Assembly (NCBI GenBank): GCA_964016885.1
Contig: OZ024741.1
Span: 91,512,001 to 91,576,000, forward strand
Direction: 5' to 3'
Origin: Eledone cirrhosa
Lineage: Eukaryota
DNA: 64,000 bases
Made by a program: the position numbers and the translations under genes. How positions within the stretch are numbered: position 1 is the stretch's first letter; each line of letters starts with the position of its first letter. The notes beneath the pieces are model-generated. The model did not search any database and had not been told where the DNA came from. It worked only from the letters and a program-made list of their open reading frames with translations. This document shows positions 1 through 64,000 of this stretch, in pieces.

Positions 1-1129
1 ATCGGAATCAACCCCACCCCACCCTTAAGATCGTCAGCCGAACATCTTAACCACTAAACCACGTGCCTTCACACTCAGTGCTGTACTGATTATATTGATA
101 TTATACTGTAAATAAGTAAGCAGGATTGATCTCTTAAGCGATAGCAAGAAGAAGAAGAAGAACAAGAATCTATTAATAGCTTCAGCTCTTTTGTCTTTTG
201 ACACTGATTAAATAGACATTTTTAACAACTATTTTATTTCATTGAGGAGATCAAGAGAGAGAAAAAGAGAAGTAGCTTTATGGTGACTTCTGTAAAAACT
301 TGATTATTTTCCGTTTAATTAGTGTAAGTGAATGTTACTGTGTACAACCAGCTAGGCTGGTTGGTTTAAAGGAGATCAAAAGATTCTTCTCCTTTATCAG
401 ATCACTGCTGTCATACAAAAATAAGTAAAGCTTCAAGTTAAAATAAATACGTTTTACCTTACATCAAATCAGCTTTTATGTATATATTATCTTTTACATC
501 TAACTTTATGCTATTTAAACTCTACGTACAGCATGCATTTATTTTTAAATTAGTTTACTGACTTTGGTCATTGAACTGCCGTCATGCTGGTTAGATCGAT
601 CATACCGACAAGTGGCTCTCGACATTTTCACTATCAAGTACTTCCTTTATTTAAATTTTCCATGGACTCTCCGCGACAATCCGACCCCTTACAAATAGTG
701 ATTGCAGTAATAATTACAATCAAAAGAGAGAAATTTTTATGCTTAGAAAATAATGGATACCCAATAGCATGTACATATATCTAAGAGAAAGTACTTTAAA
801 TTTTCGATTTATATCTCGGAACCTGAGTACTTCGCGAGTCTAAAAAAGGACCAAATTGGTGACTGGCCCAAATAAGACCACCAAAAAACTGCAATATGTT
901 TATACACGATAAAAGCATTCATACCGCATCGTCCTTTGCGCATGGTAATAAGGGGAATATTTAGGCTTTAGGTACAAGGATCTGTTTGAAAAATATATCG
1001 CAATCTTCATCCTACGCTGTGAGAACTGGCGATGGGGCGATGACCTGTCCTGCGAAGCGTGGGATGGACGCACAAAGGTTCCATATCTCTAAACATCAAA
1101 GAAGGTCCAGAAGGGAGCAAACCATAACA

Positions 1130-2400
1130 ATTGCCAACTAAAAGATTACAACGCTTACAAGTAAGACCTAGTGGAGGAGGCCAGCTGTTACCGGCTAGAT
1201 GTAGTCAGGGTTTTCTCAACAAAGTTCCATGGCTTCAGTAGATTTGGATGGATGTAAACTCCACCATTCAGGTGTAGCCCCAGAAAAGACTGCACAAGCA
1301 AGAGTGTGGATGCTCATAAGACACTGGCTGTCAGAATGTGTTATGGACTGGATCCTATTAGGAGGGAAGTTTGCCACTTGAATCTTAGGTTGAAAGAAAA
1401 ATTTCTATGTGTGGTGCAAATTTATGGGCCAAACAGAGTCTGAATACAAATCCTCCAGTGAAGTCAATGCAGCGTTAGATGTAGATCCTTATACACTTCA
1501 ATGCACATGTTGGCACTAACTGATATGGAAAGGAGTGATTGAAAGAAAAGGCGATTCATATCTGAATACGAATGAAGACGCTTTAGACTTGTGTTCTAGT
1601 AATGGGCTCCCTATTATGAACACATTTTTCCAGCACAAAGTTTATGAGAAATCGAGAATAAATATCAATAATTGATTTTGTTGTCTTTGATCTCATCGAT
1701 TCTGTACTGGATGTTCGTGTTAAGAGAGGGACTGAGCTGTCAGGCTGATAATGTTGCTGCCGAGTGCTGCACGGCAGGAATGAAAATCAGTTTTGCGAAG
1801 ACTCAGGCATTCATCTTCGCAAAGAACTTTACATGTAAGTGGAGTTCTATTGAAGCAGGCGAAGTTCAAGTATCTCGGGGGTGTGTTCACGAGTGATGGA
1901 AGGCAGGAGGCTGAATTGGGTGCAAGAAATGCAAGAGCTGATGCATTAATGCACTAGCTTCAGGATCTGGTAATCAGAAGAAAGAAGGTAGGTGTAAAAG
2001 CTATTTTCAATTCGGTTTTTGTGCCAACTTTACATCTGGTCATCAATCTTAAGTAATGACCGAAGAAATACGATCGCGAATACAAGCGACCGAAATGGGG
2101 TTCCTCTTAAGGGTCTTTGGAGAAACGTTTCTCGATAGACTGCATATCTTGGAGATCTTTGATATGTGATTAGAATGTTTCAGGAAAGTATTACTAGATA
2201 TATTTTACTGACAAAGCCATCCAACAGGTGTAGACCCCAATCAAGATGGCTGGATAATAGCTATGAGATCGGCTTGACTTGCTTGAAGATCCAGCCGGAT
2301 CAATTGGAGACAGTTGTTCTTGACAGGACCCACTGGAAGGCAGGCTTGATGACTACCTACACGACTCGCCCAGGAATAAGTGATGGAAAAATAAGAAAAG
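1130..2400 (+). pseudogene. Old, internally deleted RTE-clade (Rex3/Expander-like) LINE remnant: APE endonuclease fragments then RT C-terminus
   Basis: Frameshifted peptides KLHHSGVAPEKTAQA, VQIYGPN and IMNTFFQHK (APE-like), then FKYLGGVFTSDGRQEAE, VMTEEIRSRIQATEMGFL and RPQSRWLD; RT core is missing. Confidence 0.7.
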
Positions 2401-2914
2401 AATAAGGACTTGCAATACTACTGTTGAGGGCTCCAGGTTGCGAACCACTTATATTGAACCCCAGTGCGTGTGTCAGTTTGTTAATTTATCAATCCATTTG
2501 ACAATCCCCACGTCTTAATCAACAGTGACACGATATAATCAGTTTTTAGACAGGTGTAAACATAAATACTGACATTGGAAATACGCATACACATACGAAA
2601 ATACATACACATATACATGCATACACATTATATATATAAGATGGCCTTCGACACACTATAGAAGTGTGACCATCATTTGTTCTTCCCTGTAAAGATGCAA
2701 CGTCTCCTATTATAGTCTCTTACGCTGACGATGACATGTACCAACATGGAAAAACTACAACTTCAGTTCACCCCACCTCACCCTCCAACACGCACAGATA
2801 AATATTTATTTCAGTGAGAATTTTATTCTTTCTCACTATTAAGAGGATCGTGATTGCCGCTATTCTCATAACTGATTTCTGATATTTCAGAAAAAGTATG
2901 TATAAGAAAAAAAA

Positions 2915-2915
<1 letters not shown>

Positions 2916-3006
<91 letters not shown>
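2916..3006. repeat. (CA)n microsatellite
   Basis: Direct reading. Confidence 0.98.
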
Positions 3007-3008
<2 letters not shown>

Positions 3009-3557
3009 CCTTGTTTATCGAACAGCTATCCGTCATATCTGATAGATATATAGATCGAAAGACGGGTAAATGCTTAAACAAATAATTATATAGGCACATG
3101 CGTGTTATGTAAGTCTATACATGCGTGTTTCTATATTCTTATACACGTTCTGTGTGTGTATATAACTATATATTCACATGTATATGTATGTATGTTTGTT
3201 TATATATATTTATGTATGAGTGTACATCATATGTGAGTGCATATGCATGAGTAGCTGAAGAGACAAACAAGTGGATATACAAGTAAATGATAAACAGACA
3301 GAGAGAAACCGAGACAAATATGAAGGTAGATATAGATATATCAATAGATGGATATAAAGATTAGAATAAGATAAAAATCTATTGATTTAAAGAGATATTT
3401 GAAAAGCAAACACATATATATATTGACAGATAAGGAAAATGAGTACGCTGAAAGTTTTGTCTGAATAACAGGAAGCAGACTATTTTAATTTACAGTAGTA
3501 CCTCCCTAAAATAAATAAAACTATGATTGCTTGTATGAATATATATGTATGTATGTT

Positions 3558-3700
3558 GTGATGGCTCGTGGCTTAGTGGTTAAGATGTTCAGATTACGAT
3601 CGTAATGGTATGTGTTCAATTCCCGTTAGTGTGTTACCTTGATAAAAAAAAAGTTGCTTGGTTTACTATACATGTTGTCCAATGCAGCTCAAGCAGACAA
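3558..3700 (+). mobile_element. tRNA-derived SINE (degenerate)
   Basis: A-box-like TGGCTTAGTGG and B-box-like GTTCAATTCC; the same head occurs on the minus strand at 1-72, 43480-43533 and 61915-61980. Confidence 0.6.
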
Positions 3701-6279
3701 ATGGTAGACAGTAAGGACTTAACTGATATATTAAACTGTGCAAGTAACAGATCTAGCACTTTCAGTGCATTAACTATGTTTCCCACTTCTAAATCTAGTA
3801 TTTCAACACAATATCACAACCCCCAGCTGCAGATAACCCCTTTTTCTACTGATGTTTACAGGCTACAGACAATATGACGAACACTTCAAGAAAGTCGAAT
3901 GTGCTATTAATCATTTGCCGAAAAAGTAGTTAGACATCTAACAGCAGAGAAACTCAATGTACATATATTATTATGTACGAAATACAATTAAATGTGCTTT
4001 CTACTTCCTTGACCAGATGTTATAAAGCGAAGGCTGATACTACGATCAGGTATCAGTCAATAATATTGACTAAACGATACTTTATATTGACAAGCATGTT
4101 TGAGTTAGATGTGTTAAATTTCTATTTAATGCATATCAGAAAGCAAAGTTGGCTGAATGGTTAAGAAGTTCGCTTTGCAATCATGAGCACTCGGGTTCGA
4201 GCCCACTGCATGGTATCTTTCCATAGCCTATTAGACGGTTTCTTCGTTGTTAATGACCGCAATCCTAATATATAACCATTTTCCAAGAGATAGGAGAAAG
4301 GGTTTGAACTCAGAAAACACAGAGCTGTGACATATATGAAACCATCCAGTCCCATGCTCTAATAATTTCTCCAGTCTACCGCCCTGGATTGATGTTTTAT
4401 CTATCGATCATGACATGATGAAAGGCAAAGTTGATATACACAGAATTTGAGCTTACAACAGTGACAGCCTGAAGAATAAGGTATGTAGTTGGACGCTCTA
4501 ACAGTTCCGTCACAATCAAAGACCACCTCCAAAGAAATACCGAGTTATTCCTCCTCTGTGGACTGCTAAGGTCACTAAATCTGAACCATATATATATATA
4601 AACTGTGCGTCCCAACGCAAATGACATTAATGAAAATCGAACACTCTAAATAACAGTAGAGAGAATCGGATAACATACTGCTTGAGATGGAAGAAGGGAG
4701 AAGAGGTCGCTGCGAGGAATCGACCCCTCTCTTGGTTATCGGGTGAACATTTTCCAAATGCTTCTAAAGATAACGGATTTATTTACACTTATAGCTACAT
4801 GTTTAAAAATCTAAAATAACAACGGCATTGATGACCAACTGCTATTTATCGCAGAGGTTAATGCGTTCCCATCCAGTATCCGAAAGATGTGGGTTCGATT
4901 CCTCGCAAGCACCTCTGTCCAATTTTTCTGCCCACAGGAGCACCTTACCCGATTTTCCCTATTATTTATAGTGATTGACCATTATTACGTCCATTTGCGA
5001 TGAAGCGCGCACATATTTTTTCAATGCTTGTTAAGTCAACCTCTTTGTTTACAACGCGTGCGCGCGCACACGCACACACCTGTATTGACAGAATAGTTAA
5101 ATTGTCGAATAATGCCTTGCATTATTTGTTCTGGCTCTTTACAGTCTGCGTTCAAAACCCCTTAGATCAACTTTGTCGGGCATCCTCCCGGGGTCGACAA
5201 CATAAAATACCGTTCATATACTGAGGTAAATTTAATCGGCTTTCCCCTCCCTTAAAATTAGCCTTGTGCCTAAATTAAACAAATTTTTCAATTATTATAT
5301 ATATTTTGTTCAAATGAAAGACAGTGTTATCCAATTCCTTCTGACAATTATACTTTAATATTATAATGTAGGCTATAGAAAGCATTTATACAGACAAAAG
5401 ATAGATAGATACATATTTAGAAATAGTCATTGTAATTATTAAAGAAGATAAGGTAGAACATTCTTGTTATTGATTTAAATAAATGCAAAATGAAATATGG
5501 CGAAGTTCGGAGACACACGAGGGAGAATGGCTTCTTGTAATCAATAAATGAAAATAATGTCTTACTCTAAACCCCGTCATTTATGACGGCCACTATGCGA
5601 GAGTGCACACGCACATACACACATACGTGTGTATGTGCGTGTGTGCATTAGGAGCAATACTTAATATGATATTCAGCTTTCTCTGCAATATGTGATCGAA
5701 AACAAGGAAAGGTAAAAAATATATATGGCGACGAAAAACAGAAATGTAGAACAGCTAAATTAGGCCAGGACATATTTCTCCAATCAACATTCAATATCGA
5801 TTATATCCCCCACCACAAACTGCATTGTGTTGGTTGTGTGTGTGTGTGTGTGGGGGGGGGGTGATAGAATACGTATGTATTTATGTATAAGTGTATGTGT
5901 ATGTATAAAATATGCGTGTGTTGTGTCGTGTTCTGTCTTCTCATAAAGCGATGACATGTTGTTAAAAAAATGTTCGTCTCTTTTCACTTCATATTTAATT
6001 AATCAATTCTCATTATTGTTGGTGTTATTGTATTTGTGGAGGTCTCTGTCAATTTGTCTATTCGTGAAAACAAGAGGAACAAATATTGATTTATGTCACT
6101 GGCGCAATGCCAGTCATTTTGACGCTGGGGAAGTCCAGTAGTTGCGGCGGTGGGAAGGGGTCTGGCCATATTATCAATGTAATATACACCAACACTTAAC
6201 TAAAAGTAATATAAATATGTTATATATGTAGAAATGAAGAAGTATAGGTGATATAATTCGCCTAATTATATTACTGGTA

Positions 6280-6472
6280 TTAACATTTTTAATATCAACT
6301 TGTCCGAAACCGCCCCTGGATCTATGGAATATCAGAACCCATTATGAAGTTTTGCTACAAATATCATTAATAATTAAACATTAAATAATTTTAGTAAACC
6401 CCTCCATATTCCCCCATTAATTAAACGAAATGCGGTGTATGTCATTAGAAATGTGGTCACGAAAGTATTAAG
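6280..6472. mobile_element. Possible TTAA-ended (piggyBac-like) MITE remnant
   Basis: TTAA at both ends; internal similarity to ~43835-44020 (shared AAATAATTTTAGTAAA block). Confidence 0.35.
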
Positions 6473-7396
6473 CTATGGAACATGAAGGGTGAGAATGGCG
6501 CATTGCTAGGCATTTTAGGGCTGGAGTAGTTTGCTGCTTGGCTGAATGGGTGGTATTTTGTTCCATATAGTAAATAATTTATACACCAATACACATTTGT
6601 TATATATGTAGAAGTGAAAATGTATAAGTTGATGATAATATACCTGAGGATATTAATCGTGTTCTGCTATAGAGTATCATGAAAGGAGAGAATGGATTTT
6701 TAAAGACTGAAACAGCAGTTGCTTCAAATTTGAATTTCAGTGAAACTTTGCCTTCAAATGAGGAATTGCAAACCCCTAATCTAGAACCTGGTCTGTGCAG
6801 GATTGGAAAGGGGCAGATGGATCAACTGGCATAGTTCTACAATGTTGAGGATCCTACTCCGTACTAGTTCTATTTATTTTATTGTTCTATTATGAATGCA
6901 TCATATGTACCCGTAGACCATACATGTATCATATGTATTTCGTAATGATTACTACAATACTTAATGAACAGTGTGAAATAGGGCATACATTCTCCGCCTG
7001 ATTTGGGTCTATTACTAACAGTGTGGAGGGATGGCAACTGTATTTCACATCTGAATTGTACCTATTGCAAGCTTAGCAAGGGTCTATCTAAAGTCACAAA
7101 ACAGTGGACAGAATGGACCTTGTAGGGTCAGGGTGACATCATAGTGAGCTCCTCAATGCTTAGCTTTATTACTTCAATAAATAAATTTTATAGCAGACAA
7201 TTATTAGAAGTTAAAGTATGTGTAGGAAGGCTATCTTTACGGCCTTAACAACTTTCACACTGTAAACATATTTGATAACAATCAGTGTTGAAACTGTTTA
7301 GAAATGAAAAAAAACTTCGATTACAATCTCTCTCTCTCTCACATATATATGTATAATAAAATATATAGAGATGATTTAAAGTAACTATCTTTTGTT

Positions 7397-7527
<131 letters not shown>

Positions 7528-8632
7528 TCTATGTTTATTGTCAGTCTCATTACAGTCATGACATTACTTCGTTGCTGTGATTAAACAATGTTGTTTATTT
7601 CTTTTGACTGATCGGTCACCAAACCCCGTTGCCATAGTGATTTCTCCCAATTTCCCCTGCGTACTTCTCCCATTTCTAGGTCATTCCTTCTGTCCTTCAT
7701 CAAAACCTTTCTTCCATTACATATCTCCAGACAGAATTAAGAGTACAATATTGAACTAAGTTGCAGATAATACAACTGTTCAATCTCACAATGATTTCTA
7801 ATTTTGGTGTAGGCCACATATTTCATGAGAAGATAGATTCAATTAAAAAGACAACTCGGTACTTCACCATGAATGCGCATAACTTAGTGGTTAGCTCGTG
7901 GGTTCAGTACTTGGACCTGGCGGCTCGTTGAATTCTTGACCAAGACGTTTCATTTTACGTTATATTTCATAAGGCTGGGGCTCTATCATTAAAACACTCA
8001 AGAAAGGTGCTAGGAGATACAATCTCGTAAGAGACAAGCTACATAGTTGTTAGCTGTATATTTTCTTTTATTTTTTCATTGTATTTTGTACTAGATAGAG
8101 TTATGACTTAATGGTTAAGATGTTCGCTACGTAATCATGAAATCTCGGATCGATCCTACAACGCAGCATCTTTGGCAATTGTCTTTACCATAGCTTCGCA
8201 TCGAAGTAATTCAATACTCAAGCCTTAGCAGATACTGTGTCACTGATTCGGTTTGGGAGTACTCAGCTACGAACACGTTAAATGATGAGTTAGATGTTCA
8301 GTTGATCGAACACCCTAAACACTAAGCCTCCGTTTCACTTCCAATCGTATTATCTCTTTCCAAATATTACTCTCCAGTTCCTGGTGTATTTGGGGATTGT
8401 TTACGTAAATCCGAGTTGTTAGAGAGTTAGATTAGATGCGTCAGTTTTGTTCCGTTTCTCTGCATTTCGTGGTCAAATACCATTGACGCCAACATTGCAG
8501 TTCACCCTTTCGGGGTTGACAAACAAAGTAACAGTTCAGCGGCAATGGATTGGCAGTATTGTTAAATAGTTGGACAGGACGCTTTGCAATATCTAGTCTG
8601 GTCCAACGTTGTGCATTTTGAGTTCAAACAAC

Positions 8633-8951
8633 ACCTTCTTCCCTCAAGATACCGACAGGTAGTGTTAGCAATTGGAAACTAATGGAAACATGGTTTCCTT
8701 GGTTTGATTTAAAGATCGAGTCATTTACTTTTTTCATTTTTAAAGAATCCGCATGGTTTCAGCTTTGATTTATATGTTTATTTTTAAATGAAACCGTGTG
8801 AGAATATATTGAAACTAAAACAATTAAAACATGGAAGATTCATTAGTAATGGAAAGACCTATGAAACAGTTTCCTTGGTCTGAACTGGAGATTAGCTGGT
8901 TTCCGTTTTCGCGTAAATACATTCAATAAGATGACGTTAAGGGGAGAAGGT
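8633..8951. mobile_element. Candidate MITE with ~15-bp terminal inverted repeats
   Basis: ACCTTCTTCCCTCAA at 8633 vs reverse complement of TTAAGGGGAGAAGGT ending 8951 (13/15 match); internal ATGGAAA/GGTTTC sub-repeats. Confidence 0.45.
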
Positions 8952-9231
8952 AGCGGTCAAATGTAAACCCGAAGGTGACGTTCACTCAACATTTCTATAA
9001 AATTGTTGCCCTAAAATTAACATTAACGCAGTTTTGCAAGAATTACTTGTATTCTTAAACCCTATCTTTTCTATCATGTTAACAACTACTAGTACTACCA
9101 CCACTACGACTACATACACACAAACACATACGAGATTATAAGAATTACACACGAATGCAACTGGTAAATATTAAATATGGAACGTGTATATTGCAGGTAA
9201 TGGTATTAGAAGATTTGATATTTGTTCCGTA

Positions 9232-9395
9232 ATGGCAATGTGGTTAAGGAGTCGCTTCGCAATCATATGGTTCCGGGTTTAGTTCCACAGCGCGACATTT
9301 TGACACAAGTGTCTACTGTAGCCTCGATTCAACTAATGTATTGTAAGAGAAATTCAGTAGGCGGAAACACAGGAAGCTGTCACGCGCGTGCGCGC
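9232..9395 (+). mobile_element. tRNA-derived SINE ending in (CA)n
   Basis: TGGCAATGTGGTTAAGGAGTCGCTTCGCAATCATATGGTTCCGGGTTTAGTTCCACAGCG head; related copy at ~4149-4225. Confidence 0.65.
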
Positions 9396-9453
9396 ACACA
9401 GACACAGACACAGACACACACACACACACACAATATATATATATATATATATG

Positions 9454-9915
9454 AAATAAAGTGATTAAGTCAAATATTTAAAATTTGGCTTCGTTTATTA
9501 AAGATGTACTGCTATATATTTTTCGGTGACAGTCATCATTGGCTGTGACCTCTTCAGGCAGTCCGAATTGGTGTGGTAGAGACAGGTACACATGTTGTTA
9601 AAGTGTTTTACTCCGTCAATACACCGATATGTCCAGCTCCTGGTTGGGTTGTTATTTCTCTGAGGAACTGGAATCAACAACATGTGTACCTGTCTCTACC
9701 ACACCAATTCGGACTGCCTGAAGAGGTCACAGCCAATGATGACTGTCACCGAAATGTATATAGCAGTACATCTTTAATAAACGAAGCCAAATTTTAAATA
9801 TTTGACTTAATCACTTTATTTTACATTACTCCGGAGTAACCAAACCAACCTGCGTACTTCGTCAAGTGCTCCAATCTGCATACTGAGGTGTCGGTAAACA
9901 ACCAATATATACTCA

Positions 9916-9917
<2 letters not shown>
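9454..9917 (+). mobile_element. Penelope-like pLTR fragment with inverted 5' copy (146-bp arms 9454-9599 / 9676-9821), between (TA)n tracts
   Basis: Near-perfect inverted repeat containing an HHR motif; 3' tail runs into (TA)n; typical PLE inverted-pLTR architecture. Confidence 0.7.
9713..9767 (+). ncRNA. Minimal type I hammerhead ribozyme motif (mirror copy on - strand in left arm)
   Basis: ACTGC-CTGAAGA-GGTCACAG..CTGTCACC-GAAA-TGTATA-TA/GCAGT; helix I ACTGC/GCAGT. Confidence 0.75.
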
Positions 9918-9951
<34 letters not shown>

Positions 9952-9958
<7 letters not shown>

Positions 9959-10369
9959 TTCAAAATATTAACAAAATAGATATTCTTGTGATCAAGTATA
10001 TTTTATTATACATATTTCAGAGGTACTGAGTTAAGTTCAACAGTACGTCCTCATCAGATAAAATAAGATGATGCATGACATACCCTGACATAGTAGATGG
10101 TTAAGATTTAGTCATGACGGAATCTTAACCATCTACTATGTCAGGGTATGTCATGCATCATCTTATTTTATCTGATGAGGACGTACTGTAGAACTTAACT
10201 CAGTACCTCTGAAATATGTATAATAAAATATACTTGATCACAAGAATATCTATTTTGTTAATATTTTGAATTAATATTAATAACTCTGGAAAACCCAAAT
10301 TCTGTTGAGTGCTTCCAATCTATTGTAAAACTCATTCTTTGATTTATTCATTGAACCTTGTTTAACTTT
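9952..10369 (+). mobile_element. Second PLE-like pLTR fragment with inverted copy (157-bp arms 9952-10108 / 10121-10277)
   Basis: Near-perfect inverted repeat with 12-nt spacer, HHR inside, flanked by (TA)n and (A)n(AG)n. Confidence 0.7.
10164..10230 (+). ncRNA. Minimal type I hammerhead motif (mirror copy on - strand)
   Basis: TATTTTAT-CTGATGA-GGACGTACTG..CAGTACCTCT-GAAA-TATGTA-TA/ATAAAATA; 8-bp helix I. Confidence 0.72.
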
Positions 10370-10380
10370 AAAAAAAAAAA

Positions 10381-10568
<188 letters not shown>

Positions 10569-10655
10569 CTTGCGCGCGCGCGACAGCTTCCTGTGTTTCC
10601 GCCTACTGAATTTCTTTTACAATACATTGGTTGAATCGAGGCTACAGTAGACATC

Positions 10656-10706
10656 AGATTCCTGATGATTTCTAAAGAATGAAACAGTTCTAGTCCTGTA
10701 GAATCT
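10656..10706 (+). ncRNA. Type I hammerhead motif in a third PLE-like tail (10655-10793)
   Basis: AGATTC-CTGATGA-TTTCtaaaGAAT-GAAA-CAG..CTG-TA/GAATCT; GUA cleavage triplet. Confidence 0.75.
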
Positions 10707-10902
10707 CATCTATATTAAAACTTTTATACTCTGCTATGTATTGAGTACCTTACTTACTGTGGTTACCTCCGATTCAACCCGGAATAACTTACCTATATAT
10801 ATATATATATATATACATACATATATATATATATATACATACATATATACATACATATATACATATATACATACATGCATATACATACATACATACATAT
10901 AC

Positions 10903-11495
10903 ATGGTGGCTGCCAACTCGTTTTCGAGTACGGCCACTACTTTATATCCATGTAAGAGAACTCCTACCGATGCGCTGAACGAGTGACTTTTTAGTCCAGC
11001 CAGTGACTTGAAAACTCTAGTACAGACACTACACCTGTGACAACCATTGACACATAGTGCTGGGCCCATGGTACCATGTGACGACAAGTGCAGAGAGATC
11101 TCCAGATACAAAGCAATGCCTGTGCCGTGAAACTTTTATAGTGAGCAAAGGCACTGCACAAAGCCAGTCCCACTCTCTCAACCAAGATGACATTTACCAA
11201 AAAGAAGAACAAGTCAACATCATTGGATACCATCAGAGTTGCAGGTGTTATATCAGAGTTTTCCTTCTCCTAGAATTCTGCCTTGACAAAGGCTAAGGGG
11301 TCATCTCTCCCGGTGATTTTGGATGGCCATTGACTCTTAAGAGCTCCTTTGCCCTTTGACAGGTTTTGTTTTTAGTCCTGCAGGATGTCCAAAGTCACCC
11401 TCCTCACCAAGAAACATTGGTGGGGTTGCCAGTTTAGTCGCCAACGACCCGACCATGAAACAGGTTGTACTGGGATACATGTTACAAGTAGCACC
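10903..11495 (-). mobile_element. Non-autonomous bipartite RTE derivative, copy 1
   Basis: RTE 5'UTR-like motif CTAGGAGAAGGAAAACTCTGA fused to a remnant C2H2 finger [17 protein letters not shown]; 3' end resembles the RTE at 53234; (GTAT)n tail. Confidence 0.8.
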
Positions 11496-11725
11496 ATATA
11501 CATACATATACATACATATACATACATACATACATATATACATACATATATACATACATATATACATATATACATACATATATACATATATACATATATA
11601 CATACATATATACATATATACATACATATATACATATATACATACATATATACATATATACATACATATATACATATATACATACATATATACATATATA
11701 CATACATATATACATACATACATAT

Positions 11726-12320
11726 ATGGTGGCTGCCAACTCGTTTTCGAGTATGGCCACTACTTTATATCCATGTAGGAGAACCCCTACCGATGCGCTG
11801 AACGAGTGTGACTTTTTAGTCCAGCCAGCGACTTGAAAACTCTGGTACAAACACTATACTTGTGACAATTATTGACACTTAGTGCTGGGCCCATGGTATC
11901 ATGTGACGACAAATGCAGGGAGATCTCCAGATATAAAGCAATTCCTGTGCCGTGAAGCTTTTATAGTGAGCAAAGGCACTGCACAAAGCCAGTCCCACTC
12001 TCTTAACCAAGATGATATTTACCAAAAAGAAGAACAAGTCAACATCATTGGATACCATCAGAGTTGCAGGTGTTATATCAGAGTTTTCCTTCTCCTAGAA
12101 TTCTGCCTTGACAAAGGCTAAGGGGTCATCTCTCCCGGTGATTTTGGATGGCCATTGACTCTTAAGAGCTCCTTTGCCCTTTGACAGGTTTTGTTTTTAG
12201 TCCTGCAGGATGTCCAAAGTCACCCTCCTCACCAAGAAACATTGGTGGGGTTGCCAGTTTAGTCGCCAACGACCCGACCATGAAACAGGTTGTACTGGGA
12301 TACATGTTACAAGTAGCACC
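11726..12320 (-). mobile_element. Non-autonomous RTE derivative, copy 2
   Basis: Near-identical to copy 1, separated from it by a CATA/TA array. Confidence 0.8.
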
Positions 12321-12578
12321 ATATACATACATATACATACATATACATACATACATACATATATACATACATATATACATACATATATACATATATACAT
12401 ACATATATACATATATACATATATACATACATATATACATATATACATACATATATACATATATACATACATATATACATATATACATACATATATACAT
12501 ATATACATACATATATACATATATACATACATATATACATATATACATACATATATACATATATACATACATACATAT

Positions 12579-12989
12579 ATGGTGGCTGCCAACTCGTTTT
12601 CGAGTATGGCCACTACTTTATATCCATGTAGGAGAACCCCTACCGATGCGCTGAACGAGTGTGACTTTTTAGTCCAGCCAGCGACTTGAAAACTCTGGTA
12701 CAAACACTATACTTGTGACAATTATTGACACTTAGTGCTGGGCCCATGGTATCATGTGACGACAAATGCAGGGAGATCTCCAGATATAAAGCAATTCCTG
12801 TGCCGTGAAGCTTTTATAGTGAGCAAAGGCACTGCACAAAGCCAGTCCCACTCTCTTAACCAAGATGATATTTACCAAAAAGAAGAACAAGTCAACATCA
12901 TTGGATACCATCAGAGTTGCAGGTGTTATATCAGAGTTTTCCTTCTCCTAGAATTCTGCCTTGACAAAGGCTAAGGGGTCATCTCTCCC
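12579..12989 (-). mobile_element. Non-autonomous RTE derivative, copy 3 (5'-truncated)
   Basis: Appears identical to the corresponding part of copy 2. Confidence 0.8.
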
Positions 12990-13088
12990 ATACATATATA
13001 CATACATATATACATACATATATACATACATACATACATATATACATACATATATACATACATACATATATACATACATACATACATA

Positions 13089-16000
13089 AAAACTAACTGA
13101 AAAGAAATATTACCCAAGCTGTGAATAACTTTAAATTTGATTCTGACAGAACTTTGTCGTAACTTTTAAAGAAGATCATCGACTATTTTGAAAAATAAAT
13201 ACGAAATATTAGTGAATAGACGAACTCATCATGGCAAAAAGTACAAGTCTCCTTCGACCAAATCGCAACTACAGCCGTTGTACACAGTGGAGCTACGAGC
13301 TTAACAAAGTATTATATGAAGCATACAAACAATCTGAACCCCAACAGTTCGGTTTTATGCAAAGGCTAAAAACTTTATGGAACTCCAAACACCCAGAATT
13401 AGACTTTTCTCCAAAGCATTTAAATGAACAGGCAAAACGTATCATTAGATGTAAATTGATACATCTAACGGATTGAGTGATACTACAAATACAGCCCTTG
13501 TAGACAACCACCCCACCTCCACTGACAGACAAAGAGAATGGCCAGCTAAATCTAACAGTGAACAGCTCACCAACAATTTTGCTGAAATCCATCCCACTTC
13601 CACTGAAGAACAGCGAGAAAGGTCAGCTGACTCTAGTAGTAATTGTCACCACATCAACAACGAGGCTGAAATTCATGACTCTACTGTACAAACAGAGCAC
13701 CAAAAACTTGTGGGCACCCTACAAGTGATATGGAACGATATGTTTCAAGAGATACACAGCCTTAATGTGAGTGACAGACCATACAACACTAGAGTCAGTA
13801 AAGAACCCACTAAATTGGAATTGGAAGCGGTGAACGAAATAGCTGGCAATTATCTGAAGGCTATACGATCTAAAGGTGTAGAAACGACATTTGAAACGCT
13901 TAATGTTTTGTTATATGTTTCAGCTGTCACATTGCTATCATATAACACACATCTAAAACCACGCAATCAAGATACAAACAGAAAGCCTGAACCAGCGTGG
14001 ATGCGAAATTTAAAAACCAAAATGTTGTCCCTGAGACGAAGTATCTCACACATCGCAGTCGTTATGAAATGCAACATAGAGAGCAACTTCACACGACACC
14101 AGGAAGACCTAAAGAAAAAGTTAGAGAGACGATTTGGAGATACAAAATTTAAAACTTTGAACTCCAAATTACACCAGTTGAAACAACAACTGCTACAACA
14201 GAAAGACTAAAATATAAGTCAACAGCACATAAACGACAAGTGCTAAATAGATTGTTTGCCAGAGATCCTAAATCAGTTTATCGCAGCTTCGGTGGCAAAA
14301 GCTCAATCCCTGTAAACGACACTCCTTCAAAAGAACAGGTTGAGAGCTACTGGAGATCTGTATGGGAAACGGATGACGGATTCAACAGACAAGCTAATTG
14401 ACTAAAAGAACTGGAACAGGACTACTGCCAACATGTCCAGACAAAACAATATGACATAGATGGGTCAATACTGGAAACAGCTCTACAGAAAATGTCGAAT
14501 AGGAAATCACCAGGCCCAGACCTCATTACAGGATACTGGTTGAAGAATTTCACTTTCTATCGGCAAGATCTCATACGGCTGTTTACAGAAACCATTGAGG
14601 GCACACAAATACTGCCCAGATGGTTATCAACTGCCACTACTGTCCTCATTCCCAAAAATAGCCAAACCGCCCTTGCTAAAAATTACCGCCCAATTGCCTG
14701 CCAAAACATCATGTATAAATTATATACTGGGTGCCTTAACCAGTTCTTACAGGATCACTGTGCTACCAACAACATCATAACACCTGAGCAAGCTGGTGGA
14801 AAGAGGGAGGTGTGGGGTTGCATAGATCACCTACTAACTAACAAAATGATTCAGGAAAAAACAACAAAGAATCGCAGAAACATGACTGTAGTGTGGCTGG
14901 ACTATCAAAAAGCATTTGATAGTGTACCTCATGGGTGGATTATTAAGGCTTTACAGTTAGCTAAAGTCCCACAACCATTGGTAGCTGCTGTTGAACGCCT
15001 GACCAAGAACTGGTACACCAATTTGATCCTTAGAGGTGAGAAGGAGCAGGTTAAGACTGATAAGATACATTACCAGAAGGGCATCTTTCAGGGTGATAGC
15101 TTGTCAGTGCTACTCTTCGTTCTCTCACTGAATCCACTATCTTACCTACTCAGGAAACAAGGTGGACAAAGAAGTGGGCCCAGAAGTATCTCCCATCTTT
15201 TCTTTGTTGATGACCTGAAGTTGTATGGGCCAAATATCAATGACATCAAGAAACAATTGGACCTCATTACACAATTTTCAACCGACATCAAAATGAAATT
15301 TGGTGAGTCAAGTGTGCATATTTGGCAGTAAAACGTGGAAGAGCTGTGCCCTCCTCTAGAAATCTAGAGATGAACGGCCTGACAATACAACCTCTGCAAT
15401 CAGGTGACAACTACAGATATCTTGGACAGGATGAGAATGTCAGATATGATGGACCCATAAATAAGGAGAGAACCAGAACTGAATACCTCAGAAGAGTAAA
15501 GAAAATATGGTCATCAGAACTGTCAGCATACAACAAATACATTGCCCACAATACTTATGCTGTGCCAATTCTAACGCCAACATTTGGCCTACTGAACTGG
15601 TCATTGCAAGAACTAAGTGAGATGGATGTTAGAACTCGAAAACTTCTCAGTGTTACTGGCAACTTTAACATCAATGGTGATGTGGATAGGCTATACTTCT
15701 CACGCAAGGAAGGTGGCCGGGGTCTAAAATCAATATTAACAACATATGAGACCCGGATAGTAACACTGAAGCAACACCTTCAACAGAGGAAAAAGGTTGG
15801 CAACCATCTTGCCCAGGTTTATGAGCATGAAAAAAGAAATATCATTAGAATAGCGACTGATCTGGAGGAGAGATATGGAATAAAGCCTGATATAAATCTC
15901 TCACCCAGAGAAATCGGAAGATCCTATTCAATGTTCAAACAAGATAAGAAAATTGACCAACTTACAGAAAAAGTTGTGCATGGATACTTGAGGCGTAAAA

Positions 16001-16814
16001 CACAGACCATAGAGGGGATAAACCACTCAAAAAGCCTGGCATGGAGTTCCGACAAGTTTATGACATCACACCTTGAGGGATATCTCTATGCAATACAGGA
16101 ACAAGAACTCCCTACCAAATATCTTCTGCACAAAAGAGGAGGGCCAGCAGCTGACAATAAATGTAGGCTATGTAAAACAAAGATCGAGGATGTAAGCCAC
16201 ATTGTTGCCAGCTGCGAAAGAATGTCATCTCGCTACTACCTCCCCATGAGACACGATGGGATAGCTAGAACCATCTGGAACGCACTTCGGAAAACAAAAT
16301 TAACAACAAACGAGGAAGAATATATTGAGACAGATGGCACTAAGGAATACTGGTGGAACCTGAAAATAAAAACTGCCACCAAATTAAAGCACAACCGGCC
16401 TGATATTGTAGTTTGGGACCACACATTGAAAACGTGTTCTGTTGTGGAGATCAGCTGCCCACTTGATGTAAACGTTGTCAGAAAAATACAGGAGAAGGAG
16501 GACATCTACGGACCATTGATGAGGAGTTTACAAATCCAGTATCCAAGATACACCTTTAGCTTCATACCCATCATTATTGGAGCTACGGGTTATATACCAA
16601 CCCGCTTGGACCAAAGTATGACTGAACTTGGATTTGCGGACAAAAAGCGCAGCTCCCTAATTCATAGTCTGCAAATGGCTGCGATAGCTGGCACCTTCAA
16701 AATTTGCAAAACATTCTTGCGATTCAAGGGATGACAATTTCTTTTCTTTTACAACCTTGCCACCAGGAAGGTGGCCGCTCAAAAAAATATACTCAAAATT
16801 AAGAGAAAGAGAAA

Positions 16815-16815
<1 letters not shown>
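13089..16815 (+). mobile_element. Near full-length R4/Dong-clade RLE non-LTR retrotransposon in a (CATA)n/(TA)n array
   Basis: Single disrupted ORF with N-terminal Myb-like block, RT, CCHC and PD-type endonuclease; ~140-bp 5'UTR and ~80-bp 3'UTR ending GAGAAAGAGAAAA. Confidence 0.93.
13231..16734 (+). pseudogene. Disrupted RT/restriction-like endonuclease ORF of Dong copy 1
   Basis: Motifs [63 protein letters not shown]; apparent frameshift ~13470; versus copy 2: 4-nt deletion ~14191, TGG>TGA ~14399, 1-nt deletion ~15309. Confidence 0.92.
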
Positions 16816-16868
<53 letters not shown>

Positions 16869-17030
16869 AGGGATAACTTGAACCGTTAAGGTATATTATG
16901 CTTGGTTATGTCAAAATTTATAAAACACATTTATCATTGTGTATTATACTCCAGAATTTGTTGAGTGCTCTGAATCAGTTATAAACATTTATATTTGTTG
17001 AATTACCAACAAATTGAATATATCTTCTTG

Positions 17031-17066
<36 letters not shown>

Positions 17067-17200
17067 CGTTTCTGAATTTGTTTAGCAAGATTCTTTATCT
17101 GAAATCGTGTGTTGAAACCGATATTGTTATACTTTGGGAGGGTCATTTGGCAACATGACCCTCCCAAAGTATAACAATTATATATATATATATATATATA

Positions 17201-17426
17201 CTGAAGTAAAAGTTGAGTAAAAATATCCAAGAGAAAGAGCACTCAGTCCATAGGACGAGTTTAGTATAAATAATTATAACAGTAACATAAACAGGTACTC
17301 AAGGGTTCTGGGCCCCAATTCGTTCAGCCTGTCATGAGAAAAACATTTTCTGATGACAAGCTGAACGAATTGGGGCCCAGAACCCAACGAAACTTGAGTA
17401 CCTGTTTATGTTACGGTGATAATTAT
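17201..17426 (-). mobile_element. PLE-like tail with fold-back (arms ~17270-17341 / 17346-17426) between (TA)n tracts
   Basis: Near-perfect palindrome; right arm has CTGAACGA-ATTGGG..CCCAAC-GAAA-CTTGAG-TA/CCTG (HHR-like with an extra core nucleotide); left arm lacks 8 nt including GAAA. Confidence 0.55.
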
Positions 17427-17433
17427 ATATATA

Positions 17434-17500
<67 letters not shown>

Positions 17501-17511
17501 GCACATAATCA

Positions 17512-17640
17512 ACTTGGCAGAGCCGTTAGTACATTGTATAATTGTTACGGGTCTCTGCGTTCAAATTCCGCTGAGGTCCTCTTTGCTCTTCATCCTTTCG
17601 GCGACCATAAAGAAAGTACCAGTCATGTACTGGTGCAGTT
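17512..17640 (+). mobile_element. tRNA-derived SINE of the GTTCAAAT..CTTTCATCC..AAGTACCAGT family
   Basis: Related copies at ~28146-28322, ~40657-40860, ~63835-64000 (+) and ~4395-4520, ~58960-59080, ~62875-63050 (-). Confidence 0.65.
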
Positions 17641-17773
17641 TTTCTCAGTTTCAGTTGTTTGTTACATCATGGTTGTCCGATTAAGTCAAAGACTCAGAAC
17701 ACTCTTAGCATAAGCAGGTCAATACAATCACGTGATACACTTTTGCCAGTGACGGCCTGGTAATTTATATTAA

Positions 17774-18040
17774 TGTGTGTGTGTGTATGCATGTGTGTGT
17801 ATATGTATGTGTGTGTATATGTATGTGTGTGTATATGTATGTGTGTGTATATGTATGTGTGTGTATATGTATGTGTATGTGTATGTATGTGTGTGTATGT
17901 GTATGTGGGTGTATGTGAATGCGTGTGTATATATACATGTGTGTATATATATGTGTGTGTATATGTATGTGTATGTGTGTGTATGTGTGAATGTGTGTGT
18001 GAATGTGTGCATGTGTGAGAGTGTGTGTGAGTGTGTCTGT
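17774..18040. repeat. Cryptic (TG/TA)n microsatellite
   Basis: Direct reading. Confidence 0.95.
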
Positions 18041-18495
18041 GTTTAAGGCTTTTAACCTACCAAGAGTAACCTATAAAAAAGTATCGCTAATATAAGTACC
18101 AGACGTGACAGAATATGTATTGAGTTCAATGTGATCGATTAAATAACTCTATGATGGCACCCCAGAATAGCCGCAGTTTAATGACTGAAAGCAGTAAAAG
18201 GTTAAAGAAATTAACTCTGGATAGACTGAGGAGTGTGGAATGGTCACCAGAGTATAAGCGGAATGTCGTTCCTTAGACAGACAGTTGCACAACCACAAAC
18301 TGATAGATTGTTCACTTCTAATTACGAATATTCATACATACCCAGAGAGAGAGAGAGAGAGAGAGAGAGGAGATAGAGAGAGTCGGAGGAATATACGCAT
18401 TGGTTTGTCTAAATAATATATATATATATATATATATATACTCACATTAGTTAGACAAACCAATGCGTATATGCGTATATTCTTCCCATTGTCTC

Positions 18496-18533
<38 letters not shown>

Positions 18534-18972
18534 CAAAACTAGAAAGTGAAAAAGAGAGGGGGGAAGAGGAGGCGAATAATGAGAAAGTCGGATTGTTTGA
18601 TAGCTAGAGAGAAAATGGCTGGCTAGACCTCCTCTTAGAACGGGCACCAATTATAGAATGAAATTTTTTCTCATTTGACAATCGAACATAATTACGAATG
18701 AAAATTAATGAATACCAAAATAAGAATTTAAAAAATATTAATAATAATAATAAATGGGTTGTCTGAAATCAAATAGTCAGAATAATAGAAATATCCGTAA
18801 TGACTGAAGCTATTCTGACTGCCTATTTCTTTGGAATTGTATTGAAGCCAGTTCATGTGGCTGCACTTTGTGGGGAATAAATATCAATTGATATAATCAA
18901 GCTTAGATGAAGCTTTAGAAAAACAGTAGTGAGATCTCTAACGCAATAAAAGCTAACGCAATAAAAGCTAAC

Positions 18973-19203
18973 GTGAAATTAAGCGATCTTTTGCATCAAA
19001 GATGTTACTAATGTCAAGTACAGCTGTTTTGTTGTCTACTTGAAAGTCATTTACGACTGCAAATTCATCTTTTGATCTGTCAGATCGTAGTAAATCTATA
19101 ACAGAATGGAAGATGGGGTGAAATTGAGCGATATTTGATCAAACAGTCTTTGGTAATGTCAAGAGCAGCTGTTTTGTTGTCCACTTGAGAGTCGTATACA
19201 ACT
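18973..19203 (+). repeat. Diverged direct repeat, ~85-bp units, period 146
   Basis: GTGAAATT(A/G)AGCGAT..TAATGTCAAG(T/A)(A/G)CAGCTGTTTTGTTGTC(T/C)ACTTGA at 18973 and 19119. Confidence 0.75.
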
Positions 19204-20173
19204 AAACATTCATGTTTGGTTTAGATGTTAGAATGCAATCTATGCAGCTAGCTGGCCATTTGCCATAGGGATTGACTCGAAAACTCTGGTAATTGCGGGC
19301 GTTATTGAAGGATTCTGCTTTAGAGTTTTTATTTACAGTGTCCCCCACCCCATCTCGAGAAAGTGCGCGGATTAGTGGGTAGGATGTTCGGTTTGCGATC
19401 GTAAGTCGTGAGTTAGATTCCTGCACCGGGCAGCGCTATTTGTCATTTAACATTGTTTGTGTGTTTTTCAAATAGTAAGAATAATTTTTTGACGCTGTAA
19501 TTGTGTTAGGTTGAAAGCATGGTCTCAGATAAAGTCACTTCCCAGACAAGTACAACAGTGGCTAAAATAGCACTTTCTCAATGTAATTTACTTTTGTTTA
19601 ACAGTCTCAGATTAAGTCACTTGCTTGGCAAGTACACGCCCACCCCTCAACCTCCTCCCCCCAAAACAACAAAAAACAATGTTATTCTCATAAAAAACAA
19701 ATGTTATGAAAATATGTTATATCTTTCAATACAGTTAATTCATGCTGAAGATCGCATACTTCTGTAATTACAAATATTTGTTGTAAGTTTATATTATCTT
19801 TACTTTATAGTTATTTATTTATAATTATTTATGACAGTTTTACAGCTGACAAAATGACAGCAATTTTCCTTCATCTTTTTTTAGCCGTAACTTTTCTTTT
19901 CCTTTCGCAAAGAAGCAAATGTTGACAACTAGTCATAAATGATTACACGCCTAAATCAACCCGACAGTCACTTGAATTTTTAAAATCGTGTTTATTTTTG
20001 GTATGTTATTATATTGTTATTTATTGCCATGCTACTACTATGCAATAATAGACTTGCTGAAATCTCTAGTGGAGAAAATTGCTTCATTATGTATTTACCA
20101 TTAAGATAGCTCAAGAAATAGACGGATATATTAGATAGCTAGAAAGGTAGATAGATAGACACACACACACACA

Positions 20174-20859
20174 ATATATATATAGATATATAGATATAGA
20201 TATATAGATATATATATATATATATAGATATATATATATAGATATATATATATAGATATATATATATAGATATATATATAGATATATATATATAGATAGA
20301 TATATATAGATAGATATATATAAATATATAGATATATATATATATATATATATATATAGATATATATATATATATAGATATATATATATATATATATAGA
20401 TATATATATATAGATATATATATATATATATATAGATATATATATATATATAGATATATATATATATATAGATATATATATAGATATATATATATATATA
20501 GATATATATATATATATAGATATAGATATATATATAGATATATATATATATATAGATATATATATATATATAGATATATATATATATATAGATAGATATA
20601 GATATATATAGATATATATAGATATATATATAGATATATATAGATATATATATATATAGATATATATATATATATATATATATAGATATATATAGATATA
20701 TATATAGATATATATAGATATATATATATATAGATATATATATATATATATAGATATATATATATATATATATATATAGATATATATATATATATATAGA
20801 TATATATATATATAGATATATATATATATATATATATATAGATATATATATATATATAT

Positions 20860-20892
<33 letters not shown>

Positions 20893-20919
20893 TATATATA
20901 TATATATATAGATATATAT

Positions 20920-21016
<97 letters not shown>

Positions 21017-21145
21017 TATATATATATATATATATATATATAGATATATATATATAGATATATATATATATATATATATAGATATATATAGATATATATA
21101 TATATATAGATATATATAGATATATATATATATATAGATATATAT

Positions 21146-21184
<39 letters not shown>

Positions 21185-21283
21185 TATATATATATATATA
21201 TATAGATATAGATATATATATATATATATATAGATATATATATATATATATATATATATAGATATATATATATATATATATAT

Positions 21284-21372
<89 letters not shown>

Positions 21373-21799
21373 TATATATATATATATATATATATAGATA
21401 TATATATATATATAGATATATATATATATATAGATATATATATATATATAGATATATATATATATATAGATATATATATATATATAGATATATATATATA
21501 TATAGATATATATATATATATAGATATATATAGATATATATATATATATAGATATATATATATATATATATATATAGATATATATATATATATATATAGA
21601 TATATATATATATATAGATATATATAGATATATATATATATATATATAGATATATATATATAGATATATAGATATATAGATATATATATATATATAGATA
21701 TATATATATATATATAGATATATATATATATATATAGATATATATATATATATATAGATATATATATATATATATATATAGATATATATATATATATAT

Positions 21800-21866
<67 letters not shown>

Positions 21867-22005
21867 TATATAGATATATATATATAGATATATATATATA
21901 TAGATATATATATATATATATATAGATATATAGATATATATATATAGATATAGATATATATATATATATAGATATATAGATATATAGATATATATATATA
22001 GATAT

Positions 22006-22038
<33 letters not shown>

Positions 22039-22404
22039 TATATATATATATATAGATAGATATATATATATAGATATATATATATATATAGATATATATA
22101 GATAGATATAGATATATATATATATATAGATATATATATATATATAGATATATATATATATATATAGATATATATATATATATAGATATATATATATATA
22201 TAGATATATATATAATATATATATATATATAGATATATATATATATATAGATATATATATATATATATAGATATATATAGATATATATATATATATATAG
22301 ATATATATAGATATATATATATATAGATATATATATATATATAGATATATATAGATATATATATATATATATATATATATAGATATATATATATATATAT
22401 ATAT

Positions 22405-22463
<59 letters not shown>

Positions 22464-22668
22464 TATATATATATATATATATATATAGATATATATATAT
22501 ATAGATATATATATATATATATATATATAGATATATATATATATATATATATAGATATATATATATATAGATATATATATATATATAGATATATATATAT
22601 ATATAGATATATATATATATATAGATATATATATATATATAGATATATATAGATATATATATATATAT

Positions 22669-22701
<33 letters not shown>

Positions 22702-23104
22702 TATATAGATATATATATATAGATATATATATAGATATATATATATATATATATATAGATATATATATATATATAGATATATATATATAGATATATATAT
22801 AGATATATATATATATATAGATATATATATATATATATATATAGATATATATATATATAGATATATATATATATATAGATATATATATATATAGATATAG
22901 ATATATATATATATATATATATAGATATATATATATATAGATATAGATATATATATATATATATATAGATATATAGATATATATATATAGATATAGATAT
23001 ATATATATATATAGATATATATAGATAGATATAGATATATATAGATATATATAGATATATATATAGATATATATAGATATATATAGATAGATATAGATAT
23101 ATAT

Positions 23105-23141
<37 letters not shown>

Positions 23142-23158
23142 TATATATATATATATAT

Positions 23159-23209
<51 letters not shown>

Positions 23210-23226
23210 TATATATATATATATAT

Positions 23227-23299
<73 letters not shown>

Positions 23300-23320
23300 T
23301 ATATATATATATATATATAT

Positions 23321-23415
<95 letters not shown>

Positions 23416-23613
23416 TATATATATATATATATAGATATATATATATATATAGATATATATATATATATATAGATATATATATATATATATAGATATATAT
23501 ATATATATAGATATATATATATATATAGATATATATATATATATAGATATATATATATATATAGATATATATATATATATATATAATATATATATAGATA
23601 TATATATATATAT

Positions 23614-23650
<37 letters not shown>

Positions 23651-23995
23651 TATATATATATATATAGATATAGATATATATATAGATATATATATATATA
23701 TATATAGATATATATATATATATATATATATAGATATATATATATATATAGATATATATATATATATATATATATATAGATATATATATATATATATATA
23801 TATAGATATATATATATATATAGATATATATATATATATATAGATATATATATATATATAGATATATATATATATATATAGATATATATATATATATAGA
23901 TATATATATATATATATAGATATATATAGATATATATATAGATATATATAGATATATATATATATATAGATATATATATATATATAGATATATAT

Positions 23996-24034
<39 letters not shown>

Positions 24035-24041
24035 TATATAT

Positions 24042-24082
<41 letters not shown>

Positions 24083-24113
24083 TATATATATATATATATA
24101 ATTATATATATAT

Positions 24114-24178
<65 letters not shown>

Positions 24179-24259
24179 TATATATATATATATAGATATA
24201 TATATATATATAGATATATATATATATATAGATATATATAGATATATATATATATATAT

Positions 24260-24304
<45 letters not shown>

Positions 24305-24356
24305 TATATATATAGATATATATATATATATAGATATATATATATATATATATAGA

Positions 24357-24397
<41 letters not shown>

Positions 24398-25458
24398 TAT
24401 ATAGATATATATAGATATAGATATATATATATATATATATATAGATATATAGATATATAGATATATATATATATAGATATAGATATATATATATATATAG
24501 ATATATATATATATAGATATAGATATATATATATATATAGATATATATATATATATAGATAGATATATATATATAGATATATATATATATATAGATATAT
24601 ATATATATAGATATATATATATATATAGATATATATATATATATAGATATATATATATATATATAGATATATATATATATATATAGATATATATATATAT
24701 ATAGATATAGATATATATATATATAGATATATATATATATATAGATATATATATATATAGATATAGATATATATATAGATATATATAGATATAGATATAT
24801 ATAGATATATATATATATATATAGATATAGATATATATATATATAGATATATATATATATATATAGATATATAGATATATATATATATATATATAGATAT
24901 ATATATATATATATAGATATATATATATATATATAGATATATATATATATATATATAGATATATATATATATATAGATATATATATATATATATAGATAT
25001 ATATATATATATATAGATATATATATATATATATATAGATATATATATATATAGATATATATATATATATATATATAGATATATATATATATATATATAT
25101 AGATATATATATATATATATATATAGATATATATATATAGATATAGATATATATATATAGATATATATATATATATAGATATATATATATATATAGATAT
25201 ATATATAGATATAGATATATATATAGATATAGATATATATATAGATATATATATATATATAGATATAGATATATATATAGATATATATATAGATATATAT
25301 ATATATATAGATATATATATATATATAGATATATATATATATATAGATATATATATATATATAGATATATATATATATATAGATATATATATATATATAG
25401 ATATATATATATATATAGATATATATATATATATAGATATATATATATATATATATAT

Positions 25459-25505
<47 letters not shown>

Positions 25506-25780
25506 TATATATATATATATAGATATATATATATATATAGATATATATATATATATATATATAGATATATATATATATATAGATATATATATATATATAT
25601 AGATATATATATATATATATAGATATATATATATATATATAGATATATATATATATATATAGATATATATATATATATAGATATATATATATATATAGAT
25701 ATATATATATATATAGATATATATATATATATATAGATATATATATATATAGATATATATATATAGATATATATATATAT

Positions 25781-25813
<33 letters not shown>

Positions 25814-25968
25814 TATATATATATATATATATATATAGATATATATATAGATATATATATATAGATATATATATAGATATATATATAGATATAGATATAT
25901 ATATATAGATATATATATAGATATATATATATATAGATATATATATATATAGATATATATATATATAT
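20174..25968. repeat. ~5.8-kb (TA)n array punctuated by GA units
   Basis: Direct reading; interruptions are almost all T>G on the + strand. Confidence 0.97.
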
Positions 25969-26420
25969 TTAGAAACACACAGATACATGCGGACACACAC
26001 ATATATACATGAATGCATCCGCACCCAACTGTGAGTTAAGGGTGCCAACTTCACCGATGTTGCTCAATGAATGACTGGGACAGACTCACAGTTGGGTGCG
26101 GATGCATTCATGTATATATGTGTGTGTCCGCATGTATCTGTGTGTTTCTAAATATATTAATAACTCCCTCTGGTCGAGCAATCTTTGAAGTGTGGGGACA
26201 ACTGGAAAGCTTCCATTACTCATACTTCTCGCCTTCTTCACTACCTCTTCTGCGGCCTCGATGTGAATACCCCCTCCGCCTCCGTGGTATTTTCTTCGTG
26301 GTTATAAGAGGCTTAGCTCCGTTTCTCGACCGTTATATCGCGTGACTGTCTCCCCCTCCGCCTTTTGGGATTCTTTCTCGCGTCGTGTAGACGCGTTCTT
26401 GAGACTAGTAAAATGAGGTA

Positions 26421-26508
26421 TCCTCTTGATAAGTCGGCAGACCTCGCAAGGACTCTATATCTTTGATATATTGTTTTTGTTTATGCCACGAAACTACGTA
26501 GTCGAGGA
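26421..26508 (+). ncRNA. Type I hammerhead with U3-A8 core variant, copy 1
   Basis: TCCTC-TTGATAA-GT(C)GGCA..TGCCAC-GAAA-CTACGTAG-TC/GAGGA. Confidence 0.72.
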
Positions 26509-27011
26509 ATTTAGGAACAGTTTAGGTATGATACATTTTATTACTAATTATATCTAAATGTTTCTTCTCTCTTCATAATGTATTTTTAACTCTGATACTG
26601 GTTCAGTCTGGTTCAAACTGAATTAGTCTGTCCCAGTCATTCATTGAGCAACATCGGTGAAGTTGGCACCCTTAACTCACAGTTGGGTGCGGATGCATTC
26701 ATGTATATATGTGTGTGTCCGCATGTATCTGTGTGTTTCTAAATATATTAATAACTCCCTCTGGTCGAGCAATCTTTGAAGTGTGGGGACAACTGGAAAG
26801 CTTCCATTACTCATACTTCTCGCCTTCTTCACTACCTCTTCTGCGGCCTCGATGTGAATACCCCCTCCGCCTCCGTGGTATTTTCTTCGTGGTTATAAGA
26901 GGCTTAGCTCCGTTTCTCGACCGTTATATCGCGTGACTGTCTCCCCCTCCGCCTTTTGGGATTCTTTCTCGCGTCGTGTAGACGCGTTCTTGAGACTAGT
27001 AAAATGAGGTA

Positions 27012-27099
27012 TCCTCTTGATAAGTCGGCAGACCTCGCAAGGACTCTATATCTTTGATATATTGTTTTTGTTTATGCCACGAAACTACGTAGTCGAGGA
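27012..27099 (+). ncRNA. Type I hammerhead with U3-A8 core variant, copy 2
   Basis: Identical to 26421-26508. Confidence 0.72.
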
Positions 27100-27169
27100 A
27101 TTTAGGAACAGTTTAGGTATGATACATTTTATTACTAATTATATCTAAATGTTTCTTCTCTCTTCATAA

Positions 27170-27424
27170 GATATATATATATATATAGATATATATATAT
27201 ATATAGATATATATATATATAGATATATATCTATATATATATATATAGATATATATATATATATAGATATATATATATATATATAGATATATATATATAT
27301 AGATATATATATATATATAGATATAGATATATATATAGATATATATATATATATATAGATATATATATATATATATATAGATATATATATATATAGATAG
27401 ATATATATATATATATATATATAT

Positions 27425-27477
<53 letters not shown>

Positions 27478-27809
27478 TAGATATATATATATATAGATAT
27501 ATATATAGATATAATATATATAGATATATATATATATATAGATATATATATATATATATAGATATATATATAGATATATATATAGATATATATATAGATA
27601 TATATATATAGATATATATATATAGATATATATATATATAGATATATATATATATATATATATATATTTAGATATATATTATATAGATATATATATAATA
27701 TCTATATATATATATAGAGAGATATAGATATATATATCTATATATATATAGAGAGAGATATAGATATATATATCTATATATATATAGAGAGAGATATAGA
27801 TATATATAT

Positions 27810-27897
<88 letters not shown>
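27170..27897. repeat. TA/GA array ending in (AG)n
   Basis: Direct reading. Confidence 0.97.
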
Positions 27898-27899
<2 letters not shown>

Positions 27900-28949
27900 A
27901 AGTTAGATAAATGGATCGATAAATGAAATTATATGAAGTGGCATAATAATCACAAAATTCTCTTTGCGTTTGTGCTGAAAAGAGAAATTACCTACTCGTA
28001 AAGGGAAACATTTCGAAGACATAGTCTTAAGAATTAATTTATAGTTAAAGTATTATAGAACTTTGGTGACAGAGGCCTGCTCATGTAGAAATATTTAACA
28101 CAAAATAACTGTTTCTCTTCAGGAAAACAATTACATGCAAAATTGGGCGGTGGATTGGCAGTATCGGTAGAGGGTCGGACACTATGCTTTGACGCATAGA
28201 GTTATGCCCCTTGCCATTCTAAATTCAAATCGCGTCAAGGTTAACTTTGCCTTTCATCCTTACTGGGTCGATAAAATAAAGTACCAGTAATGTACTGGTT
28301 AATTGCTGGCCTTGTGCCAAAAGTAAAAATAATTAAATTATATGCAAAACATAATACAAAAGCATCTTGCACGATTCTTTAATAATTTTGCCAGATCACC
28401 ACCCTGAAAGGATGACAGAAAAAAGTTGACATCGCTGAAATACACAATAAATAGATCTCCACATAGGTCTGCCGCTCATTTCACTGTCTAGTTCCCGAAC
28501 ATGAATACCAGAGTTCCTGGCTATGAAGTTGAGCTTTAATCACCAAGTAACGTTAATATGAGTTAGGCTAAACTATTTTTACTTTTAATAAAACAAATCT
28601 CCATGACGTTAATTGAAAAATTAAATTACCAACTTCAAAAAAGATTTAGATGAGACATACACGAATACCCTTACAGAGCTTGTAGGCAAAATCTCTGAAT
28701 TAAAGTAACACCATGCTGCTGATTTATAAATAAGCAGCATGCTGATGTTTGGGCCTTAGTAAATGAAAACAAGGAAGTAGGAAAGAAAAGCTGTTACTCA
28801 TACCTAAAAATGATCCTAAGCAAGCATCGAAAACAAACTAAGTCAACTATTTTAAGGGTCCCTATTGTGAGCCATATCATGTCAAAGGTGATCTTCCACT
28901 GATAAATGTGTCATCACTATTAGGCATCTCAACAGCACACATTTCTTTG

Positions 28950-29195
28950 AGCGAAATTAATATTGTAATAAAACATTTCTTGAGAACACGAAATCTGCAG
29001 GTCTTGACAATATTCTCAGTATGATTCGGAAAGACTCTTACCTAGTCTCAGTTCTGTTTATATGTATTGTGATCTTAGACACACTTTTTCTACACGCATG
29101 TCGGCATTATCCTCATTCCCAAGAAGAGTGACTGCTCTTTACTCGCAACTACAAGGTAGTTTCATTGTTGCCAATTGCTAGCAAATTTTACAGCA
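28950..29195 (+). pseudogene. Degenerate LINE RT N-terminal fragment
   Basis: KSAGLDNIL and GIILIPKKSDCS..NYKVVSLLPIASKF (frameshifted), resembling the K..G.D and IPK.GD..NYRPISLL RT motifs. Confidence 0.6.
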
Positions 29196-29336
29196 AACAT
29201 TTCTCATCAATTGATCCAATCCTCGGAATCAACCAAAACTATTTCTGACGAGGAAGATCTAACCTTGCTTAAATATGAATGACGTGTATATATATAAATA
29301 TATATATATATAAATATATATAAATATCTATATATA

Positions 29337-29370
<34 letters not shown>

Positions 29371-29407
29371 AATATCTATATATAAATATATATATATATA
29401 AATATAT

Positions 29408-30912
29408 ATATGAAATATAAGAATCAAAGAACTGTTCAAAACATTATTGTGCTTACAGCTGTTTCCTCCAAACCGAGGTTTGGATTCTTCGGAGCAATTT
29501 ATTAATGCATGGACAGTTATATGACCTCCTTTTCAGCCGAGAGACATACCAATACATATTCAAACATTGATACATATTCAAACATTGTGGGTCAACATTC
29601 ATTACAGAATTTAGAGTGGCAGTACACACTTCGAGATTACATTTATATTAATAGGTACAATCAAAAATCAAAAATATAGGTTAAAATACAACATGAAGAT
29701 AAGCGGTTATATAGTGCAAATGTTATATGTGTGGCACGCATGTGCGTCTTGTTTATATAGTGTGGCAGAGAGATATGTGTGGTAGAGGCACTTAGGTAGG
29801 TAAATAAGAATGTTAGGTTGGTAGATCTGGTGGCAAATTCTTTATATGATTGATATAGTCTGTGTGTGGAGAAATATTATAAGCATTAAAGATAGTGCAA
29901 GCATTAAAAGTGTTATAAGTAATGGAGATGCACAGCGCAGGGATGTCAAGTATTTCATGTACTTCGGCATTTTCATGGTCAGGGGAGTGTATTTTTCGAT
30001 TATATGCCCTTCACATAATCCACGACAATCCAGTTAGAGATCGTAGTCTGGTGTTCTTTAGTTCGATACAGGAGGTTGTTACGTTTCTAGAAACGCCATT
30101 GAATACCGCCCGGAAGTGTGTGTGTGGCTAAGGGGAGTTAATGCATGCGGGGAGGTAACTCTGGGGTTTCTATATCTAGCCATTAAAATGTGTCTCAATA
30201 TAGACCCTAAATTCTATGGTGATGCGCATCTTCCAAGAGAGATTTTTAAAGCATAAAGTGTATTAACTATACAGTAGTTTAATTAAGTTATGCTGAAGGT
30301 GATCATATTATTATGGTGCCACAAATGGAAATTATAGATGATGAGCGAGGATTCTAAATTAATGATCTCTGTGGTTGTAGTCTGCTCATATGACCAGGCG
30401 CGGTGATTGCAGGCTTGCTTCGGGACCCAATGATCTCTGGTAGGATCTGGGTCATCGCTTGCTACATTTGATGTCGAAAGATAATCATCCCCAGGCCGGC
30501 CAAAGGTCAATCCGCAGTGCTCGCGACCCCTCTCTGACCGTCAGATCATCCATATACGTACAACCCGCACGGCAGTTGCAATGCATTCACTCACTGCGCT
30601 CAGTATTGGTATGTCTCTCGGCTGAAAAGGAGGTCATATAACTGTCCATGCATTAATAAATTGCTCCGAAGAATCCAAACCTCGGTTTGGAGGAAACAGC
30701 TGTAAGCACAATAATGTTTTGAACAGTTCTTTGATTCTTATATTTCATATAACTGCTCTGTAAATCATCTGATGTTTTTACATTGAGCTACTTAACTTAC
30801 TGGTAATAAGGTAGTAATACAATACTGCCTACCACTATTTAGGGTGTGTGTAAAATACTTACAACTGCTTAAGGTTTTGTATTTACATAACCATAAATAG
30901 TATAACTAATAC
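29408..30912 (+). mobile_element. PLE-like element with 148-bp inverted arms (29408-29555 / 30603-30750) between TA arrays
   Basis: Arms appear identical and contain an HHR-like motif; spacer block ~30108-30165 is homologous to ~37826-37882. Confidence 0.7.
30662..30708 (+). ncRNA. Minimal hammerhead-like motif with U4>C (mirror at 29450-29496, -)
   Basis: TGCT-CCGAAGA-ATCCAAACC tc GGTTTGGAG-GAAA-CAGCTG-TA/AGCA; palindromic loop 3. Confidence 0.6.
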
Positions 30913-32151
30913 TATAAATATATATATATATATATAAATATCTATATATAAATATATATATAAATATCTATATATATATATATAAATATAAATATCTATA
31001 TATATAAATATAAATATCTATATATATATATATAAATATAAATATCTATATATATATATATAAATATAAATATCTATATATATATATATAAATATAAATA
31101 TCTATATATATATATAAATATAAATATCTATATATATATATAAATATAAATATCTATATATATATATAAATATAAATATCTATATATATAAATATAAATA
31201 TCTATATATATAAATATAAATATCTATATATATAAATATATATATATATAAATATAAATATCTATATATAAATATAAATATCTATATATATATATAAATA
31301 TCTATATATATATATAAATATCTATATATATATATAAATATAAATATCTATATATATATATAAATATCTATAAATATCTATATATATAAATATCTATATA
31401 TATATCTATATATATATATAAATATATATAATATATATAATATAAATATATATAATATATATAATATATGTAGAAAACTTATAATGAAACAATTGTTTGG
31501 AAAGGGAGATATATTTTAATTATGTCTCATATAAAATAATACAACTGGCTTTCCGCAAAATACATATAGTTAGCACCCCAAACGTAAAATTGGGATTATA
31601 CTAAGGTATATCCTAATGTTTGTTGAGTGAGTTGGTAGCCAGTCAGAGTACAGCTTAAAGCTTTCTCTGTTAAAGTATTGAACATTGTATAAATATATAT
31701 ATATATATATATCTATATATATAAATATCTATATATATAAATATCTATATATATAAATATCTATATATATAAATATCTATATATATAAATATCTATATAT
31801 ATAAATATCTATATATATAAATATCTATATATATAAATATCTATATATATAAATATCTATATATATAAATATCTATATATATAAATATCTATATATATAA
31901 ATATCTATATATATAAATATCTATATATATAAATATCTATATATATAAATATCTATATATATAAATATCTATATATATAAATATCTATATATATAAATAT
32001 CTATATATATAAATATCTATATATAAATATATAAATATCTATATATAAATATATAAATATCTATATATAAATATATAAATATATAAATATCTATATATAA
32101 ATATATAAATATCTATATATAAATATATAAATATCTATATATAAATATCTA

Positions 32152-32231
<80 letters not shown>

Positions 32232-32244
32232 AAAATATATATAT

Positions 32245-32275
<31 letters not shown>

Positions 32276-32277
32276 AA

Positions 32278-32309
<32 letters not shown>

Positions 32310-32332
32310 TATATATATCTATATCTATATAT

Positions 32333-32363
<31 letters not shown>

Positions 32364-32433
32364 AAAATATATATATATATATATATATAAATATATATAT
32401 ATCTATATCTATATATATATATAAATATCTCTA

Positions 32434-32477
<44 letters not shown>

Positions 32478-32501
32478 TCTCTATATATATATAAATATAT
32501 A
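30913..32501. repeat. TA/TAAA/TCTA minisatellite arrays (30913-31468, 31688-32501) around a short unique insert
   Basis: Direct reading; 16-bp unit ATATATAAATATCTAT in the second block. Confidence 0.95.
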
Positions 32502-32947
32502 TTTATTAAAATAACAGATTAAAGTTTAAGCAAAGAATCGCTGCTTTCACCCTTAACGGGATCTTCTGAAACTAACAAAGTCAATCTGTAAACGCAGAAC
32601 TGGATATTTCAAAAAACGTTGCAACCGGAGGAAGACAGGAAGACGATACTTTGGTTCGTGGTAACGTTCGCTGTCAAAGAACGGGAAAAAACGAATTATA
32701 CGTCATTAATAGGAGCGGTGAAAAACAATTACGCGCAAAGACAAAACCACGTTTATGGTATAAAAGAGGTCGTAGACTAATGTTCTCTTAGGTGGTGCAT
32801 AGAGACGTTCTCTGGCAATGAACGAAAAAACGGTTCTTATATATTTGATATATAATTTCCTTATCGAGCCCTCTTTGGATTTTAGTCTTCAATTTTATTA
32901 TTATTACTATATATATAATACAATATGTGTCTCTATGTTGAGAAAAA

Positions 32948-33285
32948 ATTTGGTCGTTCTGACTGCTGCTAGTTATAGCGGTAGCAGATTGACCTGCCTG
33001 CCTCTGCTTCTATCTTTGCACTCGGCCCTTGAAAAAATTGATTCCACTCCATTTACTCTCATCTCGGGAACAATTTTGAATAGCGCCAGTTTGTAATTTA
33101 AGTTCGAGAATTTTATATTCTTCGAATGTAAAGAACCTTCTGACGAGAATCTTTCTTTGCAACGAAGGCCGTATGGACTCCGTTTATTTTTGAGATTCGA
33201 AACCGATTCGGTAAAGGTAACTATAGTAGGTAATGTTAATTTTTAAAAATTTATTTTGAAACTTTTTCCTTATTTGCTAAACCTT

Positions 33286-33288
<3 letters not shown>
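32948..33288 (+). mobile_element. PLE-like pLTR family X, copy 1, ending at (TA)n
   Basis: Clearly homologous but diverged relative to 47528-47868; contains an HHR. Confidence 0.7.
33135..33218 (+). ncRNA. Type I hammerhead with extended helix II
   Basis: ACCTT-CTGACGA-GAATCT..AGATTC-GAAA-CCGattCGG-TA/AAGGT; canonical core. Confidence 0.85.
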
Positions 33289-33334
<46 letters not shown>

Positions 33335-33428
33335 TATATATAATTATATATATATATATATAATTATATATATAATTATATATATATATATATATATATA
33401 TAATTATATATATATATATATATATATA

Positions 33429-33470
<42 letters not shown>

Positions 33471-33472
<2 letters not shown>

Positions 33473-34225
33473 ATAACTAGAAATTGATTAACATATAAAT
33501 AAACATGAATAATCACAGGAGATAATTTTTACAAGTGTGTAACCACACATAGCTAGGTAGGTAACTAAGTAAAGTTGACCAGAACTTCAAAAATAGATAC
33601 CTTATAATATGATTAATCTTCCCTGTATACATTCCATTAAAGAAATATATTTCACCAATTAATCGGATGGCAAACTACCGAAGTGGAGACCTGGATTTTC
33701 AACAAGGAAGAAGTTCCAGCGATCCGTGTTTACACTTCAAGTTCAAATCAGCGACTGGCCAGCACCACGTGTTATATCTACTAGAAATACACACATCATA
33801 CTAGCTTCGTCCCAGTGGCGTGAATAGGGTTATCGACAACTAGAAACAGCAGTCGAGTCCTTTCAACAGAGTTAGCGCTACAATTAAGGAGCCGTATTTA
33901 TATATCTATATCCAAAATTAAGATAAATCAAATGAATTTAATCTAAATCAAAATTATGGGTGTCGTGCCAGAAAGACATGCGACATATCACCCGCAAAAT
34001 AAGCTCTAAGATTCTAACGAGGAGGTCCGAGCATTTTATAATAACTAGAAATTGATTAACATATAAATAAACATGAATAATCACAGGAGATAATTTTTAC
34101 AAGTGTGTAACCACACATAGCTAGGTAGGTAACTAAATAAAGTTGACCAGAACTTCAAAAATAGATACCTTATAATATGATTAATCTTCCCTGGGAAGAT
34201 TAATCATATTATAAAGTATCTATTT
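33471..34225. repeat. Partial tandem repeat (155 bp, period 568) followed by a 33-bp fold-back
   Basis: 33471-33625 ~ 34039-34193; 34159-34191 is inverted at 34193-34225; starts at (TA)n. Confidence 0.8.
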
Positions 34226-35081
34226 AAGTGGTCTAACAATATAGCTAACAAAAAAGTATCTAAATTTATACAATTTGACATTAACGATTATTACTCATCT
34301 ATATCCCCCAACACCTTGGATAAAGCCTTAAAGGAATTCAATTTGATTTATTTTACTGCATCTCCTCGTATGTATTTATTTTGAATGTATTATCCGTGGT
34401 GGTAGGTCTTGCCTAATGTGGTATTTCTGTGTTTAATATCAGCTTTGACCCGGGTGTCCTACGCTGTGTGTGTGTGCGTGTGTGTCTGTGTATACATTTA
34501 TATGTGTATGGGTGTAGGTGGTTGTATATGTCTGTATATAAAAATATATATATATGTATACCGTCTCTGCATATGCATGTGGTGTGTATATGTGCATATA
34601 TGTGCAGAACATATTGGTGTGTATGATCTTGAGATGACCCAATGCGGTGACTCCATGATATTGGCTCTTGAAGCTATTTTTTATATATCTTTTGTATACG
34701 CTGTTGAGTATGCATATTAACCCAACTGACCCAACTGTATTTGCTTGCTTTCGGCTAGCCCGCCTGCACCTGCTTGCTTTCGGCCCACTTGTCTGCCTCT
34801 TGCTGCTGCACGTGAATTCTCCTACCTTCCTTCGATGTACTTCTGTTGACCATTGGACTCCTGCCCGGGTGTGAACCGGTTTGTGATTACCCCACCGCTC
34901 AACTGTGTGAATGCACACCCTTGACTTTCGAGTGAACTTTTGAGACTGCCCGACCTGGAACGTCTCCATTGCATTGCAATGGTCAAGTGATACTGATAAC
35001 TGTGACACTTAGGGCCTTCGTGGACCCCTGATATATTCAAGAAATATATTCTAAAAAAATATATATCTTATCTCAATTTAC

Positions 35082-35322
35082 TTTATTTTATTTTATTTTA
35101 TTTCATTTCATTTTATTTAATTTTATTTATTTAATTTTATTTATTTATTTAATTATATCTTATATTATTTTAGTTTATATTATTTTATTTTATTTTATTT
35201 TATTTTATTTTATATTATTTTATTTTATTTTATTTTATCTTATTTTATTATTATAGTATATTATATTTTATTTTATATAATTTTAATTTTATTTTATTTT
35301 ATATTATATTATTTTATTTTAT
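35082..35322. repeat. (TTTTA)n degenerate microsatellite
   Basis: Direct reading. Confidence 0.9.
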
Positions 35323-35567
35323 TTCGTTCCTTACCCTGTATCACTATTATCTGTATATTTTATATGTATGTTTTTTTATATTTTCTTATATATATTATAT
35401 GTCTATTTTTTACCTATTTTTCACCTATTTTTTATCTATTCTTACCTACTCCTATCTATCTTATCTATTCTTGTCTGTTCTCTTATCCATGTGTATGCTT
35501 GTATGTAACTATATGTTGACAGCACCCCGCCCAACTGTGACTGATAGCACCCCTTATTTTTCAATTA

Positions 35568-35647
35568 TTATATAAATATATATATATAAATATATATATA
35601 TAAATATATATAAATATATATATATATATAAATATATATAAATATAT

Positions 35648-35696
<49 letters not shown>

Positions 35697-35904
35697 AATA
35701 TATATAAATATATAAATATATATAAATATATATATATAAATATATATATATAAATATATATATATAAATATATATATATAAATATATATATATAAATATA
35801 TATATATAAATATATATATATAAATATATATATATAAATATATATATATAAATATATATATATAAATAAATATATATAAATAAATATATATATATAAATA
35901 TATA

Positions 35905-35936
<32 letters not shown>

Positions 35937-36062
35937 AATATATATATATAAATAAATATATATAAATAAATATATATATATAAATATATATATATAAATA
36001 AATATATATAAATAAATATATATATATAAATATATATATATAAATATATATATATAAATATA
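35568..36062. repeat. (TA)n/TAAA array
   Basis: Direct reading. Confidence 0.95.
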
Positions 36063-36370
36063 AATTGAAACAAAATGAAAACGAAATTTCATTTCTCACT
36101 CTTAGTATGGCACTTACTTAAATGTAAGTATGCATGTACACGTACATACATATATGTATACAGACGTACAGTAGCATGCACATATATATATATATATATA
36201 CATATATATATACATATGCATACAGGTACACATACATATATGCACGTATCAGTTTAGCGGCGCTTATTATAACGTCGCTTTGTTCGTTTGTAAACAAACT
36301 GAACAGCCTGAATTTATGCCATACGGTGTTAAGGCAACCACGTCACCTTTTTGTTCAACACTGACACAGG

Positions 36371-36415
36371 AACGATGTACTAGTTTCAAGCTTGTTAGCT
36401 ATCATCAGCACCGTT
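36371..36415 (-). ncRNA. Minimal type I hammerhead
   Basis: Minus strand AACGGTG-CTGATGA-TAGCtaacaaGCTT-GAAA-CTAG-TA/CATCGTT. Confidence 0.8.
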
Positions 36416-36652
36416 TACCCATCTGTCAGATAGTTGAACGTTCGAAAGTATATACTTTCCTTATGAAAATTAACGGCTGAGCAGCCTAATTTGCATATTG
36501 AGTGAGTTAAATCGGTCAGGCATACCGAAAACGATAAATTGAAACAAAATGAAAACGAAATTTCATTTCTTACTCTTAGTATGGCACTTACTTAAATGTA
36601 AGTATGCATGTACACGTACATACATATATGTATACAGACGTACAGTAGCATG

Positions 36653-36693
<41 letters not shown>

Positions 36694-36846
36694 GCATACA
36701 GGTACACATACATATATGCACGTATCAGTTTAGCGGCGCTTATTATAACGTCGCTTTGTTCGTTTGTAAACAAACTGAACAGCCTGAATTTATGCCATAC
36801 GGTGTTAAGGCAACCACGTCACCTTTTTGTTCAACACTGACACAGG

Positions 36847-36891
36847 AACGATGTACTAGTTTCAAGCTTGTTAGCTATCATCAGCACCGTT
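36847..36891 (-). ncRNA. Minimal type I hammerhead (second unit)
   Basis: Identical to 36371-36415. Confidence 0.8.
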
Positions 36892-38265
36892 TACCCATCT
36901 GTCAGATAGTTGAACGTTCGAAAGTATATACTTTCCTTATGAAAATTAACGGCTGAGCAGCCTAATTTGCATATTGAGTGAGTTAAATCGGTCAGGCATA
37001 CCGAAAACGATAAATTGAAACAAAATGAAAACGAAATTTCATTTCTCACTCTTAGTATGGCACTTACTTAAATGTAAGTATGCATGTACACGTACATACA
37101 TATATGTATACAGACGTACAGTAGCATGCACATATATATATATATATATATACATACATATATATATACATATGCATACAGGTACACATACATATATGCA
37201 CGTATCAGTTTAGCGGCGCTTATTATAACGTCGCTTTGATCGTTTGTAAACAAACTGAACAGCCTGAATTTATGCCATACGGTGTTAAGGCAACCACGTC
37301 ACCTTTTTGTTCAAAATCAAAATCAAAATCAAACTTAAAATCAAAATCAAAATTAAAATACATTCGGCAGATAACACAGATAATGCAAGAGGATAGTTTG
37401 ATAGTCAGGTATAGTAGGTAGTGTATGCGTTAGTTACACGTGGAGCATGCAAATGTGTCTCATTTTTATACTATTATTGTGTGGGCGGCTGTTACACGTA
37501 ATGCAAGCACTTTAAGCGGGTAAGCAAGATTACTATGGTGGTTGTAGTGGTAAGGTATTTTTTGTATAGAACGAAAAAAGTATGTGTGCAGAAAAATAAA
37601 AATAAAAAGAAGCAAAAGAAAGTTATGGTTTTCGTATCCACCATCATTTTCACATTCAGAAATAGTAAGAGATAGTTTCTACATCCATCACATATGTAAC
37701 GATGATTCCGTATTGAATGTTTGATGCATTAAAATAAATTATTTTAGCGTATTGAGGCTCAGTGTTATTTAATCCAAGTTTATAGAATAGGTTGATTCTG
37801 CTGCGAGAATTTACAGCGGTTTATTACCCGGAAGTATGTGTGTAATTAAGGGGAGGTAATGCGTAAGAGGAGGTAACTAGCCGAATCTCATAACTAAATT
37901 CATTGTTCTAACATACATTCTAAAGGGCCTCAATTGAGTCCCTTATATAGACGGTTATACATTTATATCTAGTTTCCAATTTTAAATACAGTCTACTCTA
38001 TCATGATGTACTAAAGGTATCTATATTAAGTTGATTACTCCCTATTATATAGTGCTACAATTGAATATTCCATACAAAGTGCCATACCTTTATATCAAAG
38101 TTCACTGTAAATGCAGTCTACTCTTAGAACATATCAGGGGACCTATTAGAATTTTGTCTACATAACCCCTGGCAAGTTATGGAGCAGCGTATGGCTGTTT
38201 GCATGGCAAAACAAAATACATCTCTAGGGCAGACAAATACATCCCTCAATCTGGCAGGAAGGTAT

Positions 38266-38308
38266 ACGTTGCTGACGATAGCCGACAAGCTTGAAACTAG
38301 TACAGCGT
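38266..38308 (+). ncRNA. Minimal type I hammerhead in a diverged inverted relative (~38245-38515) of the 475-bp unit
   Basis: ACGTTG-CTGACGA-TAGCcgacaaGCTT-GAAA-CTAG-TA/CAGCGT. Confidence 0.8.
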
Positions 38309-38550
38309 TCTTTTGTCAGTGTTGAACAAACGAGCAACGGTGGTTGCTAGACACTGCGGCTTAATACGGGATGTTTGTTTACAAACACACCGAGCATTAT
38401 AATAAATGTTTGGTGAATCCATACGTACATTTATATATGTGTGCATGTATGTATATATATATACATACAACTGTACGTCTGTATACATATATGTATGTAC
38501 GTATACATACTTATATATATATATATATATATATATAAATATATATATAA

Positions 38551-38588
<38 letters not shown>

Positions 38589-38740
38589 CAAATATAAATA
38601 TATATATATATAAATATATAAATATATATATATATAAATATATAAATAACGAAGGAAATGTGGTAAGGAACCAGGTGGACCATAACGCACCAAAGTACTC
38701 AATACTTAGGGTAGTAGAGTGGGTAATAGAAACGAGTAGG

Positions 38741-38836
38741 ACCCCGACGGCTGAGCTCAGGCCGTTTCGACGGCTAATTCTGGACTAAATGAAAATTTTT
38801 ATCCTGGTATATGAATAGCCGAGCTTCTCAGGGGGT
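38741..38836 (-). ncRNA. Hammerhead-like motif with A8 core and long helix II; the 3' half of a relative lies at ~40331-40376 (+)
   Basis: Minus strand ACCCC-CTGAGAA-G..CGGCTA..TAGCCGTC-GAAA-CGG-c-CTGAGCTCAG-CCG-TC/GGGGT. Confidence 0.6.
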
Positions 38837-39561
38837 AATTCCATATATGGTAAAAGTGATTGTCACAAGGATTGGACATACATACATAGAGAGAGAGGGA
38901 GAGAGAAAAAGAGTATTCGACTATTAGACAACATAATATAGATAGCTGTTTTCGTTAATGAAAATATCGAAGTAGAAAACCATTTAAGGAAATATAAAAA
39001 CCATCTAAAACTTTCACACCAGCTGCAACACCTATAGACATTCATTATCATATATATTATAGTTATAGCTTCAGTCATACTTAACATCACCGATATGTAA
39101 TAGTCTCTTTAAGGATAATTTCCACAATATAAACTGATCCTTTTATTTAAGCTTGCATGATTGTGTGCGCGCACGTGCGTGTGTGTGCGTGTGAGCGTGT
39201 GCGTGTGTGCATATATGCTTGTATGTGTCTATAATATACGAATATATCAATTTGTTAGTCCGTATTATATGTGTTTATATATGTTGCTTTAATCGATTAT
39301 ATAATCATATTATCTTTAGAACTTGAACGTTGTAGCTGTTTAAATAACAAAACCCAGGATCATATAAAATTTATGAATCGCCGCCGCCAGTATGAATCTG
39401 TTTAAACCAACTCTTTATACACAGATCATATGAACTTCGAGAGAATATATCGAAATCGGGTTTTAACTCATAAAAGTTTCACGTGTATTTGTCATTTCTA
39501 GCTGCCGCATGTGTCGGTGAGTAATTCTGGTTATATATCTAAGTAAGAGATCTGCACACCT

Positions 39562-39637
<76 letters not shown>

Positions 39638-40395
39638 CATACACGTATTCACAATCCTGATTGCAAATCAATAGTTTTGCATAGTTGTTCATTATTTATC
39701 GTCTGCTTTCAAACGAAGCTGCAGTGACGTAATCTCCTTCTGTTCAGAGAGACATGTTAGACCTAGCTTAGATCATCGTGTCATAAAACACTGAGTCATA
39801 TATACTCTTTTATTCTTTTCCTGGTTTCAGTTAGACAGCGACCATGATTGGGCACCGCCTTAATGCTATTTAGTCGATCATATTTACCTCAATACTTATA
39901 TTTTTCATGGCCGACACACATTTTATCGATTTGCTTTACAGTACATAAACACACGCAAGACACAAACAACACAGACACAATCCGCAATATGTCTGGGTTC
40001 TACAGACCCGTCTACCAAATTCGTCAATCCGTGGCTATAGAAGAAAACACATTTCCAACTTGCCGCATAAAAATCTCATGGTTGCAATTGAGCTCCTTAA
40101 GCATATAGCCATTCCCATCACCTTTATAGATAAGGCATACAATATGTTTCATTCAATAAAAGAGAAAGTAAGGAAAGGTTACAACAAGAGAATAAAAATT
40201 AATACTTTTGTTTTTCTAAACTTGGTGACTCTGAAAATTCCACGTTTTAATTAGAATCAGCCACCAAGTATTTAAACACACACATATCAATATAAGTAAG
40301 TAGTATATGTACTATATAAATATATGTTGCGTCCAGAAATAGCCGTCGAAACGGTATGAGCTCTGCCGTCGGGGTTAAACATTTTCCCATATATT

Positions 40396-40452
<57 letters not shown>

Positions 40453-42679
40453 TCTAAATAGTACTTACTTACATAAATACAACACAAAAGAAAAGAAATC
40501 GAATAAATTTAACAAATGACTGAAACTATCAAAATGTTTTACTCATAATTTGAGGATAGACAATCTCTTTCGTACAACACAGTTTTTAAAAATCAAATTT
40601 CAGCGCTGTCTTCATTTTGAAAAATTTACAAAAATTATCAATTATTTTATTACTAAGGGCGGTGGGTTGACAGATTCATTAGAGTACTGGACACAATGCT
40701 TTGCGGTGTTTTGTTACGGCCGTTTACGTTCTGAGGTCATATCCCGCTAAGGTCAACTTTACCTTTCACGGTCGATAAAATGAAGCCATTGTAATGTACT
40801 CGGGTCGATATAATCGATTTGTCTCTTCCCCCAAATTGTTAGCTTTGAGCCAAATTTAGAGTTACTCATTTCATTCCTATGACAGTAAGTTAGCATATGA
40901 TTCTTAGAAATAGGAACCCATGAAAGTGGGTGATTTTGATTCATAGAGCCCGTTTTGACCGGGTTGGAATAAAAAATGTTAAATCTTAAATGATATCTCT
41001 CAAACCCGGATGTTATCACTGAAGCAACATCGGCACCAAAGATCAATAGATCATGCAGAGGTTTACTATCATAGTGATAATTGTATTTATTATTTATTTA
41101 CAATATAATGACGAAGGAAATTAAAAAGGAAAGCAAGGAAAGGGTTGAAAATGGTGTGGGGGTAAGCACTTTGACAGTACGGCCTATATGAGCTTAGATC
41201 CGTGGTAGACAGGATGTAAAAAAAGCACTGTCGTGGAGAAGAGCCATCGATACACGCTAATCAGCCATACCACCTCACGCATAATAGCCACGATCCGATT
41301 TCGCGGCGGCAAATGGCAGTCTAAGAAGTGAGATCTAAATTGTGACTTGAACAATAAGGAAACGGTCAGTCAATGCCTCTTCTATTCTTCTGCGTTGTGG
41401 GTGCCATTCAGCGTAGACTACGGGTACTGCGATAGACCGCGAGCTAAATTAGCAGCGACTTATGTCACTAGGGGAGCTATGCTAGTCGTGAACGCCAACC
41501 TAGGTCAGGCTTAATCGTGGCTGGCCAACTGCTCGAGAAATGCTATGCTTTTCATGGCTATACTAACTGAATATTTATCAAGCTGAATTGATGTTTACAA
41601 ACTGATTGCTGAATTTAGATGTTTACAAACCCTACATATCATACACTATACATAATCTACATACCTAGAACAATAAAAACCATGTGCATTACACACACAC
41701 ACACACACACATACACATATATACATATATATACACACATTTAGATATAATATAAATAAAATAAAAATAAAATAATAACATTTCAGCAATGTTTTACTTA
41801 AATCACATAGTTTACAATATCCATAGCAATGTAAAGTTGCAATACATTTCAAGAGTTTATTCGATCAAAATACTCTCCTGTACAAATACATGCTCTCTAT
41901 TTTGCACACATCTTTGTGTGCAAAATAGAGAGTGTTTACTGAATATTCAACGTACGAGATCTTTATGCTAAGCTGAGTGTATTGAACACACACACACACG
42001 CATGCACATAATGTAGATTGATGTTTGTGTGTATTAATTTGATAAAATGTCAAACATCTTAGATGCCTCCGAGGATAAAGACTTATTTCCTTATGGCTAT
42101 GAAACCAATAATGAGGCACGGAGAACTGAAATATTGCTCGTTTCATTCGTTTGCAATCACACCTCTCGCTCTCTCTCACATTATATATATATATATATAT
42201 ATATTTATTTATTTATACACACACACGTGTATATGTATACTTCACCACACAAAAAGATGCCCTCCTCCACACATAGATTCGGCATCTATTCAAATTGGCT
42301 TTCTAGATCATTACTCCGCCCGAAAATAACTTAGATAATTTCAGTTTCAGTTTAATCTGCCTTTCTCTAACATCCATTGGCTGTACACATAGAAGTCACT
42401 GCCAATATACATTAAATGCCAATATCATCTGCTGCTGAAAATAAATTTAACGTTTTATTAAGACCAACGTTTGCTATATTTGAACGAAGGTTGCCTCATG
42501 CCTGTTCTCCAAATAACTAAATACACACGTAAGTACGTCATTCATATTTTGTGTAATACCTCTATTACAATTTGTGAAGGCGCGTGGCTTATTAGCGGAC
42601 ACACACACACACATATAAATATATATATACATATATATAAATGAAGTATTTCCGTAGGCTACAGACCTTACAAGTTATG

Positions 42680-42763
42680 TAATAAGCAACATAAGATAAT
42701 TATTTCATTTACCATTCATCAGAAAAATATTATGAGCTATTGAAATAATTATCTTATGTTGTT

Positions 42764-42768
<5 letters not shown>
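42680..42768. repeat. 28-bp inverted repeat next to (TA)n enclosing a degenerate CTGATGA..GAAA motif (-)
   Basis: TAATAAGCAACATAAGATAATTATTTCA / TGAAATAATTATCTTATGTTGTTTATTA. Confidence 0.7.
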
Positions 42769-42809
<41 letters not shown>

Positions 42810-45378
42810 AGTATTGATCATTTCAATTGAAGTTGTGTGGCTCAGTGATGAGGGTATTCGTCTCACAATAGTAAGGTCATGAGTTCTTAAACAAGACATT
42901 TTGATTTCCGTTGTTCGAATCCACTCAACTGAAAATAAAAATGAGTTTTACCTGTATTTTGAAGGGCCAGCGTTGCCACGCACAGTATCACGTTTAATTT
43001 ATATATAATATATATATATTTACGAGAATTACATGAAGGGTGCAAAGGAAACTTAACTACATATTTCACAATGCTTTATATAAAATATGGAACTGTTTGT
43101 CATACTCGACAAACAACTGTTAGTTAAAACTCCACTGATTGTTTTACTGTAAAGAAATCATGGCGTTTCATGGAAATGTTCCAGCGGACAAAACGATGAA
43201 TGCATAAAATTGTTAGATTGGAATCTTGCTGGACCTCCGTCGGTTACAACAACCAGCAATCCAATTCTTTGATCTACGAAAGAACTTGCTAATGAAGTTT
43301 ACATGCAAGTGGCTGAGTATTCCACAGGCACCTACATTCTTACGGTAACACTCAGGGAGATTCAGAATGACACAATGTGTTACATGATTGGACAATTGAA
43401 ATACAAGTACAATTCATTTTGTATTAGATGAAAGGATTGGAGCAACGTGAAATATAGTGTCTTGCTCAAAATTAGTACGTCCCGCCGGGATTCGAATTTA
43501 CGACCATATGATCGTGAGTCGAATGCTCAAACTATTAAGACCCGCACCTTCACAGCTTTGATAAATACATTATTGCTAAAAGTCCAAACTTAATTTAAGA
43601 TAAATATCACCAAAAGTAGAAATGGATTATATTATGACCACTCCTGTCAATTTGTGTCTCAAATGAGGCGGAAGAAAAGACCAAACGTACAGATTATATT
43701 AAACTGTGATTGATTGCATAGATACAAGTGTGGCATGTGAATGTCAAATGAATAAGTTAATTAAAGAATGGAAGGTGATTGTGGAAGTATTATAGAGATT
43801 CTGAAGACTGAGTTGTGTGAAAATGAAAACAGATTAAAACCCATTGAATACCATCTCGGCCAAACCGGTTCTGATTCTATGATACAAAACCACCTATTTT
43901 AAAGTGTTCTATTAAAAACATTTTTCAAACATAATTTTATATAAGCACCATATGTTAAATCTTAGGAATGAAAAAATAATTTTAGTAAATTCCTCAAAAT
44001 ATTTTTCTTTAAAGGGTTCCTATTGAAACTAGAACCATCCAACATAATTTTGAATAAGACCAATATATTAAATTACTATGTATAATAATTTTAGCAACAT
44101 TTCCAGAATCATTAATTAATGAATTAAAAGAGAATGTATTTCATTAGAAAGACGAAGTTCGGAATTGTACAAAATCAACCCCGTAATGATGAAAGATAAA
44201 GTTGATCTCAGCAGGATTTGAACGGACGAGCAAGAACAAATACCGTAACATTTAATCCGGTGTCTTAACGTCTCTGGCAATTCGCCCGGTAGACAACAGC
44301 CGATTAAATTGAACTTAGCATATGGCTAGTATTTATGTATTGACCATAACATCATGAAAGTTCCCTTCTGAGCTACAACACCAGGCAATGTATTTTTGTG
44401 GAAGAACAACAATCACCCATTCATACCAGTCTCCATGCCAATGTTGTTGTACAAGGCAAAGGCGTAACTCATTTTATTTTTTCCAGCTTTGTGTACTGGT
44501 GCAACGAAAGATAAAATGTCTTGCTCAAAGACACAACGGACCACCCGTTTCGGGAATCGAACTCACAATCCTATGATTGTAAAACCAATGCCCTAACCAC
44601 AAAGCTAAGTATGTTTTGCTTTTATGGAAAGTACCATGATGCATACATTTTGAATATAAAAGAGATGAATAAATCGGCGGAAAAACGTTGGCATAATCGC
44701 CTGGGATTCATGTGCCTCCCGTTTAAGAACTATTGAGAGCTATCTTAGCAGCATATATATAATAATTCTTTCATGCAGTTACATATAGTCGGCCATTAAA
44801 ATATAACTAACAATGCAGAAGTAGTTTGATAGCATTCTATTAATGATAATTACTAACTCAACTTAATGAAAATGCTGTTTAAAAGAGACTTTTGTATAGG
44901 TTTTTAATTCGTTAGATGTAAGGTTAAATTCTTTTGGGAAGTAGTAAAGATAATTGAATAGACACCAGTATGTTATTGATATAATTTTATCGATCACGGA
45001 AGAGTAACTAGTAAAGTCAAGCTCGGTGGTTATTGAACTGAGAACGATGAAACTATTCCAATGTATTTAGTACCATGAACTATTAACAACTATTGATGAC
45101 TAATGACTATACAGCTGTTTTTTCTTTGTTTTGTGTTTTTTTGCCGACGTCTGATATGTATATAAAATGACTGACTGAACATACACTTGCTTTTTCTATA
45201 AAAACATATTTTTCTGTTTCTTCAGCTTTTCACTCTCCTCCACCTTTCCATTTTAGAAGGACTAACGTCCGAAGCGGTAAGACACCTTACACATTATATC
45301 AAGTGTTAAACTAGTTTATATCTTCACTGCTGTATTGTTTTCAGTTTACCTTTCGCACACACACATACGCACAATCAC

Positions 45379-45425
<47 letters not shown>

Positions 45426-45689
45426 GTAAATAATAAGTTTGATATTACATTGCAAAACGGTTTCGTGGCTGTAAATACAAGTAACTCTTTTAGATGGTAT
45501 CAAAATATGTGACATTTGAAATTAATAACCTGGTGAACAGACAAATTAGAAAGAACTGCCATTGGTTGGTTTCGATCACGTGTTGTATATCCGCATTTTT
45601 ACGTTTGTATGTATTCTTGTACCCGGCTCTCGTCCTTGTTCTCGTCCCCGCTGTAACATTTGTCCTTTCATTTCCACCCTCACCACTCT

Positions 45690-46380
45690 CACAGGACTCA
45701 CGCACCAGGACTGAACAGAGTCTGATTTACCGGCTTGGGTCCTGTTTCCTTCATGGACTCAACTCCCCTCCCCAATTTATTTTAATACCCCGCCCGTTAT
45801 CACACACGCACTTGCACATTCATTTCTGGACCCCTATGGCTTTCTTATGATCAGAAACATATTCTCTTAAGCTGATACAAACCAACGAAATACGCACACT
45901 CTACTTTTCCCTTCACAGCTCTGTATATACACACACACCCTTATATTAACAAACCTTTGCTCACAGCTCCGTACTTACAAGCACACACATATCCTCTTAG
46001 CTTCGTACAGACGTATAACACATACACACACACACATATACGCACGCACACACGTATAGCTCTATATACAAAATGTTTTTTTTTCCATTTCAGGTACATG
46101 CGCTGCATCATCCACTTTCCTAAAAAAAGTATATTATACGCCAAATACGCCAGCATCAACAGTTTTCCAAGAGATGGCCACATGAATGGACCTGTTATTT
46201 TCCTTTAAAAACTTTTTTTCCCATTCCGTCCGGCCCGTCCCTTTCTAATTTCTCATTCTTCTGATGAAGGACTAGCGTCCGAAACGTTAAGGCCCTCTTC
46301 CTGCTATTTCAAGGATTAACCTAATATATTCCTTCCATATACTGTACCGATCGTGTTGTTATTTCTGTTTACCTTTTACA
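45690..46380 (+). mobile_element. Penelope-like element 3' remnant (GIY-YIG C-terminus plus pLTR)
   Basis: Peptide SRTRTEQSLIYRLGSCFLHGLN matches the PLE C-terminal R...EQ.LI..LG...P.GLN pattern; HHR downstream. Confidence 0.7.
46258..46292 (+). ncRNA. Minimal hammerhead of PLE type (decayed relative at ~45250-45285)
   Basis: CTT-CTGATGA-A-GGACtagcGTCC-GAAA-CGT-TA/AGG. Confidence 0.7.
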
Positions 46381-46422
46381 TACACACATATATATATATG
46401 TGTCTATGTATGTATAGGAGAG

Positions 46423-46554
46423 AGCTAGAATAAGTAACATTGTGAGCATATTTGTCTACAATGTAGACAAATATGCTTACAATGTTACTTATTCTAGCTT
46501 GTGTTAAAATGTAAGGAAGATGTAGACTCTACATCTTCCTTACATTTTAACACA
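46423..46554. repeat. Two abutting palindromes (38-bp and 27-bp arms, 1-nt loops)
   Basis: 46423-46460/46462-46499 (1 mismatch) and 46500-46526/46528-46554 (perfect). Confidence 0.95.
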
Positions 46555-46599
46555 GGTTTATTTTTCATTCATAACTCTTTCTGACATTATTTCACAAGA

Positions 46600-47030
46600 A
46601 TATCTAAATAAACAATTAACACACTAACTATTTTGTTGTGGCCAACTCTTGTCATTTACGTTCGCATTTTTGAAGTCAGTTAAATCTAAAACTAAACATT
46701 CATTGTGAATCAATAGGAAGTGTCATCGGGAGAATCATTAAATATTATAGGTGAGAGCAGTACCTTCCTGTTGTTGACAGTAACTGTCATAGATAGAAAT
46801 AAACTGTTGATTATTATATATAGTCGTCTCATCTACACTGCAACGACAGACAGCCTATAGTTAGATATATTCTATGGAAGCCAAGAAAGTTTCCTTCGTT
46901 AAGATTGTACATGAGCGAGGTGATTGGCTTTACAATAGCAGCATTGACCCCCAAAAGATCGACATACTCTACCCATTTACGTGAACATTTCTCCAAAAAC
47001 GTCACGTACATTTTCTAATTAAATACATTG
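46600..47030 (-). pseudogene. Highly decayed PLE reverse transcriptase fragment
   Basis: YDSYCQQQEGTA..LSPIIFN resembles the PLE RT motif Y.Q..GTAMGSPLSPIIAN; GNFLGFHRI resembles the FYGLPKIH motif. Confidence 0.4.
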
Positions 47031-47131
47031 TAACGTATGTTTACGCGCCTCCACCACCATACACCCACCCACTACACACACATATATATATATATACATG
47101 CATATGTATATACACATTCTTAGATATTTAT

Positions 47132-47164
<33 letters not shown>

Positions 47165-47192
47165 CACATTCTTAGATATTTATACATACAGA

Positions 47193-47239
<47 letters not shown>

Positions 47240-47527
47240 CTTCTTAGATATTTATACATACAGATATATGTATATATATATATATACACATTCTTAGATA
47301 TTTATACATACAGATATATGTATATATATACACACATACACACATACACACTTACACACACATATATATATATACATACATTCATATATATATACATACG
47401 CACATATATATATATACATACATACATATATACTTCTGACGAGAAATATACATGTGTCCCTATACGTTTTTTTGCGTGTAGGGATATATACTTTATTATT
47501 ATTAATCCGCCCCTGGTCGACATAAAA

Positions 47528-47868
47528 TTTGGTCATTTTGACTGCTGCTATTTATAGTGGTAGTAGATTGACCTCCCTGCCTTTGCCTTCTATCTTTGCA
47601 CACGTCACTAGACAGAATTGCTTCCACATCATTCATTCTCATCTCGGGAACAATTTTGAATACCGCCAGCTCGTAATTCGAACTCAGGAATTTTATATTC
47701 TCCGAGTGAAAAGAACCTTCTGACGAGAGTTTATCTTTTCAATGGAGGCCCGCAAGGACTATCCATTTAGTTTTGAGACTCGAAACCGTTTCGGTAAAGG
47801 TAACCATAGTAAGTACAGTGAATTATTTGAAATTTATTTTGAAACTTTCTTATTTGCTAAATCTTGAT
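47528..47868 (+). mobile_element. PLE-like pLTR family X, copy 2, ending at a TA/CATA array
   Basis: Homologous to 32948-33288. Confidence 0.7.
47715..47801 (+). ncRNA. Type I hammerhead with extended helix II
   Basis: ACCTT-CTGACGA-GAGTTT..AGACTC-GAAA-CCGtttCGG-TA/AAGGT. Confidence 0.85.
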
Positions 47869-48019
47869 TATACATACATATATATATATATACATACATA
47901 TATATATACATATATATACATACATACATATATCTATACATACATACATACATATACACATACATACATACATATATATACATACATACATACATACATA
48001 TATACATATATAGCTATAT

Positions 48020-48050
<31 letters not shown>

Positions 48051-48185
48051 CGTAGATACATATATATATATACATACATACATATTTATATATATACATA
48101 CATATTTATATATATACATACATACATATATATATACATACATACATATATATATACATACATACATATATATATATACATACAT

Positions 48186-48667
48186 ATGGCACTAAGGAAT
48201 ACTGGTGGAACCTGAAAATAAAAACTGCCACCAAATTAAAGCACAACCGGCCTGATATTGTAGTTTGGGACCACACATTGAAAACGTGTTCTGTTGTGGA
48301 GATCAGCTGCCCACTTGATGTAAACGTTGTCAGAAAAATACAGGAGAAGGAGAACATCTACGGACCATTGATGAGGAGTTTACAAATCCAGTATCCAAGA
48401 TACACCTTTAGCTTCATACCCATCATTATTGGTGCTACGGGTTATATACCAACCCGCTTGGACCAAAGTATGACTGAACTTGGATTTGCGGACAAAAAGC
48501 GCAGCTCCCTAATTCATAGTCTACAAATGGCTGCGATAGCTGGCACCTTCAAAATTTGCAAAACATTCTTGCGATTCAAGGGATGACAATTTCTTTTCTT
48601 TTACAACCTTGCCACCAGGAAGGTGGCCGGTCAAAAAAATATACTCAAAATTAAGAGAAAGAGAAAA
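48186..48667 (+). mobile_element. R4/Dong element copy 3, heavily 5'-truncated
   Basis: Near-identical to 16334-16815; flanked by CATA arrays. Confidence 0.93.
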
Positions 48668-48865
48668 CATACATATATATAGATATACATACATATATAT
48701 ATACATACATACATATATATACATATATATACATATATATACATAATATATATACATACATACATATACATACATACATACATATACATACATACATACA
48801 TATACATACATACATACATATACATATATATACATACATACACATATATATACATACATACATAT

Positions 48866-48896
<31 letters not shown>

Positions 48897-49060
48897 CATA
48901 CATACATACATACATATATACATACATACATAATACATATATACATACATATATACATACATATATACATACATACATACATACATACATACATACATAC
49001 ATACATACATACACACACATATATACATACATATATATATATACATATATATATACCTAC

Positions 49061-49606
49061 ATGGTGGCTGCCAACTCGTTTTCGAGTACGGCCACTACTA
49101 TATATCCATGTAGGAGAACCCCTACCGATGCGCTGAACGAGTGTGATATTTTAGTCCAGCCAGCGACTTGAAAACTCTGGTACAAACACTACACTTGTGA
49201 CAATTATTGACACATTGTGCTGGGCCCATGGTACCATGTGACGACAAGTGCAGAGAGATCTCCAGATATAAAGCAATGCCTGTGCCGTGAAGCTTTTATA
49301 GTGAGCAAAGGCACTGCACAAAGCCAGTCCCACTCTCTTAACCAAGATGATATTTACCAAAAAGAAGAACAAGTCAACATCATTGGATACCATCAGAGTT
49401 TCAGGTGTTATATCAGTTTTCCTGCTCCTAGAATTCTGCCTTGACAAAGGCTAAGGGGTCATCTCTCCCGGTGATTTTGGATTGCCATTGACTTTAAGAG
49501 CTCCTTTGCCCTTTGACAGGTTTTGTTTTTAGTCCTGCAGGATGTCCAGAGTCACCCTCCAGTTTAGTAGCCAACGACCCGACCATGAGACAGGTTGTAC
49601 TGGGAT
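49061..49606 (-). mobile_element. Non-autonomous RTE derivative, copy 4
   Basis: Homologous to copies 1-3 with a small internal deletion; CATA arrays on both sides. Confidence 0.8.
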
Positions 49607-49647
49607 ATATATACATACATACATACATACATACATACATACATACA

Positions 49648-49677
<30 letters not shown>

Positions 49678-49678
<1 letters not shown>

Positions 49679-52600
49679 GACAGACCATACAACACTAGAG
49701 TCAGTAAAGAACCCACTAAATTGGAATTGGAAGCGGTGAACGAAATAGCTGGCAATTATCTGAAGGCTATACGATCTAAAGGTGTAGAAACGACATTTGA
49801 AACGCTCAATGTTTTGTTATATGTTTCAGCTGTCACATTGCTATCATATAACACACATCTAAAACCACGCAATCAAGATACAAACAGAAAGCCTGAACCA
49901 GCGTGGATGCGAAATTTAAAAACCAAAATTTTGTCCCTGAAACGAAGTATCTCACACATCGCAGTCGTTATGAAATGCAACATAGAGAGCAATTTCACAC
50001 GACACCAGGAAGACCTAAAGAAAAAGTTAGAGAGACGATTTGGAGATACAAAATTTAAAACTTTGAACTCCAAATTACACCAGTTGAAACAACAACTCAC
50101 AGCTACAATAGAAAGACTAAAATATAAGTCAACAGCCCATAAACGACAAGTGCTAAATAGATTGTTTGCCAGAGATCCTAAATCAGTTTATCGCAGCTTC
50201 GGTGGCAAAAGCTCAATCCCTGTAAACGACACCCCTTCAAAAGAACAGGTTGAGAACTACTGGAGATCTGAATGGGAAACGGATGACGGATTCAACAGAC
50301 AAGCTAATTGGCTAAAACAACTGGAACAGGACTACTGCCAACATGTCCAGACAAAACAATATGACATAGATGGGTCAATACTGGAAACAGCTCTACAGAA
50401 AATGTCGAATAGGAAATCGCCAGGCCCAGACCTCATTACAGGATACTGGTTGAAGAATTTCACTTTCTATCGGCAAGATCTCATACGGCTGTTTACAGAA
50501 ACCATTAAGGGCACACAAGAACTGCCCAGATGGTTATCGACTGCCACTACTCTCCTCATTCCCAAAAATAGCCAAACCACCCTTGCTAAAAATTACCGCC
50601 CAATTGCCTGCCAAAACATCATGTATAAATTATATACTGGGTGCCTTAACCTGTTCTTACAGGATCACTGTGCTACCAACAACATCATAACACCTGAGCA
50701 AGCTGGTGGAAAGAGGGAGGTGTGGGGTTGCATAGATCACCTACTAACTAACAAAATGATTCAGGAAAAAACAACAAAGAATCGCAGAAACATGACTGTC
50801 GTGTGGCTGGACTATCAAAAAGCATTTGATAGTGTACCTCATGGGTGGATTATTAAGGCTTTACAGTTAGCTAAAGTCCCACAACCATTAGTAGCTGCTG
50901 TTGAACGCCTGAGCAAGAACTGGTACACCAATTTGATCCTTAGAGGTGAGAAGGAGCAGGTTAAGACTGATAGGATACATTACCAGAAGGGCATCTTTCA
51001 GGGTGATAGCTTGTCAGTACTACTCTTCGTTCTCTCACTGAATCCACTATCTTACCTACTCAGGAAACAAGGTGGACAAAGAAGTGGGCCCAGAAGTATC
51101 TCCCATCTTTTCTTTGTTGATGACCTGAAGTTGTATGGGCCAAATATCAATGACATCAAGAAACAATTGGACCTCATTACACAATTTTCAACCGACATCA
51201 AAATGAAATTTGATGAGTCCAAGTGTGCATATTTGGCAGTAAAACGTGGAAGAGCTGTGCCCTCCTCTAGAAATCTAGATATGAACGGCCTGACAATACA
51301 ACCTCTGCAGTCAGGTGACAACTACAGATATCTTGGACAGGATGAGAATGTCAGATATGATGGACCCATAAATAAGGAGAGAACCAGAACTGAATACCTC
51401 AGAAGAGTAAAAAAAATATGGTCATCAGAACTGTCAGCATACAACAAATACATTGCCCACAATACCTATGCTGTGCCAATTCTAACGCCAACATTTGGCC
51501 TACTGAACTGGTCATTACAAGAACTAAGTGAGATGGATGTTAGAACTCGAAAACTTCTCAGTGTTACTGGGAACTTTAACATCAATGGTGATGTGGATAG
51601 GCTATACTTCTCACGCAAGGAAGGTGGCCGGGGTCTAAAATCAATATTAACAACATATGAGACCCGGATAGTAACACTGAAGCAACACCTTCAACAGAGG
51701 AAAAAGGTTGGCGACCATCTTGCTCAGGTTTATGAGCATGAAAAAAGAAATATCATTAGAATAGCGACTGATCTGGAGGAGAGATATGGAATAAAGCCTG
51801 ATATAAATCTCTCACCCAGAGAAATCGGAAGATCCTATTCAATGTTCAAACAAGAAAAAAAAATTGACCAATTTACAGAGAAAGTTGTGCATGGATACTT
51901 GAGGCGTAAAACACAGACCATAGAGGGGATAAACCACTCAAAAAGCCTGGCATGGAGTTCCGACAAGTTTATGACATCACACCTTGAGGGATATCTCTAT
52001 GCAATACAGGAACAAGAACTCCCTACCAAATATCTGCTGCACAAAAGAGGAGGGCCAGCAGCTGACAATAAATGTAGGCTATGTAAAACAAAGATCGAGG
52101 ATGTAAGCCACATTGTTGCCAGCTGCGAAAGAATGTCATCTCGCTACTACCTCCCCATGAGACACGATGGGATAGATAGAACTATCTGGAACGCACTTCG
52201 GAAAACAAAATTAACAACAAACGAGGAAGAATATATTGAGACAGATGGCACTAAGGAATACTGGTGGAACCTGAAAATAAAAACTGCCACCAAATTAAAG
52301 CACAACCGGCCTGATATTGTAGTTTGGGACCACACATTGAAAACGTGTTCTTTTGTGGAGATCAGCTGCCAACTTGATGTAAACGTTGTCAGAAAAATAC
52401 AGGAGAAGGAGGACATCTACGGACCATTGATGAGGAGCTTACAAATCCAGTATCCAAGATACACCTTTAGCTTCATACCCATCATTATTGGTGCTACGGG
52501 TTATATACCAACCCGCTTGGACCAAAGTATGACCGAACTTGGATTTGCGGACAAAAAGCGCAGCTCCCTAATTCATAGTCTACAAATGGCTGCGATAGCT

Positions 52601-52726
52601 GGCACCTTCAAAATATGCAAAACATTCTTGCGATTCAAGGGATGACAATTTCTTTTCTTTTACAACCTTGCCACCAGGAAGGTGGCCGGTCAAAAAAATA
52701 TACTCGAAATTAAGAGAAAGAGAAAA
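49678..52726 (+). mobile_element. R4/Dong element copy 2, 5'-truncated
   Basis: Highly similar to copy 1 from ~13772 onward; flanked by (CATA)n. Confidence 0.95.
49679..52645 (+). CDS. Uninterrupted but 5'-truncated RT + CCHC + RLE ORF (no native start)
   Basis: Open frame with all RT and RLE motifs; the ORF-track start at 49595 runs through upstream repeat DNA. Confidence 0.85.
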
Positions 52727-52758
52727 CATATACATACATACATACATACATACATACA

Positions 52759-52794
<36 letters not shown>

Positions 52795-52813
52795 TACATA
52801 TATATATACATAT

Positions 52814-52846
<33 letters not shown>

Positions 52847-53062
52847 TACATATATATATACATATATACATATATATATACATATATACATATATATATA
52901 CATATATATATACATATATATATACATATATACATACATATATATATACATATATACATACATATATATATACATATATACATACATATATATATACATA
53001 TATACATACATATATATATACATATATACATACATACATACATACATACATACATACATACA

Positions 53063-53098
<36 letters not shown>

Positions 53099-53233
53099 TA
53101 CATACATACATACATATATACATATATATATACATATATATATACATATATATATACATATATATATACATATATACATATATATATACATATATACATA
53201 CATACATACATACATACATACATACACACATAC
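52727..53233. repeat. (CATA)n/(TA)n array between the Dong 3' end and the RTE 3' end
   Basis: Direct reading; similar arrays at 10794-10902, 11496-11725, 12321-12578, 12990-13088, 47870-48185, 48668-49060, 49607-49677. Confidence 0.97.
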
Positions 53234-56200
53234 ATGATGGCTGCAAACTCTGCCAAGAGTATTGCAATCGCATGTCAGATTCAGATGTGGGACGCTCGGA
53301 TATGGCTTTTTAACCCTGCTAGAGACTTGCACTCCTTCACACACTGACGACAACTATGGATCTCCCTGGCTTGAGGTCCTGCGCCAGGTTGCCCGTGAAC
53401 CCTCGCAACACCGTGGATATCATATTTCACTGGTTCTCTTTGAACATGGCTGCGACTGTGGCTCCTGAGACCAGATTTGCTCAAGCAAATGTTTCCACAC
53501 TCAGGACACTTCAATTCAATGGAGACACCCATCATTTCGAGAGATACACCAGGGCATTGCTTACGCACATCCCGTTTGATCTTATCGTGCTCTATGCGTC
53601 TGTCCTCAAACTTATGGACCCCATCATTCGCCATTCCACGCCAAATCTCTCTTTCAAGAGCTTCTATCTCCGAGTCAGCCATCATCAAACCAGTTTTGTT
53701 TTCAATGTGTCCTTTACACAATCCTTGAATCGGAGCTTTGGCTTGTGAGGTGGTCTCTTACCCTCACAAAGCTCGCCATACAAGAGTTGTTTTGGGATTC
53801 GATCATCCTCCATTCTGCAGAGGTATCCGGTCCATCGCAAACACCGTTGGTGGATGATACTCTCAATGCTACGAAACTCACTTCTCTCAACATAACTCAC
53901 ATGCATCTGCCACTTGATACCTAGCATCTTTCTGAGACACTTGCTGGTGAAACCATTCCAGTCTGTGGATATGCCGTTTGTAGGCAACCCATGTCTCACA
54001 TGCATACAGCAAAGCTGGCAGTACACATGCAGCATACACTCTCACCTTGGTCCTTATTGTGATTCCTCGCCTGCACCAAAGACGGTCGTTGAGCCTTCCA
54101 AATGACTCACTTGCCTTACTAACACGCAGACCAACTTCCGCATCCAGAGAGCAGGTCACACTCAGAGTACTCCTCAAATACACAAATGTGTCAGCAGCCT
54201 TCAGCTTTTGACCGTATACGTGTATGGAGGGTTCATTGAAAACTTTATCCAGAGCAGGTTGGTACATGACGACAGTCTTCTTCAGACTGATTGTCAGTCC
54301 CAAAGCACTGCACGCATTGGAAAAAGAATCCATAAGGTGTTGCATGTCACTCTGGGAGTGTGCAAAGAGATCACAATCATCTGCATATAAAAATTCTCTG
54401 ATCAAGGTACTCAGTACCTTAGTGTTGGCAGTGAGACGCCTAAGGTTAAACAGCCTGCCGGAAGTGCGATCTCTGAGATAGATACCGTGTTGACAATCTT
54501 TGAAGGCCACGAAGAACACCTTCGCGAAATACAAGGCAAACAAAGTCGGTGTAGGTATATCACCCTGCTTGACACCATTTTCAACCGAGATTGGCTCAGA
54601 CAGATTACCTCCAACATTCACTCATGCCTGCATGCCATTGTGGAAGAGTTTCAGAATGTTCACAAACTTTTCAGGACAGCCCAATCTCTCCAAAATAACC
54701 GACAAAGCCTTCCGATTAACGGTCTCAAATGCCTTGGTCAGATCGACAAAAACTTGGTATAAGTCCATGCGCTGCTCAATGCATTTCTTTTGAAGTTGTT
54801 TGGCCGAGAAGATCATGTCAACAGTGCCTCTGCCATTCCTAAAGCCACATTGGGACTCAGGAAGTACCTCAACAGCAATGTGCTCTATCAATCTGTCCAA
54901 CAATATCCTGCACAAGATCTTCCCAGCCACAGATAGCAGTGAGATACCTCTGTAGTTGCCACAGTCATCTTTGGCTCCCTTTCCTTTGTAAAGTACCACC
55001 ATAAATACATCTTTCCAATCCTATGGCACATCTTCATTCCAAACATTCACAAAGAGATCAGTGAGGCGGTTTAAGAAGTTATCACCAGCACACTTGAAAA
55101 TCTCGGCACTCAGTCCATCCATTCCAGGTGACTTGCCGCTGTTTAATTTGGCAATGGCCTTCGCCACCTCACCAAATGAAGGAGGATCAGGCATTGCCAG
55201 CCTTGTAGGTCTGGATGGAATCAACCGGATGAACTCATCATCAATTGGTGATGGTCTGTTGAGAAGCTCATCAAAGTGGTCATGCCACCTGATCAGGATT
55301 TCCTTCGGATGTCTGAGCAATTCCTTGCCGTCCCTGGAGCGAAGTGGTGATATTTGTGAACCGGTCGGACCATACACCTCCCTGAGCAGACTGTATAGGA
55401 GTTTGTATCATGTCTATCTGAGGCCTTCTGGATTTCATCAGCCTTTTGGCTCCACCAGGTATCCTGCATGGCTCTCAATCGATGTTGCACAGGTGCCTTG
55501 ATCTGCCTGAAGGTCCGGTCACTTCCGCCAGAACGTGTCTCACACAACAATGACGTCAGCAATTCCCCCTTACTTTGGGCTTCACAACAAATTGAAACTT
55601 GGCGCTTCAGACGATGATCAGTCCAACATTCCGCGCCTCGCAATACACGAACCAACGCGATATCCCTGATATCACGTTTTCTCATTAAAACGAAGTCAAT
55701 AAGGTGCCACTTCTTGGAACCTGGATGCATCCAAGTTGTCTTATATTTGTCTTCTGCTGAAAGAGCGTGTTCCCAACAACAAGATCCATCTCAGTGCACA
55801 TCTGCAACAGAAGTAGGCCATTGTTATTGCACTTACCTACTCCATGCCTGCCCATCACACTCCAAGCTTCCCAGTCATTACCAACACGTGCATTAAAATC
55901 ACCAAGGATGACAATCTTGTCTGCATAAAGTATACCATGGATGACCTCTCTCAAAGACATGTAGAAACTTAGTTTTTCATCATCACTGGCACACATAGTA
56001 GGAGCGTACACACTGACCAGAGTCACAAAGCGGTTTTGAATCAGAGGAACTCTCATGGACATTATCCGATCATTGAATCCACAAGGAAGATTTTCCAGCT
56101 TTGAGACGATTGCAAATGCGACCCCTGCCTCTCTCCTATGACCCTATGCTCCACCACTCCAATAGAAGGTATATCCTCCCTTCTGTTCTGTGAATTGACC

Positions 56201-56247
56201 CTAAAGGGGAACTGGTCAACATCATCGGATACTTCCAAAGCCGCAGG

Positions 56248-56248
<1 letters not shown>
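53234..56248 (-). mobile_element. RTE-clade LINE, 5'-truncated within APE, multiply frameshifted
   Basis: SVYAPT, LGDFNARVG, WHLIDF, CWTDHRL (APE); NYRGISLL, VDLTKAF, GVKQG, YADD (RT); RIPKQLLYGEL; two C-terminal C2H2 fingers; GTAT tail; 5' end abuts (TG)n. Confidence 0.92.
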
Positions 56249-56310
<62 letters not shown>

Positions 56311-57496
56311 TATATATATATATATATACACACACAGGCATGCACACATACAAACGTGCTTATACCTATATGCACATAAGTGATCCAAATGATTCGCCCT
56401 TATTTCCGCCTAGTACCTACTGTCACGTTTACAGTGTCTCGCCTCACAGAAAAACAAAAACTACAACCATCAATTTCAATCGAGTGTGACTTGGTAGTAA
56501 GTACCATACTTTTGCCAGGGGTTTATGTGCCCATGCAGCCTCAAGCAGACACAGACAATCTCACGAAACTGCATCCCTCCTTTGATATAGTGGAATATCC
56601 AGGAGATGACAGTTAGAGGGAGAGTGAGAGCTGCACAAAAATGTACGCTAGTAATCTCTTTACCGAGCCTTAAAGGATGAAAAGTAAACTGGACTCTGGA
56701 AGGATTTGATCTGAGTATGAAAAGCTGAAATAAGTAACAAATATATAGAAGAAGAATCGATCCATGTACAGTACTGGTACGAATACTACAAAGCATTTAA
56801 TCCGACGTACCAACAACTGTTAATTCAGTACTTTCGTTTTTTATTAATGCTCAAAAGGCCAGGCAACTTTAAGGAAGTGAAACCATTGCAACATTAAACT
56901 TTAAAAACCTTTCAAGGAGGGAATAGTAGCAGAACTAAATTGATTTAGCGTTAACCTAAATCGAATTAAGTAGGCCGTTAGTTTGACTAACCTGGAGATA
57001 AGCCCAAGCTGTATGACACTTGCGTAATCAATTTCCACATAATGTTGATAAAAACTCCAAATAAGTTCCGTATTATATACAAGAAAGAATGCTTCAATTA
57101 GTCGAAGATTAGCAAATAGAATTAATAGACATTAATCTATCGTATCAATCAGAAGAAACATTATCCATTATCTATGCCAGGACAAAGATCTTTAACTATT
57201 ATTCTAACCATTCAGAATTGTATAATTTTATTGCATAAGCCGCGTTTTAAATTAGCCCTTCTCATACCAATTCCTATTTCAGATGTTTATATTATCCTTT
57301 CTTGCGCACAAGTTGTTGTGAAAAGTTGCTGTATTAGAGTAAATGATTAATGCAATGTAGTGATAATTGTACTTTCCAAGTATGTCTTGCTAAATTGTTT
57401 TCATATGGTTTGTAAATCGAAATGTTTATAGTATCTTTACTATTGGATAGATCATTGCGACAATTTGCAATAAACTAAAGGCTAGTTTTTAGTATG

Positions 57497-57740
57497 ATGC
57501 AGCATAATGCTGTCTTGTAATTTTAAAGAATGTTTTGTTAATGCGGATTCATGTGGTACGGGACGTTAAGAGTTAAATATTAGAACATCTAAAAGTGAGT
57601 TTTTAATTCAAATGCTTAAAGTGTCTTTAGTGAAAATTTGCAGTACATTTTTAATGTGATGCAGTCAAAATGCGGTTTTGCGTTGTTCAAGAATGTCTTA
57701 CTAAGGTGGTTTCATGTGTTACAGAATGTTAAAAGTTAAA
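57497..57740 (+). repeat. Diverged direct repeat (~80 bp, period ~162) ending GTTAA(G/A)AGTTAA
   Basis: GATGCAG..AAGAATGT..TTCATGTG..GTTAA occurs twice. Confidence 0.6.
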
Positions 57741-58284
57741 CGTATAACTGATTAATCACTGTTTTCAGCAGCTTTAGCTAAATAGGAATTGATCTTTATA
57801 CGTTTATAAACTCTTCATTGACATTTGTGCAATACTTGTGCAAGATCATGAAAGCAATTACCCAGAACTACTGCCAACAGCAATATTTACTCACCACACA
57901 TAACAGAAGGACATTTCTGCAATGGAAATTACAATATATTAATCACCAATTAAATAACAGTCGACAGATAGTGAATTGCATGCGTCATTAGACTGTCGTA
58001 TAGAATGGATTGCGTTTTCCACTCTGGCTCTCTGCCCCCCGACTCTAAATCCTGCCGAGGTCAACGTTTTCTTCTCACTTACACACGAGCTGAATTGTTT
58101 TCTCACTTACACACACACACTATATATATATTATTAGAAATGTAAGCTATCGCCGTATTTTGACTAAAGAAATTAAAGAAATTATTTAGCCTGATAGTGG
58201 GGTTAAGAACCCTCGGAGAAATGGAAAAAGATGAGTATTCACGTACATGGGAGTCGAACCCACATCTTTGTGCTACCATTTACA

Positions 58285-58332
<48 letters not shown>

Positions 58333-59223
58333 TGTGTGTGTGCGTTCCATTTTCTACTTTGCAAGAAATCGGCTGTCTTCTGACTTGGAAAAGTATAGGC
58401 TCCCCAAGGTTTATATGTCATGGCGGTGCACGTGCCATTTCACCAGAAGTTATGGATTGATGAAATAGCATTCAATCTAGAGTTGAAGCTGCTCTAGTGG
58501 ATAAAATAATAGGTTCACCAACCGACACATCAGCGATTCGAATCTGCTCCCCAGTGTCATGCCATATCTGTGTTAACAGCATTTAAGTTTTGCTACTATT
58601 ATTTGCTTTTCATGATCCATTCTGCGAATAATGACTAATTTCCACACACACATATATATATATATAACAAGTTAACAATCTCAGCGTTTAAATTAATTAA
58701 GATTAATTAAATATATTGAAGGTGAGCGTGAGTGGGTGTACGTCTGATTGGGCAACAGCGACATATTTCAGAATGACTAGAGTTCATCAGTGAAGCATTC
58801 ATTCCCTTATTGTAAAACCAGAATTTAAAATCGACGCTGATGGATAAGATGCCAAATCGACCATACGTATCTGTTTACAGTCCACATAGTTATATATTGA
58901 AATATTTGTTAACATGCAGCGTCGAGTTAAAATCCTCATTAGGGCCAGAACCATGATGGCTTCTAATTTAGGTAATGTCGAGGAGGGGAATATCGATTCA
59001 ATCTACCCCGGTACTTGACTAGTACTTTACCTTAGCGGAAGAATGAAAGGCAAAGTTGACCACCATGGGATTTGAAATCAGCAAGTAAAAAGCTGTAACA
59101 TATATTGCATAGCATTTTGTCGATGTTTAAACGATTCTACAAATCCACTGCTCTTGGCCAGAATCATAATAAAATCCTTTACTTTATGGCTCTCGTTCCA
59201 GGAATAACACCATATAGTGCAAC

Positions 59224-59550
59224 AAGTGAGACCGCTCTCCCCACATGCATTGTACGAAAGCTGATGTTGCAAGTAGTAATGCCTATCTACATGTGGCACC
59301 ATCAGTGGTGCAGTGCATGTAGTGAAACCTATTTTCATATGTAGCCCCATCACTGGTTCACTTCATGTAGTAAGGCCTCTCTCTTTACCCACATGCAGTA
59401 TTATCACTGGGGAAATGCAATTACAAGCCCTCTCTACATATGTAGCTTCAACATTCGTGCAGTGCATGCAATGAGGTCTTTTTTTCCATATGTTGCATTG
59501 TCACTGAAGAAATGCAAATAGTGAGGCCTCCCTTCACATATTGTATCGCC
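59224..59550 (+). repeat. Degenerate ~48-bp minisatellite, about 7 units
   Basis: Recurring GTAGTGAGGCCT..CAYATGTAGC..ATCACTG..TGCA. Confidence 0.65.
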
Positions 59551-60272
59551 ACGAGAAAAGTAAGCAGTACACACTTTTGTAAGCCAAACTCCCGACGTGG
59601 TTTCAATTTTAGATTTAAACTATTCCACATCACTTAGATTATTATAGGCATCATAATATCCCCATTCCGTTGCTCAACTTTTTTTCTTTTCTGAAAACGA
59701 AATTGTATAGTGAGTGTACGTTTTCTTTTTATCGAGGTTCCATATCATGGCGTTCTTGCGTTTTGGTGGAAACGTAAAGTTTAAATAATGTATGTTTTTA
59801 TTGGTTCCAGTCATAAGACTATGGCCATGCTTGCTGATCGCCTTTAAGAAATATTATATGGTCATATCGACTCCAGTACGTATTATCATGCTGATACTTT
59901 ATTGATATCTTTTTCTCAAAACGTTATATTGCGGAACATAACGAAACAAAACATACACACGCTCATACATGGACGAAAGATAAAATTATATTTTGTGATG
60001 TGGTATGCTTGTATGTCATTTTATTATACATCAATCACTAGCAAATCATTTCTATTACGTGCTGGTGCACTGAGCTGAACGATCGTAGCCGTAAAGAAAA
60101 AAAAAATGAAATCGTAGTGATTCCCCGCGGTTAGTTTTCCCATTTTTCTCTTATTTCCGTTGTCTACACACAGATATTAACGCATACACACACATTTATA
60201 TATATATATATATACGCACACACACACATAATAATACTGAGACGAAGCCATCGGATAGGACCGCTATACATA

Positions 60273-60304
<32 letters not shown>

Positions 60305-61705
60305 TGACGAGTTTCCGTTCCGCACTGTTTCCCTCTAACAAGTTTCACTCAGAAGGCATTAATCAGCCCGATGCTACAGTAGAAAAGACGACACTTGTCC
60401 AAGTTTGACACACAGTGAAACTGAACCAGCCAATAGTCGTGAGAGAAACTCCTCAACCAAAAACCAGCTATGCTAATATTGCGCCTGTGTATAGTTATTT
60501 GAAATAAATATCATTCTAAGTAAATTTTATTAGAAAGATGATTAAAGTATTGATTTTTCCTTTTTTTTCCCTACTTTAGTCTAGTTTCAATATCAACCTA
60601 CTTAAACACAATGAGATGAGTGAGAACGTATTGTTAAAAGTATTAATCTATTTACAATCTATCGCAAATATAAATTATCGATTATTTTATTTTTTCATCG
60701 ATTATTCGAAATCTTAAATACATCAGCCAGGTAGAAAATATTTACAATGCATATGTGAGAAAGACTGTGTGTGTATGTGTGTGTGTGTGTGTGTCACAAC
60801 TATCTAGTCACATTTGAGGTTTGTCTAGTGTTATATTAATGAGCTGGGTGAGTTCGATAGTAAGAGATTTGGTGGTGCATTGTGCTTTTCAGGTTTTCAT
60901 GAGAAGACTGTGCCTCCCCCTATTATTAAAAGCACCGCAAAAATCTCATATGAGATGTAACCTAATAAGAGCTCAGTTAATCCTGCATAATTGAATGCAA
61001 CATAGATTTTATATCAGTTCGATGAATCAAAATATGTGTCAAGACTACAAGACTCCATAAAATAAAAGTCAAGTAGATATATAGAACAGATACACCTAAC
61101 TTAATAGATGTTTAGACACTTACCCCACTCTCATTATATATATATGTACGTGTATGTATAATATATATTTTGTCTCATTCTCTCTTTTATATACGCTCTC
61201 TCCCTCCTTATTTATATATATCATGCTTGTCTGTATGTTTCTGTTTATAGATTATTTAATAAATAAATAATATTTAAAAATCGATGAGTTCCGAACAGCA
61301 AAAATAAATGAGAAAAAAAATTTCCTGTTTGCCAGCGGAACAGTAAACAAGATTTACTTAACAAATTGCGTACCTTCAAATAGATATACATAACGCGTTA
61401 TTACATACTCTATTTACAAGATGTCCCTGTATTGTTCTTAATTACTGATGTGGAAAATAGTGTTTATTTTAACAATGTAGGAAACGAATTTATTTTTTGA
61501 ACAGTAAAAGAAAAAAAGATAAAATGAATATTAAATACTACCAAAGCAAATCAATTTTATAAATTTATATATTCATGTTCTATTGATATTTCTATCCATG
61601 TGCCCTGAACTCATGGTTGAGTCACAGGGGTGCCATCTATGTCTCTAGCTGTGAAGACTGCAGAGAGAGAGAGAGAGAAACAATCTCAGTACTAATCTAA
61701 AGTCT

Positions 61706-61980
61706 GTCTTAAGCCAGAAGGTTCGTTAGGCCGGTGCTTATCCCGGTTTCATGGCGTGAAGCGAATGAGAGTACAAGACTCCTCCCTGGACAGGCCGCCA
61801 GTCCATCGCACGGTTAAACCCCCAGCTGTTGCTGGTACTTATTTTCAGCTGAGTATACTGAAGCAACGTGAAATGAAGTGTTTCGCTTAAGAACACAGCA
61901 CGCAACACAGCTTAGGAATCGAACCCATGACATTATGATCGTAAGTCCAGCACCGTTACCATTAGGCCACGTGCCTCCAC
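61706..61980 (-). mobile_element. Well-preserved tRNA-derived SINE with a Nin-like central domain
   Basis: tRNA-like head GTGGAGGCACGTGGCCTAATGG..GGTTCGATTCC on -; + strand shows CCAGTCCATCGCA..CCCCAGC..GCTGGTAC and GCCGGTGCTTATCCCGGTTTC. Confidence 0.65.
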
Positions 61981-62763
61981 AGTACTGGACTGGTACTTCA
62001 TCAACCTTGAAAAGGAAAATTTGACCGTAGCGAGTAAAGAGCCGGAACGAATACCGCAAGGCATTTTGGCCAACATTCTTACAGTAAATCGGCCGTTGCA
62101 GATATATCACCTCTTGGCATATCGATGGACGCGTTACTGTTATCAATGGTTAGATTTTTCAGCTAATTATCGCCAAGCTGTGAGAGGTCCAGTCACGCTG
62201 ACATGTGTCCGTTAGTCAGACGCTTTATTTCGCGTGGCTCTAATACACTTAGCTGGAGAAAAATAGTGTTATCTCTTATTGAAAGTGACAGTTTTGTCAC
62301 ACAATGTCTCACGCTGAATCTCCCTGAGAACTACATTCAGAGTATACATTATGTGAAATGTTCAACCATTTGACACGCTAGTTTTACTACCTGGCTGTTT
62401 TGTTGTTCCAATTACCTTTAAACTCAGAATGCAGAAAGCTAGAATAAATACCACAAAAGAATCTATCGTTCTCACAACTCTGACAGTTCACCACCAAGGC
62501 ATCAATTTATTTTTAACTATATAGGGTATGAATTTATTTATTCAGAAATAAAAGGATAAAATAAAATGGAAGAGAAATATAAAATATCAAAGTAAAATTA
62601 TATTCAAAATTTTTTAAATCACGTTCTATCGATATTTATATTTCAAAAATAAAATTTGAATTGTGTATGGAATATGTGTGAGGTCAATTGAAGGTTGAAT
62701 AATATGAATGTAGTACGATGTGAAATATTTTATACTCACGTTATTTTGAGGAAAATGAGAGAT

Positions 62764-62810
<47 letters not shown>

Positions 62811-64000
62811 ATAAACCGCCATTCAGTAATACATGCACATACATACATACATTCCCACACGTTAATCATAATGGTTTCTTATATAGGCACAAGGCCAGTA
62901 ATTTGGGGGGAGGGAAATGTCGATTAAATCGACTCCAGTGGGTGACTGGTATTTTATTTTATCGACCCCCGTAAGGATGAAAGGCAAAGTTAACCTCGGT
63001 TGCAACTCTATGCTGCAAAGCATGTTGTCCGACGCTCTACCGATACTGTCAATCCGATACCTTACACACGTTTATCATACTGCACACTATCGTTAATAAT
63101 TGTAAGTCTACTGAAACAGGTAGGTGTGTGTATGCATGTGTGTGTGCGCGCGCGTGCGTGCGTGCTTGCGTGCGTGTGCGTGTGCGTGCGTATTTGTGTG
63201 TTTGCGTGTTGTATGTCCATTGTTTTCGACTGAGAATGACCAGTTATTCGATCAACGGAACAGCCTGCTCATTAAATTAACGAGCAAGTGACTAAGCATT
63301 TAACAAACATGTGTACCCTTAACGTAATTCTCCGTGAGATTCAGCGTGATATAGTGTGTGAAAAAGCAGGCCCTTCGAATTACAGGTGCAACTCGGTTTT
63401 TCCCCAGTGGAGTCAACGTTAAATATTGTGCCTGGCTCAAGGACGCATCGCGCTGTCGGGTTCGTGAATCGAACTTAACACTCTAAACATTAAACCACTT
63501 GAATTCACTTGAGACAACTATATGGTCAAAAACTGTTCTATAATTAAATATAGTTTATACTCTGTGCTATATTTAAATAATTGATTGAAACTATCATGAT
63601 AGTAATCATGCTAGAGAACCCAACACAGTTTTATTTAAATTAATGAATGTGGCGAACTAACAGATGTGGGCATAGAGGTGTTGTACCAGACAGTCTATTT
63701 TAAATTCATTTGAATTAATTCAACTCCCGTAGGTTATCTCCCCTTCCGGCTCTCTTAACCAAAGTTTGTCATTAAGATGGTTCTTCTCACCATAGGGGTA
63801 ATTTTTAATTAATCAAATTTTATTGGCTCATTACATTATGTATGATAGCGTACGGCTTCTGGAGTCGTTAATGCGTCGAATTAAATGAAACAGTATCTAT
63901 TACGGATCCCTGCGCTCTGAGTTCAAATCCCGCTAAAGTTGACTTTCCTACTCCTTTCAAGGTTGATTAACAAATTACCAGTCCAGGTGTAGTAAATTGA

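What the first reader, a model, noticed from the sequence alone, without database searches (positions are those of the whole stretch)
10794..56310. Two retrotransposon trains: Dong (+) and RTE (-) alternate on opposite strands of the same CATA microsatellite
Seen: train 1 (10794-16866) is PLE tail / array / RTE-derivative x3 / array / Dong / (TA)n. Train 2 (47870-56310) is PLE tail / array / Dong / array / RTE-derivative / array / Dong / array / RTE / (CA)n. All three Dong copies are on + with 3' ends followed by CATA. All five RTE-type copies are on - with 3' ends in (GTAT)n, giving tail-to-tail pairs at 48667|49061 and 52726|53234. RTE-type 5' ends also abut microsatellite, and both trains begin right after an HHR-bearing PLE-like tail. 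Established: R4/Dong RLE elements can target simple repeats, whereas RTEs have short-repeat tails but are not usually considered site-specific. Inference: a feedback loop in which RTE tails create Dong targets and RTE RNA tails anneal and prime in CATA arrays, possibly at Dong-made nicks.
Basis: partly seen in the sequence, partly recalled or inferred. Interest (0 to 1): 0.72.

Follow-up and report, generated by a model that had tools for sequence, protein, structure and literature searches.

The report
Two retrotransposons share one microsatellite
Two unrelated kinds of jumping gene sit stacked in the same short DNA repeat (CATA), each always on its own strand; one belongs to a group (RTE) thought to insert at random, and it likely finds these repeats by pairing its RNA tail with them.

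Summary
The layout is real. Three Dong-like copies lie on + and five RTE-type copies on -, all inside CATA arrays of one polarity. Corrections: only four RTE-type insertions are independent (D2 is a recombination duplicate); only train 2 alternates; hammerhead elements also occur without a train. Six independent, differently truncated 5' junctions (3 Dong, 3 short RTE derivative 'D') all abut CATA, which makes up 2.9% of non-element 16-mers here. Reads from two RAD libraries show that D is very abundant and has (ATAC)n as consensus flank at both ends. A rough model puts the CATA share of 5' flanks at 30-60%, so this is a strong bias, not strict specificity. Best reading: both families insert independently into the same microsatellite. 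Dong likely does so by its restriction-like endonuclease, and D likely by pairing its (UAUG)n tail with the nicked CATA strand. Opposite polarity means they prime on opposite strands, which argues against RTE using Dong's first nick. Three arrays lie 5' of every flanking LINE, so tails are not the only source of targets. Genome-wide Dong-RTE adjacency could not be tested. I found no report of such two-sided flanks for an RTE family. New variant of a known kind.

The parts
10572..10793 (+). Hammerhead-bearing repeat (core 10662-10700) left of train 1; PLE origin inferred, not shown
   Evidence: descriptor scan; its first 82 bp recur inverted at 9310-9391
10794..10904 (.). Array A0: (TA)11 then CATA type
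10905..11494 (-). D1, short RTE-derived element, about 14 nt short of the family's 5' end
11495..11727 (.). Array A1 (CATA polarity)
11728..12319 (-). D2, recombinant: 3' half equals D3, 5' half equals D1; not an independent insertion
   Evidence: 0 of 304 and 0 of 290 differences; Fisher p 8e-7
12320..12580 (.). Array A2, copy of A1 with 28 extra bp
12581..12989 (-). D3, 5'-truncated (409 bp)
12990..13088 (.). Array A3, head-to-head between D3 and Dong1; cannot be a tail of either
13089..16815 (+). Dong1, near full length, frame broken (4-bp and 1-bp deletions relative to Dong3, a stop)
16816..16866 (.). Array A4: CATACA then (TA)n
47082..47432 (.). TA/CA/CATA array left of the hammerhead element; train 2's array extends here
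47433..47866 (+). Hammerhead-bearing repeat (core 47720-47796) with array on both sides
   Evidence: 82.8% to 32937-33286
47868..48187 (.). Array B0, on the 5' side of Dong2
48188..48667 (+). Dong2, last 480 bp only
48668..49062 (.). Array B1, tail-to-tail between Dong2 and D4
49063..49606 (-). D4, truncated a little further than D1, 27-bp internal deletion
49607..49677 (.). Array B2, pure (ATAC)16, head-to-head between D4 and Dong3
49678..52726 (+). Dong3, 5'-truncated, reading frame open to its stop (RT, CCHC knuckle, restriction-like endonuclease motifs)
52727..53234 (.). Array B3, tail-to-tail between Dong3 and the RTE
53235..56248 (-). Long RTE-type LINE (APE, RT, two C2H2 fingers), 5'-truncated, many stops and frameshifts
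56249..56335 (.). Array B4: (CA)n then (TA)n; 5' flank of the RTE
32937..33286 (+). Control: paralog of the train-2 hammerhead element (core 33140-33213), followed by a TA array, no train

Best explanation
The trains are CATA microsatellites that hold several differently truncated retrotransposon copies in fixed orientation, likely from repeated independent insertion: Dong likely cuts the repeat with its own endonuclease and primes on the TATG strand, while the RTE-derived family D likely primes on the CATA strand because its (UAUG)n RNA tail can pair with it. Shown: orientation, junctions, different truncation points, CATA at both ends of D in reads, a 3' stem-loop shared by D and the long RTE, and duplication of D2/A2 by recombination. 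Inferred: an RTE endonuclease nicks TA-rich DNA loosely; only nicks on the CATA strand give a primer that the tail can hold, which gives both the target bias and the polarity. Each insertion adds tail and duplicated target, slippage and unequal crossover lengthen the array, and the site becomes a larger target for both families. The link between the families is a shared, growing target, not a shared enzyme. The hammerhead elements are further tenants of microsatellite-rich DNA.
For: 6 of 6 independent Dong/D 5' junctions are CATA type and of one polarity, against a 2.9% background. Every cluster with 7 or more perfect ATACATAC 8-mers lies inside the trains; the largest outside has 4. No D or Dong copy lies in the far longer TA/TAGA arrays such as 20132-25968. 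In RAD reads, 3' loose ends give (ACAT)n in 17797 and 18598 reads (agreement 0.9 and 0.89). 5' loose ends give about 14 more element letters and then (ATAC)n in 7560 and 7782 reads (agreement 0.77 and 0.80). Joints show D copies truncated at 11972 and 12278 running through CATA into the next D 3' end in the same orientation (tables 5c and 7). D and the long RTE keep the same ACTC/GAGT stem and terminal motif with different loops. Tail-target pairing is already proposed for RTEs (PMC6007223, passages), and TA recognition by the Bov-B endonuclease is proposed in PMC13295347 (passages).
Against: The bias is partial. My mixture model gives only about 30-60% in-phase CATA 5' flanks, under an assumed definition of 'agreement'. 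A minor subfamily (998 and 1121 reads, agreement 0.69 and 0.70) has a mixed AT-rich flank, and contigs of run X4 give non-array 5' flank consensuses (57 and 29 contigs). RAD reads are anchored at AATT sites, which disfavours AT-rich unique flanks, and reads are not loci. The long RTE's own 5' flank is (CA)n, not CATA. In a published call set for an octopus RTE, ACATAC occurs once in about 211 site rows, while TATATA occurs 17 times and ordinary target duplications are present (family identity unknown, most TSDs null, short-read calls disfavour repeats). Dong flanks rest on three copies only. No empty allele was seen, so long pre-existing arrays cannot be told from short seeds that expanded later.
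Confidence: 0.58

Rival explanations
1. The partner RTE's APE endonuclease itself recognises CATA/ACAY and cuts one strand, as proposed for Waldo elements of the R1 clade; the matching tail is a consequence of read-through or slippage, not the guide.
For: Fixed polarity and in-phase junctions fit a sequence-specific nick equally well. APE-type elements that target ACAY exist (PMC3812793, passages).
Against: A large share of copies seems to lie outside arrays. Only Tx1 and R1 are listed as site-specific APE clades (PMC13295347). The intact partner RTE is not in the window, so its endonuclease was not examined.
Confidence: 0.17
2. There is no active choice by the RTE family. Copies insert loosely at TA-rich or micro-homologous sites; a short duplicated target and the tail then expand by slippage, and copies survive or are sampled preferentially in arrays.
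For: Non-array flanks exist. RAD sampling can enrich array-flanked copies. RTE insertion is described as not sequence-specific (PMC2887409, Discussion). Passive accumulation near CA repeats is described for Drosophila Waldo.
Against: None of the copies sits in the much longer TA/TAGA arrays of the window. Polarity is fixed at 5' junctions. Same-orientation D-CATA-D joints recur elsewhere in reads.
Confidence: 0.14
3. One reading: D and RTE RNAs are reverse-transcribed at nicks made by the Dong endonuclease, a cross-clade dependence.
For: Both trains hold both families; two tail-to-tail pairs exist.
Against: The primer strands are opposite, so only a Dong second-strand nick or a full break could serve. 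That second-strand cleavage follows priming in R2-type elements is recalled, not tested here. The RTE family has its own APE domain. D-D joints through CATA occur in reads without a Dong between them. The decayed RTE probably predates the intact Dong3.
Confidence: 0.05
4. The trains grew mainly by recombination or gene conversion between arrays, or are partly assembly artefacts, rather than by insertion in place.
For: D2/A2 is such a duplicate, and D2 and D3 are 100% alike over 409 bp.
Against: The other seven copies have distinct sequences and distinct 5' truncation points with a constant 3' end, the pattern of target-primed reverse transcription. A1 and A2 differ in length.
Confidence: 0.06

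Closest known systems
Dong (R4 clade) of Bombyx, Anopheles and Biomphalaria; Dong-R4 families of Octopus
   Same: Single-ORF RT plus restriction-like endonuclease element inserted in a simple repeat. Dong targets TAA repeats (PMC3812793). Dong-R4 is the largest recently active LINE group by insertions in O. vulgaris (PMC13282606 Table 1).
   Different: The target here is (CATA)n in 3 of 3 copies. The octopus papers as read give no target site. Clade placement was not tested by a tree.
RTE-clade LINEs with microsatellite tails (lepidopteran RTEs, Bov-B, octopus RTE-2_OV)
   Same: APE + RT (+ C2H2) single ORF, very short 3' UTR, simple-repeat tail that makes new microsatellite (PMC2887409, PMC9115989). 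Tail-target pairing proposed (PMC6007223).
   Different: [quoted passage not shown] Here the tail repeat is the consensus on both sides, in fixed polarity.
Bipartite non-autonomous RTE derivatives (RTESINE1/2, WALLSI3, MAR4_MD; Kojima 2018, PMC5786205)
   Same: About 600 bp, non-coding, RTE 3' end with C-terminal zinc-finger remnant and a piece like the RTE 5' region.
   Different: No microsatellite targeting is mentioned in the passages read.
Waldo (R1 clade, ACAY), Mino, Kibi, Koshi, Togen, Naiad/Neptune PLEs
   Same: Retroelements that insert in microsatellites; Waldo has nearly the same target.
   Different: Other clades. The passages read describe no two clades using opposite strands of one array.

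Membership tests
R4/Dong clade | Single ORF with RT, no APE domain | tested here: met
   Pfam RVT_1 2e-25, no Exo_endo_phos hit; best PDB matches are R2 proteins
R4/Dong clade | C-terminal CCHC knuckle, RH(D) motif and PD-(D/E)xK endonuclease | tested here: met
   visible in P0001, near-invariant in the alignment with 11 of 120 listed relatives; motif names recalled
R4/Dong clade | RT phylogeny groups with named R4/Dong rather than NeSL, HERO or R2 | not testable with these tools
   the 120 listed relatives carry no clade names; no named reference sequence was available
R4/Dong clade | Insertion in a specific repeat | tested here: met
   3 of 3 copies have CATA directly after the 3' end and CATA type before the 5' end; window only
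R4/Dong clade | 5' HDV-like ribozyme | tested here: inconclusive
   no Rfam hit; two copies are clearly 5'-truncated and Dong1's true start is unknown
RTE clade (long copy) | APE + RT in one ORF of about 1100 aa | tested here: met
   Pfam RVT_1 and a weak Exo_endo_phos_2 hit (E 0.0034); collinear at about 55% with an intact 1137-aa APE-RT protein over residues 96-1135; same domain set as RTE-2_OV
RTE clade (long copy) | Short 3' UTR ending in a simple repeat | tested here: met
   about 60 nt then (TATG)n
RTE clade (long copy) | RT phylogeny with named RTE elements | not testable with these tools
   relatives carry no clade names
RTE clade (usual behaviour, not a defining trait) | Non-specific insertion with 6-12 bp target duplication | tested here: not met
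   both flanks are microsatellite in all window copies, so duplications cannot be read; reads show a strong CATA bias
Bipartite non-autonomous RTE | 3' part from an RTE | tested here: met
   tblastn hits from 32 of 120 RTE-type relatives, the best 25 all to the C-terminal finger, best E 7e-7; shared terminal stem-loop
Bipartite non-autonomous RTE | 5' part from an RTE 5' region | tested here: inconclusive
   55 nt at 74.5% (E 1e-5) to the first bases of the long RTE copy; no protein hit to N-termini of relatives
Bipartite non-autonomous RTE | No small-RNA-derived head | tested here: inconclusive
   no Rfam tRNA, 5S or 7SL hit at E up to 1; decayed heads can be missed
Penelope-like element | Type I hammerhead with short stem III | tested here: met
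   stem II keeps pairing with changed letters between 33140 and 47720
Penelope-like element | RT and GIY-YIG ORF, pseudo-LTR structure | tested here: inconclusive
   no such ORF of 120 aa or more beside the motifs; a 12-nt repeat of the hammerhead start at 47432

The most novel reading that the evidence does not exclude
An abundant RTE-derived family is aimed by its own RNA tail. The tail both selects (CATA)n sites and makes more of them, and an unrelated Dong family exploits the other strand of the same self-propagating target. The two clades thereby build the genome's long CATA arrays together: RNA-guided target choice in a LINE clade held to be non-specific.
Probability: 0.3. Interest if true: 0.72.

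Novelty: new variant of a known kind. Interest (0 to 1): 0.5.

Why it matters
What the simple-repeat tails of RTE, CR1 and L2 elements are for is an open question; published support for tail-target pairing is one or two bases of microhomology. A family with many copies whose tail repeat is also its flank, in one polarity, gives a natural and directly testable case (flank census, tail swap). It would add RTE to the clades with repeat-biased insertion, give Dong a new target, and help explain long microsatellites and hard-to-assemble regions in genomes like this one. If tails steer insertion, that also bears on programmable LINE insertion.

Tried and rejected
No whole genome is held, so no genome-wide count. 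Metagenome scans with the Dong protein and a D motif, and a viral-contig scan with a Dong 3' motif, found nothing. Rfam gave only microsatellite-driven and other sub-threshold matches (131 rows, none at gathering score, no ribozyme). Minimum-energy folds of the hammerhead regions were no better than shuffles (z -1.25, -0.09, +0.46), so the call rests on the descriptor scan. The 3' stem-loop of the long RTE alone is not significant (z -0.26) while D4 and D1 are (z -3.85, -2.80). The ESM Atlas gave only unnamed RVT_1 clusters. Five look-ups in earlier scan notes returned nothing. Run X1 (another organism label) holds only partial relatives of D and says nothing on flanks. Rejected: D mobilised by Dong in the + sense (its constant end and its truncations show the - strand is the RNA); five independent RTE insertions; one train being a duplicate of the other (copies and truncations differ); CATA carried only as a 5' leader of full-length D RNA (truncated copies also abut CATA); a causal role for the hammerhead elements.
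Full report
What is there. The window is microsatellite-rich animal DNA (33% G+C). It is probably from an octopod: the only relative of the Dong protein with an organism name is from Argonauta hians at 58%, and Dong-R4 and RTE are active LINE groups in Octopus (PMC13282606, parts 1-2 of 3 and a supplement search read; PMC9115989, passages and parts of one supplement). That is inference. Train 1 is array / D1 / array / D2 / array / D3 / array / Dong1 / array (10794-16866). Train 2 is array / Dong2 / array / D4 / array / Dong3 / array / long RTE / (CA)n (47868-56335). All Dong copies are on +, all RTE-type copies on -, and every array has its C on the + strand.

The elements. Dong3 has an open frame with RT (Pfam 2e-25), a CCHC knuckle and restriction-like endonuclease motifs conserved in 11 aligned relatives; its nearest solved structures are R2 proteins. 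The long - strand copy is a decayed APE-RT-C2H2 element, collinear at about 55% with an intact 1137-aa relative. The short family D (about 600 bp) carries the C-terminal finger remnant (hits from 32 of 120 RTE-type relatives) and a 55-nt piece like the start of the long copy (74.5%). It also ends in the same stem-loop and terminal motif as the long RTE, with a different loop. D is thus best read as a non-autonomous RTE derivative of a sister family, as in PMC5786205 (passages). Clade names rest on domain anatomy; no tree with named references was possible.

Independence. D1 and D2 differ at 0 of 304 columns in the 5' half and 19 of 288 in the 3' half; D2 and D3 differ at 0 of 290 there; arrays A1 and A2 align with one 28-bp gap. 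D2/A2 is therefore an unequal-crossover product (or in part an assembly product), leaving seven independent insertions. The three Dong copies are 98.2-98.7% alike with three different 5' ends.

Chance. CATA-type 16-mers are 1469 of 51455 non-element positions, 1321 of them inside the trains. All 6 independent Dong and D 5' junctions are of this type; the long RTE's is (CA)n; 2 of 3 Dong 3' 16-mers pass the strict test, and all 3 begin with CATA. The window was chosen for this feature and the arrays may have grown after insertion, so this shows association, not its cause. No D or Dong copy lies in the longer TA/TAGA arrays.

Beyond the window. I laid 4 of the 10 listed runs on D2 with short flanks. 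In two RAD libraries labelled as the same organism as the best holders, 110224 of 12467656 and 114586 of 12785554 reads lay on D. Loose ends past the 3' end have consensus (ACAT)n (17797 and 18598 reads, agreement 0.9 and 0.89). Loose ends past the 5' end show about 14 more element letters and then (ATAC)n (7560 and 7782 reads, 0.77 and 0.80). Joints show D copies, including ones cut at 11972 and 12278, continuing through CATA into another D 3' end in the same orientation. Against this: a minor subfamily (998 and 1121 reads) has a mixed flank, and contigs of X4 have non-array 5' flanks (57 and 29 contigs). A mixture simulation puts the in-phase CATA share at about 30-60% of 5' reads, with the tool's 'agreement' assumed to be mean plurality frequency. 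That is ten or more times the window background but not strict specificity. Biases run both ways: RAD anchoring at AATT loses AT-rich unique flanks, while the tool may drop repeat-rich reads as human-like. Reads are not loci, and both libraries come from one study. Dong flanks could not be checked outside the window.

Mechanism. In target-primed reverse transcription (established knowledge) the primer strand is complementary to the RNA 3' end. For D and the RTE the primer is the CATA strand, which their (UAUG)n tail can pair with. For Dong it is the TATG strand. Opposite orientation therefore means opposite first nicks, which argues against D borrowing Dong's first nick. The simplest account is two independent routes to one target: Dong by its endonuclease, D by loose nicking in TA-rich DNA plus tail pairing. 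Protein recognition of CATA by the RTE endonuclease remains a real rival. Feedback is plausible, since each insertion adds array, and every long perfect CATA cluster of the window is in a train. But arrays A3, B2 and B0 face only 5' ends, and A3 lies 5' of all D copies, so RTE tails are not the sole source. In train 2 the decayed RTE's tail points into the train and may have seeded it; this is inferred from its decay against the open frame of Dong3.

Hammerheads. The cores at 10662 and 47720 are real by descriptor (6 hits at 5 loci against 1 in 20 shuffles). Such elements also occur at 9718, 10007/10172 and 33140, all near microsatellites and without trains. They look like further microsatellite tenants, as reported for some PLE clades (PMC8557442, passages). 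PLE identity is not shown.

Comparison. Microsatellite targeting is known for Dong (TAA), Waldo (ACAY), Mino, Kibi and Koshi (PMC3812793, passages) and for Togen and some HERO families (PMC4640811, passages). RTE tails make one-sided microsatellites at sites described as non-specific (PMC2887409, abstract and Discussion). Tail pairing is proposed, with animal microhomology of one or two bases (PMC6007223, passages). Bov-B is rarely flanked by its tail repeat (PMC13295347, passages). A published octopus RTE call set shows some (TA)n sites, one CATA site and ordinary sites among about 211 rows, of which I saw about 22. Nine paper searches found no description of an RTE family with two-sided CATA flanks or of Dong and RTE sharing opposite strands. 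The library lacks most subscription journals, Repbase notes and the Zenodo repeat library of PMC13282606, any of which could hold it.

Verdict. A real, non-random structure with a sound core: a repeat-biased RTE-derived family and a Dong family on opposite strands of (CATA)n. New variant of a known kind; interest 0.5.

Noticed in passing
9454-9821 and 9956-10277: Two palindromic elements between (TA)n arrays that carry hammerhead cores (9718; 10007 on - and 10172 on +, one per arm): MITE-like inverted dimers of a ribozyme-bearing repeat.
   Followed up: partly
12215-12319 (- strand) and the matching part of D1: The 5' region of D has a short hairpin followed by CTAA and a 5-bp pairing with an upstream segment, like the 3' half of an HDV-like ribozyme; P1 does not pair well. 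By eye only; no Rfam hit.
   Followed up: no
56200-56248: The first 48 nt of the long RTE copy match the middle of D, not the endonuclease of intact relatives, whose alignment starts right after a pyrimidine run and AG; possibly an internal deletion or splice.
   Followed up: no
16757-16775: Hairpin in the Dong 3' UTR (region z -2.6), present in all three copies.
   Followed up: partly
20132-25968: 5.8-kb TA/TAGA array with no inserted element.
   Followed up: no
25969-27169 and 29420-30738: Perfect recent duplications beside TA arrays: 495 bp direct plus 118 bp inverted, and a 136-bp inverted pair, all 100% identical; possible assembly artefacts.
   Followed up: no
36060-37314: 476-bp tandem repeat (2.6 copies, 98%) containing short TA/CATA arrays: a second case of array-mediated duplication.
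   Followed up: no
17265-17431, 17123-17178, 42676-42772, 46423-46554: Further short palindromes, most next to (TA)n arrays.
   Followed up: no
28145-28296, 40657-40800, 62945-63055: Old dispersed SINE-sized repeat, about 70% alike.
   Followed up: no
reads on 11708-12341: A second D subfamily with a different 5' end and a more mixed flank; comparing the two subfamilies may date the rise of the CATA bias.
   Followed up: partly

Follow-up and report, generated by a model that had tools for sequence, protein, structure and literature searches.

A tandemly repeated, ORF-less 591-nt unit with a predicted U3-A8 hammerhead in Eledone cirrhosa: a probable retrozyme copied by Penelope-like machinery

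The locus of interest lies in a 64,000-nucleotide stretch of the Eledone cirrhosa genome (contig OZ024741.1, forward strand, positions 91,512,001–91,576,000; hereafter, the window). It is a young, two-armed insertion of a 591-nt unit that contains no ORF and is present in high copy number in the 2,996-Mb genome. In the reading that we consider probable, the unit is a retrozyme: a protein-free 591-nt tandem repeat carrying a U3-A8 hammerhead motif, copied by the reverse transcriptase (RT) and endonuclease of a Neptune-type Penelope-like element (PLE). The locus is a variant of the known animal retrozymes, and not an autonomous PLE. The class, the U3-A8 core and the Penelope link are already in print; the additions made here are a long tail with ends predicted to pair, and a peak of junctions at the predicted cut site.

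Anatomy of the insertion

An earlier, sequence-only reading of the window had described direct repeats that define an ORF-less unit of 591 nt. Closer analysis agrees: the period of the direct repeat is exactly 591, with positions 26084–26578 equal to 26675–27169 (495 nt, 100% identical), and the longest ATG-initiated ORF in the circularised 591-nt monomer encodes 75 aa. The motifs, coordinates, period and palindrome given by that reading stand, while the inverted arm at 25963–26086 was missing from it, and the Penelope-type anatomy of the insertion (two-ended and inverted) went unrecognised. The two hammerheads, being identical copies within the 495-nt perfect repeat of a single insertion, amount to one observation. 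The features of the locus are as follows.

20132–25967, unstranded: left flank, (TA)/(TAGA) microsatellite of 5.8 kb; target site
25963–26086, minus strand: inverted arm, 124 nt, unit 47–170; 100% identical to reverse-complemented 26625–26748; its 3' end is fixed end E2, against (TA)n
26084–27169, plus strand: direct arm, 1,086 nt (1.84 times the 591-nt unit), with 5' truncation at unit position 97; its 3' end is fixed end E1
26303–26308, and again 26894–26899, plus strand: TATA-like box TATAAG, ~120 nt upstream of the hammerhead
26421–26508, plus strand: predicted type I hammerhead, copy 1; helix I 26421–26425/26504–26508, core UUGAUAA 26426–26432 (U3 26426, A8 26431), helix II 26433–26489, GAAA 26490–26493, palindrome 26493–26502, cut base C17 26503
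26504–27094, plus strand: predicted cut-to-cut monomer, 591 nt, non-coding
26579–26748, plus strand: tail between E1 (after 26578) and E2 (about 26743–26750), 165–170 nt
27012–27099, plus strand: predicted type I hammerhead, copy 2, identical to copy 1; U3 27017, A8 27022, C17 27094
27171–27897, unstranded: right flank, (TA)n and then (AG)n microsatellite

Unit positions are numbered from window position 26579 (unit 1) to 27169 (unit 591), placing the predicted cut between units 516 and 517. Judged by motif, the TATAAG boxes are a possible candidate for an internal promoter. No clear pile-up of transcription starts was seen in unit 335–363, where such a signal is not separable from TA microhomology, and a scan for sigma-70 promoters, a model irrelevant to an animal genome, stayed at chance level. 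In the left-flank microsatellite, G occurs on the plus strand only.

The window contains several other repeats. A young non-LTR retrotransposon is present in three copies on the plus strand (49589–52800, 13455–16865 and 48172–48745), with RT and zinc-finger domains and a 1,018-aa frame; the copies are 97.9% and 95.6% identical and have (CATA)n flanks, and there are 4,394 exact matches to the 3' end in the genome. We take the C-terminus of the 1,018-aa frame to resemble a restriction-like endonuclease of the R2/R4 type. Positions 53887–56143 (minus strand) contain a broken LINE whose RT and APE-like endonuclease are spread over several frames. Finally, a 476-bp tandem repeat (36060–37314; 2.6 copies, 98% identical) contains hairpins as well as a (TA) tract; inspection by eye showed no hammerhead core in it, and 20 nt of it match the flank of one retrozyme copy (L034).

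A predicted type I hammerhead in each unit

The motif starts with TCCTC-TTGATAA (at 26421 and 27012) and closes with GAAA-CTACGTAG-TC-GAGGA (26490–26508 and 27081–27099), within which ACTACGTAGT makes a perfect 10-nt palindrome (26493–26502 and 27084–27093). This layout, the palindrome and the position of C17 (26503 and 27094) are all where the sequence-only reading had placed them. The boxes UUGAUAA and GAAA and the GUC site are those of a type I hammerhead, with a Watson-Crick pair between U3 and A8; three helices surround the core, helix I being open, and 91.8% of cells are paired across 30 distinct copies. Helix II (57 nt) has closing G-C and U-A pairs, a bulged C, 4 bp, and inner stems of 8 bp and 6 bp. 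Folding prediction places the active fold at −21.5 kcal/mol and the minimum free energy at −22.6, a gap of 1.1, and gives a central helix I pair probability of 0.76. The circular 591-nt monomer has a strong predicted fold (z −6.8, 25 shuffles), in which the hammerhead is not in its active shape.

Searches with Rfam at E values up to 10 gave no hammerhead match at the locus itself (26300–26620, 321 bases); for the whole window, the 150 matches listed, out of 206, likewise include no hammerhead. The expectation that a CTGANGA-based search would miss the family is borne out: in this genome, CUGANGA descriptors and Rfam overlook at least about 5,900 motifs, plus several autonomous families.

U3-A8 across the family

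A 24-nt core pattern in which positions 3 and 8 are free has 5,922 matches in the genome, and its reversed control has none. U3 is present in 5,911 of the 5,922, and the other 11 all keep A8; among the 100 core matches listed, 99 are U3-A8 and one is U3-G8. A search for a C3-G8 sister with the same palindrome returned no match genome-wide, where the equivalent gapped pattern gave 462 for U3-A8. When C3-G8 was instead sought through the start of helix II, there was one match (itself without helix II) against five in the control. Longer forms of helix II were found in 462 matches, mostly from older subfamilies; the older unit, measured in one copy, is 598 nt long and ~81% identical to the window unit, and keeps U3-A8.

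Older loci also provide a view of helix I, which the search pattern left unconstrained (the core was fixed by the pattern). In 30 copies, one helix I pair is UA in 20, UG in five, CG in four, and something else in one. The covariation score was matched in 1 of 500 shuffles, and the other four of the five measures were not above shuffles; the clear compensatory helix I pair (four copies) may be a single event.

The U3-A8 pair is fixed in the family, and is not decay. The sequence-only reading had proposed that the double change was selected rather than decayed, and that positions 3 and 8 be tabulated throughout the genome. In the matches tabulated, the copies are neither mostly C3-G8 nor mismatched. 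The "not decay" half of the proposal survives; the rest is not supported as stated, the two positions being fixed rather than covarying within the family.

Autonomous Penelope-like families in the same genome

The genome contains 10,597 GIY-YIG candidates, of which 150 were scored and 50 loci were read, yielding six families (A, B, C, C2, D and E). A CX4CxxC linker, tied to Neptune and to microsatellite bias (PMC8557442, in part), and a C-terminal endonuclease are found in A, B, C, C2 and D; family E is without the linker. Families A, D and E were confirmed to combine RT with GIY-YIG. Hammerhead-like motifs are U3-A8 in A, C, C2 and D, and C3-G8 in B and E (called by descriptor in A, and by eye in the remaining five); the family C motif has GCAA in place of GAAA, and family D copies vary.

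As the U3-A8 pair occurs in four of the six autonomous families, the swap was probably inherited; being common to autonomous Penelope-like families of the genome, the double change does not originate with this element, and a Neptune lineage is its likely source. The core also has precedents elsewhere. A U3-A8 descriptor was used as early as 2014, with about 1,300 matches in PLEs of Schistosoma mansoni (PMC4209133, in part), and natural U3-A8 hammerheads, along with earlier in-vitro activity, have been reported (PMC3088659, in part).

Family A has three features in common with the 591-nt unit: the U3-A8 pair, the placement of E1 about 76 nt downstream of the cut, and a terminal TTTCTAA. Its copies are about 97% identical and include an intact 938-aa frame (G000:C1:145872308-145875121, minus strand); at this locus (L111, G000:C1:145868500-145878000), two U3-A8 hammerheads 4,979 nt apart flank the frame in what is apparently a full-length Neptune-type element. 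On these weak grounds, family A would be the best candidate for the mobiliser. Homology to the unit is absent from the 50 GIY-YIG loci, bar one separate insertion and low-complexity matches, and the 18 nt that match close to a 3' end in family C2, considered as a link to a parent, proved to be a pyrimidine tract. We infer that the mobiliser is most likely a Neptune-type PLE, albeit one with no sequence match to the unit among the 50 loci.

The unit is not alone in its organisation. A looser pattern (71 matches, most of them to this one family) detected a second non-autonomous U3-A8 family, G, with a unit of about 290 nt (L162–L191, e.g., G000:C1:219448321). Family G has its own helix I and helix II, a different perfect 10-nt palindrome and a long stem extending helix I; it sits in (TA)n, with two ends about 34 nt apart.

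Two fixed ends, one per arm

Copies of the 591-nt family are embedded in (TA)n; they consist of tandem arms, to which an inverted one is often added. The 3' ends of the arms meet (TA)n at two places, E1 (unit 591 to 5) and E2 (about unit 170), which lie 165–170 nt apart. Exact E1-(TA)n junctions number 2,628 in the genome. The first 100 of these provided a sample of arms, from which two duplicates and one locus-edge copy were dropped. An inverted partner arm is present in 58 of the 97 E1 copies kept, and is E2-ended in 54 of the 58; no E1/E1 copy was seen, and two of the remaining four two-armed copies resolve to E2 from overlapping loci. In an overlapping set chosen by the core, the E1/E2 rule holds in 26 of 28 cases. 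The window insertion also has one end per arm, with E2 on the inverted and E1 on the direct arm.

One fixed end per arm (54/58) points to priming from both target strands, at one site each. Autonomous families A, C and D display the same two-end pattern, with ends 66, 39 and 38 nt apart, respectively. A partial tandem, an inverted 5'-truncated arm and two fixed 3' ends, the anatomy of a Penelope-mobilised insertion, are all present in the 591-nt family. By analogy, the two fixed ends fit two-strand priming by a Neptune-type RT: for the Poseidon element of anole, it has been shown biochemically that two internal RT start sites define a tail, and that both target strands are cut and extended (PMC11167929, in part).

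The tail in the window (26579–26748) is predicted to form a multibranch domain (z −6.4, 200 shuffles) closed by a 10-bp helix between E1 and E2. Pairing of the two ends is predicted in the window and in one older copy, in a different register and with both strands AU-rich. Among the families compared it is confined to the 591-nt family, with none predicted in A, C, D or G; in eight further older loci, the search pattern found no usable copy. We treat the E1:E2 helix, as a functional feature, as a lead only.

Two side observations concern the arms. Firstly, 14 of 160 arm 5' ends cluster at unit 92–105 (window 26670–26683), within a hairpin loop, likely through fold-back joining or RT stalling; E2 arms of 69–71 nt also recur. 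Secondly, at L174/L175, G000:C4:341452721 and C9:26650067, helix II deletions are common to both arms, or to the tandem units, of one insertion, which suggests that the deleted variants themselves served as template.

5' junctions at the predicted cut site

The position of the cut had been fixed beforehand by the sequence-only reading. We searched for 5' ends abutting an A/T run of 9 nt, in the ~25 nt that precede unit 525; the pattern sees only junctions of this kind. It gave 112 matches, of which 100 were listed and 95 were unique, and these were tallied by hand. Among the matches listed, 26 of the 95 junctions in this 26-nt stretch fall on two adjacent positions, 11 at unit 517 and 15 at unit 518 (two of the latter being one local duplicate), with 1, 2, 0 and 1 at 516, 515, 514 and 513. 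A script run on 62 loci, selected because the hand tally had placed them at 508–520, returned the same counts at 517 and 518.

Unit 517 is without TA microhomology. At 23 comparable positions ending in G or C, drawn from the cut stretch and a control stretch (71 unique junctions among 72 matches, counted by hand), junctions average 1.9, with a maximum of 7; the probability of at least 11 at unit 517 is 0.001 (negative binomial). Other peaks are 7 at unit 511 and, in the control, 10 at 335 and 14 at 347, the last two at A/T-ending microhomology. The excess at the cut site is only about 20 copies, or, by rough inference, of the order of 1% of passes.

The pile-up gives the predicted cut site independent support. 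It hints at cleavage in vivo, with circles or partly cut multimers as templates; RT stalling may be an alternative source of the peak. Sixteen arms with a 5' end at 517/518 could be scored for length: 10 stop on the first pass, and six had already crossed 1–3 intact sites, so that either partly cut linear multimers also acted as templates, or circles were opened. The six later-pass arms are explained by partly cut linear multimers no less well than by circles.

Arm lengths and read-through

Most passes continue beyond the predicted cut site, which is crossed by 91 of the 97 E1 arms, by 38 of them twice or more, and by two of them five times. Arms have a mean length of 635 nt, for which an exponential distribution is not rejected (KS p 0.23), and arrays reach about 5 units per arm. 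Spacing across the cut site is exact, without any indel, in 265 of 265 internal junction copies (some counted twice). This argues against template jumping between cut linear monomers, a route that we considered and disfavour. Units diverge by 0.45% within an arm, by 0.37% between arms and by 2.0% between insertions (41 loci). Read-through and near-identical arms are consistent with repeated copying round a ligated circle, or with uncut multimers of uniform sequence.

Two contigs from public runs, X1 and X5 (621 and 620 letters, the unit plus 30, the shape of a cycle), were rejected as evidence for circles. Low-level genomic DNA explains X1: the unrelated 4,394-copy retrotransposon of the genome is present at the same depth (7.2 vs 7.8). 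X5 is without a control contig, and so uninformative. Among 24 public runs, none was listed as holding the unit in RNA, a result with no bearing on whether it is expressed.

Explanations for the insertions

A retrozyme copied by a Neptune-type PLE would generate insertions in five steps. These are (i) transcription of tandem copies, (ii) cutting by the hammerhead after C17, likely helped by dimers formed through the 10-nt palindrome, (iii) ligation of monomers, likely into circles, with linear, partly cut forms alongside, (iv) nicking of both (TA)n strands by a GIY-YIG endonuclease, upon which the DNA ends would prime at E1 and E2 of the same template variant, and (v) copying over lengths distributed roughly exponentially, to a maximum of about five units, with head-to-head joining of two cDNAs creating the inverted arm. 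A few linear cut templates would leave 5' ends at unit 517/518. In-vitro results published for related elements count against this scheme: eight of nine Xenopus retrozyme dimers were uncleaved (bioRxiv 10.64898/2026.07.22.740005, in part), minimal hammerheads of PLEs cleave weakly (PMC4209133, in part), and the anole hammerhead is dispensable for insertion (PMC11167929, in part).

The same element and mobiliser could also do without a circle, if the templates were linear, uncut or partly cut multimers transcribed from a few long master arrays. Such multimers would suit the six of 16 cut-site arms with intact sites downstream and the existence of five-unit arrays, and unprocessed RNA is the main substrate of the anole element in vitro (PMC11167929, in part). 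However, the mean arm is about one unit long, meaning that ordinary copies could not template the longest arms, and none of the loci read, a small fraction of the family, contained a long master array. The distribution of arm lengths is consistent with stopping at a constant rate, and the region in which starts might be expected to accumulate (unit 335–363, confounded by TA microhomology) gives no clear signal. On balance we regard an exclusively linear route as unlikely, though deserving of some weight.

A third explanation is that the hammerhead is an inactive passenger, inherited from a Neptune pseudo-LTR (pLTR), and that the peak at 517/518 stems from RT stalling at helix III or from a repair bias. 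U3-A8 is indeed common to the autonomous families, about 99% of passes read through the site, the motif is not in its active shape in the predicted circular fold, and many metazoan retrozymes are inactive in vitro (8/9; bioRxiv 10.64898/2026.07.22.740005, in part). Yet the peak coincides with bases 1 and 2 of the predicted 3' cleavage product, and positions 516 and 515, where a helix III stall would be expected, have one and two junctions. Helix I pairing is kept through U-A, U-G and C-G pairs, and the separate family G retains U3-A8 and a perfect palindrome of its own. We find an inactive passenger improbable.

We consider it very unlikely that the copies stem, as truncated fragments of a pseudo-LTR, from an autonomous PLE yet to be discovered: insertion anatomy is the same as in autonomous PLEs, most copies of which are 5'-truncated (PMC8557442, in part), but successive units are joined head to tail every 591 nt and contain no ORF, the PLE ORF pieces in 14 of 261 element-bearing loci come from several different families, and the E1 arms listed end in (TA)n, a partner arm or short unassigned sequence.

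Comparison with known systems

The family resembles metazoan non-LTR retrozymes (PMC7229834 and bioRxiv 10.64898/2026.07.22.740005, both in part) in consisting of tandem non-coding units with one type I hammerhead each, dispersed in thousands of copies (here 5,922 cores and 2,628 E1 junctions) without LTR-type structure or a protein of its own. Further similarities are a GC content under 50%, a palindromic helix III that allows dimers, and a proposed Penelope origin, the last argued for retrozymes in the bioRxiv source. The 591-nt unit compares with expressed RNAs of ~170–400 nt (PMC7229834) and with units of 51–972 bp (bioRxiv 10.64898/2026.07.22.740005). The U3-A8 core and the 57-nt helix II set the present family apart, as do inverted arms combined with two fixed ends, insertion into (TA)n and cut-site junctions, which do not appear in the portions of the two sources drawn on here. 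Expression and circles have been demonstrated for metazoan non-LTR retrozymes; for this family they are predictions.

The hammerheads of the Schistosoma mansoni Cercyon PLEs (PMC4209133, in part) have the same core swap, a helix I of 4–5 bp and an enlarged helix II, and they too occur in opposite-strand pairs, 100–700 bp apart. Cercyon motifs are heterogeneous, mostly single and have a minimal helix III; those described here are homogeneous, tandem and non-autonomous, with a 10-nt palindrome.

With Neptune and Poseidon PLEs (PMC8557442 and PMC11167929, both in part), the family shares partial tandems accompanied by an inverted copy that is truncated at its 5' end, a tail delimited by two RT start sites, AT-rich or microsatellite targets, and a hammerhead upstream of the start sites. 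In contrast to these elements, the 591-nt unit contains neither an RT nor a GIY-YIG ORF, and so lacks the coding frame that an autonomous PLE has between its pseudo-LTRs. Its tail of 165–170 nt is four to five times the published 30–40 nt, and compares with 34–66 nt in families A, C, D and G.

Significance

Our search of the open literature, by way of its listings, turned up neither this family, nor a long tail with paired ends, nor junctions that accumulate at cut sites; PLE consensus sequences, from octopus among others, and lists of hammerheads may appear in supplements, beyond the reach of that search. The function of hammerheads in PLEs has been called unclear (PMC8557442, in part), and for the anole element no RNA-seq reads ending at the cut site were found (PMC11167929, in part).

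With its thousands of young copies, two fixed ends and junction peak, the 591-nt family makes cleavage, and the choice between circle and multimer, questions that can be addressed by counting in a genome; the 591-nt template makes both testable in vitro. Taken one step further, and tentatively, the insertions may be a fossil record of a Penelope cycle: a self-cut, ligated 591-nt circle, with RT start sites that are separated by 165 nt of sequence but face each other across an AU-rich helix, on which a dimer of Neptune RT would prime from both target strands and roll in both arms, and of which rare cut templates would end at C17. We hold this fuller picture to be possible rather than probable. 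If true, it would provide in-vivo evidence of cleavage by a U3-A8 hammerhead, and of circles as an intermediate in transposition.
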